DNA of 64,000 nucleotides from an uncultured Bacteroidales bacterium (lineage in GTDB: Bacteria; Bacteroidota; Bacteroidia; Bacteroidales; VadinHA17): positions 1,960,564-2,024,563 of the forward strand of contig OW818650.1 of NCBI GenBank assembly GCA_942492865.1, written 5' to 3'. How positions within the stretch are numbered: position 1 is the stretch's first letter; each line of letters starts with the position of its first letter. Shown here piece after piece: positions 1 to 64,000 of this stretch. The position numbers and the translations under genes were made by a program. Under the pieces are notes generated by a model. The model was not told where the DNA came from. It was given only the letters and a program-made list of their open reading frames with translations, and did not search any database.

Positions 1-2
1 TC

Positions 3-1010
3 AAATGGGAAAGAAAGATCGAGCCTTTAAGGTATGATGCCTCAAAGAAAGCATTTCTTGAGAGCATCGAACAGGTCCACCAGCAGGCAGTGAATTATTT
101 CTTCTCGCTGGCTACAGCTCAAATCAACAGGGAGATAGCAGCAATGAACTATTCCAATGCAGATACTCTGTGGGGAATGGCACAGGGACGCTTCAAACTG
201 GGAACCATAGCTGAGGACGAACTTCTTCAGATGCAGCTTTCGTGGCTGAATGCAGAGACTGACCGGAAAGCAGCCGAGATGAATTACCGTGACAGGGAGA
301 TCAGGCTTCGTTCGTTTTTAGGGTTTAATGAGAATGTGCGTATCAAACTGATATTGCCTTCAAGTATACCTGATCTGCAGGTTGATGTAAAAGAAGTTCT
401 TGACCTGGCATATTCGAATAATCCAACGATGATCAACCAGCAGATAACTTTATTATCGGCTCAGAGCAGTGTGGCCCAGGCAAAAGCCGAAAAAGGCATT
501 AATGCAAATCTTATAGCATCATTCGGCTTGCGTGACCAGGATACCGATTTCGATCTTGCATATCAGAATTCAAACCAGCAGCAAAGTGTCAGGGTGGGAA
601 TTACCATCCCTATTCTCGACTGGGGTCTTGGACGTGGTCGCTACAAAATGGCACAGTCATCGCTTGAGCTTGCCCAGGTTCAGACCAACCAGGCAAGAGC
701 TGATTTTGAGCAGAACCTTATGCTCGATGTTGAACAGTTCAACCTTCAGGCCGAGCAGGTCGCAATAGCTGCCAAATCAGATACCGTGGCGATGAAGATG
801 TTTGAAGTTACAAAACAAAGGTTCTATATAGGAAGGATCTCAGTTCTTGAGCTCAATAACGCTGATACACGCAAAGACCAGAACAGGAGGGCGTACGTTC
901 AGAGTTTGCAGAACTACTGGAGTTATTTTTATAATATGCGCAGACTTGCACTGTTTGATTTTGTCAGCAGAAAACCTCTCGGAACAGATTATGAAAAACT
1001 GCTGCAATAG
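3..1010 (+). CDS. TolC-family outer-membrane efflux protein, C-terminal part (5' end outside window)
   Basis: The frame is open from nt 3 to the TAG at 1008-1010, so the listed ORF 90..1010 is only the first internal Met. Helix-rich sequence with the typical TolC/OprM second-half pattern (LDLAYSNNP, IPILDWG, QNYWSYFY). Confidence 0.75.
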   Translation, partial: KWERKIEPLRYDASKKAFLESIEQVHQQAVNYFFSLATAQINREIAAMNYSNADTLWGMAQGRFKLGTIAEDELLQMQLSWLNAETDRKAAEMNYRDREIRLRSFLGFNENVRIKLILPSSIPDLQVDVKEVLDLAYSNNPTMINQQITLLSAQSSVAQAKAEKGINANLIASFGLRDQDTDFDLAYQNSNQQQSVRVGITIPILDWGLGRGRYKMAQSSLELAQVQTNQARADFEQNLMLDVEQFNLQAEQVAIAAKSDTVAMKMFEVTKQRFYIGRISVLELNNADTRKDQNRRAYVQSLQNYWSYFYNMRRLALFDFVSRKPLGTDYEKLLQ

Positions 1011-1037
1011 GTAAAGCATTATAAATAATTCATTATT

Positions 1038-1069
1038 AAGGGCGGGATTTGTATTTCAGCCCTTTTTTT
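1038..1069 (+). terminator. Possible intrinsic terminator after the TolC-family gene
   Basis: AAGGGC (1038-1043) pairs with GCCCTT (1059-1064) and is followed by a T-run to 1069. The stem is short and the loop long, so this is weak. Confidence 0.35.
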
Positions 1070-1081
1070 GTAAATTTTTTT

Positions 1082-1089
1082 TATCTTTG
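1082..1089 (+). promoter_or_regulatory. Candidate Bacteroidota -7 promoter box (TAnnTTTG) upstream of secDF
   Basis: TATCTTTG matches the TAnnTTTG consensus of Bacteroidota sigma-A promoters and lies 44 nt upstream of the secDF ATG. Confidence 0.35.
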
Positions 1090-1132
1090 CGCCTCGTTAA
1101 TTACGAAAATACCGATTAATTAAAGAAATAAA

Positions 1133-4093
1133 ATGCAGAACAAAGCAGCTATCCTCATTCTGGCAATTGCATTAGGGTTGGTGTCTGTTTACCAGCTTTC
1201 ATTTACTTTTGCATCATATAAAGTTAAAAAAGACGCCAGGGAATATGCCAAGGGAGACCTTGTTAAAGAAAATGTTTACCTCGATTCAATAAGAATACTC
1301 CCTAAGGACCAATGGAGCTTTCTTGGCAATACATTCAAGGAAGTCCAGAAGAAGGAGCTGAATCTCGGGCTCGACCTTAAAGGTGGAATGAATGTTATTC
1401 TCGAGGTCTCCGTTGAAGATATACTCAGGGCTTTATCTAACTACAATACAGATAAGACTTTTGAAGCTGCGATTATAAGAGCCAGGGAGCTTCAGAAGGG
1501 AAGTCAGGCTGATTTTCTTACCCTTTTCGGACGTGCGTTCCAGGAAACAGATCCCAATGCCAAGCTTGCGGCTATCTTCGGAACAGTCGATCTGAAGGAA
1601 AAGATCAACTTCAATTCGTCGAATGAAGATGTGATGCAGGTTCTTGATGAAGAAGTTTCGGCTGCCATTACCAACGCTTTCAATATCCTGAGGACCAGGA
1701 TCGACAGATTCGGGGTAGTACAGCCCAATATAACACAGCTTGCAACCAAGGGACGCATCCTTATCGAGCTTCCGGGTATTAATGATACAAAGAGGGTGCG
1801 CGAGTTGCTCCAGGGAACTGCCAGCCTGGAGTTCTGGGAAACTTATGAAAATGGTGAGATTTTACCATTTCTGTCACAGGCTAATAATCTCCTGAGGGAA
1901 ATGCAGGCAAATACCGTTGCCCCTGTAACTCCTGCACAAGCCGGCCAGACAGTAGCAGCGGATACAACTGAAAAATCGCTTCTTGATATTATAGATAACG
2001 ATACGACACAGGCCGCAGGCACAGAGTCACTGGCTGAGTTTACTCGTCAGAATCCCTTATTCGGGTTACTTAACCCGAGGGTTAGTCCCCAGGGAGAACC
2101 GCTTCCATCGAGCATGGTAGGTCTGGCGAGCTCCAGGGATACAGCAAAAGTAAATGACTATCTGGGAATGAACCAGATAAGGTCTCTTCTTCCACGTGAC
2201 CTCAGGCTGATGTGGAGCCAGAATCCATACCAGTACGATCCGACCAATTCGCTTTATGAACTTCATGCCATAAAAATTACCACCCGCGACGGACGCGCAC
2301 CTCTCGACGGAGATGTTGTGACATCAGCCAGGCCGACATCGGGAGTTACCGGATCAGAGGTTAAGGTTGACATGACAATGAATGCTGAAGGAGCAAAAGT
2401 ATGGGCACGGATGACCAGGGAAAATATCAACCGTTGCGTTGCTGTAGTTCTCGATGGCTATGTTCGTTCCTACCCCAGGGTGCAGAGTGAGATCACCGGC
2501 GGGAACACTGAGATAACAGGGGATTTCACAATTGAGGAAGCAGATGACCTTGCCAATATTCTTAAATCGGGCAAGCTGCCTGCACCTGCAAAGATAATAT
2601 CCGATACAGTTATTGGTCCGACCCTTGGGCAGGAATCCATAGATGCCGGTATGATTTCGTTTATAATTGCATTCATTATCGTCTTGCTTTACATGATATT
2701 CTATTACAGCCGTAGTGCAGGAACAATTGCTGACATTGCGCTATTTGCGAACGTCTTTCTGATTATGGGGGTTTCCGCATCACTCGGCGCAGTGCTTACA
2801 CTTCCGGGTATTGCCGGTATTGTTCTTACAATGGGTATGTCGGTTGATGCCAACGTTCTGATATATGAGCGGATCAGGGAAGAGCTGAGGGCCGGAAAAG
2901 GAATTAAACTTGCAATTGCCGATGGTTATAAAGGGGCTTTGTCGGCTATCCTCGATTCAAACATTACCACCCTCCTTACAGGTGTTGTGCTGTATGTGTT
3001 CGGAACAGGTCCTATCAAAGGATTCGCCACAATGCTTGTTATCGGAATCTTCACCTCATTATTCAGTGCGATTTACATTACACGTCTTATCTATGAGTAT
3101 CTGCTTAAGAAAAATGTAAAACTTTCCTTCTCTATAAAGATCACTGCTAATATTCTCAAAAACACCCATATAGATTTTATTGGCAAACGAAGAATATTCT
3201 ATGGAATTTCAATATTGATCACAATTATCGGCATAGGCTCACTGGTGCTTCGCGGACTTAACCCGGGTATCGATTTCACCGGGGGACGTACTTATGTTGT
3301 TCAGTTCGAACAACCTGTTAATACACAGGACGTTGCTGATGCCCTGGCCGATGACTTTGACGAGCCGCCACAGGTTGTGACCTATGGAAATGCCAGCCAG
3401 GTGCGTATTACCACAAAATATAAAATTGACCAGGCAGGTGTTGATGAAGAAGTGGAGACTGCTTTATACACCGGCCTTAAAGATATGGTTGGTCCGGATG
3501 TTTCAAGAGAACAATTCCTTTCGGAGTACAGGAGAAGCTCTGAAACAGTTGGTCCGACAATTGCAAGCGATATAAAAACCAAGGCTGTGTGGGCAGTGTT
3601 CCTGGCACTTGTACTGATGTTCCTTTATATCTATATGCGATTCAGGAACTGGCAGTACGGACTTGGAGCCATGGTTGCCGTTGCTCACGATACAATGATA
3701 GTAATTGGAATTTATTCATTACTGTGGGGCATTCTGCCGTTCACTATGGAAATAGACCAGGCATTTATCGCTGCTATTCTGACAGTTATAGGTTATTCAA
3801 TAAATGATACGGTGGTTGTATTCGACAGGTTGAGGGAATTTTTACCACTTCACAGGAAACGGCCTGTAAAGGATGTCATCAATCTGGCAATGAACGATAC
3901 ATTGAGCCGTACACTTAATACGGGGGTAACATCCATCCTGGTGCTTATAGCAATGTTCTTTTTGGGCGGTGCCACGATCAGGGGTTTCCTTTTTGCAATG
4001 ATAATAGGTATCGTAGTAGGTACTTATTCGTCAATATTTGTGGCGTCATCGATCGTATACGACACCACCAGGAAAAGAGGAATTAAGTTTTAA
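1133..4093 (+). CDS. secDF: Protein translocase subunit SecDF (fused SecD-SecF)
   Basis: 986 aa with an N-terminal TM helix, a large periplasmic domain and two 6-TM RND-like bundles. SecD motif LGLDLKGG and SecF motif GIDFTGG are present. The fused form is typical of Bacteroidota. Confidence 0.95.
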   Translation: MQNKAAILILAIALGLVSVYQLSFTFASYKVKKDAREYAKGDLVKENVYLDSIRILPKDQWSFLGNTFKEVQKKELNLGLDLKGGMNVILEVSVEDILRALSNYNTDKTFEAAIIRARELQKGSQADFLTLFGRAFQETDPNAKLAAIFGTVDLKEKINFNSSNEDVMQVLDEEVSAAITNAFNILRTRIDRFGVVQPNITQLATKGRILIELPGINDTKRVRELLQGTASLEFWETYENGEILPFLSQANNLLREMQANTVAPVTPAQAGQTVAADTTEKSLLDIIDNDTTQAAGTESLAEFTRQNPLFGLLNPRVSPQGEPLPSSMVGLASSRDTAKVNDYLGMNQIRSLLPRDLRLMWSQNPYQYDPTNSLYELHAIKITTRDGRAPLDGDVVTSARPTSGVTGSEVKVDMTMNAEGAKVWARMTRENINRCVAVVLDGYVRSYPRVQSEITGGNTEITGDFTIEEADDLANILKSGKLPAPAKIISDTVIGPTLGQESIDAGMISFIIAFIIVLLYMIFYYSRSAGTIADIALFANVFLIMGVSASLGAVLTLPGIAGIVLTMGMSVDANVLIYERIREELRAGKGIKLAIADGYKGALSAILDSNITTLLTGVVLYVFGTGPIKGFATMLVIGIFTSLFSAIYITRLIYEYLLKKNVKLSFSIKITANILKNTHIDFIGKRRIFYGISILITIIGIGSLVLRGLNPGIDFTGGRTYVVQFEQPVNTQDVADALADDFDEPPQVVTYGNASQVRITTKYKIDQAGVDEEVETALYTGLKDMVGPDVSREQFLSEYRRSSETVGPTIASDIKTKAVWAVFLALVLMFLYIYMRFRNWQYGLGAMVAVAHDTMIVIGIYSLLWGILPFTMEIDQAFIAAILTVIGYSINDTVVVFDRLREFLPLHRKRPVKDVINLAMNDTLSRTLNTGVTSILVLIAMFFLGGATIRGFLFAMIIGIVVGTYSSIFVASSIVYDTTRKRGIKF

Positions 4094-4119
4094 AATAGCA
4101 TATTTACATGATATTGAGG

Positions 4120-4146
4120 CTGCCCGGAAGGGCAGTCTTTGTTTTA
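4120..4146 (+). terminator. Intrinsic terminator after secDF
   Basis: CTGCCC-GGAA-GGGCAG hairpin (4120-4135) followed by TCTTTGTTTT. Confidence 0.55.
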
Positions 4147-4735
4147 GGGAGATCCTGTTTAACCTCTTCCATTGAGATCCCTTGCTGCGATTACAAATTT
4201 CAACCTCTTTAACATTCATGATGAAGGCGACAGTGAGATCCCTTGTACGACTTTTCCTGACTTCTGACGCTTTCTATATTTAGTGAGGTTGAAATTTTCA
4301 ATTATTTTTACCTCATGTAAGGGAGGAATTCCCCTCCTTGGAGGGGTTAGGGGTGGGTTAAAAGTTATAATAAAAAATCCCATAAAGGATAAACAGAGAT
4401 AATACATATTGCTTGTTAAAAGAAAAAAAAGCCCAGAAAATACTCAGTTAAAAGCACTGGCAAAAAACTCAGAAAAGACATTACTATCAAATAAACACGA
4501 CTCTTGGAAAAATTAAAGAAAGAATACCTAAGAACCCACCCTGGCCCCTCCGAGGAGGGGAATCATAACTATCAAATCTCTGCCCTAATACCTATTAATT
4601 GCAACCTCTTTAAAATTCATGGTAAACATGATTGTGGGATCCCTTGCTGCGATTACAAGTTACAATCTCTTTAAAGTTCATGGGGGACACGATGATGAGA
4701 TCCCTTGCTTCGCTGCGGGATGAAGTCAGGATTTT
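4140..4735. repeat. Intergenic repeat cluster: 61-bp GAGATCCCTTGC units plus CCCCTCC/GGAGGGG hairpin motifs
   Basis: Holds about 3.5 copies of the unit also arrayed at 20.7-21.8 kb (for example 4168-4250 and 4592-4725). Hairpin motifs are CCCCTCCTTGGAGGGGTTAGGGGTGGG at 4331-4357 and its inverted form at 4536-4570. The block at 4262-4360 recurs at 20420-20515. Confidence 0.85.
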
Positions 4736-4792
4736 TAGATTTTTGTGTATTTGAATCTTTAAATATTATTAATGATTATCCTGAAACTTTTC

Positions 4793-4800
4793 TAACTTTG
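4793..4800 (+). promoter_or_regulatory. Candidate -7 promoter box (TAnnTTTG) upstream of tatA
   Basis: TAACTTTG, 43 nt upstream of the tatA ATG. Confidence 0.35.
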
Positions 4801-4842
4801 CCGTTAATCAAGCTACAGATCATTCGTTACTTATAGTACAAT

Positions 4843-5334
4843 ATGAGCGGACAGGAAATTTTTGTTATTGTTATTGTTGTTCTTCTTCTATTCGGTGCAG
4901 ATAAATTACCTGAAATGGCCAAAACATTCGGTAAGAGTATGAGGGATTTCAGGAAAGCAACAGATGAGATAAAAAGGGAAATTGAAACAAGCACAGTTGA
5001 CTTAAAGAAGGATTTGACTGAAGTTCAGGATTCTCTGAAAAAAGATGTCGCCGAACTGTCGGATAATATTCAGAATGATGTTAATGAGATGACTGATGAC
5101 ATCAAAAGGGATGTCGAGGAAATGACCGGAGAGATCAAGAAGGATGTCGATCAGATGTCAGAGGAAATTAAGAGTGAGGTCGATCAGATGTCCGAAGAAA
5201 TCAAAAAGGATGTTGACCAGATAGCTGAAAACGTCCAGAACGATCAACCTGATCCTGAAAAGAAAGAACCTTCCGATTCCGCCAAGAAAGATTTATACGA
5301 CCGTGATGAATACCGGTACGAATACACTGATTAG
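4843..5334 (+). CDS. tatA: Twin-arginine translocase TatA/E-family protein with a long acidic repeat tail
   Basis: The N-terminus IFVIVIVVLLLFGADKLPEMAKTFGKSMRDFRKA is the TatA TM helix, FG hinge and amphipathic helix. The remaining ~110 aa are D/E/K-rich with 11-aa repeats (KKDVDQMSEEI). Confidence 0.85.
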   Translation: MSGQEIFVIVIVVLLLFGADKLPEMAKTFGKSMRDFRKATDEIKREIETSTVDLKKDLTEVQDSLKKDVAELSDNIQNDVNEMTDDIKRDVEEMTGEIKKDVDQMSEEIKSEVDQMSEEIKKDVDQIAENVQNDQPDPEKKEPSDSAKKDLYDRDEYRYEYTD

Positions 5335-5364
5335 AGTTTGTCGTTCCAGGTTTTAACTTTCTTT

Positions 5365-6018
5365 ATGATAAGAACACAGGGGATAACCAAGTCTTACGGC
5401 GAATTAAAAGTACTGAAAGGGATTGACATAGAGATTAAAGAGAAAGAAGTCGTGTCAATAGTTGGTGCAAGCGGAGCCGGAAAAACCACTCTTCTTCAAA
5501 TAATAGGAACCCTGGATAAACCAGATACAGGTTCTGTTCTGTATAACGGTTCGGACATAAGCAGGATGAAAGGGAAATCAATTGCTGCATTTCGTAACAG
5601 GAATATCGGGTTTGTTTTTCAGTTTCATCAGCTGCTGCCTGAGTTCACTGCCCTTGAAAATGTATGCATACCCGCATTTATAGCTGGTAAAAGCAAAGCA
5701 GAAGCTGAGGCAAGGGCAGAAGAATTACTTGGGTTCCTTAATCTTAGTAACAGGCTTGATCATAAACCTTCTGAACTAAGCGGAGGTGAACAGCAAAGGG
5801 TAGCTGTGGCGAGGGCGCTTGTCAATAATCCCACGGTTATTCTTGCCGATGAACCGTCAGGTAACCTTGATACTGAAAACAAGAATGAACTTCATAAACT
5901 TTTCTTCAAACTGCGGGATTCATTCGGACAGACAATAATTATAGTAACACACGACCGTCAACTGGCTGATATGTCGGACCGTATACTGCAGATCAGGGAT
6001 GGGCAGATTGTAGATTAA
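5365..6018 (+). CDS. lolD: ABC transporter ATP-binding protein, LolD/FtsE-like
   Basis: Walker [10 protein letters not shown], signature [10 protein letters not shown] and Walker [12 protein letters not shown] are present. The listed 5338 start is TTG, and ATG 5365 ([12 protein letters not shown]) gives the canonical N-terminus. Confidence 0.85.
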
Positions 6019-6039
6019 TCAGAGCTTCAGACTATGGTT

Positions 6040-7398
6040 TCATCTTTCAGTCAGATCGTATGACAGGCCAAGCAGCATAGATACATTGCTGCCGAGATAA
6101 GGATTCCCGAGTTCCCAGCCTTTTGTCTTTCCTGTCAATTGTAATATTCCCGAGAAATTATCAGAGATAAGATACTTTGTTTTAATTCCCATTGAACCAC
6201 CTGAAATCTTTTTACTGCTGTAAAAAGATTCCGGTTGATTCCAGAAATTACAATTGATATCAAAACTGGTGTTGCGGAATGCTTTCATAGAATAAATTCC
6301 AAGTCCTGCTCCAAATCCGGTTTCATCTTTGCTGCTATATCTGTGAGCATTGATAACAAACCCGCGATTTCTGTACCGGACCGGAACATGCACAGCAATA
6401 TCATTACCAAAATAAACCGGGGCATACCGGGTGAAAAAATTAAAATCTAAATTTTCCGAGATTTTGATCCTGTCGATAAAAAATATTGCAGGATTCAGGA
6501 AATTAAGCAGCGAAAGTTTTTTCTGGGCTATCAGGAAATCACGTCCTTCAACCGAAAGATCTGAGAACCCTATTCTCCGGTTTACCCCTTCACCTCCCGG
6601 GAACGGATCCCTTGAAGTAAAAGGAAGATCAGGGTTGAACATATCGTACACCCATGCAGTAAGATCCGATCCTGTATAATCCCTTTCCACAGGGTTTGTG
6701 CTCTCATCAGGCGGTGCCAGGATCTTTACTGAATCGCTTGCTGCACTTGTCGAAAATCTGAAATAATCAAAAACATAATAAGCATTATAAAGAAGAAGTG
6801 CAGATCGTGTCATGCTCTTTTTCTTATAAAAATCATTAATGCTGATGTTTTCATTCAGGAGAATTTCATAATGAACACCGGCAACATAAGAATTTAGTAA
6901 CTGATCAATATCCGTATATTTAAGATCATCAAGTATCAGGTCTGAAATCCCGTAAACAGTTCCATCCCACCTGCTGAACATCCAGTTACCGTTTTTTGAA
7001 GAAATCTTTTTAACACCAATTGCAGAGCGATGGAATTCTTCATGTCCCCAAACACCCAGAGGAATCGGAAGCTCACTGCCATACTTCGAAAATCCCAGGC
7101 TTAAAGCATATTTGAAAAGGTTGTTTGCTGACTTTCTGATTTTGGTATTTTGTTTATCACCGGTTGCAAAAAGCAAATCACCAAGCTCGTCTATGCCCCA
7201 GAATCCTAACTCATACATTCCATAAGACAAGTTGAGAGCCTGGCTCATTGATGGATAATTGTACGGCAAAGTGCCGTTTTGGGGGAAGTCTGCCAAAGGA
7301 ATATTAAGGTTGAACTTATAGATTGTATTGTCCTGGGCAGAAAGGGATTGTAGCTGGAAAAGAATTAATAAAATTCCTGAGTAAAATTTAATTTTCAT
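6040..7398 (-). CDS. Secreted hypothetical protein with HExxH motif
   Basis: Signal peptide MKIKFYSGILLILFQLQSLSAQ and a single HEEFH motif (WGHEEFHRS). The C-terminal third alternates residues in a beta-strand-like way. No family recognised. Confidence 0.5.
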   Translation of the reverse strand: MKIKFYSGILLILFQLQSLSAQDNTIYKFNLNIPLADFPQNGTLPYNYPSMSQALNLSYGMYELGFWGIDELGDLLFATGDKQNTKIRKSANNLFKYALSLGFSKYGSELPIPLGVWGHEEFHRSAIGVKKISSKNGNWMFSRWDGTVYGISDLILDDLKYTDIDQLLNSYVAGVHYEILLNENISINDFYKKKSMTRSALLLYNAYYVFDYFRFSTSAASDSVKILAPPDESTNPVERDYTGSDLTAWVYDMFNPDLPFTSRDPFPGGEGVNRRIGFSDLSVEGRDFLIAQKKLSLLNFLNPAIFFIDRIKISENLDFNFFTRYAPVYFGNDIAVHVPVRYRNRGFVINAHRYSSKDETGFGAGLGIYSMKAFRNTSFDINCNFWNQPESFYSSKKISGGSMGIKTKYLISDNFSGILQLTGKTKGWELGNPYLGSNVSMLLGLSYDLTER

Positions 7399-7632
7399 GT
7401 CAGATATCAGATTTTAAATAATCAGATAATAACATTGATTTATAAATATTTGTTTAATAAAGATGTAAAATTTATAGAGAAAAGCCTTCAAAAACATCTC
7501 ATCAGAGCAAAGTAAAATCGATCTGAACTGTCCATTCTGGTAAACATCAAGAGGGCAGGAGAGAATGGCTTGATTAAGGTATCATGATTATTAATCGTAT
7601 TTCCTTATTTTTATGACGTCGAAATTAAGGGA

Positions 7633-8403
7633 ATGAAATTAAAAAAACATGAGCTGAAGGAGTTTCTTGATGAAAAGGCGGATCTCTATAACCGGCCTTC
7701 TTTTATTGATCCTGATCCGATAAGCATTCCACATCGTTATACTGAAAGGAGAGACATTGAAATAGCAGGATTTCTTGCTGCAACTATAGCCTGGGGTAAC
7801 CGCAAAATGATCCTCAGGAACGCTGACCGGCTTATGAATCTGATGGATGATTCTCCCTTTGATTTTATCATGAACCACAATGCTTCAGACCTTGAAAGAA
7901 TCGATAAGTTCGTTCACCGGACCTTCAATTCGGTAGATCTGATATATTTTATGAAGTCTCTGCAGAATATATACAGGAACAAAGGAGGAATTGAAGTCAT
8001 TTTCAATGCCCATCAGGCTGTCAGTTCACTGCAGCCTTCAATTCACGAGTTTCACAGGATATTCTTTGAGCTCCCTCACGAAAGAAGGACAGAGAAGCAC
8101 GTTTGTGATCCATTCAAAGGCTCGGCAGCAAAGAGGATCAACATGTTCCTGAGGTGGATGGTAAGAAAAGATGACAGGGGTGTGGATTTCGGAATATGGA
8201 AGGCTATCTCACCTTCCATTCTTTCATGTCCGCTTGATGTTCATTCAGGTAATATAGCCAGACGCCTGGGTATTCTCAAACGGAAGCAAAATGACTCTAA
8301 AGCCGTTGCCGAACTGGATGAAATTCTCAGATCATTTGATAAAAACGATCCCGTCAGATACGATTTTGCACTGTTTGGACTGGGTGTTTCTGAGAAATTC
8401 TAG
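7633..8403 (+). CDS. TIGR02757/DUF2400-like uncharacterised protein
   Basis: 256 aa. The pattern DPISIPHRY...EIAGFLAATIAWGNRKMI...PLDVHSGNIARRLGIL recalls the TIGR02757 family as I remember it. Not verified by search. Confidence 0.55.
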   Translation: MKLKKHELKEFLDEKADLYNRPSFIDPDPISIPHRYTERRDIEIAGFLAATIAWGNRKMILRNADRLMNLMDDSPFDFIMNHNASDLERIDKFVHRTFNSVDLIYFMKSLQNIYRNKGGIEVIFNAHQAVSSLQPSIHEFHRIFFELPHERRTEKHVCDPFKGSAAKRINMFLRWMVRKDDRGVDFGIWKAISPSILSCPLDVHSGNIARRLGILKRKQNDSKAVAELDEILRSFDKNDPVRYDFALFGLGVSEKF

Positions 8404-8448
8404 TAATCATAAACTAACCCGAACGGGGAAACCGGCTCAAAGCTGCAG

Positions 8449-9519
8449 TCAGGTCCATGCTAATTTTCGTTTAAAATAAAGTGCAACATTTACAAGCCCT
8501 ATCATTACCGGAACTTCTACCAATGGCCCGATAACAGCTGAGAATGCTTCACCTGAATTTATTCCGAACACAGCAATTGCAACTGCAATTGCCAGTTCAA
8601 AGTTATTACTCGCTGCAGTAAAGGAAAGTGTGGTTGTTTGCGCATACGTTGCACCCGCTCTTCTACTCATGAAAAATGAAAATAGAAACATTATAATAAA
8701 ATATATTATAAGAGGAATTGCTATTAATATTACATCCAGCGGTAATTTAACAATGTATTCCCCCTTGAGTGAAAACATTACCACAATAGTGAACAATAGA
8801 GCGATAAGCGTAATCGGGCTTATTTTGGGAATAAATTTAGTGTTATACCAATCCTTACTTTTTATTCTTATTAAAATATACCTGGTAAGAAAACCAGCAA
8901 TAAAAGGTATTCCAAGGTATATAAAAACACTCCTTGCAATTTGTCCTATAGTAATATTTTCAACAATAGAATTAGTGGGCACACCAAACCATCCCGGTAA
9001 TATGGCAATAAATATCCAGGCATAAACTGAGAACAGCAATACCTGGAATATTGAATTAAAGGCTACCAGCCCTGCACAATACTCTGTGTCTCCCTTAGCC
9101 AGATCGTTCCAAACAATTACCATAGCAATACAACGGGCAAGTCCGATCATAATTATTCCATACATGTAGGGCAGGTTTGCATTGTCTTTACCTGGAAAAA
9201 GCTTAAAGAATAATATAGCCAATGCAAACATTAGTACAGGGCCGATGATCCAGTTCTGCACAAGGGACAGCCCCAGTATTTTAAAATTTCTGAATACACC
9301 ACCCAATTCATCATATTTGACTTTTGCCAATGGAGGATACATCATTAAAATAAGTCCAATCGCAATGGGAATATTGGTTGTACTTTCAGGAGAAGATTTT
9401 AATGATTCCCAAAATGTTGCTATTGCAGGGAAGAAATATCCTGAAAAGACACCAACAAACATGGCAAGAAAGATCCAAAGTGTCAGGTACCTGTCGAGAA
9501 ATTTCAATCTGGGTTTCAT
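8449..9519 (-). CDS. acr3: ACR3-family arsenite efflux transporter
   Basis: About 10-TM protein starting [24 protein letters not shown], typical of Acr3/ArsB(ACR3). It is divergent from an arsR gene. I chose the internal Met at 9519 over the listed 9543. Confidence 0.85.
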
Positions 9520-9679
9520 ATCAATTATATTTAAATAGTACAAAGATTTATCTTCTTAAAGAGTGATTTTATGAGCCTTTGCTTTATCAGGAACGGTCAA
9601 ATCGGGCCCGGAACCGCAATAGGATTTTAATTGTAACTCAAAAGAAAACTTATAACATACCAAATATAAAAACATTTCG

Positions 9680-9687
9680 TATATTTG
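9680..9687 (+). promoter_or_regulatory. Candidate -7 promoter box (TAnnTTTG) for the arsR operon
   Basis: TATATTTG, 31 nt upstream of ATG 9718, in the acr3/arsR divergent region. Confidence 0.35.
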
Positions 9688-9717
9688 CGAAATAACAAAG
9701 TAAAAATAATATTAATC

Positions 9718-10071
9718 ATGTCAGGTAAATTGGAATTTTCTCATGAAGTGCAGCAGGTCGCCCGATTTTCAAAAGCGCTTAGTCACCCGGTGAGAGTATA
9801 TATTCTTCATAAACTGTCGAAGATGGACTCTTGTTGCTACAGCGGAGATCTGGTGGAAGAACTACCGGTTGGCAGATCTACTCTTTCGCAACATCTGAAG
9901 GAGTTGAAATATGCAGGTCTGATACAGGGAGAAATCAATCCACCGTATATTAAATATTGTATCAACAGGGAGAACTGGGATAATGCGAAGAAATTATTTG
10001 AAGATTTCCTGAGTGATAATAAATCAGCTGATTTTTCCTGTGACAATGTAAAAACTGTTGTTCATACTTAA
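9718..10071 (+). CDS. arsR: ArsR/SmtB-family metalloregulator
   Basis: Winged-helix core ALSHPVRVYILHKL...CCYSGDLVEELPVGRSTLSQHLKELKYAGLI with a CC pair at the metal(loid) site. The listed 9685 start is TTG, so ATG 9718 is preferred. Confidence 0.85.
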   Translation: MSGKLEFSHEVQQVARFSKALSHPVRVYILHKLSKMDSCCYSGDLVEELPVGRSTLSQHLKELKYAGLIQGEINPPYIKYCINRENWDNAKKLFEDFLSDNKSADFSCDNVKTVVHT

Positions 10072-10112
10072 TTATTCATCAATTAATTACGTTTAAACTA
10101 TAATTAAAGTCA

Positions 10113-10352
10113 ATGGAAATAAAAATTTTAGGTCCTGGATGTCCGAAATGCAAAACACTTGAGAAAGTGACACGAGATGCTGTTGCAGAATCCGGTATTA
10201 CTGCAACAATCGACAAAGTTGAAGACATTGTCAAAATAATGGAGTACAGGATAATGCATACACCGGGACTGGTTATTAACGGAAAGGTCGTTATCAGCGG
10301 CCAGGTACCAACTGTGAATCAGGTGAAAGAAATTCTCATTAAAAACCAATAA
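10113..10352 (+). CDS. Small thioredoxin-fold protein (redox-active disulfide protein 2 type)
   Basis: 79 aa with MEIKILGPGCPKCKTL carrying a CPKC redox motif at the N-terminus. No signal peptide. Confidence 0.8.
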   Translation: MEIKILGPGCPKCKTLEKVTRDAVAESGITATIDKVEDIVKIMEYRIMHTPGLVINGKVVISGQVPTVNQVKEILIKNQ

Positions 10353-10361
10353 GCAGAAATT

Positions 10362-10790
10362 ATGAAAACTTTCAGGTTATTTATTGCAGTGTTATTATTT
10401 GCCCCCGTTTATGCATGTACAGCACAGCCATCAGCAAAGGAAGTTAAATCTGATACCGGCAATTCTGATAAAATTGAAGCGTACTACTTTCACTTCACGG
10501 CCCGATGTGTTACCTGCAAGGCTATCGAGGCGAAAGCAAAGGAGAATCTCGAAGTTCTCTATCCGCAGCACTTTAAAAACGGTTTGATTACGTTTCAATC
10601 AGTCAACCTCGATGAGGCAGTTAACAAACCTTTAGCACAGAAACTTGGTATAGGCGGTCAGACTTTATTGCTGGTAAAGGGAAGCGAAAAGATAAATATA
10701 ACCAACGAAGGCTTCATGTATGCCATGGTTAAACCGGAAAAGTTCAAAGAAGTGATTAATGAGAAAGTTAGTTATCTTCTCAGCAGATAA
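10362..10790 (+). CDS. Secreted thioredoxin-like protein with CxxC
   Basis: Signal peptide MKTFRLFIAVLLFAPVYACTA and a CVTCK motif within a Trx-like length (142 aa). Confidence 0.55.
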   Translation: MKTFRLFIAVLLFAPVYACTAQPSAKEVKSDTGNSDKIEAYYFHFTARCVTCKAIEAKAKENLEVLYPQHFKNGLITFQSVNLDEAVNKPLAQKLGIGGQTLLLVKGSEKINITNEGFMYAMVKPEKFKEVINEKVSYLLSR

Positions 10791-10793
10791 CTG

Positions 10794-11492
10794 ATGGAAT
10801 TTCTGACAAATTTGCTGGATAACAGTACAATGCCCTGGTTGACGGCATTGCTGCTGGGTTTAATGACTGCTATAAGTCCATGTCCGCTGGCCACAAATAT
10901 TACAGCGATAGGGTTTATCAGCAAGGATATTGAAGACCGTAACAGGGTCTTTCTCAACGGCCTCTTTTATACACTTGGAAGGGCGATTACATATACAGGT
11001 CTTGCTCTGATAATATTCCTGGGGGTTGACCAGTTGAAATTTTCAGGATTCTTTCAGCGGTACGGTGAAAAATTTATAGGCCCACTGTTGTTGATCATCG
11101 GCTTACTGATGTTCGATGTTATAAAAATAAAATTCCCCGGATTCAGCAGACTGGCCTCGGGTATGCAAAATAAAGAACGCTGGAGCTATTTTGATGCTGT
11201 TCTTCTGGGCATTGTATTTGCACTGGCATTCTGCCCATACAGCGGGGTGTTATACTTTGGAATGCTTGTTCCGATGACAGTCACCAGCGCATCAGGATTA
11301 TACCTTCCTCTGGTCTTTGCAATTGCAACAGGAGTTCCTGTTATAATAATTGCCTGGCTGCTTGCATACACTGTCTCAGGTGTTGGCATTGTTTATAAAA
11401 AGATAAAAACATTTGAGCTCTGGTTCAGGCGTATCATAGCTGTTCTGTTTATTGCAATCGGGATTTATTATATTATAAGAGCTTATATGTAA
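10794..11492 (+). CDS. CcdA/DsbD-family thiol-disulfide transfer membrane protein
   Basis: Six predicted TM helices with conserved membrane cysteines in AISPCPLA (TM1) and LAFCPYSG (TM4), the CcdA/DsbD-beta hallmark. Confidence 0.65.
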   Translation: MEFLTNLLDNSTMPWLTALLLGLMTAISPCPLATNITAIGFISKDIEDRNRVFLNGLFYTLGRAITYTGLALIIFLGVDQLKFSGFFQRYGEKFIGPLLLIIGLLMFDVIKIKFPGFSRLASGMQNKERWSYFDAVLLGIVFALAFCPYSGVLYFGMLVPMTVTSASGLYLPLVFAIATGVPVIIIAWLLAYTVSGVGIVYKKIKTFELWFRRIIAVLFIAIGIYYIIRAYM

Positions 11493-11524
11493 TTTAAAAA
11501 ACAGGAATCCAATAAATAGATTAA

Positions 11525-11664
11525 GATTCCTCGCATCGCTCGGAATGACATGGTTGTGGGGGTCATATGGATCGGAGGAAAAACACCTGAGCGTTTTTCC
11601 TCCGATCCATATCCCAAAAAAATAAAACTGTCATTCCGAATGAAGCATAGCGAAATGAGGAATC
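11525..11664 (+). repeat. Nested double-hairpin element inside the ars operon
   Basis: Outer inverted repeat GATTCCTCGCATCGCTCGGAATGACA (11525-11550) pairs with TGTCATTCCGAA..GCGAAATGAGGAATC (11629-11664). Inner perfect 17-bp inverted repeat TGGATCGGAGGAAAAAC / GTTTTTCCTCCGATCCA spans 11569-11609. Confidence 0.85.
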
Positions 11665-11696
11665 TGTTAATTAAACCACCAAATTTTCAACTTAAC

Positions 11697-13040
11697 ATGG
11701 AACTCAAAAAAGAATTAAAAATACTGTTCTGGATTGCAGCCATTTTTGCTTTTGCATTTTTCTTACCAATAGAAAGTGCAAGATTCAATACTGCCATTGC
11801 TGCTACACTTGATCTTGTAAAATGGTATGCACAGGAACATGTTATTCTCTGTCTGCTTCCTGCGTTTTTTATTGCAGGGGTGATATCGGTATTTGTGAGC
11901 CAGGCATCAGTAATTAAGTATTTTGGCGCACAGGCAAAAAAATGGGTGGCATATACCGTTGCGGCCGTTTCAGGAACTATTCTGGCTGTCTGCTCATGCA
12001 CGATCCTTCCTTTGTTTTCAAGTATTCACAAAAGAGGCGCTGGTCTGGGACCCGCAATTGCATTTTTATACTCAGGACCTGCAATAAATATTTTGGCAAT
12101 AATACTTACTGCCAGAATCCTTGGCTTCGAAATGGGTGTTGCCAGGACAATCGGAGCCGTTTCCTTCAGTGTAGTAATTGGATTGATTATGGCATTTATT
12201 TACAGGAAGGAAGAAAAAGTAAAGAAGGAAGAACAAATGAATATAACTCCCCTACCCGAAAAAAGACCGATGTGGCAGACTTCATTGCATTTCTTTACTC
12301 TCGTTCTGATCCTTGTCTTTGCCAACTGGGGAAAACCCGGTGAAGACGATACCACAAGTGCATGGTTCTATTTATGGCATTATAAATGGTGGATAACCGG
12401 CTTCTTTAGTCTTATCCTGGGCTATTCGCTTATTAAGGTCCTTAAGATCAAATGGCAGTGGGTGCTCGGTGCCTTCCTCGTTACAGTAGCATCAGTGATA
12501 CTTTCAGATAATCTTATAGATAGCGACAAGCTCAGACCTCTGGTACCAATGCTTGTCGGAATAATTGCATTAAGTGTCATCACTATTCTTGACAAAGTGG
12601 ATGAAGAAAATAAAGCATGGACTCTTGCAACATGGGATTTTGCCAAACAGATCCTCCCTCTGCTTGCCATCGGTGTGGTCACCGCAGGTTTTCTTCTGGG
12701 GTCAACGCACGACGGTAAGACTATTGCAGGGGTGATCCCTAACGAATGGATATCGGCTCTGGTTGGTGGAAATTCGGTCTTTTCAAACTTTTTTGCATCA
12801 GTTGTGGGAGCGTTCATGTACTTCGCCACACTCACTGAGGTGCCAATTCTTCAGGGACTTATAGCCTCAGGAATGGGTAAGGGTCCCGCCCTTGCACTTC
12901 TGCTCGCCGGTCCGTCACTCTCACTGCCTAATATGCTGGTAATAAGAGGTATTCTGGGCAATCAGAAGACAATTGTTTATGTCAGCCTGGTGATTTTAAT
13001 GGCTACGATCAGCGGATTGATATACGGTTCTATTTTTTAA
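11697..13040 (+). CDS. DUF318/ArsP-like permease
   Basis: Polytopic membrane protein with the AVCSCTILPLF cysteine motif typical of the YraQ/ArsP permease family. The listed start 11550 would translate the hairpin element, so ATG 11697 (MELKKELKILFW) is preferred. Confidence 0.7.
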   Translation: MELKKELKILFWIAAIFAFAFFLPIESARFNTAIAATLDLVKWYAQEHVILCLLPAFFIAGVISVFVSQASVIKYFGAQAKKWVAYTVAAVSGTILAVCSCTILPLFSSIHKRGAGLGPAIAFLYSGPAINILAIILTARILGFEMGVARTIGAVSFSVVIGLIMAFIYRKEEKVKKEEQMNITPLPEKRPMWQTSLHFFTLVLILVFANWGKPGEDDTTSAWFYLWHYKWWITGFFSLILGYSLIKVLKIKWQWVLGAFLVTVASVILSDNLIDSDKLRPLVPMLVGIIALSVITILDKVDEENKAWTLATWDFAKQILPLLAIGVVTAGFLLGSTHDGKTIAGVIPNEWISALVGGNSVFSNFFASVVGAFMYFATLTEVPILQGLIASGMGKGPALALLLAGPSLSLPNMLVIRGILGNQKTIVYVSLVILMATISGLIYGSIF

Positions 13041-15459
13041 CAGGTAATAATTTTAGTTGTTCCGATTTTCCGGCTTTCAGATTTATTTCCTGTTCAGTCC
13101 CATTAAATGAAACCTTGCATTTCCCTCCTTTCTCCGAACTTATAATGGCATTTGTGATCTTTCCCTCCTTCCATGCCATCTCTATTCCAAATCCTCCTCT
13201 GGCACGAAGGCCCCTAACCTTTCCTTCCTTCCATGCAGCCGGAATGGCAGGGAGCAGACTTATTGTCCCGTTATGCGACTGAACAAGCATTTCAGCTATC
13301 CCCGCGGTACCACCAAAATTGCCATCGATCTGGAATGGCGGATGTGTATCAAAAAGATTGGGAAGGGTTGATTTTGCAAGAAGTGCATTAAGGTTCTCAT
13401 AAGCTTTTTCACCGTCAGTCAGCCGTGCAAAAAGACTTACGATCCATGCACGGCTCCATCCCGTGTGTCCGCCTCCGAATGAAAGTCTCCTTTCAATTGT
13501 AGCACGCGCGGCGTCATACAACTCAGGGGTTCTGGGGGTGAAGAGGCTGAGAGGATACAGGCCAAGCAGGTGCGACATGTGCCGGTGACCCGGTTCAGGC
13601 TCATCAAAATCCCTGATCCATTCCTGAATGACCCCTTTTGAATTGATAAGTATTGGCGGAAGCCTTTTTTTTGCTACCATGATCCTTTCTGCAAACTCCT
13701 GATCGGTTCCAAGAACAGAGGCTGCCTCTGTGCAGTAGTCAAACAGGGCTGTTATCAGCTGGATATCAAATGTAGCAGCATAAGTTATAGCCGATATTTC
13801 TCCTGTTAAAGGATCTCTGAAGTCGTTTTCAGGAGAGTGGGAAGGATTAGTGACAAGGTATCCTTCAGGAGATTCCACAAGAAAATCAAGTACGAATTCT
13901 GCAGCGCCTTTTAACATCGGATATGCTGTATTCCTGAGGAATGTTGTATCCATAGTGAAAAGATAATGCTCATATACAGGGAATGTCATCCATGGCCCAT
14001 CCATCGGGGTAATGCCCCACACTCCGTCAGCAACACCGGTCCGGCCGAACGGGTCGGTAAGGTGATGAAGTGTCCATCCTTTTGTTCCATACATTTCCCT
14101 GGCAGTAATGGCTCCCGGCACCATCAGCTTTTGCATGAAGGTGGAAAGTATTTCAGATGTTTCCGGCAGATTGCAGACTTCAGCTGGCCAGTAATTCATC
14201 TGTAAGTTAATATTAGTATGGAAGTCGGAGTTCCAGGGAGCCTCATCCTGATCGTTCCAGATACCCTGAAGGTTAGCAGGAAGAACTCCCGGTTTTCGTG
14301 ATGATCCCATAAGCAGATATCGCCCATACTGAAAATATAGCGCTATGAGGCCATCATCTTTGCCTCCATTTTTCATGTTTTTGAGCCTCTCATCCGTTGG
14401 GATGTCTGCATCCCCGTCATCACTTAGTGATAAGCTGACTCTTTCAAACAATCTTCGGTGATCATCCTCATGTATCTTTTTAAGCTTGCCAGAACTGTAG
14501 TCCGATGCCCTGGTGAGGATCTCGCTGCAGATAGAATACGGATCTTTGCCCTGATCGATGTCAAGATCTGCGATATTGTAATTTGTGGCTCCGGTGATGA
14601 TGATGACAGCCTTCCTTACGGAATTTAATCTGAAGCCTGCCGAGGTATCCGTTACTACCGGGTCTGATGATTCTGATCCCCCGAGAAGTTTCATTGCAGC
14701 TGCATACTTCATGTGTCTTCCACCAGGACCTGTAAGAGGATTATCAAGGTCAATTATCTGTCCTGTAAAAGATGCAATGCCATTTTCAGACCTGTAATCA
14801 TTCTCATCGATGCTGAAAACCGGCCTTATCCTTCCACTCTTGTCGCGTGGCATTTTTGAGGTATCCCTTTCCCGTGACAGGAGAATATCGGTACTGAACG
14901 GCTTGCTCCCTTTAAGAATTACAACCATTATATCATGCGGGGCCGATACAAAAACCTCCTGGACGAGCTCATTTCCATCGATGCTGAACTCAGTTTTTGC
15001 AATGCCTGAATTTAGTGAAAGCGACCTTCTGTACATGTTTGGTTCCCCGTCTGTTTTAAAACGAATAACCAGGTCGCCAAGAGGCTGATACGATCGTATT
15101 CTGGGAGGCTTTCCAAGAAGATATCTGTTCGATAGATCAATCGCCTTTTTGTATTCGTTCCTGAATATTGCTTCGCGAATCTCATTCAGATGATCAGTCG
15201 CATCCGGATTGTTATTGTTGATCTTTGAACCTGCCCAGAGACTTTCCTCGTTAAGCTGGATGCGCTCAGACATATAATCTCCAAAGACCATTCCTCCTAA
15301 CCTGCCATTCCCTACAGGCAGTGCTTCGGACCATGACTTTGCCGGTTGTTTGTACCAGAGCTCTGCCGGTTCTGATATTTTACCTGTCTTCCCGCTGCAT
15401 GACAATAATGCTGTTATAAATAATAACAGAATACCTGTATGGGCAATTTTCTTTAACAT
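13030..15459 (-). CDS. Glycoside hydrolase family 95 (alpha-L-fucosidase type)
   Basis: N-terminal GH95 signature LWYKQPAKSWSEALPVGNGRLGGMVFG...ERIQLNEESLWAG, about 800 aa, with a lipoprotein-like signal MLKKIAHTGILLLFITALLSCSG from ATG 15459. Confidence 0.85.
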   Translation of the reverse strand: MLKKIAHTGILLLFITALLSCSGKTGKISEPAELWYKQPAKSWSEALPVGNGRLGGMVFGDYMSERIQLNEESLWAGSKINNNNPDATDHLNEIREAIFRNEYKKAIDLSNRYLLGKPPRIRSYQPLGDLVIRFKTDGEPNMYRRSLSLNSGIAKTEFSIDGNELVQEVFVSAPHDIMVVILKGSKPFSTDILLSRERDTSKMPRDKSGRIRPVFSIDENDYRSENGIASFTGQIIDLDNPLTGPGGRHMKYAAAMKLLGGSESSDPVVTDTSAGFRLNSVRKAVIIITGATNYNIADLDIDQGKDPYSICSEILTRASDYSSGKLKKIHEDDHRRLFERVSLSLSDDGDADIPTDERLKNMKNGGKDDGLIALYFQYGRYLLMGSSRKPGVLPANLQGIWNDQDEAPWNSDFHTNINLQMNYWPAEVCNLPETSEILSTFMQKLMVPGAITAREMYGTKGWTLHHLTDPFGRTGVADGVWGITPMDGPWMTFPVYEHYLFTMDTTFLRNTAYPMLKGAAEFVLDFLVESPEGYLVTNPSHSPENDFRDPLTGEISAITYAATFDIQLITALFDYCTEAASVLGTDQEFAERIMVAKKRLPPILINSKGVIQEWIRDFDEPEPGHRHMSHLLGLYPLSLFTPRTPELYDAARATIERRLSFGGGHTGWSRAWIVSLFARLTDGEKAYENLNALLAKSTLPNLFDTHPPFQIDGNFGGTAGIAEMLVQSHNGTISLLPAIPAAWKEGKVRGLRARGGFGIEMAWKEGKITNAIISSEKGGKCKVSFNGTEQEINLKAGKSEQLKLLPVKK

Positions 15460-15527
15460 GGGAATTGTTTTTTCAAAGTTAAGATTCACGGCAGGACCTG
15501 CAAACAATAATTATTAAGTTTGTACTT

Positions 15528-16235
15528 ATGAGTAATGATTATTTTCGTTTTAAGGAGTTTCTGATACAACAGGATAGGTGTGCTTTCAAGGTGGGCACCG
15601 ATGGAGTAATGTTAGGTGCTTATGCCACGGTTACAGGTTCAAAGAACATCCTTGATATAGGAACCGGCACCGGCCTTATCTCCCTGATGCTTGCACAGAG
15701 GAGCATAGCAGAGATAAAAGCTATAGAGCCTGATAAAAATTCATATAGTCAGGCAAAGGAAAATTTTCAGAAAAGCAAATGGAGCAACCGGATCAGAATT
15801 GAAAATACCTCATTGCAGGAATTCATTGTTGACTCACAGTTTGACCTTATTGTTACCAATCCGCCTTATTTTGTTAATTCGCTTAAGAACCCTGATGAAA
15901 GGAAAGCGTCAGCTCGTCATGATATTAATCTTACTACTGACGAGATTCTAAGTGGTGTTTTCAGATTGCTTTCGGAAGATGGCAGGTTTCAGATAATACT
16001 ACCCTGGGTGGAAGGAAATCTTTTTATCGCTGAGGCGGCAGGATATGGATTGTTTTGTAACAGCATTTTAAAAATACGGCCTCTGCCTTCAGGTGAGATA
16101 AGGAGAATGATCCTCGGATTTAGCCGAAAAAGGACAACCGTAACAGAAAAATTTCTGACTATTGAAAAAGGGAAGCGGCACGAATTTACAGAAGAGTATA
16201 TAAATCTCACGAAGGATTTCTATCTGAAGTTCTGA
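15528..16235 (+). CDS. trmN6: tRNA1(Val) (adenine37-N6)-methyltransferase-like SAM methyltransferase
   Basis: FRFKEFLIQQDRCAFKVGTDGVMLGAYA, SAM motif ILDIGTGTGLISLMLAQR and catalytic NPPY (TNPPYF). Confidence 0.75.
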   Translation: MSNDYFRFKEFLIQQDRCAFKVGTDGVMLGAYATVTGSKNILDIGTGTGLISLMLAQRSIAEIKAIEPDKNSYSQAKENFQKSKWSNRIRIENTSLQEFIVDSQFDLIVTNPPYFVNSLKNPDERKASARHDINLTTDEILSGVFRLLSEDGRFQIILPWVEGNLFIAEAAGYGLFCNSILKIRPLPSGEIRRMILGFSRKRTTVTEKFLTIEKGKRHEFTEEYINLTKDFYLKF

Positions 16236-16256
16236 TGATAACCGCGAAAAGGTATG

Positions 16257-16264
16257 TATATTTG
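16257..16264 (+). promoter_or_regulatory. Candidate -7 promoter box (TAnnTTTG) upstream of mutS
   Basis: TATATTTG, 41 nt upstream of ATG 16305. Confidence 0.35.
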
Positions 16265-16304
16265 TTAGGTAACAGTAAAAAGTAAGTCCCGCTATCCTGC
16301 AAAT

Positions 16305-18914
16305 ATGTCAATTACCCGTGAGTATGCCGAAACACCGCTGATGAAGCAGTATAATCACATCAAGACAAAACATCCTGATGCCATACTGCTTTTCCGGGTT
16401 GGGGATTTTTATGAAACTTTCGGCGAGGATGCCATCAGGGCATCCGAAATACTGGGTATCACTCTTACCCGAAGGGCTAATGGTTCGGCACAGTTTGTTG
16501 AGCTTGCCGGCTTTCCTTATCATGCTCTTGACACATACCTTCCCAGGCTTGTAAGGGCAGGGCAGAGAGTTGCGATATGTGAGCAGCTTGAAGACCCGAA
16601 ACTGACCAAGAAGATTGTTAAGAGAGGTATTACCGAGCTGGTTACTCCGGGTGTTTCCATGAATGAGAACGTCCTCAACCATAAAGAGAATAATTTTCTT
16701 GCAGCTGTTCACATAGAAAAAAAGATTGCAGGAGTTGCATTTCTCGATATCTCAACCGGGGAATTTCTTGCCTCTGAAGGTACAGTGGAGTATATTGACC
16801 AGCTGTTAAGCAACTTTCAGCCCAAGGAAGTACTTTTCGAAAAGCGACATAAAGATCTTTTTCAGGAATATTTCGGGAGCAAATACTATACATACAAGCT
16901 TGATGATTGGATCTTTACTCAATACTCAGCTAACGACAGGCTTCTGAAGCATTTCGAAACAACATCACTAAAAGGCTTTGGCGTTCAGAATCTTACCTTT
17001 GGAATAATTGCAGCCGGAGCCATACTTTATTATCTCGATATAACCCAGCATGACCAGCTCGGCCACATAACCAGCCTGTCAAGAATTGATGAAGCCAGGT
17101 ACGTGTGGCTCGATAAATTCACAATAAGGAACCTTGAGCTGTTCAGCTCACCTTATCCCGGAGCAAGCACTCTTACGGATGTTATAGACCGGACAATTTC
17201 TCCGATGGGTGGCAGGCTTCTTAAAAGATGGATATCTCTTCCCCTGAAGGATATGCAGCCCGTCAATGACAGGCTGGATGTTGTTCAATACCTTTATGAG
17301 AACAGCAGTTTCAGGGATGATATCTCGGAACTGATCAGGCAGGTAGGGGATCTTGAACGGCTTATTTCAAAAGTGGCAGTGAACCGGATAAACCCAAGGG
17401 AAGTTGTTCAGCTTAAACGTGCGCTGAAAGCAGTAGCTCCTTTAAGGGAGATCTGCGGTTCAGGCAGTTGTCCTCCTCTTGTAAAAATTGCCGAGCAGCT
17501 GAATCCGTGTATCTCAATTGTTGAGAGGATCGAAAGTCAGATGAAAAATGATCCGCCTGTCCTTATCAACAGAGGTAATATTATTGCCGAAGGAGTATCA
17601 GAGGAGCTTGATGACCTGAGGAAGATATTGTATCACGGGAAAGAATACCTTGAGGACCTTCAGGACCGTGAATCGGCCCGGACCGGCATCAGCTCGCTTA
17701 AAGTAAGCTTCAATAATGTTTTTGGTTATTATATTGAGGTCAGGAATACTCACAAAGATAAAGTTCCTCCCGAATGGATAAGGAAACAAACCCTGGTAAG
17801 TGCAGAAAGATACATTACCCAGGAGCTGAAGGAGTATGAAGTTAAAATATTGGGAGCTGAAGAGAAGATAACAGAGCTGGAGACGAGGTTATTTAACGAC
17901 CTTGTTCGCGGTATTATTGAATTTATTACCCCTATCCAGCTTAATGCCTCCCTTATTGCAAGGATCGATTGCCTGCTTTCTTTTGCGCTGGTGTCTGTTG
18001 AAAACGGATATGTAAGGCCTGTGCTCGATGATACAAGAATACTTGAAATTTCTGACGGACGGCATCCGGTAATAGAAAAGCAGCTTCCCGCTGGTGAATC
18101 TTATGTTCCCAATGACCTGACACTGGATACTGAAGATCAGCAGATCATTATTCTTACAGGTCCTAACATGTCAGGAAAGTCGGCCCTTCTCAGACAGACG
18201 GCTTTGATTGTTCTGATGGCCCAGACCGGATGTTTTGTGCCGGCAAAGGCAGCCAGTATCGGGATGGTCGATAAGATCTTTACCAGGGTCGGTGCATCGG
18301 ATAATATAAGCCTTGGTGAATCGACATTCATGGTCGAAATGAATGAGACCGCCAGCATTCTTAATAACCTTTCTGACAGAAGTCTTGTTCTGCTTGATGA
18401 AATAGGTAGGGGTACAAGCACTTATGATGGCATTTCAATTGCCTGGGCAATGGTCGAATATCTGCATGAGAATAAGCTTAGGGCCAAGACATTATTTGCA
18501 ACGCATTACCATGAGCTTAATGAGATGGAAAACTCTTTTCCGAGGGTAAAAAATTATAATGTTGCTATCAGGGAGCAGAACAATAAAGTGATTTTTTTGA
18601 GGAAGCTTATTAGAGGAGGCAGCGAACACAGCTTTGGGATACATGTGGCAAAGATGGCAGGCATGCCAAGGAGCATTGTCAGCCGTGCAGGAGATATACT
18701 TAAGGAACTTGAACAGGGCCATAGCAGGCAGGATTTAAAAAAACCTGTTGGTGAACTCGCTGGTCACAGGGAAGGAATACAACTGAGTATTTTCCAGCTT
18801 GATGATCCTGTTCTGAAACAGATAAGGGACGAAATTCTTGAGATTGATATCAATAACCTTACACCGGTTGAGGCTTTGAACAAGCTGTATAATATCAGGA
18901 AGCTCCTTAAATAG
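16305..18914 (+). CDS. mutS: DNA mismatch repair protein MutS
   Basis: 869 aa with TPLMKQY...FYETFGEDA at the N-terminus, Walker A GPNMSGKS, and STFMVEM and [12 protein letters not shown] motifs. Confidence 0.97.
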
Positions 18915-18989
18915 GTATTTTGAGATTTTTTTCGTAAATTGTTACCAGAACACTGCGATTCTGATAATGAAAATTCTAATGCGAATATT

Positions 18990-20363
18990 ATGGTAACAGT
19001 CATTATTCCTGCACTGAACGAAGAGAAAACAATCAGGAGTGTTATTGAGCTTGTCTCGAAATCGCCGCTTGTAAGTGAAATACTGGTATTGGATGATAAA
19101 TCGCTTGATGATACGATTGAACAGGCACAAATGCCGCTTACAAAGGTTTACACCAGCACCAGTCTTGGGAAAGGAGCGTCAATGAGAGAAGGCATGATGC
19201 TTGCAACCAATGAAATAGTTGCTTATCTCGATGCTGATATTCCGACTTATCCTGAAAATATTATCGAGATGCTTACCCGGCCTATTATAGATGAAGAAGT
19301 TGATTTTGTTAAATCATGTTTCGACAGGCAGGCCGGAAGGGTGACGGAGCTGGTAGCCAAGCCTCTTATAAGCATACTGTTCCCGGCATTGACCAGATTT
19401 TCCCAGCCGCTCAGCGGGATGATTGCAGGGAAGAAGAGCTTTCTCAAAAAAATAGTATTTGAGAATGACTATGGAGTAGATATCGGCATACTGATCGACA
19501 TGCACATTCTTGGAGCCAGGATACGGGAGGTAGATATTGGATATATTGAAAACAAGATGCAGACATGGGAGCAACTTAGCAAAATGTCGAGGGAAGTATC
19601 AGGAGCAATCCTGAAAAGAGCAAATAAAATGGAAGTATCAAGCCTTGAAACACTTGAGGACATAAGTGTTGTGCGGACGCAGATGGAGTATGCAATAAGA
19701 GAGAGCCTCAAGGGAATGAAGAAGATGATAATCTTCGATATGGATAACACAATCCTGAGAGGAAGTTTTATAACAGCTGCAGCGGAAGAATTTGATTTCA
19801 AAAAACAACTGGTAAAAATTGTAACTGAAAATGACAATCCTTACCTGAGGACAAAATCTATTGCAAAGTTAATGAACGGATTATCTCTTGATCAGATATT
19901 GAAAGTTGCTGATAAGATCGACATAATTGAAGATGCAAAGGAAGTTATTGATGAGCTTAGAAAAAGAGGTTATATAACAGGAATCATCAGCGACAGCTAT
20001 GATGTTGTAACAAATCATATCAAAAACAAGCTGAGAATGAACTTTTCGATAGCAAATGAACTGGAATTTTCAAGGAGCATAGCCACTGGCGAAGTCAAGG
20101 TTCCCTCGTACTTCTTCAGGACGTCTTCAAGCAAGTGCCATCATGATATCTGCAAATCAAACGTGCTTTTTCAGCTAGCTGAGAAATATACTGTAGAAGT
20201 TTCCAACATAATTTCAATCGGGGACAGTGAAAATGATATTTGTTTATTAAGGGAAAGCGGAATAGGAGTTTCTTTCTGCTCCGATAATAAGATGCTAAAT
20301 ATTGTTGCCGATAAGGTAATCACCGAAAAGAGCTTCAGGCCAATCCTTGAGCTTGCTCATTAG
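18990..20363 (+). CDS. Bifunctional-looking protein: GpgS-like GT-A glycosyltransferase fused to a HAD-IB phosphatase
   Basis: The N-terminal half has VIIPALNEEKTI, LDADIP and GRVTELVAKPLISILFPALTRFSQPLSGMIAGKK..YGVDIGILIDM, which closely matches the glucosyl-3-phosphoglycerate synthase pattern. The C-terminal half has HAD motifs FDMDNT, ISDSYD and GDSENDICLL. The listed 18939 start is TTG, so ATG 18990 is used. Confidence 0.7.
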   Translation: MVTVIIPALNEEKTIRSVIELVSKSPLVSEILVLDDKSLDDTIEQAQMPLTKVYTSTSLGKGASMREGMMLATNEIVAYLDADIPTYPENIIEMLTRPIIDEEVDFVKSCFDRQAGRVTELVAKPLISILFPALTRFSQPLSGMIAGKKSFLKKIVFENDYGVDIGILIDMHILGARIREVDIGYIENKMQTWEQLSKMSREVSGAILKRANKMEVSSLETLEDISVVRTQMEYAIRESLKGMKKMIIFDMDNTILRGSFITAAAEEFDFKKQLVKIVTENDNPYLRTKSIAKLMNGLSLDQILKVADKIDIIEDAKEVIDELRKRGYITGIISDSYDVVTNHIKNKLRMNFSIANELEFSRSIATGEVKVPSYFFRTSSSKCHHDICKSNVLFQLAEKYTVEVSNIISIGDSENDICLLRESGIGVSFCSDNKMLNIVADKVITEKSFRPILELAH

Positions 20364-20715
20364 ATGATATAATAAAGCGATTCTTTACCAGATTAAGAAA
20401 TTCCGGTCTGCCTCCTGACTTCCGACGAAATCAAAATTTAGTATGGTTGAAATTTTCAATTATTACCTCATGTAGGGGAGAAATTCCCCTCCTTGGAGGG
20501 GTTAGGGGTGTAGCCGTCAACCTAAGGGTTTGGGGATGTATTTATATTATTGATATTGTGAATTATATGCGATATAGTCTCCCCTCCTTTGCCAAAAGGA
20601 GGGGTGGCCGGGCTACAATTTCACTTTTGTGTAAAAAGGTCTTTCCCGGCCGGGGTGGTTAGATAAAATTAAATTGTAACTTCTCTCTATGAAAGGCACC
20701 AACCTTCATACATAT

Positions 20716-21075
20716 TAATTACAACCTCTTTTACATTCATGGTGGACACGATGGTGAGATGTCATGCGGTGCATATCAATTACAACCTCTTTTAAGTTCA
20801 TGGTAAACATGATTGTGGGATCCCTTGCTGCGATTACAAATTGCAATCTCTTTAAAGTTCCTGGTGAACGCGATAATGAGATCCCTTGCTTCGTATATTA
20901 ATTGCAACCTCCTTTAACATTCATGGTGAATGCGATTATGAGATCCCTTGCTATGCATATTAATTACAACCTCTTTTAAATTCATGGTAAACATGATTGT
21001 GGGATCCCTTGCTGCGATTACAAATTGCAATCTCTTTAAAGTTCCTGGTGAACGCGATAATGAGATCCCTTGCTG
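20716..21075 (+). repeat. Tandem array of six ~61-bp units (consensus about GAGATCCCTTGCTGCGATTACAAnTTGCAACCTCTTTAAAGTTCATGGTGAACGCGATAAT)
   Basis: The CATGGT/CCTGGT landmark recurs at 20738, 20799, 20860, 20922, 20983 and 21044 (period 61-62). Units 2-3 are repeated as units 5-6. Confidence 0.9.
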
Positions 21076-21300
21076 CGCTGCGGGATGACATGCGCTTTTT
21101 GGGGTTATGGGGTGAAAAAGTGGCGATCCGCTACATAGTTCTTTATTGAATGATCGTTCCGGATCGCCACTTTTTCACCCTCTCAACCACCTGTGCAGCT
21201 GTCATTTCGAAGCGATAGCGAGAAATCTCACTATAACAGGCAGGACTTTTTAAGTGAACCTCTTCAACATTCATGGTGAACACGACAGTGAGATCCCTTG
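20857..21300 (+). repeat. Copy 1 of a ~444-bp near-identical direct repeat
   Basis: The same string recurs at 21391-21835 with only about three differences that I can see (ataatgag/ataataag, cctcctttaac/cctcttttaac, caccctctc/cacccctctc). Confidence 0.9.
21062..21229 (+). repeat. Nested double-hairpin element (copy A)
   Basis: Outer imperfect inverted repeat GAGATCCCTTGCTGCGCTGCGGGATGACA (21062-21090) pairs with TGTCATTTCGAAGCGATAGCGAGAAATCTC (21200-21229). Inner perfect 20-bp inverted repeat GGTGAAAAAGTGGCGATCCG (21111-21130) pairs with CGGATCGCCACTTTTTCACC (21160-21179). Confidence 0.9.
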
Positions 21301-21390
21301 CTTCGCATATTAATTGCATCCTCCTTTAACATTCATTGTTAAGGCGACAGTGAGATTCCAATCCTGGTTTCATATTACGACCTCCTTAAA

Positions 21391-21835
21391 GTTCCTGGTG
21401 AACGCGATAATAAGATCCCTTGCTTCGTATATTAATTGCAACCTCTTTTAACATTCATGGTGAATGCGATTATGAGATCCCTTGCTATGCATATTAATTA
21501 CAACCTCTTTTAAATTCATGGTAAACATGATTGTGGGATCCCTTGCTGCGATTACAAATTGCAATCTCTTTAAAGTTCCTGGTGAACGCGATAATGAGAT
21601 CCCTTGCTGCGCTGCGGGATGACATGCGCTTTTTGGGGTTATGGGGTGAAAAAGTGGCGATCCGCTACATAGTTCTTTATTGAATGATCGTTCCGGATCG
21701 CCACTTTTTCACCCCTCTCAACCACCTGTGCAGCTGTCATTTCGAAGCGATAGCGAGAAATCTCACTATAACAGGCAGGACTTTTTAAGTGAACCTCTTC
21801 AACATTCATGGTGAACACGACAGTGAGATCCCTTG
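21391..21835 (+). repeat. Copy 2 of the ~444-bp near-identical direct repeat
   Basis: See copy 1. The offset is 534-535 bp. Confidence 0.9.
21596..21765 (+). repeat. Nested double-hairpin element (copy B, inside duplicate 2)
   Basis: Same sequence as copy A apart from one extra C after the inner stem. Confidence 0.9.
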
Positions 21836-22145
21836 TACGACTTTTCTCTTCGTTGGCGCCAATTTGAAATTGGTGCCCTGCATTTCAAATAATTTTTTGC
21901 TCCTTATTCTATCCCCGGAGACTGAATGTAACTGTGCAAATAGGAACTGCAATACGTTAAAAATAAAAGGCATCAATTGCAAATTGGCGCCAGAAGTGTA
22001 TTAGATCCCTTGCTGCTCTGTGGGTTGACATCAATTTTTGGGTAGCTTTAATGGTTTTTAATCTGCATTTAATTTATATTTAATCATCTTTTAATAAAGA
22101 AATTTTATCATTGTATTTTGAAAAACCTCCTTTAAACAAAATGTT

Positions 22146-22994
22146 ATGAAAGACCATGCAATTACTTATGTCGGGGTCGGCATCATTTCACTACTTCTCT
22201 TTACAACGATTTTTGGATTCGTTTCAAATTCCAAAAATAAGCGTAACCTGATGGAGGAAATGAAAAAGACCGAAAACCTTCAGACTGAAAACCGGATGGT
22301 ACAGGAAGAGCTGGATAAGCTCAGAACTGTTTACGCTGCTCTTCAGATAAGAGATGACTCAGCACATAAGCGAATAGCTGAGAATGCATTAACCATTTCA
22401 GAAAGAGACCGGCGTATTGCTGCTCTGTCAAGGTCAAATGCCAGCCTGAATGAAACCACTGAAGAACTGAAACAGCTTCAGGCCGATAACTCGGAACTTC
22501 AGAGTAACCTGTCGGCCCTTAAACAGGAACATGAAACATTACTTGCCCGGAACGAGGAATTGCAGAAAACAATTCAGGATATAGAGACACAAAGAAAAGA
22601 AATTATCACCCGGTTTGCCCAATCGGAAACTTATGCATCTGATAACTTTTCAGTATATGCCACCCGAGGCAAAAATGACAGGCTGGTTGCTAAAGCCCGG
22701 TGTGCACAAAAGCTGAATGTTAATTTTGAGGTGCCTCAGAATCTGAACGATTCAGTCAGCTTTCAGATAATCTCTCCAACAGGAGAATTGATCAATCCGG
22801 CAAATAAGGGCCTGTCCTGGACTTTCTCCGATCCACTGAATCTCACAGCTGGTTTGCAGGGTGGCCCGGCTCAGTCGGGCAGGAAGGTTGATCTGGAATA
22901 CAAACCTGAAGAAAAACTTGTTAAAGGTGAATATCAGATAAGGATAACAAGCAACAATATGAATATTGGTAATTGCCGGTTACTGTTAAAATGA
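22146..22994 (+). CDS. Membrane-anchored coiled-coil protein, function unknown
   Basis: An N-terminal TM helix (VGVGIISLLLFTTIFGFV), about 130 aa of heptad-rich coiled coil (LQTENRMVQEELDKL...LQADNSELQSNLSALKQEHETLLARNEELQKTIQDIE), then a beta-rich C-terminal domain. Confidence 0.6.
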   Translation: MKDHAITYVGVGIISLLLFTTIFGFVSNSKNKRNLMEEMKKTENLQTENRMVQEELDKLRTVYAALQIRDDSAHKRIAENALTISERDRRIAALSRSNASLNETTEELKQLQADNSELQSNLSALKQEHETLLARNEELQKTIQDIETQRKEIITRFAQSETYASDNFSVYATRGKNDRLVAKARCAQKLNVNFEVPQNLNDSVSFQIISPTGELINPANKGLSWTFSDPLNLTAGLQGGPAQSGRKVDLEYKPEEKLVKGEYQIRITSNNMNIGNCRLLLK

Positions 22995-23076
22995 TATGAT
23001 ATCCTTTTTTTGAATTTCCCGGTACCGGACTCTGTTTGCCTTTTACATTAAACAAAACAAACCGATACCTTAAGAT

Positions 23077-24003
23077 TTAAAATTTCTGATTATCTATTTG
23101 ATTGCCCCGGGCTGCATTTTCAACCCGGGCATCTTTATTTTCAACCTCCTTGTTAATATGATAGATAACTCTCTGCGGAAAAGGAATTTCAATCCCTTCC
23201 CTGTCGAATGCCACCTTGATCCGCCGGCGCAATTCGCCTGATACTTCCCATTGTTTGAGCGGCTTTGTATCTCCGACAACCTTCAAAATAATGGCAGAAT
23301 CGCCGAATTCATTTACCCGCAAAAATCTTGGTTGTGTTATAAGATAATCTTTAAAAACGGGATCTTGTGCCAGTTCTTCACCGGTTTTATTTATTACGCT
23401 TATCACATGATCGAGATCCGAGTCGTAGGCTACACTTATGTCGAGGTTGACCCGTGCAAAGTTTTTTGAGAGATTCGAAACCATCTTTATCTCACCATGC
23501 GGGATAAAATGAACTGTGCCATCCATATCCCTCAGTGTTGTGATTCTAAGTGTTATGTCTTCAACAAGACCTCCAGTGCCATTGAGTTGCACAACATCTC
23601 CAATCCGGTACTGATTTTCAAGAATAAGAAAGAGTCCGGTAATAATGTCCCTAATGAGATATTGCCCTCCAAAGCCCAGAGCAAGTCCAGCTATTCCTGC
23701 GCCTGCCAGAAGAGGAGCGATATCGAGGTCAGCTTCTTTTAATACCATCAGCAGCGCCATTATTGTAATCGCAATGGAAATGGAAACAGTGAGAATGCGT
23801 ATGAGGGTATTCTCCCGCATTTTTTCGGCTTCCACAGTCATGGTGCTGTCACGCACCACTGCCACCCTTACAGCCCTGGTTATTAATCTGATCTGGATTA
23901 TGTTCAGGATATAAGCTGCAACAATTATAAAAACAATCCGTATCCCGTGTTTTAAAAGCCAGGGAACAACAGGCATTACCAAATCGGTTAGTTTGTCTTC
24001 CAT
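23077..24003 (-). CDS. mscS: Small-conductance mechanosensitive channel (MscS family)
   Basis: Three TM helices followed by the MscS beta-domain pattern YRIGDVVQLNGTGGLVEDITLRITTLRDMDGTVHFIPHGEI. Confidence 0.85.
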   Translation of the reverse strand: MEDKLTDLVMPVVPWLLKHGIRIVFIIVAAYILNIIQIRLITRAVRVAVVRDSTMTVEAEKMRENTLIRILTVSISIAITIMALLMVLKEADLDIAPLLAGAGIAGLALGFGGQYLIRDIITGLFLILENQYRIGDVVQLNGTGGLVEDITLRITTLRDMDGTVHFIPHGEIKMVSNLSKNFARVNLDISVAYDSDLDHVISVINKTGEELAQDPVFKDYLITQPRFLRVNEFGDSAIILKVVGDTKPLKQWEVSGELRRRIKVAFDREGIEIPFPQRVIYHINKEVENKDARVENAARGNQIDNQKF

Positions 24004-24036
24004 TTGTCATTTAAATTATAAGGCTCACCTCGCTGA

Positions 24037-25218
24037 TTAAAGTGATCCATAACACATTTTTCCGCGGCCCATTACCGCTTTTATGAAAAAGTCATTATCC
24101 AGAAAGACAAGATCAGCATCTTTACCTGGTGCAATTGAGCCTTTACGGTCGAACACATTCATCATTCTTGCAATATTTGCCGATGCCATATTTACAGCAT
24201 CAAGCCTGGAGATCCCGGTAAAATTGATAAGGTTCCTTACCATCTGGTCAACCGGGGTTATTGATGATGCGAATGCCGACCTGTCGGGAACCATTGCCAC
24301 GCCGTCGACAATAATTGCCTCCTGCCCGCAGGTGTAAATTGTTCCGCCTTCGGGCCGGCCGGCACCGCGATTTGCATCGGAGCATACCATAATCATTTTT
24401 TTGCCTTTGCATTTTACGGCAAGCTGCATAAGTTCGTCGGGAAGGTGCTTCCTGTCAGCAATAATCTCGGTGTAAAGCGTATCGATATTTAATGAAGCTT
24501 CAAGCATACCCGATATGCGATAAGGTCCTTCCCTGTGAATGGTCGACATTGCACTGAAAAGGTGTGTTGTCATATTCATTCCGAGTGAATGAGCTTCGCG
24601 AACCTGCTCATAAGTAGCATCTGAATGTCCGCCTGAAATAACTATCCCCATTTCGGCCAGTCTCCTGATTTTTGACATGTTGGAGCCTATCTCCGGGGCG
24701 ATGGTTATTCTTTTTATAATATCACTGTACCTCTCCACAATTCCGAAATTCTCTTCGGTCATCTCGAGGATGTACTGTTCAGCCTGGCATCCCTTAAACT
24801 TTGGATTTATAAAAGGACCCTCCATGTGGAGACCCATTATCTCTAGTCCCTCACCGTTGTCTTCTTCCATTACCTGCTTTACGCACTCAAATGCTTTTTC
24901 AATTTTTGCCAGAGGGTCTGCTGATGTCGATGGATATAAAGAGGTGACTCCGCGTGTAACATAAAAATCTGCCATTCCCCTTACCGCTTCAACGGTTCCA
25001 TCGTTGCAATCGAAACCGTTACCTCCGTGGCAGTGGGAATCCATATAGCCCGGGGCCGTTATTGCACCTTTTGCATCGATAACATTGTATTCCTTTTCGT
25101 TTATAAGGGGAAGATCCTTCCCGAAAGATTCAATTTTTTTGTTATTTGTAATAATATAGCCCGATTGGATTACAGACGATTCCAGGTAGATATCGGTGTT
25201 TTTTATCAGTGTCTTCAT
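24037..25218 (-). CDS. nagA: N-acetylglucosamine-6-phosphate deacetylase
   Basis: Amidohydrolase with PGYMDSHCHGG, the NagA-typical ISGGHSDATYEQ, and FNAMS-like LFSAMS motifs. 393 aa. Confidence 0.85.
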   Translation of the reverse strand: MKTLIKNTDIYLESSVIQSGYIITNNKKIESFGKDLPLINEKEYNVIDAKGAITAPGYMDSHCHGGNGFDCNDGTVEAVRGMADFYVTRGVTSLYPSTSADPLAKIEKAFECVKQVMEEDNGEGLEIMGLHMEGPFINPKFKGCQAEQYILEMTEENFGIVERYSDIIKRITIAPEIGSNMSKIRRLAEMGIVISGGHSDATYEQVREAHSLGMNMTTHLFSAMSTIHREGPYRISGMLEASLNIDTLYTEIIADRKHLPDELMQLAVKCKGKKMIMVCSDANRGAGRPEGGTIYTCGQEAIIVDGVAMVPDRSAFASSITPVDQMVRNLINFTGISRLDAVNMASANIARMMNVFDRKGSIAPGKDADLVFLDNDFFIKAVMGRGKMCYGSL

Positions 25219-25298
25219 AAGTTTTATTTTAATTCATAAGCGTTCTAAAAATACGAACTTTTTACGAATATGCCAATGACCTGGACCATTGGCTGAGT

Positions 25299-25453
25299 CA
25301 ATCCGTTTATAATCAGCGTTCTCCGCGAGTCATTTGTTCAAACCTGAACAAAATTTTTACCACGGATTCCACAGATGCCACAGACAGAATCATGGGTTTC
25401 ATTATTTGAAAAAATCCGTGCTCTACCCGTGTTCTCCGCGCAATCCGTGGTAA
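25299..25453. repeat. AATCCGTGG-type hairpin/direct-repeat element in the adhesin 5' region
   Basis: A 12-bp perfect inverted repeat: TTACCACGGATT (25357-25368) and AATCCGTGGTAA (25442-25453). GTTCTCCGCG occurs twice (25318, 25431) and AATCCGT four times. Confidence 0.7.
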
Positions 25454-25811
25454 AAAAAATAATTATCATCAGAGATCCGGAATTCTGTAACTTCACAGTT
25501 CAAAGTTGTGAATCCCGGGTTAGAATCGTTAGAATACTTTATACAAGTTTTTTAACAGGCCGGGGGAGCATATTTCATGAAAAAACTGATTTGTAAAAAA
25601 ACTCCGGTTTTCAAAAAATATTGTTTACGGATGAATTAACTTAATTCGTCAAAAAATTTCTTATATTTTCCACAAAACAATTACTTTCGGATTTGCTCAG
25701 TAAGTGTGACTGAGGGGGCGAAAGCATGCCATGTCCCGATCATCAATTCGATCTATTAAAGAGATAACTCGTTGAATTTCATAGTATCGTAAAAAGCCAT
25801 TCAGCAAATTC

Positions 25812-28800
25812 ATGAAAAGGTCATTATTTCAGAAGTACATTCTTCTGTGTTTGCTTAACGTCTTTTCTTTACTTCTTTCGGCTCAGATACCGACCCCATT
25901 TACAGTTACAGGTAGTGGCTCATATTGCGTGGGGTCTGGTGGATTAGCTGTCGGTCTTGATAATTCTCAAGCAGATGTCCTCTATACCCTTTACCGGGAC
26001 GGAACAGCTCAACCGGATCCTGTTCCCGGTAGTGGTTCATCTATCTCCTTCGGAAACCAACTTTTCGGGACCTATACCGTGATCGGAGTAAATGGGGATG
26101 GAACTTCCGGAATGAATGGCAGTGCTGTTATAATTGAAAATCCTATTCCTCCCGCTCCCTCAGGCAGCGCAATACAGACCTTCTGCTCGGGCGCTTTGCC
26201 GACGGTGACCAATCTCACCGTAACCGGAACTGGCATCAGATGGTATGATGCCTTAACCGGTGGAAACCTTCTTACTTCTTCAGCAGCGCTGGTCAACGGA
26301 TCACATTATTTTGCAAGTCAGACTGTGGATGGATGCGAAAGTAATCTCAGGCTCGATGTAACCGCAGTTGTAAATACAACGCCTCCTGCTCCGACTGGGG
26401 TCTCATCACAAACTTTCTGCTCGGGCGCTTTGCCGACGGTGACCAATCTCGCCGTAACCGGAACTGGCATCAGATGGTATGATGCCTTAACCGGGGGAAA
26501 CCTTCTTGCTTCCTCAACAGCGCTGGTCAACGGATCTCATTATTTTGCAAGTCAGACTGTGGATGGATGCGAAAGTAATCTCAGGCTCGATATAACTGCA
26601 ATTGTAAACACAACTCCTTCCGCTCCCGCTGGCAGCGCAATACAGACCTTCTGCTCGGGCGCTTTGCCGACGGTGACCAATCTCGCCGCAACAGGAACTG
26701 GTATCAGATGGTATGATGCCTTAACCGGTGGAAACCTTCTTGCTTCTTCTACAGCGCTGGTCAACGGATCTCATTATTTTGCAAGTCAGACTGTGGATGG
26801 ATGCGAAAGTAATCTCAGGCTCGATATAACTGCAATTGTAAACACAACTCCTTCCGCTCCCGCTGGCAGCGCAATACAGACCTTCTGCTCGGGCGCTTTG
26901 CCGACGGTGACCAATCTCGCCGCAACAGGAACTGGTATCAGATGGTATGATGCCTTAACCGGTGGAAACCTTCTTGCTTCTTCTACAGCGCTGGTCAACG
27001 GAACTCATTATTTTGCAAGCCAGACTGTGGATGGATGCGAAAGTAATCTCAGGCTCGATGTAACTGCAATTGTAAACACAACTCCTTCCGCTCCCGCAGG
27101 CAGCGCAACACAAACCTTCTGCTCGGGCGCTTTGCCGACGGTGACCAATCTCACCGTAACCGGAACTGGCATCAGATGGTATGATGCCTTAACCGGTGGA
27201 AACCTTCTTACTTCTTCAGCAGCGCTGGTCAACGGATCTCATTATTTTGCAAGCCAGACTGTGGATGGATGCGAAAGTAATCTCAGGCTCGATGTAACCG
27301 CAGTTGTAAATACAACGCCTCCCGCCCCCACTGGAATCTCAACACAGACCTTCTGCTCGGGCGCTTTGCCGACAGTGACCAATCTCGCCGCAACAGGAAC
27401 TGGCATCAGATGGTATGATGCCTTAACCGGGGGAAACCTTCTTGCTTCTTCTACAGCGCTGGTCAACGGAAGTCACTATTTTGCAAGCCAGACTGTGGAT
27501 GGATGCGAAAGTAATCTCAGGCTCGATGTAACTGCAATTGTAAACACAACTCCTTCCGCTCCCGCTGGCAGCGCAATACAGACCTTCTGCTCGGGCGCTT
27601 TGCCGACGGTGACCAATATCGCCGCAACAGGAACTGGTATCAGATGGTATGATGCCTTAACCGGTGGAAACCTTCTTACTTCTTCTACAGCGCTGGTCAA
27701 CGGATCACATTATTTTGCAAGTCAGACTGTGGATGGATGCGAAAGTAATCTCAGGCTCGATATAACTGCAATTGTAAACACAACTCCTTCCGCTCCCGCA
27801 GGCAGCGCAACACAAACCTTCTGCTCGGGCGCTTTGCCGACGGTGACCAATCTCACCGTAACCGGAACTGGCATCAGATGGTATGATGCCTTAACCGGTG
27901 GAAACCTTCTTACTTCTTCAGCAGCGCTGGTCAACGGATCTCATTATTTTGCAAGCCAGACTGTGGATGGATGCGAAAGTAATCTCAGGCTCGATGTAAC
28001 CGCAGTTGTAAATACAACGCCTCCCGCCCCCACTGGAATCTCAACACAGACCTTCTGCTCGGGCGCTTTGCCGACAGTGACCAATCTCGCCGCAACAGGA
28101 ACTAGTATCAGATGGTATGATGCCTTAACCGGGGGAAACCTTCTTGCTTCTTCTACAGCGCTGGTCAACGGATCACATTATTTTGCAAGTCAGACTGTGG
28201 ATGGATGCGAAAGTAATCTCAGGCTCGATGTAACCGCAGTTGTAAATACAACGCCTCCTGCTCCGACTGGGGTCTCATCACAAACTTTCTGCTCGGGCGC
28301 TTTGCCGACGGTGACCAATCTCACCGTAACCGGAACTGGCATCAGATGGTATGATGCCTTAACCGGTGGAAACCTTCTTACTTCTTCAGCAGCGCTGGTC
28401 AACGGAAGTCACTATTTTGCAGGCCAGACTGTGGATGGATGCGAAAGTAATCTCAGGCTCGATGTAACCGCAGTTGTAAATACAACGCCTCCCGCCCCCA
28501 CTGGAATCTCAACACAGACCTTCTGCTCGGGCGCTTTGCCGACAGTGACCAATCTCGCCGCAACAGGAACTAGTATCAGATGGTATGATGCCTTAACCGG
28601 GGGAAACCTTCTTGCTTCTTCTACAGCGCTGGTCAACGGATCACATTATTTTGCAAGTCAGACTGTGAATGGATGCGAAAGTTCATCAAGGCTCAATATA
28701 ACTGCAGTTGTTAACATCACCCCGGTTATTCCCAATCAGACAACAGCAATTTTAACAGGAACAACATTTACCATAACACCTGAAGGAGCCGGTGTCCCGG

Positions 28801-31514
28801 CAGGAACTACTTATACATGGACTGCACCTGTTTATATTGGCGGAGTGACAGGTGGTTCGGCCCAAACTGTACCCCAGCCGAATATTACAGGGACCCTGAG
28901 TATCCCCTCAGGAGCAGGGACCGCATCCTATACCGTAACACCTTCAAACGGATCATGTCCCGGAGCATCATTTACTGTCATAGTTATCGTCACTTCAACT
29001 TGTGTGAGTGCTACAATTTCCTCCCAGCCGGCAGACAGGAATATGTGTATGATCTCAGGAACATCATCATTTACGATTGGCGTAAACGGAACAACTCCTG
29101 TTGTATATCAATGGCAATACAATGACAGCGGCACATGGAGAAATGTTAGTAATGGCACTCCTTCCGGAGCTTCCTACACCGGATCAACGGGCGCCACTCT
29201 TGGTGTTTCAGGTATTACCCAGGCCGGAAGTCGGCAGTACCGCTGCCTGGTTTCCAATTGCGGCATCGCGACAAGTATTGCTTCAAATCCGGCAACGCTG
29301 ACAGTGGATCCGTTACCATCCGCACCTACCATAGGATCGGTTTTGCATCCTACATGTATAAATCCTACAGGTACGATCAATATCTCGGCTCCGACCGGAA
29401 CAGGATTTACTTATAGCATCAATGGGACCAACTATACAAATACAACCGGAGTATTTTCCAATGTCAGTGCAGGGAATTACACTGTCACTGCAAGAAGCGC
29501 ATCCGGATGTATTTCTCCCACAACCGCAGTGACAGTGAATGCTCAGCCGGCAACACCTCCGGCCCCAACAGTTACCCTCGTACAACCAACCTGTAATACT
29601 CCGACAGGTTCAGTAACCGTTACAGCTCCTACTGGTATCGGAATGACCTACAGTATCAACAATACTACTTATACAAACACTACCGGGGTATTCACCGCAG
29701 TAACAAGCGGTACATATACTGTTACCGCAAGAAACACTGCAGGATGTACATCAGCAGGAACAATCGTTAATATCCAGGCACAACCTTTAATACCGACAGT
29801 GACAGTAACCAATCCTGCAGCGGTCTGTTCTCCATCAACAGTCAATATAACTGCTCCTGCTGTTACGACCGGTTCAACCTCGAATCTGACTTACACCTAC
29901 TGGACTAATGCTGCGGCTACAGCAACGTATTCCACTCCAACGACAGCAAGTTCAGGCACTTATTATATTAAGGGAACTACAAGCGCAGGATGTTACGATG
30001 TTGCACCGGTGATTGTAACAGTCCTGCAAACGCCGACAGCCAATGCAGGGACCGGAGGGAATGAATGTGATCTCAACTTTCAGCTTAACGCAATATCAAG
30101 TGCAGGTACAGGCACCTGGACAATGACATCAGGTCCCGGCGCAGCATCGTTCAGTCCGAATGAAAACACACCAAATGCAATAGTTACTGTTTCGGTTTAC
30201 GGCACTTATACTTTCAGATGGACCGAAGTGAATGGTATCTGTTCAGGAAGTAACAGCATTACTGTTAACTTTTACCAGCAACCTGTTGCAAATGCAGGAA
30301 CAGGAGGCAATAATTGCGGACTTCAGTTCAATCTCAACGGGTCGATGAACGTGGGTACAGGAGTATGGACCAGAGTAAGCGGTACAGGCACTGTTTTATT
30401 CTCACCATCGGATACTTCTCCAAACGCTATAGTAACAGTACCTGGTTTTGGTGCATACAGGTTCAGGTGGACTGTTACCAATGGAACATGTTCAAACAGT
30501 TCGGATGTTAATGTTACTTTTGTCCAGCAGCCTGCAGCAAATGCAGGCTCAGGAGGTGAAGAATGCGACCTTGATCATATATTAAATGCTACACCAGGAA
30601 TTACAGGGGGGAAATGGAGTAAGATCAGCGGTCCGGGCGATGCAATTTTCAGCAATATTTCAAGCTATAATGCGACTGTAAGCGTTAGCAAAACAGGTAC
30701 TTATGAATTTGCCTGGACAATTGAAAACAGTTCGTGCAGCTCAATTGATTTCATAACAGTAGTATTCCATGAACTCCCTCAAATTTCAGCGGGCCCGGAT
30801 ACTGTAATTTGCGAAGATGGATCAGCCCAGCTTCACGCATCCGGCAATGGCAGCTTCATTTGGGAGCCTTCAGCCTCGCTCAGCAATCCTGCTCTGGTCA
30901 ATCCCGTTGCAACTCCTGTGACCACAACAGTATATTCCGTTACCCTTACCGATCAGAACGGATGTAAGAACAAAGACGATGTTAAAGTTGAGGTTTTGAC
31001 AAAGCCTGTTGCTGATGCAGGCTCTGACATAATACTGGAGTACCTTTTCAAAACATCCCTGGATGCAACAGCTTCTGATAACGGTTCCGGTACATGGTCA
31101 TTGATAACGGGCTCGGGGATTTTTAAAGATGCAACTGAAGAAAATACAGAAATAACAGGACTTTCACCCGGAATTAATGAATTCCGGTGGACTGTCACAA
31201 ACGGAGTATGCCCTGTTGTAAGCGATGACGTAACGGTAACTGTAAAGAACCTGGAAATTCCGACATTAATAACCCCTGATCACGGGGATGATTACAATGA
31301 ATATTTTATAATCAGGGGAATTGAAACTCTAGGAAAAACCTCTTTAATAATTTTTGACAGGAGAGGTGTTAAGGTTTATGAGAACAACAACTACAACAAT
31401 GATTGGAATGGGGTGGATTATAATAATAAGGACCTTCCGGAGGATACCTATTTTTATAATATCAAATCAGAGAATGTAAAACCGGTCAGTGGCTTTATTG
31501 TAATAAAAAGATGA
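25812..31514 (+). CDS. Giant T9SS-secreted cell-surface repeat protein (type-B / CHU_C C-terminal sorting domain)
   Basis: Signal peptide, then 11 x 78-aa Cys-bracketed repeats, an Ig-like segment (VYQWQYNDSGTWRNV), two CxxPTG repeats (HPTCINPTGTINISAPTG) and five ANAG.GG.EC modules. The C-terminus IPTLITPDHGDDYNEYFIIRGIE...DRRGVKVYE...WNGVD...LPEDTYFY matches the gliding-motility-associated C-terminal domain. Confidence 0.9.
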   Translation: MKRSLFQKYILLCLLNVFSLLLSAQIPTPFTVTGSGSYCVGSGGLAVGLDNSQADVLYTLYRDGTAQPDPVPGSGSSISFGNQLFGTYTVIGVNGDGTSGMNGSAVIIENPIPPAPSGSAIQTFCSGALPTVTNLTVTGTGIRWYDALTGGNLLTSSAALVNGSHYFASQTVDGCESNLRLDVTAVVNTTPPAPTGVSSQTFCSGALPTVTNLAVTGTGIRWYDALTGGNLLASSTALVNGSHYFASQTVDGCESNLRLDITAIVNTTPSAPAGSAIQTFCSGALPTVTNLAATGTGIRWYDALTGGNLLASSTALVNGSHYFASQTVDGCESNLRLDITAIVNTTPSAPAGSAIQTFCSGALPTVTNLAATGTGIRWYDALTGGNLLASSTALVNGTHYFASQTVDGCESNLRLDVTAIVNTTPSAPAGSATQTFCSGALPTVTNLTVTGTGIRWYDALTGGNLLTSSAALVNGSHYFASQTVDGCESNLRLDVTAVVNTTPPAPTGISTQTFCSGALPTVTNLAATGTGIRWYDALTGGNLLASSTALVNGSHYFASQTVDGCESNLRLDVTAIVNTTPSAPAGSAIQTFCSGALPTVTNIAATGTGIRWYDALTGGNLLTSSTALVNGSHYFASQTVDGCESNLRLDITAIVNTTPSAPAGSATQTFCSGALPTVTNLTVTGTGIRWYDALTGGNLLTSSAALVNGSHYFASQTVDGCESNLRLDVTAVVNTTPPAPTGISTQTFCSGALPTVTNLAATGTSIRWYDALTGGNLLASSTALVNGSHYFASQTVDGCESNLRLDVTAVVNTTPPAPTGVSSQTFCSGALPTVTNLTVTGTGIRWYDALTGGNLLTSSAALVNGSHYFAGQTVDGCESNLRLDVTAVVNTTPPAPTGISTQTFCSGALPTVTNLAATGTSIRWYDALTGGNLLASSTALVNGSHYFASQTVNGCESSSRLNITAVVNITPVIPNQTTAILTGTTFTITPEGAGVPAGTTYTWTAPVYIGGVTGGSAQTVPQPNITGTLSIPSGAGTASYTVTPSNGSCPGASFTVIVIVTSTCVSATISSQPADRNMCMISGTSSFTIGVNGTTPVVYQWQYNDSGTWRNVSNGTPSGASYTGSTGATLGVSGITQAGSRQYRCLVSNCGIATSIASNPATLTVDPLPSAPTIGSVLHPTCINPTGTINISAPTGTGFTYSINGTNYTNTTGVFSNVSAGNYTVTARSASGCISPTTAVTVNAQPATPPAPTVTLVQPTCNTPTGSVTVTAPTGIGMTYSINNTTYTNTTGVFTAVTSGTYTVTARNTAGCTSAGTIVNIQAQPLIPTVTVTNPAAVCSPSTVNITAPAVTTGSTSNLTYTYWTNAAATATYSTPTTASSGTYYIKGTTSAGCYDVAPVIVTVLQTPTANAGTGGNECDLNFQLNAISSAGTGTWTMTSGPGAASFSPNENTPNAIVTVSVYGTYTFRWTEVNGICSGSNSITVNFYQQPVANAGTGGNNCGLQFNLNGSMNVGTGVWTRVSGTGTVLFSPSDTSPNAIVTVPGFGAYRFRWTVTNGTCSNSSDVNVTFVQQPAANAGSGGEECDLDHILNATPGITGGKWSKISGPGDAIFSNISSYNATVSVSKTGTYEFAWTIENSSCSSIDFITVVFHELPQISAGPDTVICEDGSAQLHASGNGSFIWEPSASLSNPALVNPVATPVTTTVYSVTLTDQNGCKNKDDVKVEVLTKPVADAGSDIILEYLFKTSLDATASDNGSGTWSLITGSGIFKDATEENTEITGLSPGINEFRWTVTNGVCPVVSDDVTVTVKNLEIPTLITPDHGDDYNEYFIIRGIETLGKTSLIIFDRRGVKVYENNNYNNDWNGVDYNNKDLPEDTYFYNIKSENVKPVSGFIVIKR
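26148..28721 (+). repeat. Eleven tandem 234-bp (78-codon) repeats inside the adhesin gene
   Basis: The period is exactly 234 bp: antisense ORF ends fall at 26296, 26530 ... 28636, spaced by 234. Repeats 3 and 4 are essentially identical. The pair 5-6 recurs as 8-9, and repeat 6 recurs again as repeat 11. Confidence 0.95.
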
Positions 31515-32443
31515 GACTGAACTTAGATATTCTGTTTCTTAAGGTTTTACCCTTGCTGCTGATCCCTTTCAGCCTTTCAGGACAATTAACCCCTGTTTCA
31601 AATCAATATATTCTTAATCCCATTGTGATCAATCCTGCCCACGCAGGCAGCAACGGAGTATTGAACATTGCAGCATTTTACCGGAAACAATGGATTGGAG
31701 TTGCAGGATCTCCTGAAACAATGACACTGGCTATTGACGGACCATTACTTGATTCAAAGCTTGGCCTGGGTTTGCTGATTTCGTCGGATAAAACCGGGGT
31801 TACTAAAGAATCACGCTTAAATACGATTTATGCATACAGAATTAAACGAGGGGAAGGAATGCTTTCCTTTGGACTTGGAGCAGGTTTAATAGCTACCAAT
31901 ACAGCCTGGTCTGACCTGGTTATCGTAGATAAGGAAGACAGTCATTATCTTTCTGATTCACGTGTTTTCATAGTGCCTGACTTCAATTTTGGAGTTAATT
32001 ACAGATATCATAATTATTTTGCCGCATTTTCTATACCTAAGTTATTAGGGTATAGTTTTGATTTTAATAAAAATAAATATGCCATTCAGGTAAATCCTGA
32101 ACAGTACAATATCTTATTCAATACGGGTTATCGTTTCCCGCTTTCTTCAAATACCAGGTTCCTTCCTTCCGTACTTGTTTCATTTTCTCCGGGAAATAAG
32201 ATTGTGTATGATATCAATGCTCATTTCAATTTTTCTGACAGGTTCTGGACCGGGTTTTCTTACCGGAACAACCGATCTATAGCCGGTTTGATGCAATTTT
32301 CCGTAAATAATAAGTTAAAGTTGGCATACATTTACGATTTTGATTTCGAGGATCTGTCCAGGTATAGCAATGGATCGCATGAGATAATGTTCAGGTATGA
32401 ATTCAGGTATAAATTGGATGCGGTGAATCCATTGAATTTTTAG
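31511..32443 (+). CDS. PorP/SprF-family type IX secretion system membrane protein
   Basis: Signature NQYILNPIVINPAHAGSNGVLNIAAFYRKQWIG and a beta-barrel-like remainder. The start overlaps the adhesin stop (ATGA). Confidence 0.9.
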   Translation: MRLNLDILFLKVLPLLLIPFSLSGQLTPVSNQYILNPIVINPAHAGSNGVLNIAAFYRKQWIGVAGSPETMTLAIDGPLLDSKLGLGLLISSDKTGVTKESRLNTIYAYRIKRGEGMLSFGLGAGLIATNTAWSDLVIVDKEDSHYLSDSRVFIVPDFNFGVNYRYHNYFAAFSIPKLLGYSFDFNKNKYAIQVNPEQYNILFNTGYRFPLSSNTRFLPSVLVSFSPGNKIVYDINAHFNFSDRFWTGFSYRNNRSIAGLMQFSVNNKLKLAYIYDFDFEDLSRYSNGSHEIMFRYEFRYKLDAVNPLNF

Positions 32444-32460
32444 ATATCAGGAACGCCGTT

Positions 32461-34605
32461 ATGAACTGTAGAAAATATTTTTACCTGTTTATATCATTGA
32501 TACTGCCAGGGCTGTCTTTCTCACAGTCTGATGCCTATACAATTAAAAAGGTTTCTTTCAGCTCAGATCGTTATGACGAATTCTCACCTGTATTTTATAA
32601 CAACGGCATAGTATTTTGCACTAACAGTCCTCAGAGTATATATAATTATACAGATGGTTCGGGTAATGGTCTGTTTAAAATGAAGTATATTGATACTACC
32701 AGAACTTATAAGCGTCAGGAGGTAGTTTTATTTTCCAGGGATCTGACATCCATCCTTAACGACGGACCGGCCACATTCAGCAGTAGTGGAGATACTATCT
32801 ACTACTCCAGAAATCTTAATGTGGATCGCAGAACCAGCCAGCTAATGGGATTAAGGAACAAGCTTGGCATTTTCAGCGCTGTTCGTGCAGGTGAAAATTG
32901 GGTTAATATACGTGAATTCAGATTTAACAGTGAATGGTATAATGTCACTACCCCCTGTCTTGCCCATGACGGGCAAAGATTATATTTTTCATCAGACAAA
33001 CCTGGCGGATACGGTGGTTTCGATATTTATTACAGCCAATGGAAAAAAGGAAACTGGGATGATCCGGTAAATCTGGGGCCAAATGTAAATACAAAAGGCA
33101 ACGAGTCCTATCCCTTTATAAATACAGCCGGAGAACTATTCTTTTCATCAGATGGCCATAAAGGGCTTGGAGGTAAAGATATTTTTGTAACAAAACAGTA
33201 TTTATCCGGATGGTATCCGCCTGTGAGGCTCGATGCCCCCGTTAATTCCGAGTATGATGATTTTGGCCTTGTAACCGATCTCCTGGCAAACCAGGGCTAT
33301 TTTTCTTCCGGAATGGGAAAAACCATTGATATTTACCAGTTTAAATCAAACAGATTCCAGTTCTGGTTCAGCGGGCTTCAGAAAGCTAACATGTATTGTT
33401 TTTCGGTATCAGACACCGGGTCAATCAGGGTTGACACAAACAGGCTCGAGTATGTATGGGATCTCGGGGATGGATCAAAAACGGTCGGAAACAAAGCGAA
33501 GCATTGTTTTAATGGACCGGGACATTATAATATAAGCCTTGATATTGTTGATAAGACAACAGGGTTACTGTTTTTCCGTAAGCTCACATATGATCTTGAG
33601 GTAGTAGATATAGACCAGCCGTTTATCAATTCTGTGGATATTGCAGTCAAAGGTGAGTCGATTGCATTTGATGGTCTGAAGTCAAAATGCCCTGGTTATA
33701 CCATAACAGGTTTTTATTGGGATTTCGGAGAAGGGTCGTACGGGACCGGGGAAAATGTAAATCACAAATTTGCAAATGCGGGGGAATATGAGGTCAGCAT
33801 GGGTCTTGTTCTTAAATCTGATGCAAATGGTCATTTTGAAAAAAGAGTCGTTTCCAGGAAAATAAGAGTTTTAAATGATATTCAGGAAAAAGCTTCATAC
33901 ACAACGGAGATTTCAGAAAACCAGAACCCTGCTGATATCTATGATAATAAAAATATCAAGATCAAAGGATATTATTCTGCAGGGGCAGAACTCCTTAAAG
34001 AATCAGTATTCCAGGTGGTAATCTTTTCTTCGCAGGCCAGGATATCTTCCACCAGTTCATTTACCGGGAAAATACCGGAGAATTATAAAGTGAAGGAGAT
34101 CTTTGATCTTGATCAGGGGCTGTATAGTTATGTTGTTGATCAGCAAATGAACCTCATGTTTGCTTATCCTGCTTACAATGACATGATTGCAGCGGGCTTT
34201 AATGATACCAGAATAAGGCTTTATACACTCAGGGATCCTGCAGAAAAGGAATTATATAATCTGATTAATAAATACGGTAACCTGTGCGATTCTTATTTTG
34301 ATTCAGGAAATAAGCTTTTAACAAATGGAATCTTAATGCTTAATCAGATAGCGATTTTAATGGTTAAATATCCCGGAATAACCATAGAAATCGGAGTCCA
34401 CTCAGATATGCAGGGAGATCCGGCAAGAAACAAATGGATCTCCAGATCAAGGGCCCAGATGATGGTAAATTACCTGGTAGGAACAGGTATGGACGTTAAA
34501 CGCCTTAAAGTAACAGGTTATGGCGGAACCAGGCCGGTCGTTGTGAATACTAAGGAAGATGACATGAACTTCAACGAAAGAGTTGATTTTTCAATATCGA
34601 ATTAA
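32461..34605 (+). CDS. OmpA-family protein with TolB-like/WD40-like repeats and a PKD-like domain
   Basis: Repeated ..S.DG..LYFSSD.PGG.GG.DIY motifs, PKD-like WDLGDGS and WDFGEGS, and a C-terminal OmpA_C pattern (IEIGVHSD..GDPARNKWISRSRAQMMVNYLV..G). Confidence 0.8.
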   Translation: MNCRKYFYLFISLILPGLSFSQSDAYTIKKVSFSSDRYDEFSPVFYNNGIVFCTNSPQSIYNYTDGSGNGLFKMKYIDTTRTYKRQEVVLFSRDLTSILNDGPATFSSSGDTIYYSRNLNVDRRTSQLMGLRNKLGIFSAVRAGENWVNIREFRFNSEWYNVTTPCLAHDGQRLYFSSDKPGGYGGFDIYYSQWKKGNWDDPVNLGPNVNTKGNESYPFINTAGELFFSSDGHKGLGGKDIFVTKQYLSGWYPPVRLDAPVNSEYDDFGLVTDLLANQGYFSSGMGKTIDIYQFKSNRFQFWFSGLQKANMYCFSVSDTGSIRVDTNRLEYVWDLGDGSKTVGNKAKHCFNGPGHYNISLDIVDKTTGLLFFRKLTYDLEVVDIDQPFINSVDIAVKGESIAFDGLKSKCPGYTITGFYWDFGEGSYGTGENVNHKFANAGEYEVSMGLVLKSDANGHFEKRVVSRKIRVLNDIQEKASYTTEISENQNPADIYDNKNIKIKGYYSAGAELLKESVFQVVIFSSQARISSTSSFTGKIPENYKVKEIFDLDQGLYSYVVDQQMNLMFAYPAYNDMIAAGFNDTRIRLYTLRDPAEKELYNLINKYGNLCDSYFDSGNKLLTNGILMLNQIAILMVKYPGITIEIGVHSDMQGDPARNKWISRSRAQMMVNYLVGTGMDVKRLKVTGYGGTRPVVVNTKEDDMNFNERVDFSISN

Positions 34606-34832
34606 AATGGCAATTTGTCAGGTTTCTGATTGCATTCATCAAAAAAGCTCATGCCAACTCCATTCTTTAATTATATTTAACCCTGTAAAGTTTAATCGAT
34701 CCTGTTGAATCCAGTCTTCTCAATTACAAATAACACATAGTCATTAGTGCCTGAAAACGGCTGTAATCAGATTATTATTATTATGTTAGAGGAAGATTCC
34801 AATGGGACTGACCATGCGAAAGCATTATAAAT

Positions 34833-34980
34833 GGCTCAGGGCACAGAGCACAGTGCAAAAGGATTCTTCACTAACCACTCACCACTCACGTCTCACTTCT
34901 TAATTCTTCCTCCCTGCACCCTGAGCTCTGAGCTTAACTCTGAAACCCTGAACCACTGAAACCACTGAAACACTGAAACA
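34833..34980 (+). repeat. Heptamer-tract composite element upstream of wza
   Basis: ATGGCTCAGG GCACAGA GCACAGT at the left. Then CACTAAC CACTCAC CACTCAC GTCTCAC, then CCCTGAGCTCTGAGC, then CTGAAAC-type units. It ends 17 nt before the wza ATG. Confidence 0.8.
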
Positions 34981-34996
34981 TTTAAAATAGAATCCA

Positions 34997-35815
34997 ATGA
35001 AATCATATCGAATTAATATATTCCTCCTGTTAGCAATATTTCTATCGGTAAGTTCCTGCGTAAGCAAAAAAAAACTTACATATCTTCAGTATAGCCAGAT
35101 GGAAGCTCCTGATTTACCTCTGAAGGATTTAAGGATATCAATCACTCCTTCTGCATATAAGCTGATGCCTTACGATGTGCTTTTTATAAGGGTAATAACT
35201 CCCGATCCACAATGGTCAGAAATTTTTAATGTTATGGCAACCGGACAGGGAGGCGCAATGACGACTGAAAGCGCATCTTTACTGGGCTATCCAGTGAATG
35301 ATGATGGTAATATTGAAATTCCTTATGTGGGCAAGGTAGAGGTAGGTGGGAAAACGCTGGCTGAAGTGAAGGTCCATTTGGATACGATTTTTAAGGGTTA
35401 TCTTAATAATGCCTCCATTACAGTTCGTCTGGTCAATAATTACATAAGTGTTATAGGGGAAGTTACAACACCCGGGAGGTATCCCATGACAAAAGACCGC
35501 CTTAATGTGTTTGAAGCAATTTCCCTCGCGGGTGACCTTAGTTTATTCAGCAACCGGCAGAAAGTGCAGTTAATAAGACAGACTCCCTATGGACCTGTTG
35601 TGAAGCAATTCTCCCTGAGCGACAGGAGTATCCTGACATCTGAATATTACTATGTTATGCCAAATGATATTATCTATGCTGAACCTATGAGGCGAAGGTC
35701 ATTCGATATGAATTCATCTTTTACACAGATCTTACTTGGCTCCTTCACAACCATTCTTACGGCTATTACGACAATATTCGTTATATTGAATTATAATAGT
35801 GACAATGCGCAGTAG
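34997..35815 (+). CDS. wza: Polysaccharide export outer-membrane protein (Wza family)
   Basis: Lipoprotein signal (LSVSSCVS), Poly_export motif YKLMPYDVLFIRV, and SLBB-like PGRYPMTKDRLNVFEAISLAGD. Confidence 0.85.
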   Translation: MKSYRINIFLLLAIFLSVSSCVSKKKLTYLQYSQMEAPDLPLKDLRISITPSAYKLMPYDVLFIRVITPDPQWSEIFNVMATGQGGAMTTESASLLGYPVNDDGNIEIPYVGKVEVGGKTLAEVKVHLDTIFKGYLNNASITVRLVNNYISVIGEVTTPGRYPMTKDRLNVFEAISLAGDLSLFSNRQKVQLIRQTPYGPVVKQFSLSDRSILTSEYYYVMPNDIIYAEPMRRRSFDMNSSFTQILLGSFTTILTAITTIFVILNYNSDNAQ

Positions 35816-35850
35816 TTTGCTTCGAAACCCATATTCTTTTTTACAGACAA

Positions 35851-38187
35851 ATGAAAAATTCTGAAAATCAACAAAAGGAGCAACATGCAAAACAGATAGG
35901 GATAGATCCGCATGTGGTTATGTCGCTTATTCTGAAAAACTGGTATTATCTTGTTATTGGTGTTATTGTGGCTTTGCTCGGCGCCAGATTTTATATAGGT
36001 CATACGTTACCTTCCTATCTGTCAACTACAACTATCCTGATAAATGAAACGGAGGAAAGAACTCTTGCAGGAAATGAAGAACTTCTGCAGGGATTAGGCC
36101 TGCCTGGCGGGATGAGGAACATTGATAATCAGATTATGATCCTCACTTCAAGAGCATTGACGGAAAAAGCGCTGAAAGAACTACCATTCGAAATTGAGTT
36201 TTACCATAAGACGTTCCGTAATGAACTTCCTATTTACCCTGAATTACCGGTGAAGATTCTGTTTCATACTGAAAATCCGCTTCCCAGGGATGTTGAATTT
36301 TCAATCTTATATTCAGGCAATAATAAATTTATTTTACAATCTGAATCGGAATATTTTGAACTAACTAAAACTTCCTCTTTTGGGGAAACTATAGAGGCTC
36401 CTGGTGGAAGTTTTACAATAGAATGTCGCGACGAACCATGGATGAATGCCAACAGGGAGGAAAAACTTTATTTTGTTATTTACAGCCCGTCCAGATTAGC
36501 ATCTTACTATAACAGCAGGCTCAATGTGGAACATTTATCACGGACAGGTTCAATTTTGAGTGTCAGTTTGCAGGGAACGAACAGGAATAAAGATGTTGAT
36601 TTTCTCAATAAGCTTGCAGAGGTCTTTCAGGCATCATCACTTGATAAGAAAAATATAGAAGCAATCAGAAGGATCCAGTTTATTGATGAGCAGCTTATCG
36701 GGATTTCAGATTCACTCTCAATTACGGAGAGCAAGTTACAGCAGTTTCGTTCATCAAATAAGGTGATGGACCTCTCGGCACAGGGACAGGCCATTATACA
36801 ACAGGTAACCATACTTGAGAATGAAAAGGCACGATTAAGTCTTGAATCGAATTATTATGATTACCTGGCCGATTACCTCGCTAAAGATGTAACCGGGGAA
36901 CTGCCAATTATTCCGATAACCATGGGCATCACTGATCCCGGACTGACCAGGCTGGTTACAGAACTTGCTGATTTACAAAGCCAGCTCTCTGCAAGGGGAT
37001 CAATAGAGATGAATCCGGTTCAGAATCTGATTGTTCAAAAGGTGAATAGTACCAAGAGCGCTCTCCTTGAAACGCTCAATGGATTAAGAAGGGCAAACAA
37101 CCTTGCCAGGAATGAAAACCAGAATCAGATCAACAGGATAAATGCCCAGGCATCCAGACTACCTGTAACAGAAAGACAACTTTTGGGCATTGAACGGAAA
37201 TTCAGGTTAAATGATGAGATGTACACCTTTCTTCTTGAGACCAGGGCTGAACAGCAAATGCAAAAAGCATCAAATATGGCTGACTGTGAGATAATTGATC
37301 CTGCAAATATTGAGTATAGTTACATTGTCTCACCAAATCGTAACCTGGTAAATTTTGCAGCAATATTTCTTGGCTCAGGAATTCCTTTTGTAATTATCTT
37401 TCTTGCATTCGTTTTTAATAAAAAGCTTAAAAGAGACGATATCGCAAATATTACAGATACGCCTGTAATTGGAAATATTCCGCACAATGCCGGAAAAATA
37501 AATGCAGTTATCTTTGAAAACCCGGGTTCATCTATTGCTGAAGCCTACAGGTTGTTGAGGACCAGAATGCAGTTTTTTACCAAAGAGGCTGTATCCCCGG
37601 TGATTCTTGTTACCTCATCAATGCCAGGGGAAGGTAAAACATTTACTGCAATCAACCTGGCCTCTGTGTACAGCATAATGGATAAAAAGACGGTGCTTGT
37701 GGGTTTTGACCTGAGAAAACCAAAAATATTCAGGGATTTTAACCTTAATAATGATAAGGGAGTTTCGACATTCCTGATTGGTAAAGATAATCTGCAGGAT
37801 ATTATACAAAAGACTGCTTACCCGAATTTATATGTTATACCTGCGGGACCTGTTCCTCCAAACCCGTCAGAATTGACTGAGCTTGAGAAAACAGAAGAAT
37901 TGCTAAAATTGCTAAAAGAAAAATTTGATTATATTATTATTGACTCATCACCGATAGGACTGGTATCAGACCCATTCCGCATAGCAGCACTTGCTGATAC
38001 ATGCCTTATTGTGGTTAGGCCCGGATTGACACAGCGTGATATGTTCGAAAACACAATGATTGAAATAAGTAGTAACAACACCCCTGGAGTTGGTCTGATA
38101 ATTAACGATATCCAGGCAGGTGATAAGCATTACAATTACAGCGAAAAGTACGGCTACACCAGTGAAAAAAGAAAAACAGAAAAATAA
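35851..38187 (+). CDS. wzc: Polysaccharide co-polymerase / tyrosine autokinase (Wzc/GumC-type)
   Basis: Wzz-like N-terminal TM, periplasmic coiled coil and a second TM. The C-terminal P-loop kinase has SSMPGEGKTFTAINLA and IIIDSSPIG, with a Tyr-containing tail (HYNYSEKYGY). Confidence 0.9.
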   Translation: MKNSENQQKEQHAKQIGIDPHVVMSLILKNWYYLVIGVIVALLGARFYIGHTLPSYLSTTTILINETEERTLAGNEELLQGLGLPGGMRNIDNQIMILTSRALTEKALKELPFEIEFYHKTFRNELPIYPELPVKILFHTENPLPRDVEFSILYSGNNKFILQSESEYFELTKTSSFGETIEAPGGSFTIECRDEPWMNANREEKLYFVIYSPSRLASYYNSRLNVEHLSRTGSILSVSLQGTNRNKDVDFLNKLAEVFQASSLDKKNIEAIRRIQFIDEQLIGISDSLSITESKLQQFRSSNKVMDLSAQGQAIIQQVTILENEKARLSLESNYYDYLADYLAKDVTGELPIIPITMGITDPGLTRLVTELADLQSQLSARGSIEMNPVQNLIVQKVNSTKSALLETLNGLRRANNLARNENQNQINRINAQASRLPVTERQLLGIERKFRLNDEMYTFLLETRAEQQMQKASNMADCEIIDPANIEYSYIVSPNRNLVNFAAIFLGSGIPFVIIFLAFVFNKKLKRDDIANITDTPVIGNIPHNAGKINAVIFENPGSSIAEAYRLLRTRMQFFTKEAVSPVILVTSSMPGEGKTFTAINLASVYSIMDKKTVLVGFDLRKPKIFRDFNLNNDKGVSTFLIGKDNLQDIIQKTAYPNLYVIPAGPVPPNPSELTELEKTEELLKLLKEKFDYIIIDSSPIGLVSDPFRIAALADTCLIVVRPGLTQRDMFENTMIEISSNNTPGVGLIINDIQAGDKHYNYSEKYGYTSEKRKTEK

Positions 38188-38263
38188 TAGTGATTTGAAC
38201 CTATGCATATTTTCTTTCTGATTATTTAAAAATTAACTGTAATTATAATAGTCACAAAATAAA

Positions 38264-38662
38264 ATGACTCCAACACTTATCGATCTTCCCAAATTTTTAG
38301 ATGCCCGCGGAAATCTTTCTTTTATTGAGGAAGATAGTCAGCTGCCATTTAAGATAAAACGTGTTTACTGGATCTATGATGTTCCTGGTGGCGAGGTCAG
38401 GGGAGGTCATGCATTCAGAGATACTGAAGAGGTGATCGTTGCATTGTCGGGAAGCTTTGACATGATCCTGAACGATGGGAACAGGGAATACAGGTTTCAC
38501 CTTAACAGATCTTATTTCGGAATATATATTCCAAAAATGCTGTGGCGAACCCTTGAGAATTTTTCAACAAATTCTCTCGCTCTCATAATTGCATCTACTG
38601 ATTATTCTGGAGATGATTATATCAGGGACTTTGATAAATTCAAACAATTGAGAAATCAATGA
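38264..38662 (+). CDS. FdtA/QdtA-like (WxcM-type cupin) sugar 3,4-ketoisomerase, copy 1
   Basis: LPKFLDARGNLSFIE...FKIKRVYWIYDVPGGEVRGGHAFRDTEE...DDYIRDFDKF is the classic WxcM-like cupin pattern. Confidence 0.8.
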   Translation: MTPTLIDLPKFLDARGNLSFIEEDSQLPFKIKRVYWIYDVPGGEVRGGHAFRDTEEVIVALSGSFDMILNDGNREYRFHLNRSYFGIYIPKMLWRTLENFSTNSLALIIASTDYSGDDYIRDFDKFKQLRNQ

Positions 38663-39093
38663 ATAATATTGTTTCGGATGTTCATGCCTGTAATGTAGTT
38701 GAACTGACTAAAATACATAACCGGGCAGGAAATATAACGATCATTCAGAATGGTGATCATCAGCCATTTGGAATTAAGAGGGTATATTACCTTTACGATG
38801 TCCCCGGTGGTTCAGATCGAGGAGGTCATGCGCATAAGGCTCTTTACCAGCTAATTGTTGCTGCCAGCGGTTCCTTTGATGTAATTCTCGATGATGGCAC
38901 CAACAAGAAGATCATTCAATTGAACAGGCCATATTTCGGTCTGTTTGTGGTGCCTGGTATATGGAGGGAGATAGTTAACTTTTCATCCGGTGCAATTTGC
39001 CTCGTGATGGCTTCGGAAAAATATTCTGCAGATGATTATATCCGCGACTATTCTGATTTTCAAAAACTGAAACTTAATACTAATGTTGACTGA
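38659..39093 (+). CDS. FdtA/QdtA-like sugar 3,4-ketoisomerase, copy 2
   Basis: Paralogue of copy 1 (FGIKRVYYLYDVPGGSDRGGHAHKALYQ...DDYIRDYSDF). The start overlaps the copy 1 stop (ATGA). Confidence 0.8.
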   Translation: MNNIVSDVHACNVVELTKIHNRAGNITIIQNGDHQPFGIKRVYYLYDVPGGSDRGGHAHKALYQLIVAASGSFDVILDDGTNKKIIQLNRPYFGLFVVPGIWREIVNFSSGAICLVMASEKYSADDYIRDYSDFQKLKLNTNVD

Positions 39094-40012
39094 CTTCGAT
39101 ATAAGTACTTACAATTCATATTTCCCTGTAAATCCGCATCCATTTATATCCGCTCCATTTATTGAGCTTAATAGAAATAAGGCAGATGTCATTATTAGAC
39201 TGGCAGAGAGTACGCAGAAACCTGTAATAGGGTTGGTGGCAGGTATTAAAGAAGGTGTGTTATATTCTCCTTTTTCGGCGCCTTTCGGAGGCTTCCACTT
39301 TCTGAAGCAGAATATTTATGTAAGCGAAATTGACAATTTTCTGAAGTCACTTCAATCGCATATTGTTTCGAAAGGATATAGCGGAATTGAATTGATAATG
39401 CCACCCGATATTTACCACCCGACATTCAATGCCAAAACTATCAATTGCCTGGTACGTAATGGTTTTGAACCGGCTATACCGGAGGTGACCAACTGGGTTG
39501 AGCTAAATAATTTTAACGGGGTTTTTTCACAAAGGAACAGCCGTGAATACTATAATCAGGCTGTCAGGTTCGGCCTCACTTTTAGTCTGGCCCGGGATGA
39601 GACAGATAAAGAAAACATTTATAGTCTCATCTCCAGCAACAGGGCAAAATTCGGCAGGCCCATTTTTATGACACTTAAAGATATTAACGATACTGCCGGC
39701 TTATGGCCGGTGGATTTCTTTAAGGTAAACTCAACTGACGGTACACTGGTAGCATCGGCCATCTTTTATCAAAGCCATCCTGACATCTGCTATGCTGCCT
39801 TCTGGGGTGATAATGAAACAGGCAGGCCCCTTCGGGCCATGGATTTTCTTGCATTTAATCTGTGGGCATTTTATAAAAACAAAGGTTATAAATACATTGA
39901 CCTTGGTATCTCTACTGAAAACGGGCACCCGAATGAAGGACTTCTGCGTTTCAAGGAATCTCACGAAGGATCATCATCCCTGCGATATAAATTCACCTGG
40001 AAGGTAAAGTAA
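39083..40012 (+). CDS. FemAB-like / Acetyltransf_6-type (GNAT-fold) acyl- or aminoacyl-transferase
   Basis: 309 aa. The C-terminal YIDLGIS...NEGLLRFKESHEGS resembles the G(L/V)xRFKxxFG motif of FemABX-type transferases. Assignment is by motif only. Confidence 0.4.
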   Translation: MLTDFDISTYNSYFPVNPHPFISAPFIELNRNKADVIIRLAESTQKPVIGLVAGIKEGVLYSPFSAPFGGFHFLKQNIYVSEIDNFLKSLQSHIVSKGYSGIELIMPPDIYHPTFNAKTINCLVRNGFEPAIPEVTNWVELNNFNGVFSQRNSREYYNQAVRFGLTFSLARDETDKENIYSLISSNRAKFGRPIFMTLKDINDTAGLWPVDFFKVNSTDGTLVASAIFYQSHPDICYAAFWGDNETGRPLRAMDFLAFNLWAFYKNKGYKYIDLGISTENGHPNEGLLRFKESHEGSSSLRYKFTWKVK

Positions 40013-40015
40013 ACT

Positions 40016-40927
40016 ATGTTCGTATTAAATCCCGACCCATATAGCCTCCCTTGTTACCGTATCGGACCTTTTCGTACATCAGATCTCTCATTAAACCATA
40101 ATCTGCCGGTTAGTTACCTGGCAGATGAATATTTTAATGAAAGGTTTGCAGCAAAAGATCTGATCTATACCTTTAATGGAAGAAAGGCAATAAACATTGC
40201 CCTGGAGTATTATAACCTCGATAAAGATGACATCGTCACTATCTTTACCACAAGCGGGAATTTCTATATTAGCGGCTGTGTGACGAAGGAAATTGAGAGA
40301 TTCTGCAAATGGTCACGTAAGATTGAGCCTGAAACAAAGATAATTTTTGTGAACCATGAATTTGGGTATCCTTTTCCTGACCTGCATACCCTAAGAAAAT
40401 ATGGCCTTCCGATAATTGAAGATTGTGCAGGCTCCTTCTTTTCCCACGACAAGTATGACAACATTGGTAACATAGGTGAATTCGTTATTTACAGCTTTCC
40501 CAAGATGTTCCCACTGCAGGTTGGTGGATTGCTTGTGTCAAATCTTGACAGGGAGATCAGCAGGGAAGGACAGGCTGATGAAATGACTGCCAGACATATA
40601 AGAAATGTTTTGTCGCATTATATAGGTTCAAGGGATGAAATAATAAAAAAAAGGATAGGAAACTTTAATTATCTGAAAGAAAAATTCGGATCACTAGGAT
40701 TAAAGGTCCGGTTTAAGGATGAGGATGGTGTGGTTCCCGGAGTCTTTATGTTTGAAACGGGTAGCCTTGGAATCGATTTTCCTGAATTGAAAAAGTATTA
40801 CTATGCCCATGGTGTCCAATGCAGTGTCTTTTACGGAGAGGAGGCTTTTTTTATTCCGGTTCATCAGGCATTAAATGAGCATGATATGGACTATTTTTTT
40901 GAAGTTTGCAGATCATTCCTCAAATAA
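40016..40927 (+). CDS. Short DegT/DnrJ/EryC1-like PLP-dependent enzyme (divergent)
   Basis: FNGRKAINIALEYY...IIEDCAGSFFS...FVIYSFPKMFPLQVGG parallels the Asp and Schiff-base Lys regions of DegT-type aminotransferases, but the protein is only 303 aa. Confidence 0.4.
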   Translation: MFVLNPDPYSLPCYRIGPFRTSDLSLNHNLPVSYLADEYFNERFAAKDLIYTFNGRKAINIALEYYNLDKDDIVTIFTTSGNFYISGCVTKEIERFCKWSRKIEPETKIIFVNHEFGYPFPDLHTLRKYGLPIIEDCAGSFFSHDKYDNIGNIGEFVIYSFPKMFPLQVGGLLVSNLDREISREGQADEMTARHIRNVLSHYIGSRDEIIKKRIGNFNYLKEKFGSLGLKVRFKDEDGVVPGVFMFETGSLGIDFPELKKYYYAHGVQCSVFYGEEAFFIPVHQALNEHDMDYFFEVCRSFLK

Positions 40928-40936
40928 ATCCTTTAT

Positions 40937-42199
40937 ATGAAATTTGCCAATATCAGTCTGGGCAGGGATGTTGAAATAGATCCTTCCACCTCAATTAATA
41001 ATGTTGTAATAGGCGATAAGGTCAGAATTGCCAAGCGATGCAGCATATATGGCAGCCCGGAGAACCCGCTGGAGTTGGGACCCAATTCTTATGTTGGTAT
41101 GAACAGCGTGCTTAATGGTTTTTCAGCCAAACTTACCATTGGGAAGAATGTCAGTATATCCCAGTTTGTCAATATAATGGTCGATTCGGGTCCAAATGCC
41201 TCTCCCGGTATGATGAGAATTTTTCCGATAGTCAAAGGGCCGGTAACGATCGGAAATGACAGCTGGATAGGATCCGGTGCAACGATAATGCCGAACGTGA
41301 CTTTAGGTGAGTACTGCGTAGTTGCGGCACACAGCTACGTAAATAAAAGTTTTCCTGCATTTTCGGTTATTGGAGGTTGCCCGGCAAAACTGATCAGGAC
41401 ATTCACAGATGAGGAGAAGGCCACAATGCTTGATGTTGAAAATAAAAGTCTCCCATGTAATTCCAGCAGTTATGAAGACAATTATCTTGATCTGCCATTT
41501 GAAGACGCACTCCGGAAATTCCGTTTCAGAAATCTTTTGACCAAGCTCAGGGAATACCCCCATAAACGAATTATTGAAATAGGCCCCGGGTCCAATCCGC
41601 TGTTCAGTTATTTCAGCGGATTCGAAAGAATGACAATAATTGAGCCTGGTAAAAATTTTGCAAAAATTGTGCGTACACAGATTGGTACAAGATCTGATAT
41701 AACGCTTATCAATGATACAATTGAAAACATATCAGGACAACTCGGGAATGACTCTTATGATTTGGTAATAATCGGAGGTTTTCTGCACGAAATAGACAAT
41801 CCGGATGCAGTCTTAAGTGCAGTGCGGGTTCTCTGTTCTGACGATACAGTTGTTTACACTTATGTGCCTAACGCTCAATCATTCCACCGGATACTTGCTT
41901 TCAAAATGGGACTGATAGAAAATGTTTTTCAGAAATCGGGGCACGATGAGTTATTTAAAAGGCAGAGTGTTTTTGATATTGAGTCTTTCAAAGCATTAAT
42001 GAGAAATCAGGGCTTTAAAGTAATTGATTCCGGGTCATATTTTATTAAACCATTCACCCATGACCAGATGAAAGCAATTATTGATAACCACATTATTGAT
42101 AATTCCTGTCTCGAAGGTCTGGATAAAATGGTTGAGTATCTGCCAGGTATGGGTTCAGAATTATGGTTTAGCTGTAAAAAAGATGATAAAATTTCTTGA
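40937..42199 (+). CDS. Fusion: left-handed beta-helix (hexapeptide) acyltransferase + class I SAM-dependent methyltransferase
   Basis: Residues 1-160 are hexapeptide repeats (IGDKVRIAKRCSIYG.., IGNDSWIGSGATIMPNVTLGEYCVVAAHSYV). Residues 200-420 carry the SAM motif IIEIGPGSNP and the acidic motif LVIIGGFLHEI. Confidence 0.75.
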   Translation: MKFANISLGRDVEIDPSTSINNVVIGDKVRIAKRCSIYGSPENPLELGPNSYVGMNSVLNGFSAKLTIGKNVSISQFVNIMVDSGPNASPGMMRIFPIVKGPVTIGNDSWIGSGATIMPNVTLGEYCVVAAHSYVNKSFPAFSVIGGCPAKLIRTFTDEEKATMLDVENKSLPCNSSSYEDNYLDLPFEDALRKFRFRNLLTKLREYPHKRIIEIGPGSNPLFSYFSGFERMTIIEPGKNFAKIVRTQIGTRSDITLINDTIENISGQLGNDSYDLVIIGGFLHEIDNPDAVLSAVRVLCSDDTVVYTYVPNAQSFHRILAFKMGLIENVFQKSGHDELFKRQSVFDIESFKALMRNQGFKVIDSGSYFIKPFTHDQMKAIIDNHIIDNSCLEGLDKMVEYLPGMGSELWFSCKKDDKIS

Positions 42200-43406
42200 T
42201 CTCAAAGCTGTTAATGATTCTTTCGGAGATGAGCTTTCGGAAGCAGTTAACCGTGTCCTTAAGTCAGGATGGTATCTGCTTGGAAATGAAGTAGGCGATT
42301 TCGAAAAAAGCTATGGGTCTTATATAGGATCAAAGCATTGCATTGGTGTGGCAAATGGTCTGGATGCACTCAGGCTCATTTTCAGAGCCTATATGGAATT
42401 GGAAATGATGAAGGAAGGAGATGAAATCATTGTTCCGGCGAATACTTATATAGCATCCATTCTTGCAATAACTGAAAACCGGTTAAAACCCGTCCTGGTT
42501 GAGCCGCAAATAAATAACTATAATATAGACGTTTCATTAATTGAAAAGAGCATTACTGCCCGCACACGTGCAATTATGGTCGTTCATCTTTACGGCAGGA
42601 CCTGCTGGTCTGAAAACCTGGAGGATATTGCTGCCAGATACAATCTGAAGATAATAGAGGATAATGCACAAGCGGCAGGAGCGATGACGATGGCTCAGAG
42701 CTCAGAGCGCAGAGCGCAGGAGAAGAAGGCACAGGGCACAGGGCACAGAGCTCAGGAGGAAATGGCTCAGAGCTCAGAGCTCAGGGCTCAGGGCAAGAAA
42801 GAGATGACCCTGAAACGAACTGGTTCATTGGGAGATGCAGCCGGTCACAGTTTTTATCCGGGGAAAAATTTAGGTGCCATAGGAGATGGAGGCGGAGTCA
42901 CTACTGATGATGATGAACTTGCTGCGGTTGTAAGATCGCTGGCGAACTATGGTTCTTCAAAGAAGTATGTATTCGAATATCAGGGATTGAATTCAAGGCT
43001 TGACGAGATACAGGCAGCAGCATTAAATGTAAAGTTGCGCAGGCTTGACCATGATAACCAGCGCCGCCGTGAAATCGCTAAATGTTATATTGAAAATATA
43101 AGGAATCAGGGAATAATTTTACCTGAAAATCCAACCTTTGACCTTTCTCATGTATGGCATCTTTTTGTTGTCCGCTCACTGTTCAGAGAACGTTTGCAGA
43201 ATTATCTTATTGAGAACGGGATACAAACGCTGATCCACTACCCTGTACCGCCTCATCAACAACAGGCATATAAGGAGTGGAATGATTTAATATTCCCATT
43301 AACTGAAAAAATTCACCGGGAAGTATTGAGTATGCCGATAAGCCAGGTAATGAATGATAATGAAATGGAGCAGGTTATTAATATTATCAATAAATTCTCC
43401 GTTTAG
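42183..43406 (+). CDS. DegT/DnrJ/EryC1/StrS aminotransferase (FdtB/QdtB-like) carrying a ~39-codon repeat-derived insertion
   Basis: MIKFLDLKAVNDSF.., IIEDNAQAAGA, GSLGDAAGHSFYPGKNLGAIGDGG and ANYGSSKKY..GLNSRLDEIQAA. The listed start 42081 lies inside the previous gene, so ATG 42183 is used. Confidence 0.85.
   Translation: MIKFLDLKAVNDSFGDELSEAVNRVLKSGWYLLGNEVGDFEKSYGSYIGSKHCIGVANGLDALRLIFRAYMELEMMKEGDEIIVPANTYIASILAITENRLKPVLVEPQINNYNIDVSLIEKSITARTRAIMVVHLYGRTCWSENLEDIAARYNLKIIEDNAQAAGAMTMAQSSERRAQEKKAQGTGHRAQEEMAQSSELRAQGKKEMTLKRTGSLGDAAGHSFYPGKNLGAIGDGGGVTTDDDELAAVVRSLANYGSSKKYVFEYQGLNSRLDEIQAAALNVKLRRLDHDNQRRREIAKCYIENIRNQGIILPENPTFDLSHVWHLFVVRSLFRERLQNYLIENGIQTLIHYPVPPHQQQAYKEWNDLIFPLTEKIHREVLSMPISQVMNDNEMEQVINIINKFSV
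42690..42806 (+). repeat. Heptamer-tract element embedded in-frame in the aminotransferase CDS
   Basis: ATGGCTCAGA GCTCAGA GCGCAGA GCGCAGG ... GGCACAG GGCACAG GGCACAG AGCTCAG ... ATGGCTCAGA GCTCAGA GCTCAGG GCTCAGG. It translates as MAQSSERRAQEKKAQGTGHRAQEEMAQSSELRAQGKKE. Confidence 0.85.
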
Positions 43407-43424
43407 GAGTACCATAAGCTGATC

Positions 43425-44906
43425 TTGACACAGCAAACATCCTCTTACAGGCAGATCTTCAAAGCGACCTCAATCTTCGGAGGGGTGCAGGTTTTTACTA
43501 TACTGATAAGTGTTGTCAGGGTCAAATTCGTTGCTGTTCTGCTTGGAACGGCAGGTGTAGGCATAATCGGACTTCTGCATGCCCCTCTTCAGTTTATAAT
43601 AGCTCTTACCGGTCTGGGTATATCCTATAGTGCAGTCCGGGATATATCAGAAGCTAATGCCTCTGGCCAGCAAACAAGGATTGCAACAACAATTACAATT
43701 CTTCGGCGCTGGTCATGGTTTACAGGGTTGCTGGGAACTGTAATCACAGCATCGCTTGCACCCCTGCTAAGCGAATGGACATTCGGAAACCGCGAATATA
43801 CATGGGCATTCGTCTGGTTGTCGCTCACCTTGTTCCTGCAGGCTGTTAACAAAGGGCAAAGCGCTATTCTTCAGGGTACAAGGAGATTGAAAGAGATGGC
43901 TAAAGCCAGTGTAATTGGCTCTGCCTTAGGCTTATCCACCTCAATTCCATTATATTATTGGTTTGGCATAAAAGGAATTGTACCGGCGATGCTGGTCACT
44001 GCTGTTACAGCCCTCTGGCTTTCATGGCATTTCTCCCGTAAGATAGCGATTGAAAAGGTAGAGCTTACTGTAAAAGAGACATATAATTCAGGAATGGGGA
44101 TGGTTAAGCTTGGTATTTATATGACAATTGCAGGATTGGTAGCCTCTTTTTCCGCTTACATTCTTAACGCTTTTATCAGCAACCGTAGCGGTGTTGAGCA
44201 GGTTGGCCTCTATAGTGCCGGATGGGCTGTAATAGGCCAGTATACAAGTATTATATTCACTGCAATGGGGACAGATTATTTTCCCCGTCTGTCAGCCATT
44301 CAAACCGACAATGTAAAAATTAAGGAATTAGTGCGGCAACAGATCGAGATAGCACTTCTTATCCTGACACCTCTTCTGTCTCTATTGATCATAATAATGC
44401 CGCTCATTGTAAGGATATTGTACACTCCGGCATTCATGCCAATAGTAATGTTTGCCAACCTGACAGTGCTTGGAATTCAGTTTAAGGCCATTTCATGGGC
44501 CTTGGGTTATGTTTTCCTTGCTAAGGGTAACGGCCGTCTGTTCCTGACTCTTGAGATTGTTTCCGGTACCATCATCCTTCTTCTTAATATATTGTTCTAT
44601 CACCTGTATGGATTGAACGGACTAGGTATTTCTTTTATTTTATCATATATTGCAGGCATGACCATGTCATACCTGGTACTCAGGCGAAAATACAGTTTTG
44701 ATCTCCCGGGTGAATTTTATATAAAATTGCTGCTTACCTACAGCCTGGTCATGATATCTTTCCTCACAGTATTTTTGCAAGGTCCTTTGATCAGGTATAT
44801 TGCAGGCATCTCTGTGCTGGTTTATTCAGTTATATATTCATTCATGAAAATGAATGAAATGATGGATATCAAGTCAATTATACTCGAAAAGTTTAAAAAG
44901 CATTGA
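43425..44906 (+). CDS. wzx: Oligosaccharide flippase (Wzx/MOP superfamily)
   Basis: 493 aa and about 12-14 TM, with an N-terminus YRQIFKATSIFGGVQVFTILISVVRVKFVAVLLG typical of polysaccharide flippases. TTG start as listed (no nearby ATG). Confidence 0.8.
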   Translation: MTQQTSSYRQIFKATSIFGGVQVFTILISVVRVKFVAVLLGTAGVGIIGLLHAPLQFIIALTGLGISYSAVRDISEANASGQQTRIATTITILRRWSWFTGLLGTVITASLAPLLSEWTFGNREYTWAFVWLSLTLFLQAVNKGQSAILQGTRRLKEMAKASVIGSALGLSTSIPLYYWFGIKGIVPAMLVTAVTALWLSWHFSRKIAIEKVELTVKETYNSGMGMVKLGIYMTIAGLVASFSAYILNAFISNRSGVEQVGLYSAGWAVIGQYTSIIFTAMGTDYFPRLSAIQTDNVKIKELVRQQIEIALLILTPLLSLLIIIMPLIVRILYTPAFMPIVMFANLTVLGIQFKAISWALGYVFLAKGNGRLFLTLEIVSGTIILLLNILFYHLYGLNGLGISFILSYIAGMTMSYLVLRRKYSFDLPGEFYIKLLLTYSLVMISFLTVFLQGPLIRYIAGISVLVYSVIYSFMKMNEMMDIKSIILEKFKKH

Positions 44907-44914
44907 CAGCATCA

Positions 44915-45886
44915 ATGAATCCATTGGTTTCAGTAATAGTCGTAAGTTTCAATTCATCACCCTTTATAATTGAAACACTTGAGAGTATTTTAAAACAAAC
45001 CTGGAATGATCTGGAGTTGATCATTACTGACGATTGTTCGCGTGATAACACAATTGAAATTGCCAGAAGATGGCTGGATGCCAATTCTCACAGATTCAGG
45101 CGAAGTGAGGTAATCACGAGTTCTGTTAACACAGGGGTAACTGCAAATGCCAACAGGGGCCTTTATGCTTCTACGGGGGAATGGATAAAATTCCTTGGGG
45201 CTGATGATACCCTGAAACCGAAGTGCATTGAAGAAAATATGGTTTGGATAGCAGGGCATACCGATGCCAGAGGTTTGTTCTCTTATGTGGAATTATATGC
45301 AGGAACTTTCGAATCAGAGAACCTTATAAGGACAATTCCCGGCGATCCATTCTCAGAACAGAGCATTATGTCACCAGAGAGAGATGCCGGTTCTCAGTAC
45401 AGGATGCTCCTGGTAAGCGACAGGATACATTATTCTCCTTCAGTTTTTCTTCACAGATCAACAATCCTGTCACTGGGAGGATTTGATGAAAGATTTAAAA
45501 TGCAGGAAGATTACCCGTTGTGGCTCAAAATGACAAAGAACGGGTATCGGCTTCATTTTATGGAAAAAGTTACGGTAAATTACAGGCAGCATGTCAACGC
45601 CATTAATAATACGGGTATTTCTTACCTGATCAATCCAAATTATTTCAACTCTGAAAAATTCAGAAGAATATACACTTATCCTTTCATGCCTCTCCATTTG
45701 AGGCTGGATCAGCGTTTTCAATATTATACCTCGCTGCCTTTTAAAAATTCTTTACTTAATAAAAACAAAACTCATTACCGCTTCCTCCTGAATATTTTAT
45801 CAGTGTATCTCAATCCATTCAGATATTTTATATGGGTCAGGAAAAAGTTGAATAAAAATCTGATTGACAATGAATTTTATGCATAA
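44915..45886 (+). CDS. Family 2 glycosyltransferase
   Basis: VSVIVVSFNSSPFIIETLESILKQTWNDLELIITDDCSRDNT and a GADD (DxD-like) motif. ATG 44915 is preferred to TTG 44903. Confidence 0.85.
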   Translation: MNPLVSVIVVSFNSSPFIIETLESILKQTWNDLELIITDDCSRDNTIEIARRWLDANSHRFRRSEVITSSVNTGVTANANRGLYASTGEWIKFLGADDTLKPKCIEENMVWIAGHTDARGLFSYVELYAGTFESENLIRTIPGDPFSEQSIMSPERDAGSQYRMLLVSDRIHYSPSVFLHRSTILSLGGFDERFKMQEDYPLWLKMTKNGYRLHFMEKVTVNYRQHVNAINNTGISYLINPNYFNSEKFRRIYTYPFMPLHLRLDQRFQYYTSLPFKNSLLNKNKTHYRFLLNILSVYLNPFRYFIWVRKKLNKNLIDNEFYA

Positions 45887-45944
45887 CTCCTTTTCACTGT
45901 GATCCGATGATCTTTCCATTAATTTCCGGCACCTTGCCTTAAAC

Positions 45945-46952
45945 ATGAAACTTCTTTCCATAATAATTCCCATATTTAATGTTGAACCTTATCTCGAGAG
46001 ATGCCTGAGGGGTCTTGAAAATCAGGATGTTCAGAGAAATGATTATGAGATAATATGCATTAATGACGGTTCGCCTGACAATAGCCGGGAAATAGTAAAA
46101 AAACTTCAGACTGAATTTGATAATATTATACTTATTGATCAGGAAAATCAAGGTGTCTCGAGGGCAAGGAATAACGGGATGGAAAAGGCCTGTGGCAGGT
46201 ATCTTTTATTCATTGATCCTGATGATTTTGTGCATCAGGATACATTTGCAGGAATACTTAATAATATTACAGTTCAGAATGCCCAGGTTTCTTTCCTTGG
46301 GTTCACTCTTATGGATGGAATGGGTAATCCGCAGAATTCTGTCTTGCATGAAGAACACCGTGATAATCTTTATTCAGGGATTGACGCGTATCATCTATCA
46401 AGGGGAGATGGAAGAACTGATCCTGACAGAACCTGGGCTGTGCTATTCGAGAGGGAATTTCTGAACGACAATAATCTACGATATCTTCCTGATGTCCCGT
46501 ATCTTGAGGATGGAGAACTTATAGCACGGATATTATGCCTGGCTGATCGTTGTATCTTTGATTCCCGATATTTTTACCTAAGGACTGCACGTAAGGGCTC
46601 TGCCACCAGATCCATGCTTATTTATTCAGATAAAGCTGTAAATGGGTTTATACTTGCAGCATGTAATCTCAAAAAATTCAGAGAGCAAGGAGAATTAAAC
46701 GATTCTCAAAAAAAATTCATGAATCAGCCAATATGCAAATTTACCCTTCTTCCACTGATGAGCACCGTGAAGGATAAAGAGAAATTCAAGACAGTAAGTG
46801 AACGACTCAAATCAAATGGGTTAAGAAAATGCGTGCTGAAAGGATGTAATAATTTTTACAGGATCGAAGGTTTCTTATATAATTTGAATCCATGCTTGTA
46901 TCTTATACATAGAAAACTGGGAACGCCGCTTCTGAAATTAGTTAAACCATGA
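45945..46952 (+). CDS. Family 2 glycosyltransferase
   Basis: LSIIIPIFNVEPYLERCLRGLENQ...EIICINDGSPDNS and FIDPDD. Confidence 0.85.
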   Translation: MKLLSIIIPIFNVEPYLERCLRGLENQDVQRNDYEIICINDGSPDNSREIVKKLQTEFDNIILIDQENQGVSRARNNGMEKACGRYLLFIDPDDFVHQDTFAGILNNITVQNAQVSFLGFTLMDGMGNPQNSVLHEEHRDNLYSGIDAYHLSRGDGRTDPDRTWAVLFEREFLNDNNLRYLPDVPYLEDGELIARILCLADRCIFDSRYFYLRTARKGSATRSMLIYSDKAVNGFILAACNLKKFREQGELNDSQKKFMNQPICKFTLLPLMSTVKDKEKFKTVSERLKSNGLRKCVLKGCNNFYRIEGFLYNLNPCLYLIHRKLGTPLLKLVKP

Positions 46953-46989
46953 CCAGATAGCCGGATATCTTGTTAAACTTAACTGAAAG

Positions 46990-47511
46990 ATGGGACTGAA
47001 AAGATACGGTTATAAAAACTGGAAGAAAAATGAACCGGGGAACATTATTGAATATATATTGTCTCCATGCCCTAACGGACTGCGTATCATCAATTTTATT
47101 TTCCAGAAGATTTTCAGAATTAATGCAGAGGTGCCTTTCATGGTCCATTATACATCAACTGTAAGAAAAACAGTTTATCTCGGAAAAAATGTTGCATTGT
47201 ATTTTGCAAATTCTGGCAACTGCTATTTTTCAGGAATAAATAAAATTTATATTGGTGATAATACCATGTTTGCCTCAGGTGTTAAAGTAATTTCAGCCAA
47301 TCATGACAAGGAGGATTATAGCAAGCATGTTAAAGATGGAGATCCGATAATTATTGGAAAAAATTGTTGGTTAGGAGCGAATTGCGTTATACTCCCTGGT
47401 GTAAAACTTGGTGACAATGTCATTGTAGGTGCTGGCAGCGTTGTAACAAAGTCGTTCCAGAGTAATGTTATTCTTGGTGGAGTACCAGCCAGGATTATAA
47501 AGGGAAATTGA
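46990..47511 (+). CDS. Hexapeptide-repeat O-acetyltransferase (WcaF/maltose-acetyltransferase-like)
   Basis: IGDNTMFASGVKVISANHD...IIIGKNCWLGANCVILPGVKLGDNVIVGAGSVV. Confidence 0.8.
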   Translation: MGLKRYGYKNWKKNEPGNIIEYILSPCPNGLRIINFIFQKIFRINAEVPFMVHYTSTVRKTVYLGKNVALYFANSGNCYFSGINKIYIGDNTMFASGVKVISANHDKEDYSKHVKDGDPIIIGKNCWLGANCVILPGVKLGDNVIVGAGSVVTKSFQSNVILGGVPARIIKGN

Positions 47512-47544
47512 GTTAACAATTTAGCTGCGTTTTGTCATAAAACT

Positions 47545-48666
47545 ATGAACAGAAAGAAAAAAATACTCATTATTTCCAACGGATTTTATCCTGAAATTTC
47601 ACCAAGAAGTTTCAGGGCAACAGAGCTTGCTAAAGAATTTTGCAGACAGGGTCATACGGTATCAGTGATCACAAAATTCCGCGATCATGATTATTCCGGT
47701 TTTCTGAAAGATTTTCATTTTACGATCAAAATGTGGAATATAACATTTCCGGTTGTACCCGATTTAAAGGTTAAGCCATTTTCTGTAGTAACTAAGGCTT
47801 TATCCAGAATAATGATGGTCTTATTTGAATATCCGGCTATTGAAGATATGTTCCGAGTAAAGAAGTTACTCAAAAATGAAACGGGCTATGACATGATGAT
47901 TTCACTTGCAGTTCCGTTCCCGGTTCATTGGGGTGTCGCCTGGGCCAGATCAGCAAAGAACAATATTGCCGGCACCTGGATCGCTGATTGCGGTGACCCA
48001 TATATGTTTGCGCGTTTGGATAGATTCAGGAAGCCATTCTATTTCAAATATTTTGAAAAATTTTTCTGCCGTAAATGTAACTTCATTACAATTCCTTTCA
48101 GGGAAATGCAATCTCAGTTTTACCCAGAGTTTCTTTCAAAAATCAAGGTGATACCGCAGGGATTTAATTTTGACGAAATCAGGTTATATAACGGTCCATG
48201 GGATAGTCAGAAACCTGTTTTTGTTTTTGCAGGTTCTGTAATTCCGGGGAAAAGGGACTTGTCATTATTTCTTGAATTTTTATCAGGTTGTACAATGGAC
48301 TTCCATTTTATTGTTTATACAAATAAAATGGACTGGTTCAGCAAATTTAAGACTTTGCTGGGAGATAAGCTGGAAGTAAGGGGATATATTGAAAGATTAG
48401 CTTTATTGTACGAAATGAGCAAAGCAGATTTCCTGGTAAATGTTGATACCGTTTTCGATTCACTTTCCAATACTGAGGCGGTGCCGAGCAAACTTATTGA
48501 TTATGCCCTAACAGGACGGCCTATCCTTAATATAAGTTCTGCATACCTTAATGAAGAACTTGTAATTGAGTTTCTTAACAGGAATTATCAGGGGAGAAGA
48601 GTGATTGAAAAATCGAGATATGATATCAGGCAGGTCTCTGCTGAATTTCTTGAATTCATAAAATGA
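47545..48666 (+). CDS. GT-B fold glycosyltransferase (divergent)
   Basis: N-terminal KKILIISNGFYPEISPRSFRATELAKEFCRQGHTVSVIT is typical of GT4-like N-domains. The C-terminal half is divergent. Confidence 0.5.
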   Translation: MNRKKKILIISNGFYPEISPRSFRATELAKEFCRQGHTVSVITKFRDHDYSGFLKDFHFTIKMWNITFPVVPDLKVKPFSVVTKALSRIMMVLFEYPAIEDMFRVKKLLKNETGYDMMISLAVPFPVHWGVAWARSAKNNIAGTWIADCGDPYMFARLDRFRKPFYFKYFEKFFCRKCNFITIPFREMQSQFYPEFLSKIKVIPQGFNFDEIRLYNGPWDSQKPVFVFAGSVIPGKRDLSLFLEFLSGCTMDFHFIVYTNKMDWFSKFKTLLGDKLEVRGYIERLALLYEMSKADFLVNVDTVFDSLSNTEAVPSKLIDYALTGRPILNISSAYLNEELVIEFLNRNYQGRRVIEKSRYDIRQVSAEFLEFIK

Positions 48667-48700
48667 ATTGTTCGTACCCGGAAATAGGTTCAAAGAGCAG

Positions 48701-49963
48701 ATGAATAACACTCCGGCATATTTACTACCTGTCCCAAAGCTGAATAGCGGGAACTATCTTATTTTATTCATTTTATGGCCATTTCTGAGTTTCATGCTGG
48801 CAGTTATCAATTTCAGCCAGAAAGAAGCAAGAAAGGTAATCTATATATTTTTCATTTATTATGGACTTACATTTGTAATAAGTGAACTGGGAGGATATGG
48901 ACCTGATGCCGAACGTCAGGCTTTACGGCTTATTACTGCTGCCAGGCAGCCATTTTCAGAATTTTTTAAAATAGTCGGTGACCTTTATGTAGCCGAAGAT
49001 TCGGTTGACCTCATACAGCCACTCTTGATTTTCTTTGTATCACGGTTTACTAATGATTACGGTTTTCTGTTTGCTATTTATGCAGCTTTCTTCGGATTCT
49101 TCTACCTTAAAAGCATTAAGCTGGTCTACAGGCACTTTTATGAAAATCCGGGGTATAACTCACTTATTCATTTGATCTTCTTTGTGCTGATTATTCCAAT
49201 TACATTCATTAATGGTTTCAGGATGTGGACAGCAGCATGGATTTTCTTCTTTGGGGCATATAATGTTGTATTAAATCGTGATCCGCGGTATCTCCTTATT
49301 GCTTTATGTTCTTCATTTGTTCATTTTAGTTTTTTTAGTGCCAGTGCAGTGCTCGCTATCTATTACTTTGCCGGTAACCGGAACATAATTTATTTCCCGC
49401 TGGCGGCAGTCTCCTTTGTCCTTCCGCAATTGCTGGCTCCATTATTTCAATCTCTGTCACTCAGATTGGGCGGAGGAATTCAAAACAGGTATGAAGGATA
49501 TGCCGGCGAGAATTATATTTTGCACAGGCAGGATGAACTGGCTCAGGGTGCCTGGTTCCTCAGGATGAGCAATGATCTTGTCTTGTATTACCTGCTCTTT
49601 GCAATTTTTATAATCCAGCTTAATTCAAAAACCCGCGAAAAAACCCAGGAAGAAAAAAATCTGTACAGCTTTACCCTTCTTTTTCTTTCATTTGTGAATT
49701 TTGGTTCAATAATCCCATCCTTCGGAGGAAGGTTTATGCTGGTGTTCTTTTTGTTTGCCACATTGTATATTATTTACTATTTCATGAAAATTTCCGGAAC
49801 CCGGATTAACTGGCTAACAATTATTGGATTATTCCCTATGCTTCTTTACATTATTGTAAATTTAAGGATAGGATTTCCATCTGTTAATGCCTGGATCTTT
49901 GTTCCCGGATTGGGATTGCCATTATTTATGCCCGACCTCTCCTTATTTGAAGTTTTATTTTGA
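48701..49963 (+). CDS. EpsG/Wzy-like polysaccharide polymerase membrane protein
   Basis: About 11 TM helices, aromatic-rich with no soluble domains, in the expected polymerase position beside the GTs. ATG 48701 is preferred to TTG 48668. Confidence 0.55.
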   Translation: MNNTPAYLLPVPKLNSGNYLILFILWPFLSFMLAVINFSQKEARKVIYIFFIYYGLTFVISELGGYGPDAERQALRLITAARQPFSEFFKIVGDLYVAEDSVDLIQPLLIFFVSRFTNDYGFLFAIYAAFFGFFYLKSIKLVYRHFYENPGYNSLIHLIFFVLIIPITFINGFRMWTAAWIFFFGAYNVVLNRDPRYLLIALCSSFVHFSFFSASAVLAIYYFAGNRNIIYFPLAAVSFVLPQLLAPLFQSLSLRLGGGIQNRYEGYAGENYILHRQDELAQGAWFLRMSNDLVLYYLLFAIFIIQLNSKTREKTQEEKNLYSFTLLFLSFVNFGSIIPSFGGRFMLVFFLFATLYIIYYFMKISGTRINWLTIIGLFPMLLYIIVNLRIGFPSVNAWIFVPGLGLPLFMPDLSLFEVLF

Positions 49964-51099
49964 TGAAGAACAAACCAGGTTATGCTCATCTGCGGGCACT
50001 TGTCTCACAGAATCTGATTAATATTAGAGGATGGAGAACTCCTGACAAGTTCATTGTTATCGAAAGTGACGACTGGGGAAGTATCAGGATGCCATCAAAT
50101 GAGGTTTATTCAAAATTCCTGAAAAAAGGACTGGAACTTACAGGAAGCGACTATAACAGACTTGATTCCCTCGAAAGCAATGATGATCTGATAAACCTGT
50201 ATGAAGTCCTTCACTCGTTCAGGGATTCGCACGGCAATCCCCCTGTGGTTACCGCAAATATGGTTGTAGGTAATCCTGATTTTAAAAAGATAAGGGAGTC
50301 AGATTTCAATGACTATTATTATGAACCGGTTACAGAAACGCTCAGAAGATATGATGGCCGTGAAAAGGTTGAATCTCTCTGGTTGCAGGGAAAGACTGAA
50401 AAGGTCTTCCATCCACAATTTCATGGCCGTGAACACGTCAATGTTGTCAGGTGGATGAGTGCTCTCAGGAAGAAAACACCGGGGATAATGTTCGCATTTG
50501 AAAATGAGACAACATTCTCGGGTGAGGGGGATTATAATTTCATGGAGGTTCTTGATTATAATAGCAGGGCTGACCTTGTAAAAATGAAGGAAAGTCTTGT
50601 TGAAGGACTGAACAATTTTGAAAAAATATTTGGTTTCAGGTCGCAGTCATTCATTCCGCCATGCTATACCTGGGATAGCAATATTGAGGAAACACTTTAT
50701 ATAAACGGGGTAAATTATATCCAGGGACTGGTAATTCAATCAGTACCCACCGGTTCATTCGGGAAGTACACAAAGAAAATTCATTATATGGGAAAGCGGA
50801 ACTCCTGCGGACAGTATTATCTCATCAGGAACTGCTTTTTCGAACCCTCTCTTTCCAAAAAAACTGATCCGGTTGGAGACTGCCTTAACCGTATAAATGT
50901 CGCTTTCAGATGGCATAAACCGGCAATAATTGGCAGTCATCGTATAAACTTTATAGGATCACTAGATGAAAGTAACAGGGATAACAATTTAAGATTACTG
51001 AAAGAGCTTCTTTCCCGGATATTGAAAGAATGGCCCGAAGTCATCTTCATTACTTCAGATCAGCTTGGTGAAATGATGGCGGGGGAGCGGAGAGCGTAA
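49963..51099 (+). CDS. Uncharacterised protein, paralogue of 62693..63802 (possible divergent NodB-like deacetylase)
   Basis: Shares IESDDWGSIRMPS, NPDFKKIR, FHGREH, RNCFFEP and AFRWHKPAIIGSHRINF with the second copy. The stop codon TAA (51097-51099) lies inside the first GCGTAAA heptamer of the downstream element. Confidence 0.6.
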   Translation: MKNKPGYAHLRALVSQNLINIRGWRTPDKFIVIESDDWGSIRMPSNEVYSKFLKKGLELTGSDYNRLDSLESNDDLINLYEVLHSFRDSHGNPPVVTANMVVGNPDFKKIRESDFNDYYYEPVTETLRRYDGREKVESLWLQGKTEKVFHPQFHGREHVNVVRWMSALRKKTPGIMFAFENETTFSGEGDYNFMEVLDYNSRADLVKMKESLVEGLNNFEKIFGFRSQSFIPPCYTWDSNIEETLYINGVNYIQGLVIQSVPTGSFGKYTKKIHYMGKRNSCGQYYLIRNCFFEPSLSKKTDPVGDCLNRINVAFRWHKPAIIGSHRINFIGSLDESNRDNNLRLLKELLSRILKEWPEVIFITSDQLGEMMAGERRA

Positions 51100-51628
51100 A
51101 GCGGAGAGCGTAAAGCGTAAAGCGTAAAGCGTAAAGAGGAAAGAGGAAAGAGAGTACCCATTATTATAAAGGACAGTGAGTAAGATTGAGAGTCATAAAG
51201 ATTTAATTGTTTATCAAAAGGCGTACAAGCTGGCAATGGAGATTTTTGAAATATCCAAAAGTTTTCCGAAAGAGGAAAAATATTCACTGACAGACCAAAT
51301 TAGAAGATCATCGAGATCTGTGACTTCATGCCTGGCTGAATCATGGGCAAAGAGAAGGTATGAAAAAGCATTTGCTAACAAACTTACAGACTCACTGGGT
51401 GAAGAAAATGAAACAGAAGTCTGGCTTGATTATTCAAAAGACTGCAAATATATTACTGATGCGGAACATGTCAACTTTATGAATGAATATTTAGAGGTCC
51501 GTAAAATACTTATATCTATGATCAATAACCTGGATAAGTGGTGCAATAATTAATTTCTCCATTCTCTCCTCTTTTTTCTTTCTTTACGCTATACGCTAAA
51601 CGCTCTACGCTCACCTCTCATCGCTTCA
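51087..51628 (+). mobile_element. IVS-like cassette: four-helix-bundle gene bracketed by heptamer-built imperfect inverted repeats
   Basis: Left arm 51087-51154: GCGGAGA GCGTAAA GCGGAGA (GCGTAAA)x4 (GAGGAAA)x2 GAGAG. Right arm 51556-51628: CTCTCCTCTTTTTTCTTTCTTTACGCTATACGCTAAACGCTCTACGCTC followed by ACCTCTCATCGCT. The arms are about 75-80 percent reverse-complementary over ~45 nt. Confidence 0.4.
51176..51553 (+). CDS. Four-helix-bundle protein (23S rRNA intervening-sequence protein family, PF05635-like)
   Basis: HKDLIVYQKAYKLAMEIFEISKSFPKEEKYSLTDQIRRSSRSVTSCLAESWAKRRY...EVWLDYSKDCKYI is the family hallmark. GTG start as listed. Confidence 0.85.
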   Translation: MSKIESHKDLIVYQKAYKLAMEIFEISKSFPKEEKYSLTDQIRRSSRSVTSCLAESWAKRRYEKAFANKLTDSLGEENETEVWLDYSKDCKYITDAEHVNFMNEYLEVRKILISMINNLDKWCNN

Positions 51629-51631
51629 TAA

Positions 51632-52783
51632 ATGCAATCTGAAAAAATAAACACAGATCCCATAAAGATCCTCCTAACCGGAGACTTCTGTCCCCACAAC
51701 CGGATTGAGAAACTGGCTCTTAAAGAAGACTTCGGAGCAATCTTCAATGATTTCATTGATGTGTTTCAGGGGAATGATCTGAATATTACTGACCTGGAGT
51801 GCCCTTTGACAACATCGGAAACAGCAAGACCAAAAACGGGTCCCCATCAGAAGGCTCATCCCGATTGTATTAATATCCTGAAATATGCAGGGATTAACCT
51901 TGCTGCGATGGCAAATAATCATATCATGGATTATGATAACAATGGTATTCAGGATACAATTGATCTTTGCAAAAGAGCAGAAATTAATACGGTTGGTGTG
52001 GGGCAATCTCTGGAAGCTGCTTCAAAACCTTTTTCAGCAAATATAAAGGGGAAAAGATTTGCAATACTGAATTATGCTGATAACGAGTTCCTGTCAACTC
52101 CGGACGGATCATTTACATGTAATCCATTGGATCAGGTCCGCTTGTTTTATGATATCAAAAATGCCAGGCAAACCAATGATTTTCTGATAATAATCGTTCA
52201 TGCCGGGAATGAGTTTTTTGAATTGCCATCACCCCGGACAAAGAGGTTATACAGGTATATTGCTGATCTCGGTGCTGATGTGGTAATTGCCCATCACACA
52301 CATGCCTGGTCGGGATATGAAATATATGATTCAAAACCAATCTTCTACGGATTGGGAAACTTTATCTATGACTGGCCCGGAAAATTGAATTCAAGGTGGA
52401 ACCAGGGTTATGTTGTGAGGCTTAAAGTATCTGATAGAACTGACTTCGAAATTATCCCAATTAAACAATGCAATGAGATTCCGGGAGTTTTTCATCTCAA
52501 TTCAGAGGAGATTGGGGGCTTTTTAAATGAGATGGATCGTCTCAATAAAATAATTGCCGATGACGATCATCTGGAAACTGAATTTCAGAAATACTGTAAG
52601 TCAGTCCAGCCAATGTATGAAGCATTCATTGAACCAAATTTTGGCAAAAAAATTGCATCACTAAGAAAAAGAGGATTATTTCCTAAACTAATGTCCAAAA
52701 GAAAACGCCTTCTTCTGTTAAATATCACACGCTGTGAATCTCATCGTGATGTTCTTCAAAGAATGCTTAAACAATATGAATAA
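51632..52783 (+). CDS. CapA-family (PGA_cap) metallophosphatase-fold protein
   Basis: ILLTGDFCP...ECPLT...NLAAMANNHIMDYDNNGIQDTIDLC...GVG and VHAGNEF...VIAHHTHAWSGYE match the CapA/PGA_cap pattern. Confidence 0.75.
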   Translation: MQSEKINTDPIKILLTGDFCPHNRIEKLALKEDFGAIFNDFIDVFQGNDLNITDLECPLTTSETARPKTGPHQKAHPDCINILKYAGINLAAMANNHIMDYDNNGIQDTIDLCKRAEINTVGVGQSLEAASKPFSANIKGKRFAILNYADNEFLSTPDGSFTCNPLDQVRLFYDIKNARQTNDFLIIIVHAGNEFFELPSPRTKRLYRYIADLGADVVIAHHTHAWSGYEIYDSKPIFYGLGNFIYDWPGKLNSRWNQGYVVRLKVSDRTDFEIIPIKQCNEIPGVFHLNSEEIGGFLNEMDRLNKIIADDDHLETEFQKYCKSVQPMYEAFIEPNFGKKIASLRKRGLFPKLMSKRKRLLLLNITRCESHRDVLQRMLKQYE

Positions 52784-52784
52784 A

Positions 52785-52927
52785 GCGTAGAGCGTAAAGC
52801 GTAAAGCGTAAAGCGTAAAACGTAAAGCGTAAAGCGTAATGGAAAGAGAATAGAGAAGGTGTATTTGTCTCTACGCTCTACGCTCTACGCTCATCACTCA
52901 CCTCTCATCACTCATCGCTACCCTCTC
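52785..52927 (+). repeat. Cargo-less heptamer hairpin element between capA-like and asnB
   Basis: The left arm runs in strict register from 52785: GCGTAGA (GCGTAAA)x4 ACGTAAA GCGTAAA GCGTAAT GGAAAGA GAATAGA. After a spacer come (CTCTACG)x3 (52869-52889), then TCATCAC TCACCTC TCATCAC TCATCGC up to the asnB ATG. Confidence 0.9.
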
Positions 52928-52929
52928 AT

Positions 52930-54864
52930 ATGTGTGGAATAACCGGATATCTTAATTTAAATCAGCAACCTGTTGATAATTCAGGGCCCATCCTGAAGAT
53001 GCTGAATGTTCAGAAGCACCGGGGACCGGATGATTCAGGGATCAGGGCTTTTAGTCTTACTAAAGGTCAGTCAATTGAAGTTGAGACAGGCGGTCTCCGG
53101 AAAATAGATGGATATTTTGAAGGTATTCTGGGTTTTAACAGGCTCAGCATACTGGACCTCTCGGCTAACGGGCACCAGCCTATGGAGAGTCCCGATAAAA
53201 GAGTACTACTGGTCCTGAATGGTGAAATATACAATGCATTCGATTTTAAAAATGAGCTTAAAGAATGGGGATATTCCTTTAAAAGCACTTCCGATACGGA
53301 GATCGTACTTGCACTTTATCTCAGATATGGGTTTGACGGATTGCTTGAGCGTCTTAACGGAATGTTTGCAATTGTAATAGCAGATCTCGGCCGGAATGAG
53401 CTCTTTATTACGCGCGACAGATTTGGCATTAAACCCATGTACTATATCTCAACAGGGACAAGGCTGGCATTCTCCTCTGAAATTAAAAGCTTTAAGTATC
53501 TTGAAAATTTTACTTTCCGTCTCGATGAAGACCAGCTCGATGAATTTCTTCTCTTCCGGAATAACCTTTCAGATACATTGTACCGCGATGTTCTCTCTCT
53601 TACCCCCGGGTATTATTTAAATTACAGTCCTAAGAACGGCCTGTTGAAGAAAAGGTACTTTAATATTAACGATTACATGCGGTCAGGTGAAGCCACAGGC
53701 GACATTGAATCCTTCACGGTCACGCTTGAAAAAACGCTGGCTCAAAGTGTTAAAAGTCAGCTAATGAGCGATGTAAAGCTGGGATGCCAGCTTTCAGGTG
53801 GAATAGACTCGTCTTTGGTTACATGGCTCGCTAACCGTAATAATGGTGGAAATAACTTTGAGGCCGTTTCTATAATTTTCAATGATAAACGATTCAGTGA
53901 AGAGAGATATATCGATATTGTTACTGACAAACTTGAAATTCCTTCACATAAGTTTCTGCTGGATCCGGGTTATTATTTTGAAAATTTTGAACGTGCTACC
54001 TGGCATTTTGAGGCGCCTCTTAATCATCCTAATACAATTGCCATATATAAATTGTCGCAGCGGGCAAAGGAATATGTGACTGTACTTCTGAGCGGGGAAG
54101 GCGCTGATGAGGTATTTGGTGGCTATGAAAGATTTTATCAGTTAGCCTATCCATTCAGGATGAGGAAGTTGCTCAGTGTAGTCAAAAAATATGCCATACA
54201 CCCTGATGGATTTACTGATTACTTTGACCAGACTTCAAGGGCAATAATGGCCACATCGTTCATGATCCCTTCCCTGGCAGCGAAGCTTAGGGATGGATTC
54301 AGCAAAGAAAGAGCGACATCAGGCCGCAGAACTTTGTACATGTCACTGAGTGGTTCCCTTTTTGATAAGCAGGTAAAATATGAGATAAACTCCTATCTGC
54401 CCGACCTGCTTCTCAGACAGGATAAGATGTCGATGGCACATTCAATAGAGAACCGTGTTCCTTTTCTTGATAATACAGTCGTTGAAACTGCATTCACCAT
54501 TCCTGAAAACCTTCTGCTTCTCAGAAAAAGCGCCGAGGGGTCCAATACAGAAAAGTATCTTCTTAAGAAAATGACTTCAAAGATCTTTGGAAATGACTTC
54601 GCTTTCAGAAATAAAATGGGGTTCGGAATTCCGGTTCGTGAGTTCCTTATGGATAGAAGATTTTCGGTATTTCTTAATGATAAAGTGATCCCTGGGATAA
54701 AAAGACGAGGGATATTTAATTACAAACTGGCCTCGGAATGGTTCTCAAAAATAGGAACCCTGAAGTATTTCGAACTAGATGCATTATGGGTGATGGTTTC
54801 ATTTGAAGTATGGGCTTCATTATACCTTGACAATAATTATGAAAATAGCAATTCACAATACTAA
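52930..54864 (+). CDS. asnB: Asparagine synthase (glutamine-hydrolysing) family amidotransferase
   Basis: N-terminal MCGITGY (Ntn Cys2) and the synthetase-domain PP-loop LSGGIDSS. 644 aa. Confidence 0.9.
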   Translation: MCGITGYLNLNQQPVDNSGPILKMLNVQKHRGPDDSGIRAFSLTKGQSIEVETGGLRKIDGYFEGILGFNRLSILDLSANGHQPMESPDKRVLLVLNGEIYNAFDFKNELKEWGYSFKSTSDTEIVLALYLRYGFDGLLERLNGMFAIVIADLGRNELFITRDRFGIKPMYYISTGTRLAFSSEIKSFKYLENFTFRLDEDQLDEFLLFRNNLSDTLYRDVLSLTPGYYLNYSPKNGLLKKRYFNINDYMRSGEATGDIESFTVTLEKTLAQSVKSQLMSDVKLGCQLSGGIDSSLVTWLANRNNGGNNFEAVSIIFNDKRFSEERYIDIVTDKLEIPSHKFLLDPGYYFENFERATWHFEAPLNHPNTIAIYKLSQRAKEYVTVLLSGEGADEVFGGYERFYQLAYPFRMRKLLSVVKKYAIHPDGFTDYFDQTSRAIMATSFMIPSLAAKLRDGFSKERATSGRRTLYMSLSGSLFDKQVKYEINSYLPDLLLRQDKMSMAHSIENRVPFLDNTVVETAFTIPENLLLLRKSAEGSNTEKYLLKKMTSKIFGNDFAFRNKMGFGIPVREFLMDRRFSVFLNDKVIPGIKRRGIFNYKLASEWFSKIGTLKYFELDALWVMVSFEVWASLYLDNNYENSNSQY

Positions 54865-55861
54865 GGGTTTCTTCTGCGATCGCTGGATCCCATATTGTCA
54901 GGAAAATAATGTTGATTACAGAATTGTGGATTGCTACAGTTCGGATATAATGCAGCAAATATCTGACTGTGATATTCTTATGTGGCATTTCAACCATAAA
55001 AGCCCAAAGGCAAGCAAGTTTGCCAAACAGCTGCTTTACTCAGTAGAAGCTTGCGGTAAAAAGGTATTTCCTGATTTTAATACTGTCTGGCATTTTGATG
55101 ATAAAGTGGGACAAAAGTATCTGCTCGAATCGTTAGGAGCCCCGCTGGCACCTTCTTATGTATTCTACGACAAAAAGGAAGCACTTGAATGGGCTGGAAA
55201 TACATCCTTCCCAAAAGTTTTCAAGTTACGCAATGGGGCCGGGTCTGATAATGTGAAACTGGTCAGATCAAAAAAAGAAACAGTAAGGATTATCAATAAG
55301 GCCTTCGGACGAGGATTCAGACAATATGAGGGATGGATTAATCTGAAGGAGAGATACAGGAAGTACAGGCTTGGAAAAACCACCTCATGGAATGTGATGA
55401 AGGGAGTTTTGAGGCTTTTCCATAAAACAGAATATGCAAGGGTTACAGGCAAAGAAATCGGATATGCCTATTTTCAGGACTTTATTCCGGACAACGATCA
55501 TGATATCCGGGTTATAGTAATCGGCAACAAGGCATTTGCAATAAAAAGAATGGTACGTGATAATGATTTCAGGGCTTCAGGAAGCGGAATGATACTTTAC
55601 GATAAGGAGCTTTTTGATGACGATACTATCCGTTTATCATTTGAGATCTCTGAAAAGCTTGGATCTCAGAGCATGGCGTATGATTTTGTTTTTCTGAACG
55701 GCAAACCCCTGATCGTTGAGATAAGCTATGGATTTGCAATGCATGGTTATGATCCATGCCCCGGTTACTGGGACCGTAATCTGGTGTGGCATGCCGGTAA
55801 ATTCAATCCTTATGGATGGATGGTTGAGGACATTTTAAGAAGCGTTGAGAAGAAAGCGTAA
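54839..55861 (+). CDS. ATP-grasp domain protein
   Basis: FPKVFKLRNGAGSDNVKLVRSKKE and YFQDFIPDNDHDIRVIVIGNKAFAIKRMVRDNDFRASGSG fit an ATP-grasp fold. ATG 54839 (MKIAIHN) is preferred to 54803. The stop TAA (55859-55861) lies inside the first GCGTAAA heptamer. Confidence 0.6.
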   Translation: MKIAIHNTKGFFCDRWIPYCQENNVDYRIVDCYSSDIMQQISDCDILMWHFNHKSPKASKFAKQLLYSVEACGKKVFPDFNTVWHFDDKVGQKYLLESLGAPLAPSYVFYDKKEALEWAGNTSFPKVFKLRNGAGSDNVKLVRSKKETVRIINKAFGRGFRQYEGWINLKERYRKYRLGKTTSWNVMKGVLRLFHKTEYARVTGKEIGYAYFQDFIPDNDHDIRVIVIGNKAFAIKRMVRDNDFRASGSGMILYDKELFDDDTIRLSFEISEKLGSQSMAYDFVFLNGKPLIVEISYGFAMHGYDPCPGYWDRNLVWHAGKFNPYGWMVEDILRSVEKKA

Positions 55862-55977
55862 AGCGTAGAGCGTAGAGCGGAAAGAATAAGCGTAGAGCGT
55901 AGAGCGTAAAGCGTAGAGAGTAGAGAGTAATTTTTCTGAGCCCTGAGCTCTGAGCCCTGAGCCCTGAGCCCTGAGCC
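55856..55977 (+). repeat. Heptamer-tract composite element (GCGTARA tract followed by CTGAGCY tract)
   Basis: GCGTAAA GCGTAGA GCGTAGA GCGGAAA GAATAA GCGTAGA GCGTAGA GCGTAAA GCGTAGA GAGTAGA GAGTAAT, a TTTT spacer, then CTGAGCC CTGAGCT (CTGAGCC)x4. Confidence 0.9.
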
Positions 55978-55997
55978 AAAGTGAATATATAAACAAG

Positions 55998-57083
55998 ATG
56001 CAGAAGGTAAAAGTATGTCTGGTAATTCCGTCACTACAGGCAGGAGGGATGGAAAGGGTAATGTCAGAGCTTGCATGGCACTTTTCTTCAAAGCAGAAAA
56101 TTGAAATACATCTTGTCCTTTATGGAATATCACGGGAGATCTTTTACCCCGTCCCTGAAACTGTAATAATTCATAAACCTGCATTCACCTTCAATAATGA
56201 CAGGCGATTTTACAGTACTGTACGAACTCTCTTTTATCTGCGAGGGATCATAAAAAAACTAAAGCCCTACAGTATTCTTAGTTTCGGTGAATACTGGAAC
56301 AGCTACCTTCTTCTTGCATTGCTGGGATTGAATTCACGGGTATTTGTATCAGACAGGTGTCAGCCGGATAAAAGCCTGGGCAAATTTCATGACCTGCTTC
56401 GGAAAATATTGTATCGTAAATCAGCCGGGATAATAGTACAGACATCCGCGGCAAAGGAGATCTACCAGGCAATGATCTCTAATGAGAACATACAAGTCAT
56501 TGGCAATCCCATCAGAAGTATTTTAACCGGAGGCAGTAATGCTGGACGGGAAAATATCGTGCTGACTGTGGGAAGACTTATAATGTCAAAGCATCATGAT
56601 AAGCTTATCGAACTGTTTTTGAAGATCTCAAAACCAGGTTGGAAGCTGGTCATTGTCGGGTATGATCATCTTAAACAGGAGGTGTCACTTAAACTGAAGA
56701 AAATAATCGAAGAGAATAATGCCGGCGACACGGTAATTCTTGCCGGAAAACAGAAAAATACCGATGAATACTACCTTAAAAGCAGGATATTTGCTTTTAC
56801 CTCAAGCTCAGAAGGTTTCCCCAATGTCATCGGCGAGGCTATGTCGGCCGGCTTACCTGTCGTTTCCTTTGATTGCATCGCCGGCCCTTCAGAGATGATA
56901 GCAGATAATATAAATGGATTTTTGATACCGTTATTCGATTTTGATCTTTTTCAAAAAAAACTGGAATACCTGATGGATAATGATGAGATTAGATTTAAAA
57001 TGGGGGACAAAGCAAAAGATGATATCAAAAAATTCTCAATTGAGCGAATCGGAGAGCAGTATCTTAAAGTTCTCCTTAGTTAA
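55998..57083 (+). CDS. Family 4 glycosyltransferase
   Basis: VCLVIPSLQAGGMERV at the N-terminus and the EX7E region SSSEGFPNVIGEAMSAGLPVVSFDC. Confidence 0.85.
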   Translation: MQKVKVCLVIPSLQAGGMERVMSELAWHFSSKQKIEIHLVLYGISREIFYPVPETVIIHKPAFTFNNDRRFYSTVRTLFYLRGIIKKLKPYSILSFGEYWNSYLLLALLGLNSRVFVSDRCQPDKSLGKFHDLLRKILYRKSAGIIVQTSAAKEIYQAMISNENIQVIGNPIRSILTGGSNAGRENIVLTVGRLIMSKHHDKLIELFLKISKPGWKLVIVGYDHLKQEVSLKLKKIIEENNAGDTVILAGKQKNTDEYYLKSRIFAFTSSSEGFPNVIGEAMSAGLPVVSFDCIAGPSEMIADNINGFLIPLFDFDLFQKKLEYLMDNDEIRFKMGDKAKDDIKKFSIERIGEQYLKVLLS

Positions 57084-57112
57084 GATTAAAAATTTTACTA
57101 AAAAAAAGTTAT

Positions 57113-58033
57113 ATGAAAGTAATAGTTACAGGTGGCGCAGGATTTATCGGGTCAGCAGTTGTACCTGTTCTGCAGAAGGAAGGTTATGATGTATTTGTAC
57201 TGGATAACCTGTCATCAGGAAACCGGAAGTTCATTGATGTCAGGGATGATCACTTCTTCCTTACTGACATCAGGAATGCTGCAGATGTAAAGTCAGTTTT
57301 TTTATCAGTTAAACCGGAAATAATTGTTCATCTGGCAGCGATACATTTTATACCTTATTGTAACCAGCATCCGTTTGAAGCGGCCGATATCAACATTCGC
57401 GGAACAATCAACATTCTTGATGCAGCCAAAGGTACCAAGACCATTAACAAGTTGTTTTTTGCATCCACCGCGGCAGTATATCCGATATGCAATGATGCGG
57501 TTGATGAAAAACATGAACTTCTCCCTCTGGATATTTACGGATTAAGCAAACTTACAGGAGAAAGATTGTGCAAAGAATTTTTTCTTGAAACTAAAACGGA
57601 CACAATAGTCTGCAGGTTTTTTAATGCATTCGGACCAAATGAAACCAATCCCCACCTGATACCTGAAATTGAAAAGCAGCTGAAAGCTGGAGCCAGGACA
57701 ATTAAATTAGGGAATCTTACCCCAAAGCGAGATTTCATTCATACTCATGACATGGCATCTGCCGTAAAGCAATTGTTAAAGCTTAAGGATACAGGGTATG
57801 ATACCTTCAATCTGGGTCAGGGTGCCGAGTATTCAGTGGTGGAAATTGTTGAAGCCTTTGAACGGCAGTTAAATGAAAAGATAAAAATTGAAGTGGATCC
57901 CGACAGGGTGAGGAAAGTTGAACGTGAGCATCTCCTTGCCAATGTTACAAAGCTCAAGACAGTTGCCGGTTGGAAGCCTGTCTGGGGAATTAATGAAGGA
58001 ATAAAGAACCTGGTTGATAGCTGGAAAAATTAA
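57113..58033 (+). CDS. NAD-dependent epimerase/dehydratase (extended SDR)
   Basis: Rossmann motif VTGGAGFIGS, the catalytic YGLSK (YxxxK), and about 306 aa. Confidence 0.85.
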   Translation: MKVIVTGGAGFIGSAVVPVLQKEGYDVFVLDNLSSGNRKFIDVRDDHFFLTDIRNAADVKSVFLSVKPEIIVHLAAIHFIPYCNQHPFEAADINIRGTINILDAAKGTKTINKLFFASTAAVYPICNDAVDEKHELLPLDIYGLSKLTGERLCKEFFLETKTDTIVCRFFNAFGPNETNPHLIPEIEKQLKAGARTIKLGNLTPKRDFIHTHDMASAVKQLLKLKDTGYDTFNLGQGAEYSVVEIVEAFERQLNEKIKIEVDPDRVRKVEREHLLANVTKLKTVAGWKPVWGINEGIKNLVDSWKN

Positions 58034-58040
58034 ACGACCA

Positions 58041-59186
58041 ATGTACATGACTAAGAAAAGGTTAAAACTTGGAATGATATTTAATTTCAATCCAACCTGG
58101 ATGGGAGGAATTATTTATCTTATTAATCTGGTAAAAACACTCAACCGACTGGATGACAATGACAAACCTGAAATATTTCTTTTTTACAATCCTTCACTCG
58201 AAAAATTTCTGGAAGAGTTCAAATATCCTTACCTGCATGCAATTGAATGGATATCGCCTTCAATTATCAGCGGACATCTGAAATCATGGCTGAAAGGGAA
58301 AAATGTGTTTTATGATGATCTTATAAAAAAATATGAGATTGATACAATTTACCCGGTCAATAAATTCCCTGTAAAGAATAAGACCGGAGCCAAATTTATT
58401 GCATGGTTCGCTGATCTCCAGCATAAGCATTATCCTGAGTTTTTCAGCAGATCGAGACTGATACACAGGGCTATAAGATTACAGCTCATGCTAAGGAATG
58501 CCAGCGATATAATTGTGTCGAGCAACTCTGTAAAGAATGATTTTTCCAGGTTCTTTAAGCTACGGGATGATCTGAGATTTCATATTTATCATTTTACCTC
58601 TGTAAATGATGATTACCCTGACATAAACATTGAGGTACTCAGGAAAAAATATAATTTACCTGTGGACTATTACATGGTATCCAATCAATTTCATAAGCAT
58701 AAGAATCACAGAGTGTTGCTTCAGGCCCTTGCAATTATGAAGAAGAAAGGAATAATAAAGTATATGGCAATGACCGGTAAGCTTCCTTCAGCCGAAAATT
58801 CTCCGTATATGAATGAAATCCACCAGATCATCAATGAAAACAACATGAAGGACCAGATCTGTATGCTGGGGGTAATACCAAGAGGTGATCAGCTTAAAAT
58901 TATGTCGCACTCACAGGCTGTACTTCAGCCCAGTTTGTTCGAAGGATGGAGCACCGTCATCGAAGACGCAATTTCGCTCCAGGTCCCGGTAATAGCATCT
59001 AATCTGGATGTCAATATTGAGCAGCTCGGAGATAAAGGAACATATTTTCATCCTGACAATCCGGAAGAACTTGCTTCAATTCTTTCAGATCTCCCTGAAA
59101 GGAACATGGATGCTGTTATATATGGTGATTATTCGTTAAGAATAAGGGAAGCTGCTGAATCTATTATGAAGGTCTTAGGTAAATAA
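58041..59186 (+). CDS. Family 4-like glycosyltransferase
   Basis: C-terminal LQPSLFEGWSTVIEDAISLQVPVIASN (EX7E). ATG 58041 is preferred to TTG 58014. Confidence 0.7.
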   Translation: MYMTKKRLKLGMIFNFNPTWMGGIIYLINLVKTLNRLDDNDKPEIFLFYNPSLEKFLEEFKYPYLHAIEWISPSIISGHLKSWLKGKNVFYDDLIKKYEIDTIYPVNKFPVKNKTGAKFIAWFADLQHKHYPEFFSRSRLIHRAIRLQLMLRNASDIIVSSNSVKNDFSRFFKLRDDLRFHIYHFTSVNDDYPDINIEVLRKKYNLPVDYYMVSNQFHKHKNHRVLLQALAIMKKKGIIKYMAMTGKLPSAENSPYMNEIHQIINENNMKDQICMLGVIPRGDQLKIMSHSQAVLQPSLFEGWSTVIEDAISLQVPVIASNLDVNIEQLGDKGTYFHPDNPEELASILSDLPERNMDAVIYGDYSLRIREAAESIMKVLGK

Positions 59187-59227
59187 TTTGGCACCTTAAT
59201 TGAAAAACATCCCTTACTTACTCCCGG

Positions 59228-60430
59228 TTGAAAATACTCTTCGCAACAATTGCCTGGCCTGCCAAAGGTGAAAGGAACCTTTACTCGGACCTGATGGATG
59301 AATTTGTCAGGGATGGCCACATTGTATATGTATTGTGCGCGGATGAAAAAATTCAGGTCACAACTTCCGGAATAGAAAATGGAATAAACATCCTCAGAGT
59401 AAATACAACCAGGATCCGCAAAACAGGTAAACTGAAAAAAGCCCTCGCTTTTTTCAACCTTGGATCAAGATTGAAAAAAGAGGTTCGCAGGTCATGGCCG
59501 GATCTGGAAATTGACTTGATAATTAGTAATTCGCCCCCGGTTATCCTGTCGGGTTTGATGAGATTTCTCAAGAGAATGTATAATGCACCACTGTATTATA
59601 TGCTCAAGGACATTTGGCCCGACGGACCGGCAGATCTTAAAATTATAAGGAAGTACGGACTTGTTTATTACTATTTCAGGATCCATGAAATCAGAATGTA
59701 TAAAGCTGCTGATTATATTGGTTGCATGTCACAATATAATGTTAGTTATTTACTTAAACACAATAATTTTTTGTCTGAAAGCAAAGTTGAGATATGTCCC
59801 AATACAATCACTCCCCGTACAATAACATTAAGAAATTCAAGGGATCTTATAAGAAAAAAATTTAATATCCCGGAACAGGCTGTGGTGTTCATTTTCAGCG
59901 GAAATATCGGACGTGCGCATGGATTGGATTTTTATCTTGATGCAATAGAAATGCTCAGAGATTTTGATAAAGCATATTTTTTAATTGGTGGTAACGGTAT
60001 GCAATTCAATAGAGTTACCCGGGAAATTAAAAGGAGGAATTTAAAAAATACAGGCACCTACAGCAGACTTCCGGCAGATGATTTTGATGAGTTGCTATTG
60101 TCGAGCGATGTCGGAGTAATACTCCTTGATTCAAAATATAATGTCCCGCAGTTCCCATCACGTCTCCTTTCTTATCTTGAAGCAGGAAAGCCGGTTTTGT
60201 GCTCAGTGAACAATGCGACCGATATTGGAAAAACAATTGTTGATGCCGGATGCGGAGTCTCAACACTGCATGGAGATTTTGAGGAATTTAAATCAGCGGT
60301 GAAGTTTTTCTGTGACCCTGGTAATTCAGAAACAGTTGAGAAAATGCAATCAGATTCCCTTAAATTGCTAAATCAGAATTTTACATCATCAGTCTCTTAC
60401 AATACTATCATAAGGCATTTTGTTGGATGA
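59228..60430 (+). CDS. Family 4 glycosyltransferase (WbuB-like)
   Basis: KILFATIAWPAKGERNLYSDLMDEFVRDGHIVYVL, a GT-B C-domain and PSRLLSYLEAGKPVL. TTG start as listed. Confidence 0.65.
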   Translation: MKILFATIAWPAKGERNLYSDLMDEFVRDGHIVYVLCADEKIQVTTSGIENGINILRVNTTRIRKTGKLKKALAFFNLGSRLKKEVRRSWPDLEIDLIISNSPPVILSGLMRFLKRMYNAPLYYMLKDIWPDGPADLKIIRKYGLVYYYFRIHEIRMYKAADYIGCMSQYNVSYLLKHNNFLSESKVEICPNTITPRTITLRNSRDLIRKKFNIPEQAVVFIFSGNIGRAHGLDFYLDAIEMLRDFDKAYFLIGGNGMQFNRVTREIKRRNLKNTGTYSRLPADDFDELLLSSDVGVILLDSKYNVPQFPSRLLSYLEAGKPVLCSVNNATDIGKTIVDAGCGVSTLHGDFEEFKSAVKFFCDPGNSETVEKMQSDSLKLLNQNFTSSVSYNTIIRHFVG

Positions 60431-60450
60431 AACTGATCTTAGTAAGGCAC

Positions 60451-60544
60451 GATTTCGGATTTCGGATTTCGGATTGATTCACCATTAGCATTCCAATCCG
60501 CAATCCACCTTCCGCAATCCGCAATTACAGGATTTCGGATTTTT
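60451..60544 (+). repeat. Heptamer hairpin element (GATTTCG / CAATCCG tracts)
   Basis: (GATTTCG)x3 GATTGAT at 60451-60478. CAATCCG CAATCCA CCTTCCG CAATCCG CAATTAC at 60494-60528. GATTTCG GATTTTT at 60531-60544. The tracts are near-complementary with one mismatch per heptad. Confidence 0.9.
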
Positions 60545-60561
60545 TGAGCAGTAAAAAATTC

Positions 60562-61731
60562 ATGAAAATGAAAAAACAGATTCTATTATTGGACGGGGGA
60601 GGGACACAGACGCTTCCTATAGCGAAGTCGCTATATAAAAAGGGACATTCGGTTCATGTTTTTTATGTTCATAAGCTTTCTTATGGATATGCAACACGCT
60701 ACGCTTCCCACAGAGTCCAGTCTCCCTCTATAACTAATGAAGCAGAGTTTGATGAGTTTCTAAGGCACTATGTTATTAAAAATGGTATTGATGTAGTGAT
60801 CCCGATGAGTGATCCCAGTGCAATGTTTCTAAGCAGGAACAGGGATTCATTATTACAGATTTGTAAGTTTATTGCACCTGATTATGAAGTTTTTATGAAA
60901 GGCTACGATAAAAACAAGCTGATGACAGTGTGCAGGGATTACGGTTTCCCGCATCCGAAAACCTTCGATATGTCTGTAACTGATATTGCTTCTATAGAGG
61001 ATACTTTTTTCCCTGCCATACTCAAACCTAATCTGACAACCGGAGGCAGGGGTATGAAGATACTGGCTGGCAGGAAAGAACTCGAGGAAGTTTATGATTC
61101 AAATGTGAAGCAGTTCGGACCTTGTCATCTGCAGGAGTTTATACAGGAGGGAGGAAGACAGTTTAAAGTGGAATTGTTTCTTGATGAAAACCACAGACTA
61201 ATCAATTCTTCTGTGATACACAAGCAAAGATTTTATCCTGTTTCCGGCGGAAGTAGTTGCTTTAACACAACGATAAATGACGATTCACAGGTTGGTACAT
61301 GCTATGAGGTACTGAAAAAAATCGGGTGGACAGGATTTGCCGACTTTGACCTTATTGAGGATCCAAAGGATGGAGTGAAAAAGATTATGGAGATAAACCC
61401 GCGGATCCCGGCTTGTGTCAAATCAGCAGTCGACTCAGGTGTCGATTATGCAAGTCTTATCGTTGATGCCTCCCTTGGCAGGGAACCTGAAAAGTATGAA
61501 TATATTCCGGGAAAGCAATTGCGTCATATTGGATTTGACCTTTTATGGTTTGTTCACAGCAAAAACAGGTTTAGGGCCAGTCCAGGCTGGTTCAACTTCT
61601 TCAATAAGGAACAATCGCTTCAGGACTTCAGTTTTGCCGATCCTATGCCTTTCATATACGGTACCGTCGGTAACATAAAGAAAATGTCAAACGCTGATTT
61701 CAGGAAAGCCAAGAACAGCACTAAAATCTGA
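60562..61731 (+). CDS. ATP-grasp domain protein (carboxylate-amine ligase type)
   Basis: FPAILKPNLTTGGRGMKIL, HLQEFIQEGGRQFKVELF and FADFDLIEDPKDGVKKIMEINPR. ATG 60562 is preferred to TTG 60544. Confidence 0.8.
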   Translation: MKMKKQILLLDGGGTQTLPIAKSLYKKGHSVHVFYVHKLSYGYATRYASHRVQSPSITNEAEFDEFLRHYVIKNGIDVVIPMSDPSAMFLSRNRDSLLQICKFIAPDYEVFMKGYDKNKLMTVCRDYGFPHPKTFDMSVTDIASIEDTFFPAILKPNLTTGGRGMKILAGRKELEEVYDSNVKQFGPCHLQEFIQEGGRQFKVELFLDENHRLINSSVIHKQRFYPVSGGSSCFNTTINDDSQVGTCYEVLKKIGWTGFADFDLIEDPKDGVKKIMEINPRIPACVKSAVDSGVDYASLIVDASLGREPEKYEYIPGKQLRHIGFDLLWFVHSKNRFRASPGWFNFFNKEQSLQDFSFADPMPFIYGTVGNIKKMSNADFRKAKNSTKI

Positions 61732-61769
61732 ATAAAGATTTTAATTTACCAGTAGATTATAAATAGAGA

Positions 61770-62666
61770 ATGACTAATGCCTTTACAGTTGATGTTGAGG
61801 ACGGCATCAATATTGCGATGTTTGACTATTTCAATATAAGGATGGCTCCAACCGAACGGGTTCAGATCAATACGGGCAAAATACTTGATCTGCTTGATAA
61901 ACATAGAGTGAAGGCGACTTTTTTCATATTGGGTGATGTTGCAAAACACTTTCCCACTTTAATAAAAGAGATTTCTCAAAAGGGACACGAGGTCGGCGTA
62001 CATGGTTATTCTCATAAACGTTATTTTATGCTGACTCCTGATGAGGTGAAAGAGGAGATTTCATATACAAAAGCATTACTCGAAGACCTTACAGGAACAA
62101 AGGTCTTCGGACATAGAGCTCCTGCATTTTCAGTTATACCTTCAACAGCCTGGGCGCTCCCTGTTATAGAAGAAGCGGGTTTTACATACGACAGCAGCAT
62201 CATGCCTGCCAGGACAGGCAGGTATGGATGGACAGGTTTTTCAAATGACATACATAGGCTGAAATTGCCTGGTGAGAAAACACTGATCGAAGTGCCGCTG
62301 TCGGTGGTAAGCGTCTTAGGCAGAATGATACCGGCTTGTGGAGGAGGTTATCTGAGACATTTTCCATATTACTTAACACGTAAGGCTTTTATTTCTGTTC
62401 AGCAAAAGCGGCCCGTGATTGTTTATTCACATCCATACGAACTTGATACTAAAAGGTATCCTGATTTTTTTTATGAAGCAATGTCTTCATCAGATATCAG
62501 GAAAAAATTGTCATTATCGTTATTCAGATTGAACAAGGGTACTGTAGAGAAAAAAATGTCCCGCCTTCTTGCAAGTTTCTCCTTTAAGCCCTTGATTGAA
62601 ATAATCAAAGACCTCGACCCTGCAAAATTGACTCTGAAAAGGATTGATATTATAGCAAAACAGTAA
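61770..62666 (+). CDS. Polysaccharide deacetylase (CE4 NodB fold with DUF3473-type C-terminus)
   Basis: FTVDVEDGINI, ATFFILGDVAKHFPTLIKEISQKGHEVGVHGYSHK, GHRAPAFS and VYSHPYELD. Confidence 0.85.
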   Translation: MTNAFTVDVEDGINIAMFDYFNIRMAPTERVQINTGKILDLLDKHRVKATFFILGDVAKHFPTLIKEISQKGHEVGVHGYSHKRYFMLTPDEVKEEISYTKALLEDLTGTKVFGHRAPAFSVIPSTAWALPVIEEAGFTYDSSIMPARTGRYGWTGFSNDIHRLKLPGEKTLIEVPLSVVSVLGRMIPACGGGYLRHFPYYLTRKAFISVQQKRPVIVYSHPYELDTKRYPDFFYEAMSSSDIRKKLSLSLFRLNKGTVEKKMSRLLASFSFKPLIEIIKDLDPAKLTLKRIDIIAKQ

Positions 62667-62692
62667 GGGCCAATTCTGAATTTTATCAAAAC

Positions 62693-63802
62693 ATGAGCAT
62701 TAAAGAGATCATCAGGACAAATCTTAAGAATATCCCTGGCAGATACATTAAAAACAAGTGTGTCGCTATTGAATGTGATGATTGGGGTAGCATCAGAATG
62801 CCATCAAAAGAAGTTCATACAGAGTTATTGAAATCGGGACTGAGGATTCCAAATGACAGGTTTATCAACGACACAATTGAGACCTCGGAAGATCTCGAGA
62901 TGCTTTTTAACGTACTATATAGTGTCATAGACAGTTCGGGTCATCATCCTGTGGTGACAGCAGTGTCTAATATGGCTAATCCTGATTTTGAAAAGATCAG
63001 GCAATCAGGGTTTTCCGGGTACCATTATGAAAAATTCACTGACACTTATATCAGATATGGAAGAGGGGAAAATATATTCGGGCTCTGGAAGCAAGGTATT
63101 GCAGAAGGTCTATTCATTCCTGAGCTGCATGGAAGGGAACACTTGTCAGTTCAGATCTGGCTCCGGATGTTAAAAGAAGGGAACAGGGACCTTTTAGTCG
63201 CATTTGATAAAGAATTCGTTTCTCCCGAAATACCGGGTATCGATCCGTTGGCGAATGGTTTCAGGGCAGAATTTTATCATAATTCTCAATCAGAGATACC
63301 TTTTCTGAAGCGTTCAATCACTGATTCAGTGGAGTTATTCAGAGATATATTTGGATTTAGTCCAAAAATATTTGTTCCCGGCAATGCTGTATTTCATCCG
63401 GTTTTTGAAGAAGATGTTACTCGTTCGGGTATAAAATTTCTATATGTAAACAGAAATATGTTTTATCGGGATACTGGCGGTAATATGATTAGGAAAAATT
63501 ACCTTTCAGGTCAGAAAAACACTTCCGGACTTATCTTCTATCTGCGTAATTGCGTTTTTGAACCATGCAGTGAGAATTACAGCGGGATTGATTATACGCT
63601 TATGCAGATTGATGCGGCATTCCGGTGGGGTAAACCTGCAATAATCAGTACACATCGTGTAAATTTTGCAGGGGGTATTGATGTTGCCAACAGGGAAAAG
63701 GGCCTGAGGGAACTGAAGGATCTTCTTAATACAATTGTAAAAAGATGGCCTGATGTTGAATTCATGAGCTCATTAAAGGTTTTGGAAAAATATTGTAATT
63801 AA
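62693..63802 (+). CDS. Uncharacterised protein, paralogue of 49963..51099
   Basis: IECDDWGSIRMPS, NPDFEKIR, LHGREH, RNCVFEP and AFRWGKPAIISTHRVNF are colinear with the first copy along the full length. Confidence 0.6.
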   Translation: MSIKEIIRTNLKNIPGRYIKNKCVAIECDDWGSIRMPSKEVHTELLKSGLRIPNDRFINDTIETSEDLEMLFNVLYSVIDSSGHHPVVTAVSNMANPDFEKIRQSGFSGYHYEKFTDTYIRYGRGENIFGLWKQGIAEGLFIPELHGREHLSVQIWLRMLKEGNRDLLVAFDKEFVSPEIPGIDPLANGFRAEFYHNSQSEIPFLKRSITDSVELFRDIFGFSPKIFVPGNAVFHPVFEEDVTRSGIKFLYVNRNMFYRDTGGNMIRKNYLSGQKNTSGLIFYLRNCVFEPCSENYSGIDYTLMQIDAAFRWGKPAIISTHRVNFAGGIDVANREKGLRELKDLLNTIVKRWPDVEFMSSLKVLEKYCN

Positions 63803-63808
63803 ATTTTT

Positions 63809-64000
63809 ATGCAGAACATCAGGCGGTTCATATATCTTCTCTATTATCTTAAAGAATCGGATTACAGCACTCTTTCATCATTTTTGAGGTATGCATCATC
63901 CGGTTCAGGAAAATCGCGAATGAGGATCATGAGTGATGCTGTTGTTTCAGTTTTCAAATACAATGTTTCATTGAAAGATTATTTCAGTTTCAGGTTCTTT
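63809..64000 (+). CDS. 5' fragment of an open reading frame running off the window (possibly a sugar-transfer-associated ATP-grasp)
   Basis: ATG 63809 opens 64 stop-free codons to the window edge (MQNIRRFIYLLYYLKESDYS...VSLKDYFSFRFF). The N-terminal pattern ending in (D/E)YFxFxF(F/Y) resembles that family from memory only. Confidence 0.35.
   Translation, partial: MQNIRRFIYLLYYLKESDYSTLSSFLRYASSGSGKSRMRIMSDAVVSVFKYNVSLKDYFSFRFF

Follow-up and report, generated by a model that had tools for sequence, protein, structure and literature searches.

In the 64,000-nucleotide stretch of DNA analysed here (the window), the bases from 34997 to beyond 64000 appear, with somewhat better than even confidence, to form one co-directional Wzx/Wzy-dependent surface-polysaccharide locus. 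The reading that we favour, at a probability of about 0.55, is that cytoplasmic de-N-acetylation, amide re-ligation, amidation and possibly epimerisation together constitute a Wbp/Vim-pathway variant in which ATP-grasp enzymes abound. Because enzymes that remove N-acetyl groups from sugars and form amide bonds are unusually numerous in the cluster, the product is probably an amino-acid-decorated glycan, made via a route related to a known one yet different from it; the 'heavily N-modified polysaccharide' inferred in the initial annotation agrees with this reading. All 27 genes of the locus lie on the plus strand and are separated by short gaps. The genes for export, polymerisation and glycosyl transfer, with an epimerase and an acetyltransferase, are as follows:

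34997-35815, +, Wza-type outer-membrane polysaccharide export protein (Poly_export E 2e-15, SLBB), the true left end of the locus
35851-38187, +, Wzc-type chain-length regulator/tyrosine kinase (Wzz, GNVR, AAA_31)
43425-44906, +, Wzx flippase (Polysacc_synt_3 E 8e-22)
44903-45886, +, GT2 glycosyltransferase (PF00535 E 7e-26)
45945-46952, +, GT2 glycosyltransferase (PF00535 E 7e-31)
46990-47511, +, hexapeptide-repeat acetyltransferase, WbbJ/Maa-like (Hexapep E 2e-15, PRK10092 90 bits)
47545-48666, +, divergent GT-B (GT4-like) glycosyltransferase (Glyco_transf_4 E 6e-6, below cut-off, plus synteny), which opens the conserved GT-EpsG-DDWGS core
48668-49963, +, EpsG-family (Wzy-like) membrane polymerase (PF14897 E 1e-14)
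55998-57083, +, GT4-family glycosyltransferase, PglH/PglJ-like HexNAc transferase (Glycos_transf_1 E 7e-35, PglH 127 bits)
57113-58033, +, GalE-like NAD-dependent sugar epimerase (Epimerase E 2e-51, galE 169 bits)
58014-59186, +, GT-B glycosyltransferase (Glycos_transf_1 E 1e-14)
59228-60430, +, GT-B glycosyltransferase, WcaI-like (Glycos_transf_1 E 2e-12, PRK10307 81 bits)

The initial annotation had placed the locus at 39083-64000. Its rightward extension holds, but its left limit does not, Wza and Wzc starting about 4 kb further left. Every gene that it listed was found at its position on the plus strand; its FemAB-like transferase (39083), AsnB-type amidotransferase, CapA-family protein, DUF3473-type deacetylase and two ATP-grasp proteins (54839, 60562) are all borne out by the matches given below, and after HMM and fold annotation no candidate for amide formation or deacetylation had to be moved to an unrelated fold. 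Its seven glycosyltransferases, however, resolve into six ORFs with GT-domain hits (44903, 45945, 47545 [weak], 55998, 58014, 59228) and one EpsG/Wzy-like protein. Exosortase, phosphoglycosyltransferase and RmlA/B were found in none of the scanned ORFs of the window, as had been stated.

The architecture of the locus is widespread among Bacteroidota. The order GT-EpsG-DDWGS-(DDWGS)-(CapA-AsnB)-ATP-grasp1-GT-epimerase-GT-GT-(ATP-grasp2-DUF3473)-DDWGS-ATPgrasp_ST recurs in Bacteroidales, Flavobacteriales (Flavobacterium), Cytophagales (Cyclobacteriaceae), Chitinophagales (Chitinophagaceae) and Pedobacter, and since dozens of genomes from several orders share both the genes and their arrangement, the clustering is not a matter of chance. 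The 'unusual density' of amide-forming and de-N-acetylating genes noted earlier is thus real as to the genes, but unusual only against textbook loci. In Plebeiibacterium marinum (L002) and in L006 the second DDWGS gene is followed by ATPgrasp_ST, a small GNAT-like ORF, (FemAB-like, DUF7033) and a Bac_transf phosphoglycosyltransferase, in line with the predicted continuation to the right. Related loci also carry extra acyl-transfer genes (AMP-binding, MBOAT, FemAB/Acetyltransf_6). Heptamer-repeat spacers detected with TRF lie between sub-blocks of the locus.

The density might also arise from the juxtaposition of at least two functionally separate glycan modules, a Wza...EpsG block and a second block with its own phosphoglycosyltransferase, rather than from one heavily modified product. 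Locus L006 has a second Polysacc_synt (Wzx-like) gene just upstream of its DUF3473-DDWGS-ATPgrasp_ST-PGT block, CapA, AsnB, ATP-grasp2 and DUF3473 are variably present among genomes, and the repeat spacers do part the sub-blocks. We nevertheless consider this explanation improbable: the window has one Wzx and one Wzy-like gene, all of its locus genes are closely spaced and co-directional, and many genomes (L010, L016, L055, L080 and L121 among them) keep the left and right halves together with their order unchanged.

Three cytoplasmic proteins are candidates for the removal of acetyl groups:

49960-51099, +, DDWGS/HGREH paralog 1, candidate metal-dependent de-N-acetylase with a CE4/GH57-like predicted fold
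61770-62666, +, DUF3473-type CE4 polysaccharide deacetylase (DUF3473 E 4e-25, Polysacc_deac_1 E 3e-22, TIGR03006 240 bits)
62693-63802, +, DDWGS/HGREH paralog 2 (AF2 pLDDT 89.3)

The two paralogs share 37% identity and belong to a family of 1,951 clusters for which there is no Pfam or NCBIfam model; the 49960 product, which bears the motifs DDWG37 and HGREH155, has no matches in either collection. Residues D29, D30, H146, H150, H321 and R322 (paralog 2 numbering) are invariant in the family. With Foldseek the 62693 model matches both CE4 deacetylases and members of GH57 (E 7e-7 to 1e-3, TM 0.4-0.5), and in the predicted barrel of CE4/GH57 type the invariant DD, HxxxH and H(R) stand at strand ends, like CE4 motifs 1, 2 and 5. 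Both copies and their motifs were thus as the initial annotation described them, while the de-N-acetylating role that it gave them is suggested by fold similarity and motifs and the profile-profile comparison with the CE4 family was negative (hhalign probability 0.2). We regard the DDWGS proteins as candidate metal-dependent de-N-acetylases.

It is very unlikely, in our estimation, that these proteins are instead GH57-like glycoside hydrolases/transglycosylases or non-catalytic partners of EpsG, with CapA, AsnB and ATP-grasp serving another product, either an amino-acid polymer or a small molecule. Such a view draws on the negative CE4 profile comparison, on the GH57 glycosidases scoring about as high as CE4 enzymes in Foldseek, on faint PF03065 hits in some DDWGS homologs, on the pairing of CapA with a RimK-like ligase, which is reminiscent of polyglutamate chemistry, and on the fact that DDWGS is most tightly linked to the EpsG polymerase rather than to a ligase (EpsG is directly followed by DDWGS in 22 of 25 related loci). 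The invariant DD...HxxxH...H, however, is the CE4 metal and acid/base pattern and not the GH57 Glu/Asp pair; signal peptides are absent from the tailoring enzymes of the locus, so that the DDWGS proteins would be unable to trim a periplasmic polymer; and no PgsB/PgsC homolog was found, the CapA protein itself lacking the membrane anchor of PgsA.

The candidates for amide formation and for further tailoring of the attached residue, together with one interposed gene, are:

51176-51553, +, 23S-rRNA-IVS-type four-helix-bundle protein (PF05635 E 4e-32)
51632-52783, +, CapA/PGA_cap metallophosphatase-fold protein without membrane anchor (PF09587 E 4e-60)
52930-54864, +, AsnB-type glutamine-dependent amidotransferase (TIGR01536 415 bits, TIGR03108 305 bits, TIGR03104 290 bits)
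54839-55861, +, ATP-grasp ligase 1, RimK/LysX-like (rimK_fam E 1e-14, LysX E 4e-11; ATG at 54839)
60562-61731, +, ATP-grasp ligase 2, CPS-like/PRK12767 type (ATP-grasp_3, CPSase_L_D2, PylC-like_N; PRK12767 76 bits; ATG at 60562)
63809-64000, +, 5' end (64 codons) of a gene for an ATPgrasp_ST (PF14397) protein that runs past the window

The 51176 gene, flanked on both sides by heptamer arrays and missing at that position in most relatives, is probably an inserted passenger. AsnB has Asn_synthase and GATase domains and an intact glutaminase nucleophile, Cys2 (N-terminal MCGITGY). The best PDB match of the CapA protein is MslH (8gq9; E 4e-15), with which the NNHxMD and HxxH motifs align, making it a candidate MslH-like residue epimerase; MslH ties the CapA family to residue epimerisation (PMC10406935), and the D/L ratio of poly-gamma-glutamate depends on PgsA (PMC6029982). 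The possible third ATP-grasp protein at the edge was correctly suspected: its 64 residues align with the syntenic L002 protein (43% identity to residues 5-64), itself PF14397 at E 5e-49, the ATP-grasp domain lying beyond the window.

Conservation within the cassette is highest for ATP-grasp1 (53-72% identity in other orders). In 28 of the 33 ATP-grasp1 loci there is a DDWGS gene no more than 7 kb away, while ATP-grasp1 is present in only 22 of 38 DDWGS loci, an asymmetry that fits a deacetylase acting first and a ligase serving as an optional later step. The gene directly after ATP-grasp2 is DUF3473 in each of the four related loci where it can be seen (L004, L013, L016, L121; a fifth copy, in L060, stands at a contig end and is outside this count), and loci without ATP-grasp2 have a GNAT nearby instead. 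The pairing of DDWGS with ATP-grasp is not obligate, since 10 of the 38 DDWGS loci lack all three ATP-grasp types and, across loci, the number of CE4-like genes shows no correlation with that of ATP-grasp genes (r = -0.08).

ATP-grasp chemistry leaves unspecified which partner bears the carboxylate, which counts against our preferred reading. The ligases and AsnB could act on C-6 carboxylates of uronic acids, adding amines, amino acids or a primary amide, the CE4-type enzymes independently leaving free GlcN/GalN amines for charge; this we consider possible if rather unlikely. In the usual reaction of RimK/LysX-type enzymes the large substrate supplies the carboxylate that is activated, and a free amino acid is joined to it. 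The residue on which MslH acts has a free C-terminal carboxylate, as would arise on a uronoyl-amino acid. An ATP-grasp amidoligase makes the serinol and ethanolamine glucuronamides of C. jejuni HS:2 (PMC11800379), and uronic acids are amidated by AsnB homologs of the WbpS/WbqG type (PMC7468200). Against this stand the absence of a UDP-sugar 6-dehydrogenase or other uronate-forming enzyme from the window and the GalE-like rather than TviC-like character of the 57113 epimerase (169 vs 56 bits); the steady placement of DDWGS upstream of ATP-grasp1 and of DUF3473 after ATP-grasp2 would also be left unexplained.

A further module is for a 3-amino-6-deoxyhexose:

38264-38662, +, FdtA/WxcM-C-like 3,4-ketoisomerase, copy 1 (PF05523 E 2e-49)
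38659-39093, +, FdtA/WxcM-C-like 3,4-ketoisomerase, copy 2 (PF05523 E 6e-51)
39083-40012, +, FemX-like tandem-GNAT protein, candidate aminoacyl-tRNA-dependent aminoacyl transferase (fold match)
40016-40927, +, short DegT-like protein, PLP-dependent, of PLP_IMCC1989 type (partial-region DegT match at E 3e-10; TIGR04422 27 bits)
40937-42199, +, hexapeptide-repeat acyltransferase/class I SAM methyltransferase fusion (Hexapep E 7e-18, Methyltransf_23 E 4e-9)
42183-43406, +, DegT/FdtB-type sugar aminotransferase (DegT E 3e-94)

The order FdtA-FdtA-FemL-DegTs-DegT is conserved in relatives. The 40016 product has an SFPK lysine motif and its homolog in L159 bears PF27889; the 42183 gene has an in-frame heptanucleotide-repeat insertion at 42692-42799 (TRF), at a site that aligns with a variable loop in relatives. 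For the 39083 product the sequence evidence is weak (TIGR03019 17 bits, E 2e-3), with no Pfam hit or model for the family and none of 525 homologs annotated. Its AlphaFold (AF2) model (pLDDT 84.5), however, matches Sbb17/Sba18, aa-tRNA-dependent tandem-GNAT transferases, at E 1e-15 and TM 0.66-0.71 (Foldseek), and further FemX, FemA and MprF. In Sbb17/Sba18 (streptothrisamine-bound structures) an amino sugar is aminoacylated from aa-tRNA (PMC12945691). Acetyl-CoA-dependent tandem GNATs share the FemX-like fold in the same search, which counts against the aminoacyl-transferase reading.

The association of a FemAB-like protein, AsnB and a deacetylase with exosortase loci, to which the initial annotation pointed, is real (TIGR03019/03006/03108; PMC7468200). 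In the window, in contrast, the FemAB-like gene sits in the separate FdtA/DegT module, away from AsnB and the deacetylase. An exosortase-type locus was rejected, all three proteins scoring under the equivalog cut-offs (17 of 260 bits for TIGR03019, 240 of 276 for TIGR03006 and 305 of 817 for TIGR03108).

In the pathway that we favour, a repeat unit rich in N-acetylhexosamines, with one dTDP-3-amino-3,6-dideoxyhexose, would be built on undecaprenyl phosphate, and cytoplasmic enzymes would remodel it in repeated rounds, each taking off an acetyl group and then making a new amide bond. The two DDWGS paralogs and the DUF3473 enzyme, as three CE4-type metal hydrolases, would expose sugar amines, to which the three ATP-grasp ligases (RimK-like, carbamoyl-phosphate-synthase-like and ATPgrasp_ST) would couple a carboxylate via an acyl-phosphate. 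The FemX-like protein would use aminoacyl-tRNA to aminoacylate the sugar made by FdtA/DegT at its 3-amino group, and the LbH-methyltransferase fusion would then cap it. Where present, the CapA/MslH-like protein may epimerise the attached residue and AsnB may turn a leftover free carboxylate into a carboxamide.

O-antigen sugars with amide-linked Gly, Ala, Ser and allo-Thr are known (PMC7685785), and in P. gingivalis and T. forsythia, of the same phylum, the sequence of deacetylase, FemAB-like aminoacyl transfer and AsnB amidation of a sugar is experimentally established (PMC7468200). The proposed pathway would follow the same logic as the Wbp/Vim pathway of Porphyromonas, in which the VimE deacetylase is followed by the VimA aminoacyl transferase and the WbpS amidotransferase, and would differ from it in that most of the ligations would be performed by ATP-grasp enzymes.

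From position 34997 to the end of the window the plus strand carries an unbroken run of 27 genes, all co-directional in the ORF listing, whose assignments were taken from Pfam and NCBIfam scans.

Genes of the surface-polysaccharide locus (window positions; assigned by Pfam/NCBIfam unless other evidence is given)
34997, + strand, Wza (Poly_export, SLBB)
35851, + strand, Wzc (Wzz, GNVR, AAA_31)
38264 and 38659, + strand, two FdtA-domain proteins, consecutive and overlapping genes
39083, + strand, 309-aa protein with predicted FemX-like fold, no Pfam match
40016, + strand, short DegT-like PLP protein
40937-42199, + strand, hexapeptide acyltransferase fused to SAM methyltransferase
42183-43406, + strand, DegT aminotransferase
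43425, + strand, Wzx (Polysacc_synt_3, E 8e-22)
44903 and 45945, + strand, two GT2 glycosyltransferases
46990, + strand, hexapeptide acetyltransferase
47545, + strand, divergent GT4-like protein
48668, + strand, EpsG/Wzy-like protein (EpsG, E 1e-14)
49960, + strand, DDWGS protein 1 (motifs; no Pfam/NCBIfam model)
51176-51553, + strand, 23S-rRNA-IVS-type protein
51632, + strand, CapA/PGA_cap protein
52930, + strand, AsnB, Cys2 glutaminase nucleophile present
54839, + strand, RimK-like ATP-grasp protein, ATP-grasp1 (RimK, E 9e-5 in Pfam; rimK_fam, E 1e-14; LysX, E 4e-11)
55998, + strand, PglH/J-like GT4
57113, + strand, GalE-like epimerase
58014 and 59228, + strand, two GT-B enzymes
60562, + strand, carbamoyl-phosphate-synthase-like ATP-grasp protein, ATP-grasp2 (ATP-grasp_3, E 6e-8; CPSase_L_D2, E 7e-8; PRK12767, E 2e-21)
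61770, + strand, DUF3473 deacetylase of carbohydrate esterase family 4 (CE4)
62693, + strand, DDWGS protein 2 (motifs; no Pfam/NCBIfam model)
63809, + strand, 64-codon ORF ending at the window edge (43% identity and synteny with the ATPgrasp_ST of locus L002)

Wza, Wzc, Wzx and a Wzy-type polymerase are all present, and the region has the features of a Wzx/Wzy-dependent capsule or exopolysaccharide locus. Every enzyme listed in the initial annotation (the FemAB-like protein, AsnB, the ATP-grasp proteins, CapA, DUF3473 and the two DDWGS/HGREH proteins) was found again, and the genes at 54839 and 60562 have ATG starts that agree with the N-termini of their homologs. The seven glycosyltransferases counted there are six together with one EpsG-type polymerase, and the left boundary drawn at 39083 cuts the locus, which starts with Wza at 34997. 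The left 34 kb of the window hold housekeeping and type IX secretion genes (SecDF, MutS, GH95, CHU_C cargo, PorP/SprF, OmpA-PKD), and the Pfam/NCBIfam scans detected no phosphoglycosyltransferase, RmlA/B, exosortase or sugar dehydrogenase in them. These markers, together with the taxonomic affiliation of the nearest loci, assign the window to Bacteroidota, close to Marinilabiliales/Bacteroidales. Nor did these scans find an initiating phosphoglycosyltransferase or RmlA/B among the ORFs of the window as a whole, as the first reading of the DNA had stated. A UDP-sugar dehydrogenase or WbpB-type oxidoreductase is likewise missing from the window ORFs and may be encoded elsewhere in the genome. 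The window contains no tRNA and no Rfam family at gathering score.

To the left of the locus, the region 25812-34605 contains a gene for a 1,900-aa cargo protein of type IX secretion (CHU_C, type B CTD), in which a 234-nt Ig_7 repeat occurs 11 times; the genes of PorP/SprF and of a PD40-PKD-OmpA protein follow it. The same trio stands just upstream of Wza/Wzc in two related loci (L159, L160), so that the position of the polysaccharide locus beside it is conserved. Further left, the ORF-free gap 20650-21667 contains two segments of about 300 nt, 97% alike and 534-535 nt apart (arrays 20712-21077 and 21250-21612), each built from a 61-nt repeat that occurs about six times, with a super-period of 184 nt; the gap has no Rfam or tRNA match.

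The two DDWGS/HGREH proteins are 37% identical over their full length and bear their motifs at residues 37/155 (paralog 1) and 29/146 (paralog 2). They belong to a large family: at least 6,607 homologs were scored in a word-seeded search, a full profile scan at E <= 1e-3 gave 1,951 clusters (50% identity), 844 of them with E <= 1e-30, and more than 549 loci were located among GTDB species representatives, almost all in Bacteroidota with some in Ignavibacteria. No Pfam or NCBIfam model matches the family, though a few database sources label its members 'polysaccharide (de)acetylase'. AlphaFold gave a confident model (pLDDT 89, pTM 0.90), whose best PDB neighbours in Foldseek are of the CE4 type, namely H. 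pylori HP0310 (3qbu, E 7e-7), a mycobacterial deacetylase (3rxz), ArnD, PuuE and chitin deacetylases. The model thus appears to adopt the (beta/alpha)7 deacetylase barrel, though all these matches have a TM of only 0.4-0.5 and GH57 enzymes are interleaved among them with similar scores. Six residues (D29, D30, H146, H150, H321 and R322) are invariant in 19 diverse members and lie at strand ends of the model, a predicted arrangement with the pattern of CE4 motifs 1, 2 and 5 (DD, HxxxH, LxH), which in CE4 supply the Asp-His-His metal triad and the catalytic Asp and His. Because the profile-profile comparison with the DUF3473 CE4 family by hhalign showed no similarity (probability 0.2), the deacetylase assignment is made only at the level of fold and motif; the PDB profile search returned nothing relevant, only spurious repeat-protein matches. 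Neither paralog has a signal peptide, and the tailoring enzymes of the locus are cytoplasmic. A lesser alternative gives the DDWGS proteins a role other than deacetylation, which would suit the GH57 similarity and the position of the gene directly after EpsG in 22 of 25 cases, while the invariant residues speak for CE4-like chemistry. DDWGS genes are frequently tandem duplicates (e.g. L032, L033, L051, L055), and at least one database protein, P0295 (746 aa), consists of two fused DDWGS domains.

The neighbourhood of these genes was compared by tblastn of the window proteins against two collections, 78 genome loci retrieved through the DDWGS profile and 80 metagenome loci retrieved, independently of the first, through that of ATP-grasp1. 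A single gene order recurs in both. Its left part runs GT4-like–EpsG–DDWGS–(second DDWGS)–(CapA–AsnB, or a DUF362 protein, or nothing)–ATP-grasp1, and its right part continues ATP-grasp1–GT–epimerase–GT–GT–(ATP-grasp2–DUF3473)–DDWGS–ATPgrasp_ST. The order recurs in Bacteroidales, Marinilabiliaceae, Prolixibacteraceae, Rikenellaceae, Flavobacterium, Gelidibacter, Cyclobacteriaceae, Chitinophagaceae and Pedobacter, and ATP-grasp1 is its most conserved gene (53-72% identity across orders). Two or more CE4-like genes are present in 33 of the 38 loci with full flanks, and at least one of the three ATP-grasp types in 28 of these 38. A DDWGS gene lies within 7 kb in 28/33 ATP-grasp1 loci, upstream in all but one of the 28 (27/28). 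DUF3473 follows ATP-grasp2 immediately in L004, L013, L016 and L121, all four of the related loci whose contig reaches as far as the next gene, and L060 has a fifth copy of ATP-grasp2, at a contig end; in L006, which is devoid of ATP-grasp2, a 328-aa GNAT stands upstream of DUF3473 in its place. The numbers of CE4-like and ATP-grasp genes per locus are uncorrelated (r = -0.08), so the pairing is frequent rather than obligate, and a strict 1:1 stoichiometry of deacetylase to ligase was rejected on these counts. The left module FdtA–FdtA–39083-like–short DegT–DegT–Wzx–GT2–GT2 is also kept in relatives. That the locus is a mosaic of two glycan modules, another of the lesser alternatives, would agree with the second Wzx-like gene of L006, and is to be set against the single gene order common to both collections.

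In many loci lacking CapA–AsnB, a DUF362 protein of 442-446 aa is encoded immediately upstream of ATP-grasp1 (L014 4317-5642, L018 1496-2824, L057 9172-10497, L121 6667-8001, L134 6657-7994), between DDWGS and ATP-grasp1 wherever a DDWGS gene is present, and it may represent an alternative accessory module.

The expectation that the locus continues to the right was borne out by synteny with the relatives L002 (Plebeiibacterium marinum) and L006, from which alone the continuation is known. After the second DDWGS gene, L002 encodes a 335-aa PF14397 ATPgrasp_ST protein, a 201-aa GNAT-like ORF, FemAB/Acetyltransf_6, DUF7033 and a Bac_transf phosphoglycosyltransferase, and beyond it an ORF of no assigned family, MBOAT and DegT; L006 has ATPgrasp_ST, a 201-aa ORF without Pfam match and Bac_transf, and then ends at a TonB-type receptor. 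The Bac_transf gene is 2-5 kb past the syntenic DDWGS gene in both. The ORF at the window edge had been taken for a possible third ATP-grasp protein, and this agrees both with synteny and with the alignment of its 64 N-terminal residues to residues 5-64 of the L002 ATPgrasp_ST (43% identity); the PF14397 domain itself starts near residue 82 in homologs, outside the part in the window. Downstream of ATPgrasp_ST, an AMP-binding (adenylate-forming) enzyme and/or MBOAT is encoded in several loci (L010 13888-15372, L002 16758-18203, L023, L024, L043), which hints at an additional Dlt-like acyl or aminoacyl ester decoration in loci of this type.

The protein at 39083 could be placed by its fold. Its sequence has no Pfam match (PF02388/PF13480) and no PDB sequence match, reaches TIGR03019 only at E 2e-3 (17 bits), and none of its 525 homologs is annotated (0/525); a sequence-based tie to FemAB was therefore dropped. 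The AF2 model (pLDDT 84.5) is a tandem GNAT with Sbb17/Sba18 as best Foldseek matches (E 1e-15, TM 0.66-0.71), followed by FemX (E 1e-12), FemA and the MprF aminoacyl-lipid synthases, and acetyl-CoA-dependent tandem GNATs appear lower down in the list. The predicted fold is hence that of FemABX, in which a substrate cleft lies between the two GNAT domains, while membership by sequence was not seen. Sbb17 and Sba18 are aminoacyl-tRNA-dependent and were crystallised with an amino-sugar substrate, streptothrisamine, and the corresponding reaction of Orf11 is the glycylation of an amino sugar with Gly-tRNA (PMC12945691). These enzymes of streptothricin-type pathways and FemX, the best structural matches, take an amino acid from aminoacyl-tRNA and attach it to an amine, that of a peptide or an amino sugar; their identity to 39083 is only 16-19%, however, and Orf11, Sba18 and Sbb17 come from actinomycete secondary metabolism instead of a polysaccharide locus.

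The genes around 39083 recall the FdtA/FdtB/FdtC (QdtA/B/C) pathway to dTDP-3-acetamido-3,6-dideoxyhexose, since two FdtA-domain proteins, a DegT aminotransferase and a hexapeptide acyltransferase are grouped here, but the window has no RmlA/B and the acyltransferase is fused to a methyltransferase. The insertion of the FemX-like gene and a short PLP enzyme into this FdtA/DegT module points to an acyl group other than acetyl, and the candidate FemX-like enzyme would most plausibly aminoacylate the FdtA/DegT product at its 3-amino group. O antigens are known to contain amino-acylated 6-deoxy-amino sugars and also amide-linked Gly, Ala, Ser and allo-Thr (PMC7685785). The two overlapping FdtA-domain genes (38264-39093) and the LbH-type acyltransferase/SAM methyltransferase fusion (40937-42199) suggest a non-standard 3-amino-3,6-dideoxyhexose derivative.

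Heptanucleotide tandem arrays (42692-42799, 51085-51152, 51585-51611, 52781-52929, 55853-55977 and 60451-60525, with a further array of period 8 at 34936-34980) are confined to the polysaccharide locus and were not found in window bases 1-34000. Their units are AAAGCGT and GCTCAGA/GGCTCAG with its reverse complement CTGAGCC, and most of them occupy intergenic gaps between sub-blocks of the locus. A 23S-rRNA-IVS-type (four-helix-bundle, bAvd-like) gene is flanked on one or both sides by such arrays in the window (51176-51553) and in three related loci (L006 17340-17711, L030 1901-2245, L025 8802-9170), the repeat unit being genome-specific, and resembles a small cassette that has entered polysaccharide loci by insertion. 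Within the DegT aminotransferase gene (42183-43406), an in-frame block of three 36-nt heptamer-built units (42692-42799) lengthens the protein by about 36 residues (AQSSERRAQEKK...) immediately ahead of the PLP-lysine motif; relatives carry different insertions in the same loop, L055 has only a short loop, and in the DegT of L160 a heptamer-type insertion, 'SSELRAQG', stands at a second site. Phase variation could in principle arise from this in-frame period-7 array.

In the mechanism that we consider slightly more likely than not, the CE4-type enzymes would expose sugar amines and the amide ligases would re-acylate them. ATP-grasp1 is nearly always near a DDWGS gene and DDWGS genes often occur without a ligase, which fits a deacetylase acting first; the ligase, epimerase and amidotransferase steps may then be optional extensions, as this asymmetry would suggest. 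Epimerisation of the attached residue is proposed for the CapA-like protein because its only solved relative is the epimerase MslH and because PgsA also controls the D/L ratio of polyglutamate, which is 75/25 with pgsA and 5/95 without it (PMC6029982). The intact Cys2 nucleophile of AsnB implies a step, at some point of the pathway, that amidates a carboxylate.

In the main competing explanation, uronate carboxylates would be the substrates of both AsnB and the ATP-grasp enzymes, as they are in the WbpS/WbqG systems and the C. jejuni HS:2 capsule. RimK-type chemistry and the preference of MslH for a free carboxylate would suit it, but the window holds no uronate-forming gene, its epimerase is GalE-like and not TviC-like, and the linkage to deacetylase genes is left unexplained. 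A bolder and tentative proposal, to which we give roughly one chance in five, is that the DDWGS proteins are undescribed cytoplasmic sugar de-N-acetylases which, together with a dedicated RimK-type ATP-grasp ligase and optionally a CapA/MslH-type epimerase and AsnB, would exchange the N-acetyl group of lipid-linked glycans for D-amino-acyl, gamma-glutamyl or isoglutaminyl groups, as a tRNA-independent counterpart of the Wbp/Vim pathway across Bacteroidota. A weaker extension of it is that aminoacyl sugars supply the free amine for cargo attachment by the type IX secretion sortase in lineages outside Porphyromonas; the context for it is the adjacency of the locus to CHU_C cargo, PorP/SprF and OmpA-PKD genes in the window, L159 and L160.

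Bacterial surface glycans commonly bear carboxamides and amide-linked amino acids, which shape charge, antigenicity and recognition by phages and the immune system. For most of these amide-decorated structures we know of no installing enzyme. Our literature search on ATPgrasp_ST/PF14397 and on such a combination of enzymes in Bacteroidota yielded no description of the cassette, and the cassette itself is new, as are the unannotated DDWGS family with its ties to EpsG and the RimK-like ligase, the use of three ATP-grasp types, and the FemX-fold enzyme inside a 3-amino-6-deoxyhexose module. The candidates for tailoring that the conserved cassette offers are the CE4-like family of about 2,000 clusters, which is unannotated, three types of ATP-grasp protein, among them the highly conserved RimK-like ligase, the enzyme with a FemX fold that is tied to a 3-amino-6-deoxyhexose, and the CapA/MslH-like protein. 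Cultured strains that carry the cassette include Plebeiibacterium marinum, Flavobacterium paronense, Flavobacterium coralii, Nubsella zeaxanthinifaciens and Gelidibacter pelagius. If the favoured mechanism is true, it would suggest a physiological role for the soluble CapA-family proteins of polysaccharide loci, and the deacetylate-aminoacylate-amidate logic of the Porphyromonas A-LPS linking sugar would extend to much of the phylum. We regard the cassette as a good and testable lead for glycan-tailoring enzymology rather than a surprising principle.

The general scheme has precedents in the synthesis of mycothiol (MshB then MshC), bacillithiol (BshB then BshC) and lipid A (LpxC then LpxD), where a sugar is de-N-acetylated and the freed amine re-acylated, in the first two pathways with an amino acid and at the cost of ATP. 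The enzyme families are different, however (LmbE/PIG-L or LpxC deacetylases, a Cys-tRNA-synthetase-like ligase), and the substrates are small molecules or lipid A and not a polysaccharide repeat unit. The window CapA belongs to the PGA_cap family and its NNHxMD and HxxH motifs align to MslH, which in lasso-peptide clusters works beside an AsnB-like enzyme; it differs from MslH in scoring 65 bits against a cut-off of 700 for NF038314 and in having no peptide substrate, and from PgsA in the absence of a membrane anchor (no N-terminal membrane segment). Synthesis of poly-gamma-glutamate (CapBCA/PgsBCA) was rejected, PGA_cap being present alone as a soluble CapA with no match to PgsB (Mur-ligase-like) or PgsC among the window ORFs. 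In the C. jejuni HS:2 capsule locus an ATP-grasp enzyme also forms an amide on a sugar residue: the amidoligase Cj1438, a domain of a polymerising glycosyltransferase, acts on glucuronate and forms glucuronamide (PMC11800379). The ATP-grasp proteins of the window, in contrast, are stand-alone, have no uronate-forming gene beside them and are linked to deacetylase-type genes; PDB sequence searches with them returned generic carboxylases only and no solved amidoligase.

The closest tested precedent appears, by enzyme class, to be the Wbp/Vim pathway of P. gingivalis and T. forsythia, which belong to the same phylum. There the CE4 enzyme VimE is proposed to take off the 2-N-acetyl group, the TIGR03019-like VimA determines whether Ser or Gly is installed, and the AsnB homolog WbpS makes the uronamide (PMC7468200). 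CE4 deacetylation, FemAB-like transfer of Ser/Gly to the exposed amine and AsnB-type carboxylate amidation have their class counterparts in the DUF3473/TIGR03006-like deacetylase, the FemX-fold protein and AsnB of the window. The window differs in being without WbpA/B/D/E, in placing the FemX-like gene inside the FdtA/DegT 6-deoxy-amino-sugar module and not beside the deacetylase, in its additional genes (three for ATP-grasp ligases, one for a CapA-like protein, and two from a CE4-like family that is unannotated), and in possessing Wza/Wzc/Wzx/EpsG. The same three classes (TIGR03019 FemAB, TIGR03006 deacetylase, TIGR03108 amidotransferase) co-occur in the GT-rich EPS loci of the PEP-CTERM/exosortase (XrtA) type, whereas the host here belongs to Bacteroidota and the machinery is Wzx/Wzy. 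As first noted from the DNA, no exosortase (EpsH/XrtA) matched any scanned window ORF, and the equivalog cut-offs are missed by all three proteins (TIGR03019, 17 vs 260 bits; TIGR03006, 239.6 vs 276.2; TIGR03108, 304.5 vs 816.9); assignment to the exosortase-type EPS loci was rejected on these grounds. The locus thus resembles both the Wbp/Vim and the PEP-CTERM triad systems in its working and is a member of neither.

Follow-up and report, generated by a model that had tools for sequence, protein, structure and literature searches.

ORF-bearing intervening sequences (IVSs) of 23S rRNA, of the Leptospira, Coxiella and Xanthomonas/Brucella types, carry a gene of the PF05635 family between terminal inverted repeats, which pair into a stem with the gene in its loop, and they are embedded in the host transcript with no detectable promoter of their own. 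In Coxiella, RNase III cleaves the 28-bp terminal stem, and a strain-variable number of tandem GACAGAT heptamers directly precedes the S23p ATG; IVSs without an ORF exist as well (PMC4990558). Searches of the openly accessible full-text literature revealed no earlier paper that connects PF05635 genes to tandem-repeat hairpins in their flanks, other than in rRNA.

Arrays of tandem heptamers named STRR were reportedly described in cyanobacteria by Mazel et al. in 1990. Long imperfect helices also occur at intercistronic RNase III sites and in stabiliser hairpins, for example in the early region of phage T7, where they separate or stabilise mRNA segments. These hairpins are local and enclose no gene, in contrast to the predicted hairpin of the present locus, which encloses one. 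Heptamer arrays of the TAACTGA type (MacGregor 2015, PMC4679880) and G-rich heptamers of Xanthomonas and Nostoc (PMC4692102) have also been published. Such STRR-like arrays share with the window, that is, the whole 64,000-nucleotide stretch of DNA analysed here, 7-nt tandem units in intergenic spacers, often beside start codons; further shared properties are several unit types per genome, some arrays within ORFs, a presence in Bacteroidetes and a sporadic distribution between close relatives. However, the published heptamer-array papers draw no link to a gene family, whereas here complementary array pairs with a fixed polarity enclose a PF05635 gene.

Here, we describe a cassette of ~0.54 kb without a detectable promoter of its own, located at the junction of two co-directional polysaccharide-biosynthesis genes. 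Its PF05635 ORF occupies the loop of a long hairpin with complementary tandem-repeat arms, the 5′ arm being rich in G and the 3′ arm in C. In architecture, the cassette is the mRNA-operon counterpart of the ORF-bearing 23S rRNA IVSs, with the difference that the host transcript is a protein-coding operon and not 23S rRNA, and that its arms are long tandem-repeat arrays instead of a unique 28-bp stem as in Coxiella. It represents one case of a widespread class of gene-in-repeat-hairpin elements that is distributed over many phyla.

The gene itself (51176..51553, + strand) starts with GTG, comprises 125 codons and encodes a four-helix-bundle (4HB) protein of the PF05635/TIGR02436 (S23p/Avd-like) type. 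The initial annotation had placed a 125-codon ORF of this type between two co-directional genes, which is borne out by the PF05635 match (E 4.1e-32; 111 bits compared with a cutoff of 33.8) and the TIGR02436 match (101.7 bits, cutoff 24); PF05635 and bAvd are the sole Pfam matches of the product. Since the homologues begin with an ATG (MSKIES...) at the codon equivalent to this GTG, the 125-codon reading is right, while the database product P0012, of 105 aa, results from starting at a later ATG (51236). Comparison with homologues gave a dN/dS of 0.03–0.09 at dS values from 0.5 to saturation, showing that the protein is under strong purifying selection. It is therefore not a decaying passenger and contrasts with the S23p of Coxiella, which is decaying and probably untranslated.

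The AF2 model of the 125-aa protein, of modest confidence (pLDDT 67), contains four helices spanning residues 7–27, 38–58, 63–89 and 95–117, in agreement with a predicted up-and-down four-helix bundle. A Foldseek search with this model returned 2RLD and 2GSC (TM 0.71–0.82) and Avd (PDB 4DWL) as top matches, and phmmer retrieved 2RLD at 8.8e-12. Avd thus has a homologous four-helix-bundle fold (Foldseek TM ~0.7–0.8), and both it and the cassette protein are small and basic. The entries 2RLD and 2GSC each contain five chains, and for XCC0516 a pentamer has been stated (PMC4990558). PADLOC gave no defence-system match.

The left, 5′ arm (51085..51154, + strand) is a G/purine-rich array of tandem heptamers, (GCGGAGA/GCGTAAA) x7 followed by (GAGGAAA) x2–3 and GAGAG, which was detected with a period of 7, 6.3 copies and 89% matches. 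A short AT-rich leader (51155..51175, + strand) connects it to the GTG start and is devoid of a conserved promoter or Shine-Dalgarno sequence; the motif at the inner arm boundary, AAGAGAGTA, recurs in the related loci L001 and L086. The right, 3′ arm (51556..51628, + strand) consists of C/pyrimidine-rich nested arrays, namely CTCTCCTCTTTTTTCTTTC, then TTTACGC/TATACGC/TAAACGC/TCTACGC units and finally CACCTCTCATCGCT. The two arms are complementary, whereby the GAGGAAA block has its partner in the inner CTCTCCTCTTTTTTCTTTC, and GCGTAAA in the outer TTTACGC/TCTACGC units. The arms, built over 62–70 nt from GCGTAAA, GCGGAGA and GAGGAAA heptamers and their complements, had been noted before as ~45-nt inverted repeats of GCGTAAA and GAGGAAA heptads. 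Their composition holds, but their length has to be revised to 62 nt with 73% complementarity (51093–51154 / 51564–51625), including a 38-nt core at 82%. The claim that the arms touch the upstream stop codon and end 3 nt before the downstream ATG is correct: the stop TAA of the upstream gene (51097–51099) lies within the first GCGTAAA unit, and the right arm stops at 51628 in front of the ATG at 51632. Repetition of GCGTAAA yields a TAA in each of the three frames.

The pattern GCGTAAAGCGTAAA, allowing up to two mismatches, occurs 23 times in the window compared with 0.19 expected occurrences, an abundance that is not due to chance. When the RNA of 51075–51640 was folded, the arms paired as the closing helix, as the initial annotation had anticipated, with an MFE of −156.7 kcal/mol against −125.3 ± 6.4 for shuffled sequences (z = −4.92). 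Searching the arms and hairpins against Rfam identified no family, the lone match being a chance tmRNA hit (E 0.77), and Rfam gave no rRNA match in 50800–56200. A scan of the cassette for sigma-70 promoters and intrinsic terminators, a model to which Bacteroidota promoters do not belong, yielded nothing above shuffle expectation, and repeat searches of 50900–51800 returned heptamer arrays and chance pairs only.

Both flanking genes are co-directional with the cassette gene. The upstream neighbour, at 49960–51099, encodes a 379-aa protein without a Pfam match (UP379), while downstream a PGA_cap protein (gene at 51632–52783), AsnB, an ATP-grasp protein and a GT1 glycosyltransferase follow in this order; the host is a polysaccharide-biosynthesis (sugar-polymer) operon. 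The window also encodes T9SS PorP/SprF and CHU_C domains, which, together with homologues in Bacteroidales MAGs, mark the DNA as Bacteroidota-like. Heptamer-array hairpins without an ORF, which had escaped the earlier reading, are present at four other junctions of the host operon. The PGA_cap/AsnB junction is filled by such a solo hairpin (52781..52929, + strand; GCGTAAA x8, a short loop, CTCTACG x3 and CTCATCA units) of the same unit family as the cassette arms, with an MFE of −40.4 (z −2.7) for the sense and −55.1 (z −4.9) for the antisense strand; it is missing from orthologous operons, which have plain spacers of 6–111 nt at this position. Another junction (55853..55977, + strand) is filled by GCGTAGA/GCGTAAA x11 followed by CTGAGCC x6 (z −3.2), again G-rich before C-rich, with only weak complementarity between the two arrays. 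A solo hairpin of a different unit (60448..60545, + strand) is composed of GATTTCG x3.6, a loop and CAATCCG x4.6 (z −2.4). Directly 5′ of the gene that opens the polysaccharide cluster, a block of GGCACAG-type, CACTCAC, CTGAGCT and AACACTGA units (34836..34985, + strand) has a weak hairpin potential (z −1.8). One further heptamer array, also overlooked previously, runs in frame within a DegT-type gene.

To place the locus in its family, we surveyed 82 related genes from more than 10 phyla, including Bacteroidales, Flavobacteriia, Thermodesulfobacteriota, Cloacimonadota, Acidobacteria, Chloroflexi, Planctomycetes and WOR-3. The median inverted-repeat score of the flanks was 15.5 at these genes and 8.0 at other genes of the same loci, and a score of at least 15 was reached by 57% of the 82 genes compared with 1.7% of 177 control genes (p = 2e-25). 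Arrays with a period of 5–9 lie within 200 nt of the gene in 81/85 cases, at a density of 2.0 per kb beside the gene compared with 0.38 per kb elsewhere, a ~5-fold difference. Some 40% of the related genes possess weak inverted repeats only. Six of six distant paralogues with ~30% identity show the gene-in-repeat-hairpin layout with other units. Arrays without a 4HB gene, not mentioned in the initial annotation, are common in the same genomes and contigs, so part of the gene–array association could reflect where insertions are tolerated.

The two arms of each locus also match each other specifically. The right unit resembles the reverse complement of the left one at 0.83, compared with 0.64 ± 0.02 when loci are permuted (0/500 permutations reach the observed value), and left and right units covary between lineages. 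Upstream of the gene, G exceeds C in 84/84 loci, and of 22 spacers that have arrays but no ORF, 20 contain more G in the 5′ than in the 3′ half (p = 1e-4). Unit similarity is 0.95 between proteins at least 80% identical and 0.62 below 50% identity, although over all pairs the repeat unit correlates only weakly with protein identity (Spearman 0.085, ~1.8 sd), only the closest pairs clearly sharing units; units differ between paralogues of a single contig (L003, L004, L116). These comparisons show that gene and arms are inherited together as one unit. Nearly all upstream and most downstream neighbours have the same orientation as the 4HB gene. Members of the subfamily of the window gene mostly reside in capsule or O-antigen-type loci, while the neighbours of 80 related loci cover 156 Pfam families, and in F. 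columnare a family gene sits at gmk|nadD between housekeeping neighbours (PMC5524665). Combined, the data support the stem-plus-ORF layout as a property of the gene family and not an accident of the window locus. The proposal of an IVS-type stem-plus-ORF arrangement within an mRNA operon is upheld by the family-wide repeats, the covariation of the units and the parallel with the Coxiella IVS.

The comparison of orthologous operons further supports the earlier suggestion of a mobile cassette, here in the sense of one that is gained and lost. In ~20 orthologous loci, the junction between UP379 and PGA_cap is an ATGA overlap or a plain spacer of 10–146 nt, and it is occupied in four loci only (the window, L086, L098 and L117). 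Because most orthologous operons have a plain or ATGA-overlapping junction there, the cassette is an insertion. Homologous operons carry it at different junctions; the SDR|PglD junction, for instance, contains a cassette in L001 and a solo hairpin in L002. Hairpin-only versions as well as tandem or compound elements were seen among related loci, and the ORF-less hairpins parallel the ORF-less IVSs. L001 and L117 contain remnants truncated at the 5′ side, with the 3′ end of the ORF and the right arm kept, and pseudogenes were seen in L012, L021, L098 and L086. The ORF can thus decay or be lost, and ORF-less hairpins stay behind. In six strain variants with an identical protein (L118–L123), the 3′ array differs by 7, 35 or 42 nt, and the array length of L114 differs from that of L115 by 14 nt. 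The arms thus evolve fast through 7-nt slippage, and the tandem 7-nt intergenic units with copy-number variation between strains identify them as STRR-like arrays. Neither a mechanism of mobility nor conserved termini nor a target-site duplication could be identified for the cassette, and there is no sign of recent transposition because the copies are old, their synonymous sites being diverged to saturated.

An unlikely alternative is that the cassette is a mobile element at the DNA level, modelled on REP/REPIN-RAYT, integron attC or IS200/IS605 systems, with arms that serve as terminal inverted repeats or single-stranded DNA hairpins for a recombinase encoded elsewhere, the 4HB gene as a passenger or accessory, and an RNA stem that is incidental. 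This explanation accommodates the presence/absence polymorphism at orthologous junctions, the solo (MITE-like), tandem and compound derivatives, and the resemblance of promoterless co-directional cassettes to integron cassettes. Two strand comparisons agree with it as well. In the cleaner, mismatch-type test, transition mismatches in the arms were neutral (120 G.U vs 120 A.C), without a strand bias of the wobble type, and for the window cassette and the solo hairpin at 52781–52929 the antisense strand folds at least as well as the sense strand. A duplex-energy test favoured sense RNA in 58/82 loci, a result that may be a base-composition effect. Given the mismatch neutrality and the at least equal antisense folding, selection on a sense RNA helix is not demonstrated. 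However, within ±5 kb in the window there is no transposase, integrase or reverse transcriptase, nor does one recur among 126 neighbouring proteins (best 25 of 156 families). The arms lack a conserved sequence at their termini, their unit being lineage-specific and their length varying by slippage; no flanking direct repeat is evident at 51085/51628 relative to the empty orthologous junctions, although the array ends are too variable to define termini; and the copies diverged anciently. The fixed G-rich-first polarity relative to transcription, which extends to solo arrays, is unexpected for a strand-symmetric DNA element. A MITE or TIR transposon would have conserved shared TIRs, whereas the arm units differ by lineage and their lengths by strain. 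An integron gene cassette has a 3′ attC, whereas here repeats lie on both sides of the ORF, and no integrase was found among near neighbours or the best 25 of 156 neighbour families of 80 related loci; the one trait in common is promoterless co-directional ORFs. The REP/REPIN-RAYT systems do share a small gene flanked by inverted repeat copies that are also scattered gene-less in intergenic regions, but the cassette gene, which matches PF05635 and bAvd only, is not a Y1 (HUH) transposase and has no known catalytic motif, and its repeats are lineage-specific tandem arrays and not a conserved palindrome.

The neighbourhood of gene and arrays could also be coincidental, if heptamer arrays were, throughout the genomes of these lineages, STRR-like spacer filler made by slippage in which 4HB genes insert or survive, with a hairpin that has no function for the gene. 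The frequent arrays without a 4HB gene in the window and in the same contigs, the independent description of heptamer arrays from Bacteroidetes, cyanobacteria, Beggiatoaceae and Xanthomonas without reference to such a gene (PMC4679880, PMC4692102) and the ~40% of genes lacking a strong inverted repeat speak for it. It is nevertheless rendered quite improbable by the specific, covarying complementarity of left and right units at each gene, by units that track the gene lineage and not the genome, by the raised array density beside the gene, by the invariant upstream excess of G and by the same layout in 23S rRNA IVSs. That the gene is an ordinary, vertically inherited member of the operon with a role in polysaccharide synthesis would be in line with its purifying selection and the capsule or O-antigen-type loci of its subfamily. 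This reading is very unlikely and was rejected on the basis of the orthologous empty sites: the gene is absent from most orthologous operons, including those with ATGA-coupled neighbours, occupies different junctions in homologous operons and elsewhere adjoins unrelated housekeeping genes. The least probable reading of all, the Avd protein of a diversity-generating retroelement (DGR) with repeats belonging to a template/variable-region system, draws on the Foldseek match to Avd and on weak matches to bAvd (PF22296, 31.6 bits) and DivGenRetAVD (27.6 bits). Both scores fall below the curated cutoffs of 40 and 80, respectively, no reverse transcriptase is present in the six flanking genes or among the best 25 of 156 neighbour families of 80 related loci, and the repeats are 7-nt tandem arrays instead of a template/variable-region pair; the DGR reading was therefore rejected.

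The best overall explanation, and in our view the probable one, is an IVS-like hairpin cassette residing in an operon and acting via the RNA helix of its arms. Read-through from the host operon would provide its transcription. With stops in every frame, the repeat arrays would end the upstream reading frame, while the downstream start stays intact. In the transcript, the arms are predicted to pair into an imperfect helix of ~60–70 bp, which would loop out the 4HB cistron as a separate RNA domain and bring the cistrons on either side close to each other. As in rRNA IVSs, the helix is likely to serve as a substrate of RNase III or as a structural insulator, a role that we propose allows the host operon to tolerate the insertion. 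Because the G-rich arm always comes first, the C-rich one would not be left exposed in single-stranded RNA. The looped-out domain would give rise to the conserved protein, which, like Avd and XCC0516, probably binds nucleic acid as a pentamer.

The remnants in L001 and L117, together with the kinship to a reverse-transcriptase cofactor, leave room for RNA-mediated spread, but two 5′-truncated remnants are too few to argue for retro-mobility. A more far-reaching and doubtful idea is that PF05635 proteins and repeat arrays form a two-component system, in which the putatively pentameric protein recognises the unit of its own cassette as RNA or single-stranded DNA and promotes the maintenance, spread or generation of the arrays. 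If this were true, a single class would explain the ORF-bearing rRNA IVSs, what the non-DGR relatives of Avd do, and the heptamer/STRR arrays in cyanobacteria, Bacteroidota, Beggiatoaceae and Xanthomonas.

Many homologues are found on contigs of ~1 kb; the repeat arrays break short-read assemblies and may pass for CRISPR-like repeats in automated screens. The findings join three puzzles that had so far been dealt with in isolation, namely the origin of 23S rRNA IVSs, the function of the abundant non-DGR Avd/S23p-like proteins and the 7-nt spacer arrays. In the window locus and ~90 relatives, these three features are combined in a recurrent cassette that is gained and lost in ordinary operons, and the questions attached to them thereby become testable in culturable Bacteroidota.

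The four-helix-bundle (4HB) ORF of the window (51176-51553, + strand, GTG start, 125 codons) matches PF05635, the 23S rRNA intervening-sequence protein family (E 4.1e-32, 111 bits), as well as TIGR02436, 'four helix bundle protein'. Its sole identical database product, P0012, comprises 105 aa and begins at the internal ATG at 51236. Since homologues conserve the first 20 residues and carry ATG at the equivalent start codon (N-terminus MSKIES...), this comparison points to the GTG at 51176 as the authentic start, with P0012 representing a start at the later ATG. The PF05635-type ORF of 125 codons described in the initial annotation is thus borne out. The AF2 model (pLDDT 67, shallow alignment) consists of four helices, and its structure matches are BT_0352 (2RLD), XCC0516 (2GSC) and Avd (4DWL); phmmer found 2RLD and 2GSC as well, each with five deposited chains. 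The protein is under strong constraint, with dN/dS of 0.03-0.09 and dS ranging from 0.5 to saturation.

The ORF is enclosed by a left arm (51085-51154, + strand) of seven GCGGAGA/GCGTAAA units followed by two to three GAGGAAA units, and a right arm (51556-51628, + strand) whose blocks are complementary to the left arm in nested order. In the window, 23 occurrences of the heptamer pattern were counted, compared with 0.19 expected. The inverted repeats, previously put at about 45 nt, are indeed present but longer, extending over 62 nt with 73% complementarity (core of 38 nt, 82%). Their limits are as first described: the TAA of the upstream gene lies inside the first GCGTAAA unit, and the downstream ATG starts 3 nt past the right-arm end at 51628. 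The upstream 379-aa protein, UP379, ends in ...MMAGERRA, its last residues and stop being encoded by the array. Folding of 51075-51640 as RNA, a check proposed at the outset, placed the two arms in a closing helix (z = -4.92). The observation of a 4HB gene in heptamer-built inverted repeats is confirmed as real. The cassette of ORF and arms matched no Rfam family and no defence-system model, gave no promoter or terminator signal in a scan with a sigma-70 model, which does not reach Bacteroidota promoters, and has no associated reverse transcriptase among the genes flanking it in the window.

The window includes a long + strand polysaccharide-biosynthesis cluster encoding glycosyltransferases, DegT, FdtA, PGA_cap, AsnB and others; T9SS PorP/SprF and CHU_C domains show that the genome is of Bacteroidota type. 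Heptamer arrays are not confined to the 4HB gene, occurring in four further spacers and one coding gene. The ORF-less arrays or hairpins occupy + strand cluster spacers at 34836-34985, 52781-52929 (PGA_cap-AsnB junction), 55853-55977 and 60448-60545; the G-richer part comes first in all four, and hairpin potential is modest. The solo hairpin (without ORF) at 52781-52929 is missing in about 15 orthologous operons. The coding array, GGCTCAG/GGCACAG at 42690-42796, lies in frame in a DegT/DnrJ-type sugar aminotransferase ORF (42183-43406, + strand), where the insert comprises about 42 residues (169-210), compared with 3 in the close homologue 5U1Z, and immediately precedes the KRxGxLGD...FYPGKNLG segment. 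Repeats of other kinds were also seen. In the non-coding region 20700-21730, 61-nt units are tandemly repeated six times in each of two blocks (20717-21077 and 21250-21612), also readable as 184-nt units; each block is followed by a near-perfect hairpin of about 75 nt (21109-21183 and 21643-21717); Rfam returned spurious miRNA-hairpin matches alone for this region. At 26148-28716, eleven 234-nt (78-aa) units are tandemly repeated in a repetitive surface-protein gene that has no relation to the cassette; its ORF is 1900 aa long and includes CHU_C-associated Ig-like domains.

The 4HB protein has thousands of metagenomic relatives, the best 120 of which are 81-89% identical, each in its own 90% cluster and many on contigs of about 1 kb. 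A one-genome-per-species scan gave 584 relatives, and the 80 loci kept cover Bacteroidales, Flavobacteriia, Thermodesulfobacteriota, Cloacimonadota, Acidobacteria, Chloroflexi, Planctomycetes, WOR-3 and others. The 150-nt sequences on either side of every gene were scored for inverted repeats with one another, with other genes of the same loci as controls. The 82 4HB genes had a median score of 15.5, with at least 15 in 57%, whereas the 177 control genes had a median of 8.0, with at least 15 in only 1.7% (Mann-Whitney p = 2e-25). Arrays of period 5-9 (TRF) were located within 200 nt of 81/85 4HB genes, on both sides in 55, with units that vary with lineage (e.g. GCGTAAA, GGTGAGA, AGTAGGC, GCAGTG and GAGAAGGG). 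Agreement of the right unit with the reverse complement of the left was 0.83, compared with 0.64 ± 0.02 when loci were permuted, and 0/500 permutations attained the 0.83. The 100 nt upstream of the gene contain more G than C at 84/84 loci, and 20/22 ORF-less array spacers show the same G-first polarity. Distant PF05635 paralogues (about 30% identity) met by chance in these loci share the layout in 6/6 cases, with other units. The search for flanking inverted repeats at further PF05635 genes thus supports the IVS-type stem-plus-ORF architecture in an mRNA operon, and the layout is more general than the initial annotation realised.

Proteins at least 80% identical have common array units (similarity 0.95), and similarity decays with divergence; paralogues within one contig differ in unit at three loci (L003, L004, L116). 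Therefore, gene and arms travel together and are co-inherited, the arms evolving faster. The 4HB genes are nearly always co-directional with both neighbours, which represent 156 Pfam families enriched in nucleotide-sugar and polysaccharide enzymes; no recurrent recombinase or reverse transcriptase was found among the best 25 of these families. The 6.4-kb locus L004 has heptamer arrays of differing units in nearly every spacer. Within it (5448-6107), an 85-aa GIY-YIG-like ORF (5597-5854) separates the N-terminal (5448-5579) and C-terminal (5847-6104) parts of a distant PF05635 paralogue, and arrays of GTTCAAA (seven copies) and CCTTGAA (nineteen copies) enclose the entire unit.

Conservation of the operon around the cassette (two UP379 paralogues, PGA_cap and AsnB) across 29 metagenomic loci allowed orthologous junctions to be compared. 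At the UP379-PGA_cap junction, the two genes overlap in an ATGA at three loci (L093, L101, L103), and most others have a plain spacer of 10-146 nt between them; L084 and L088 have arrays there but no cassette. Outside the window, the cassette occupies this junction at only three loci: L117 and, with a late stop and an internal stop respectively, L086 and L098. Among loci of a second operon family, the SDR-PglD junction holds the cassette in L001 and only a heptamer hairpin in L002, whose cassette lies one junction upstream. Remnants of the last 10-20 codons of the 4HB ORF, with right arm, remain in L001 (1918-1962 within 1894-2043, ending ...MINNPSKWC before the stop) and L117 (2418-2477, ending ...LEVRKMLISMINNPEKWC before the stop), which means that solo hairpins can arise via ORF loss. 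Both remnants are 5'-truncated, and two cases are too few to tell a copying mechanism from chance deletion. The empty junctions and the positional shift between L001 and L002 lend support to the gain and loss implied by the proposed mobile cassette. Six strain variants (L118-L123; 4HB gene at 2001-2375, or 845-1219 in L123) do not differ in the protein or in the 146-nt upstream spacer, while the downstream array-containing spacers measure 231, 266, 273 or 308 nt (7-nt steps); between L114 and L115 the difference is 14 nt. These 3' arm length differences are microsatellite-like polymorphism.

S23p ORFs in 23S intervening sequences (IVSs) and Avd in diversity-generating retroelements (DGRs) are already known. 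In the IVS of Coxiella, RNase III cuts the terminal stem in its middle, and the S23p ORF is directly preceded by tandem GACAGAT heptamers whose number varies among strains (PMC4990558). The cassette resembles this IVS in its stem-enclosed ORF and accompanying heptamers, and may work in a similar way; it lies in a protein-coding operon, outside 23S rRNA, and is therefore no strict member of the rRNA-IVS class. With no DGR context and no reverse transcriptase among its flanking genes, the cassette was rejected as a DGR; it was also set apart from MITEs, integron cassettes and REPIN-RAYT systems, the last of which it resembles in genomic layout. Heptamer arrays have been described in Bacteroidetes, cyanobacteria, Beggiatoaceae and Xanthomonas (PMC4679880; PMC4692102). 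Within the searchable full-text literature, we found no paper linking them to PF05635 genes or describing IVS-type cassettes in mRNA operons, and both appear undescribed there. A large clustering screen lists '23S rRNA IVP' among CRISPR-associated domains (PMC10910872); speculatively, flanking tandem-repeat arrays may have been picked up there as CRISPR-like arrays.

In the operon transcript, pairing of the arms would place the 4HB cistron in a loop, and the helix might be cut by RNase III or otherwise insulate the insertion, as with rRNA IVSs; by this analogy, excision or insulation by the stem is plausible. The polarity could be rationalized in that the C-rich arm, transcribed second, would pair immediately, leaving no exposed unstructured C-rich RNA that could otherwise serve as a Rho loading site. 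The tests for RNA-level selection on the arms disagree. By duplex energy, the sense strand is favoured at 58/82 loci (p = 1e-4); transition mismatches are neutral (120 G.U vs 120 A.C), and antisense folding of the elements in the window is no weaker than sense folding. A DNA-level role for the arms is therefore still a live rival to the transcript-level stem. The 4HB family forms a recurrent cassette of an ORF with complementary repeat arms and no detectable promoter of its own, inserted at operon junctions, and its arrays slip, its ORFs decay to solo hairpins and its G-first polarity is fixed relative to transcription.

Follow-up and report, generated by a model that had tools for sequence, protein, structure and literature searches.

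The 146-nt spacer between a capA-like gene and asnB, both polysaccharide genes, is probably an unoccupied allele of an "IVS-type" hairpin cassette site, because the very same junction carries a four-helix-bundle gene in two related genomes (L203 and L216) and because another junction, SDR/PglD, is full in one genome (L204) and empty in another (L215). This bears out the proposal, made in a sequence-only reading of the same DNA, that the spacer is a cargo-less counterpart of the four-helix-bundle cassette lying one gene upstream; here "unoccupied" covers both a cargo that was lost and one that was never present. The cassette seems likely to be ordered as a 5′ GCGTARA arm that begins at the upstream gene's stop codon or provides it, then a short leader and a 124-aa TIGR02436 gene in the orientation of the operon, and finally a complementary 3′ arm, the latter usually followed by CTCAYCN heptads running to the next start codon.

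Our analysis covers a 64-kb window (the whole stretch of DNA that was analysed), which contains one full copy, one empty copy and one chimeric tract within a polysaccharide biosynthesis operon at 34.9-63.8 kb that has every gene on the + strand. The junction between an upstream 379-aa gene (up379) and capA is termed J1, the capA/asnB junction J2, and the unoccupied hairpin at J2 the "twin". The features are listed below.

51085-51154, + strand: left arm of the cassette, GCGGAGA/GCGTAAA/GAGGAAA heptads.
51176-51553, + strand: cargo gene, four-helix-bundle protein with profile matches to PF05635 23S_rRNA_IVP and TIGR02436.
51563-51631, + strand: right arm of the cassette, CTYTACG-type heptads and then CTCACCTCTCATCGCT, pairing with 51085-51154 in a long-range stem.
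51632-52783, + strand: capA-like PGA_cap gene, upstream cistron of J2, preceded by the cassette's right arm and followed by the twin's left arm.
52781-52783, + strand: TAA stop codon of capA (PGA_cap), directly abutted by the left arm.
52785-52840, + strand: left arm of the twin, eight GCGTARA-family heptads (TRF period 7, 8.4 copies, 92% matches).
52841-52854, + strand: two degenerate heptads, GGAAAGA GAATAGA, with a similar stretch in the L001 and L004 twins.
52855-52868, + strand: 14-nt loop or spacer GAAGGTGTATTTGT, in place of which full alleles have a 375-nt gene.
52869-52889, + strand: right arm of the twin, (CTCTACG)3 (TRF 3.4 copies, 100% matches), complementary to the left arm.
52890-52929, + strand: CTCAYCN leader heptads up to the asnB ATG, containing no ATG, GTG or TTG.
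52930-54864, + strand: asnB-type asparagine synthase, downstream cistron, with its ATG at 52930.
55853-55977, + strand: third junction, ATP-grasp/GT4, a GCGTARA left tract and then non-complementary (CTGAGCC)6.

The left arm of the twin reads GCGTAGA, four times GCGTAAA, ACGTAAA, GCGTAAA and GCGTAAT, and the distance between the arms is the 14 nt or so that the sequence-only reading had given. Pairing joins 52790-52813 with 52869-52892 (24 nt, 88% complementary) or 52784-52806 with 52869-52891 (23 nt, 91% complementary), with one A.C mismatch per heptad, again as described. Each heptad of the left tract contains TAA or TAG, and since 7 is not a multiple of 3 a stop is reached in every frame after three heptads, so that changes in heptad number at a gene end are harmless; the complementary arm carries no stops. 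The leader reads CTCATCA CTCACCT CTCATCA CTCATCG CTACCCTCTCAT, and its CGCT, previously placed directly before the start codon, is in fact separated from the asnB ATG by 10 nt (ACCCTCTCAT), a small slip. After the right arm, the same CTCAYCN module is also found in the window's cassette (51612-51625), in both the L001 and the L004 twin, and at the empty site of L215. Its presence there at the unrelated L215 site and in several other genomes led us to reject the idea that these heptads survive from an older type of cassette, superseded by the GCGTARA type.

At J1, the stop codon of up379 (51097-51099) lies inside a left-arm heptad, and the arms form a long-range stem (51068-51635, z -4.6; arm complementarity z 13) around the cargo gene, whose protein has PDB relatives 2RLD and 2GSC. 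The window contains no rRNA match. The tract types of the twin are those of the cassette, as had been stated for 51087-51628, and they come in the same order. Aligned with the cassette arms, the left arm of the twin shows 82% identity across 67 nt and its right arm 82% across 45 nt. This likeness goes beyond that of shuffled heptamers, the opposite of the outcome that the sequence-only reading had named as fatal to its own proposal: heptad-order shuffles reached the observed score in 7 of 2000 trials for the left arm (score 84) and 72 of 2000 for the right arm (score 44), and mononucleotide shuffles in 0 of 2000 for either. Matches to the pattern GCGTAAAGCGTAAA with at most 2 mismatches number 23 in the window against 0.19 expected. 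The twin middles of the window and L001 also align with the GAGGAAAGAG stretch of the cassette at 51133-51154 (p 0.008-0.012), a similarity that is significant only to the window's own cassette (GGAAAGAG). No significant alignment was obtained between the twin middle and the inner flanks of full J2 cassettes (shuffles, p 0.09-0.74), and a candidate homology of the middle (..GAGAATAGAGAAGG..) to the full-J2 leader or to the complement of the inner right flank was dropped on these values.

The up379-capA-asnB triplet is kept in about 50 metagenomic loci, and J2 heptads are confined to the closest group among them. The window, L001 and L004 share a twin whose two arms enclose a similar middle, AAAGA.(A/C)ATAGAGAAG, and whose heptad counts differ between the orthologues. 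At J2, L002 has right-type heptads only and L003 has (CTCATAA)n only. The twin is absent from about 45 more distant loci, where, with two exceptions, the spacer is plain and measures 3-111 nt. Inserts of 1.1 kb at J2 were considered as cargo genes and rejected, that of L019 being a radical-SAM-like gene and that of L055 an IS200-like transposase, found at J2 in L055 only and with different flanking palindromes.

The occupied state of J2 was found in two further genomes. The (GCGTARA)3 scan of species-representative genomes, described below, returned L158, the fuller context of which is L203, a Bacteroidales MAG with the order up379, four-helix-bundle gene, capA, second four-helix-bundle gene, asnB, ATP-grasp and GT4. 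Its J2 has a left arm from the capA stop (..CAATATGAATAG CGTAGAGCGTAAAG..), a 124-aa gene and CTTTAYG/CTCTACG heptads running to the asnB ATG. In L216, J2 is occupied (capA, gene, asnB) and J1 is empty, just the mirror image of the window. A search of relatives for the gene at capA/asnB, suggested by the sequence-only reading, therefore came out positive: both L203 and L216 have a TIGR02436 gene at that position, with a GCGTARA left arm before it and CTTTAYG/CTCTACG heptads after it up to the asnB ATG. The arm starts at the capA stop codon also in L001, L004 and L203, and 6 nt after the stop in L216. The capA genes of L216 and L203 are 89% identical at the DNA level, placing both in one lineage, and the occupancy of J2 therefore counts as a single event.

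Among the triplet loci scanned, only the window, L001, L004/L005 and L013 carry the four-helix-bundle gene at J1. The J1 gene of the window matches the J2 genes of L203/L216 at 88% DNA identity, and its identity to the J1 genes is 83% for L001, 79% for L004 and 69% for L203. Arm complementarity reaches z >= 4 in 8 of 12 full cassettes. Two J1 genes, in L004 and L013, carry in-frame stops, and the same two cassettes show no arm pairing; truncated 3′ ends of the gene, followed by the right arm, survive in L001 and L204. From these truncated remnants and in-frame stops it follows that cargo decay does occur. An attempt to determine the direction of change by parsimony was given up, as the gene trees of capA, asnB and up379 disagree.

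The same cassette recurs at further junctions within polysaccharide loci. Genes of this subfamily were picked by protein similarity alone (7983 proteins at E <= 1e-10; more than 120 clusters at 81-89% identity), and GCGTARA arms flank the gene at five junction types: up379/capA, capA/asnB, SDR/PglD, ACP-synthase-III/SDR and HicA/ABC. The SDR/PglD junction, full in L204, is in L215 an empty hairpin of 158 nt whose left arm abuts the right arm, followed by CTCAYCN heptads, and so provides an independent second case of full and empty alleles. Other sampled sites, ACP-synthase-III/SDR (L215) and HicA/ABC transporter (L205-L214), have a GCGTARA left arm and a complementary-type right arm, and GCGTARA arms also flank the gene in a Cloacimonas MAG at 47% protein identity. 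In ten population variants that encode one and the same protein, the right spacer measures 231, 266, 273 or 308 nt, and the steps of 35, 42 or 77 nt between them are whole numbers of heptads. Two scans of viral contigs (by protein and by alignment A1) found no relative, and hence the cassette is not phage-borne in that collection.

A different account, which we consider rather unlikely, would have heptanucleotide microsatellites of the LSSR/STRR type grow locally around a short spacer or palindrome with no four-helix-bundle history at all, the likeness to the cassette arms merely reflecting the heptads preferred by the lineage. The operon does offer material for this. In the window, period 7 accounts for 12 tracts (466 nt) where periods 5, 6 and 8-11 give 0-1 tracts. 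Further period-7 tracts of unrelated heptads lie in the same operon at 34869-34980, 42690-42796 (here as in-frame heptads inside an ORF), 55853-55977 and 60448-60540. The tracts are modular, as judged from the third junction with its GCGTARA tract and non-complementary (CTGAGCC)6. Other heptads also appear at the same junctions in relatives, such as (CTCATAA)n and GCCCTGA in L003 and (AAAAGTA)n in L011, and L008 has a one-heptad palindrome AAGCGTA..TACGCTT there. Heptamer repeats beside start codons are known from Beggiatoaceae (TAACTGA repeats), cyanobacteria and Bacteroidetes (PMC4679880). What local growth does not account for is the occupation of the very same junction in L203 and L216, the order of heptad subtypes common to twin and cassette beyond heptad-order shuffles, and the recurrence of the order GCGTARA, complement, CTCAYCN in the empty form of the SDR/PglD site, which also exists in a full form.

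The scan for (GCGTARA)3 in species-representative genomes bears on this account from both sides. It gave at least 117 loci, and 125 tracts were analysed among the matches listed, with hosts comprising Bacteroidales MAGs, Chloroflexota, Planctomycetota, Patescibacteria, Cloacimonas, Gammaproteobacteria and others. Among these matches, 87% of the 125 tracts have no complementary partner; most GCGTARA tracts being solitary, and in many phyla, the same heptads could arise at a junction without any cassette history. Where a complementary tract exists, it lies downstream in 13% and upstream in 1% of the 125 tracts, with controls at 1%, so that among the matches listed downstream partners are 13 times commoner than upstream ones, a polarity that speaks against local growth. 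The gaps to the downstream complement, likewise among the matches listed, are 18-95 nt (nine tracts), 227-325 nt (four) and 493-677 nt (three). The four-helix-bundle gene adjoins only four of the loci listed (about 3% of tracts). The arms belong to the generic heptanucleotide microsatellites, with lengths that differ by whole heptads. The earlier statement that the arms, rather than the ORF, define the element is therefore half right: the same arm family does accompany the gene at five junction types, but the arms are generic and mostly occur without partner or gene, and their sequence varies by lineage while the gene and the architecture recur.

An improbable alternative is that the twin is a selected intercistronic RNA hairpin, REP/BIME-like and independent of any cargo, which stabilises, processes or attenuates the operon mRNA. 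Its position between co-directional cistrons would suit such a role, as would the architecture and similar middle common to the window, L001 and L004. Among the matches listed, GCGTARA tracts are oriented with the upstream gene, 50% of them starting at a same-strand stop (ORF of at least 100 codons) against 9% for the opposite strand and 5% for random positions, and in Nostoc, heptamer repeats affect the expression of recF and recO (bioRxiv 10.1101/2022.06.06.494920). The folding itself argues the other way: as sense RNA the J2 hairpin reaches -40.4 kcal/mol (z -2.3 against shuffles), only a marginal gain, whereas the antisense strand folds far better (-57.6 kcal/mol, z -6.1) because each A.C becomes G.U. 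There are no compensatory changes either; the L001 twin, with two mismatches per heptad, pairs worse, L002 and L003 have no second arm, and the hairpin is missing from the about 45 more distant orthologous loci. A terminator and promoter scan of 50900-53100 gave nothing above shuffles, and Rfam gave nothing at gathering score, the matches with E < 1 being chance minus-strand hairpin matches to plant miRNA models. With its weak sense fold, the worse pairing of L001 and no Rfam family or terminator, the empty hairpin shows little sign of RNA-level selection, and its function is probably weak.

It is highly improbable that the heptad tracts are instead portable homology patches around whole genes, with capA as the unit, in gene-by-gene exchange of polysaccharide loci. 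The capA of the window is indeed 82-84% identical in DNA to those of L001-L003 with the flanking up379 and asnB at only 65-69%, while in other locus pairs all three genes diverge similarly; sliding identity rises at J1 and falls at J2, and the two arms that bracket capA, one from the cassette and one from the twin, show 90% complementarity across 30 nt. Yet this is a single case that rate differences between genes may explain, inverted rather than direct flanking repeats alone do not promote excision of the gene between them, the four-helix-bundle gene between arms in unrelated contexts is left unexplained, and such exchange is compatible with the cassette-site reading rather than exclusive of it.

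The cassette-site reading extends to more distant members of the family. We chose 16 homologues (31-53% protein identity) from plasmid records by tblastn alone. In 7 of these 16 a strong lag-7 tract lies no more than 120 nt from the ORF, compared with 0.2% of background windows; tracts of period 8 or 9 accompany several of the others. Complementary flanks surround 10 of the 16, with scores of at least 15 against about 7 in controls. The arm heptads differ by lineage, being AGCAGGG/CCCTGCT in Nostoc and GGGTGTA/TACACCC in Calothrix. The Azospirillum homologue (L221) is embedded in a 23S rRNA gene, where its arms are GAGGACG GATGACA GAGGACG GAGGACA and the complementary sequence, and two homologues are flanked by cas6 and cas4 in type I-D loci. 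Transposase or integrase genes neighbour some of these distant plasmid homologues. The placement of the gene within a hairpin is thus an architecture shared across the family, the classical rRNA IVS included. Our literature search found no description of such cassettes between protein-coding genes.

The rRNA IVS, known from Leptospira and Coxiella, is inserted in helix 9, 25 or 45 of 23S rRNA and excised by RNase III. Those with an S23p/IVP ORF share with the present cassette the cargo family (PF05635/TIGR02436), the enclosure of the ORF by terminal inverted repeats that pair into a long stem, variable heptamer repeats beside the ORF, and a sporadic presence and absence among relatives; the arms of the Azospirillum IVS consist of GAGGACN heptads. 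In Coxiella, RNase III cuts the 28-bp terminal stem of the IVS, and the number of tandem GACAGAT heptamers upstream of S23p differs from strain to strain (PMC4990558). The stem of the IVS is found in the cassette (z -4.6), and the arms of the twin are 88-91% complementary with a sense fold of only z -2.3; the ORF is present in the cassette at 51176-51553, and the loop of the twin consists of 14 nt. Unlike the rRNA IVS, both the cassette and the twin lie between protein-coding genes, in the mRNA of a polysaccharide operon, their arms are long heptad microsatellites of up to about 70 nt that abut stop and start codons, and an empty hairpin allele exists; RNase III excision is established in Coxiella alone. 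The closest known kind is thus the RNase III-excised rRNA IVS, here found in operon spacers and so outside the location that defines that kind.

Repeats of the LSSR/STRR kind resemble the arms in being head-to-tail intergenic 7-nt units, often directly before start codons, with copy-number polymorphism in whole units, occasional in-frame tracts and occurrence in the same phyla. The repeats so described (LSSR of Mrazek et al., 2007, as cited in PMC4679880) are direct repeats of one heptamer, unlike the inverted complementary pair of fixed polarity seen here, which is tied to a specific gene family able to occupy the loop.

One of the two origins suggested for the twin had been a MITE-like ancestral form, and like MITE, REP/BIME, Correia and BrickBuilt elements the twin is a short, non-coding inverted repeat in intergenic positions of an operon, with a related longer form carrying an ORF. 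In the transposon sense the term does not hold. There is no fixed terminal sequence, arm length changing by heptads between relatives and variants; no target-site duplication was found outside the arms at J1 (..ATGGCGGGG / TCATAAATG) or J2 (..GAATAA / ACCCTCTCAT); no transposase stands beside the Bacteroidales and Cloacimonas cassettes whose neighbour genes were examined; and the longer form encodes only the four-helix-bundle protein and no known recombinase. Without fixed ends, target duplication or transposase, the element is not a MITE. REP/BIME elements are a family of conserved short palindromes mobilised by RAYT, an IS200-like Y1 transposase, and the intercistronic position is common to both. 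No conserved unit sequence was found here.

An integron cassette is likewise a promoterless small ORF with an imperfect inverted repeat and periodic mismatches, lies co-directionally in an expressed array and has occupied and empty states. Unlike in that system, no integrase is found among the neighbours and no attI, the ORF is enclosed by the inverted repeat, whereas attC comes after its ORF, and the sites are scattered among ordinary operon genes. The Avd protein of diversity-generating retroelements (DGRs) has a homologous four-helix-bundle fold (PF22296, E 2.4e-7; NF033474, 27.6 bits), but 27.6 bits is below the NF033474 equivalog cut-off of 80 bits, and no reverse transcriptase match was found among the sugar-pathway genes around the cassette (48668-58033). 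On score and neighbour genes, the element is neither an integron cassette nor a DGR.

Given these comparisons, we propose the following mechanism for how such sites may change. The arms would lengthen and shorten by replication slippage. Through their arms, a full and an empty site could exchange cargo in either direction, by RecA-type double crossover or gene conversion; deletion across the stem would be a further route, and a dedicated transposase would not be needed. Within a polycistronic mRNA, a full cassette would form a long stem, a possible target for RNase III like the stems of rRNA IVSs. Cutting it would free the mRNA of the small gene and leave both neighbouring cistrons intact. Under this proposal, RNase III excision would be the reason why cassettes are tolerated nowhere but at rRNA helix tips and in spacers between cistrons. 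The empty hairpin would remain as a weak residual stem with little function of its own, supplying a frame-independent stop tract and a leader free of start codons.

A far broader reading, quite unlikely when all of its parts are taken jointly, is that TIGR02436 genes and heptad arms constitute a widespread and unnamed class of selfish "IVS-type" cassettes. Such cassettes may colonise transcribed sites where RNA cutting is harmless, namely rRNA helix tips, intercistronic spacers and cas operons, and may remove themselves at the RNA level via RNase III. The protein might act on the heptads, by binding them, by mobilising the cassette, or by seeding or extending the repeats in trans, perhaps together with a reverse transcriptase by analogy with its homologue Avd in DGRs.

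The origin, mobility and function of rRNA IVSs and their S23p/IVP ORF have been an open question since the early 1990s, and so likewise is the meaning of heptanucleotide repeats in cyanobacteria and Bacteroidota. The locus described here links the two, with one gene family found between heptad arms both in operon spacers and in 23S rRNA, and gives reason to ask if the four-helix-bundle protein recognises heptad repeats. A junction that is occupied in one genome and empty in a related one provides allele pairs for the entry and exit of the cassette, and excision at the RNA level is a testable idea for how the cassette is tolerated. For annotation, it accounts for a class of odd, assembly-breaking spacers in polysaccharide loci. 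If the broader reading were true, the abundant heptanucleotide microsatellites of cyanobacteria, Bacteroidota and Beggiatoaceae, whether solitary or paired, together with this hairpin, would be the footprints or landing pads of a cassette system.

The left arm of the four-helix-bundle cassette reaches into the gene ahead of it. The TAA of a GCGTAAA heptad at 51097-51099 is the stop codon of the 379-aa upstream gene, so that the arm encodes the final residues of this protein, and in two orthologous metagenomic loci (L001 and L013) the stop of the upstream gene is likewise supplied by an arm heptad. The window holds further heptad tracts and longer repeats as follows.

Further heptad tracts and longer repeats of the window
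20650-21835: non-coding block and a second copy of it at a distance of about 535 nt, identity of the copies 97-98%
26148-28716: 234-nt unit in eleven tandem copies, 91% matches, inside the 1900-aa ORF 25812-31514
34831-34980: heptad hairpin of another family without cargo, GGCTCAG/GGCACAG tracts, tracts complementary to these, and tracts of CACTCAC and of the 8-mer AACACTGA
55853-55977: ATP-grasp/GT4 gene junction, about 10 GCGTARA heptads, then non-complementary (CTGAGCC)6
60448-60540: heptad hairpin of another family without cargo, GATTTCG .. CAATCCG .. GGATTTCGGATT

Both of these cargo-less hairpins lie in the operon region that holds the capA/asnB hairpin, and the succession of GCGTARA and non-complementary (CTGAGCC)6 at the ATP-grasp/GT4 junction indicates that different tract families can be combined. 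Among the longer repeats, each copy of the non-coding block consists of a 61-nt unit, with GATCCCTTGCTGCG as its end, that occurs about six times in a block, and the product of ORF 25812-31514 is a repeat-domain protein.

Heptads are also found within a coding sequence: in a DegT/DnrJ/EryC1-type aminotransferase (ORF 42081-43406), about 39 aa (MAQSSERRAQEKKAQGTGHRAQEEMAQSSELRAQGKKE) are inserted in frame at 42690-42796, and the DNA coding for them consists of GGCTCAG/GGCACAG-type heptads throughout. The PLP-lysine motif follows immediately after this insert, and a homologue on another contig (L215) has a gap at its position.

Outside the window, related cassettes, other inserts at the capA/asnB junction and distant four-helix-bundle homologues occupy the following sites.

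Sites in other records
L001, 5160-5990: compound junction with intact gene, right arm, second-copy remnant, second right arm, small ORFs and third right arm
L019, 4125-5247: radical-SAM-like gene at the capA/asnB junction
L055, 662-1812: IS200-like (Y1 transposase-like) gene at the capA/asnB junction, with GC-rich palindromes on either side
L227, 2498-2866, and
L228, 2504-2863: four-helix-bundle gene between cas6 and cas4 of a type I-D CRISPR-Cas operon, each on a cyanobacterial plasmid

In L001, the second gene copy is reduced to its last ~20 codons (YLEVRKMLISMINNPEKWCS*) between the first and second right arms; two unrelated small ORFs follow the second, and the third precedes capA. In L205-L214, a cargo-less hairpin comes immediately after a full cassette, downstream of the gene at 3001-3375; the boundary AAACTAACAGCGTA is duplicated, with one copy ahead of each left arm, and right tracts of population variants differ in length by 35, 42 or 77 nt. 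The Pseudanabaena cas6/cas4 gene is flanked by long CTAAAAG and CCAAAAG heptad arrays in direct orientation.

Comparison of 49960-54864 with L001-L004 shows that the locus is a mosaic at the DNA level: capA and the four-helix-bundle gene share 82-90% identity with L001-L003, and the flanking up379 (the 379-aa gene) and asnB 55-78%. Since the identity steps coincide with both heptad junctions, this alignment suggests recombination with breakpoints at the heptad tracts.
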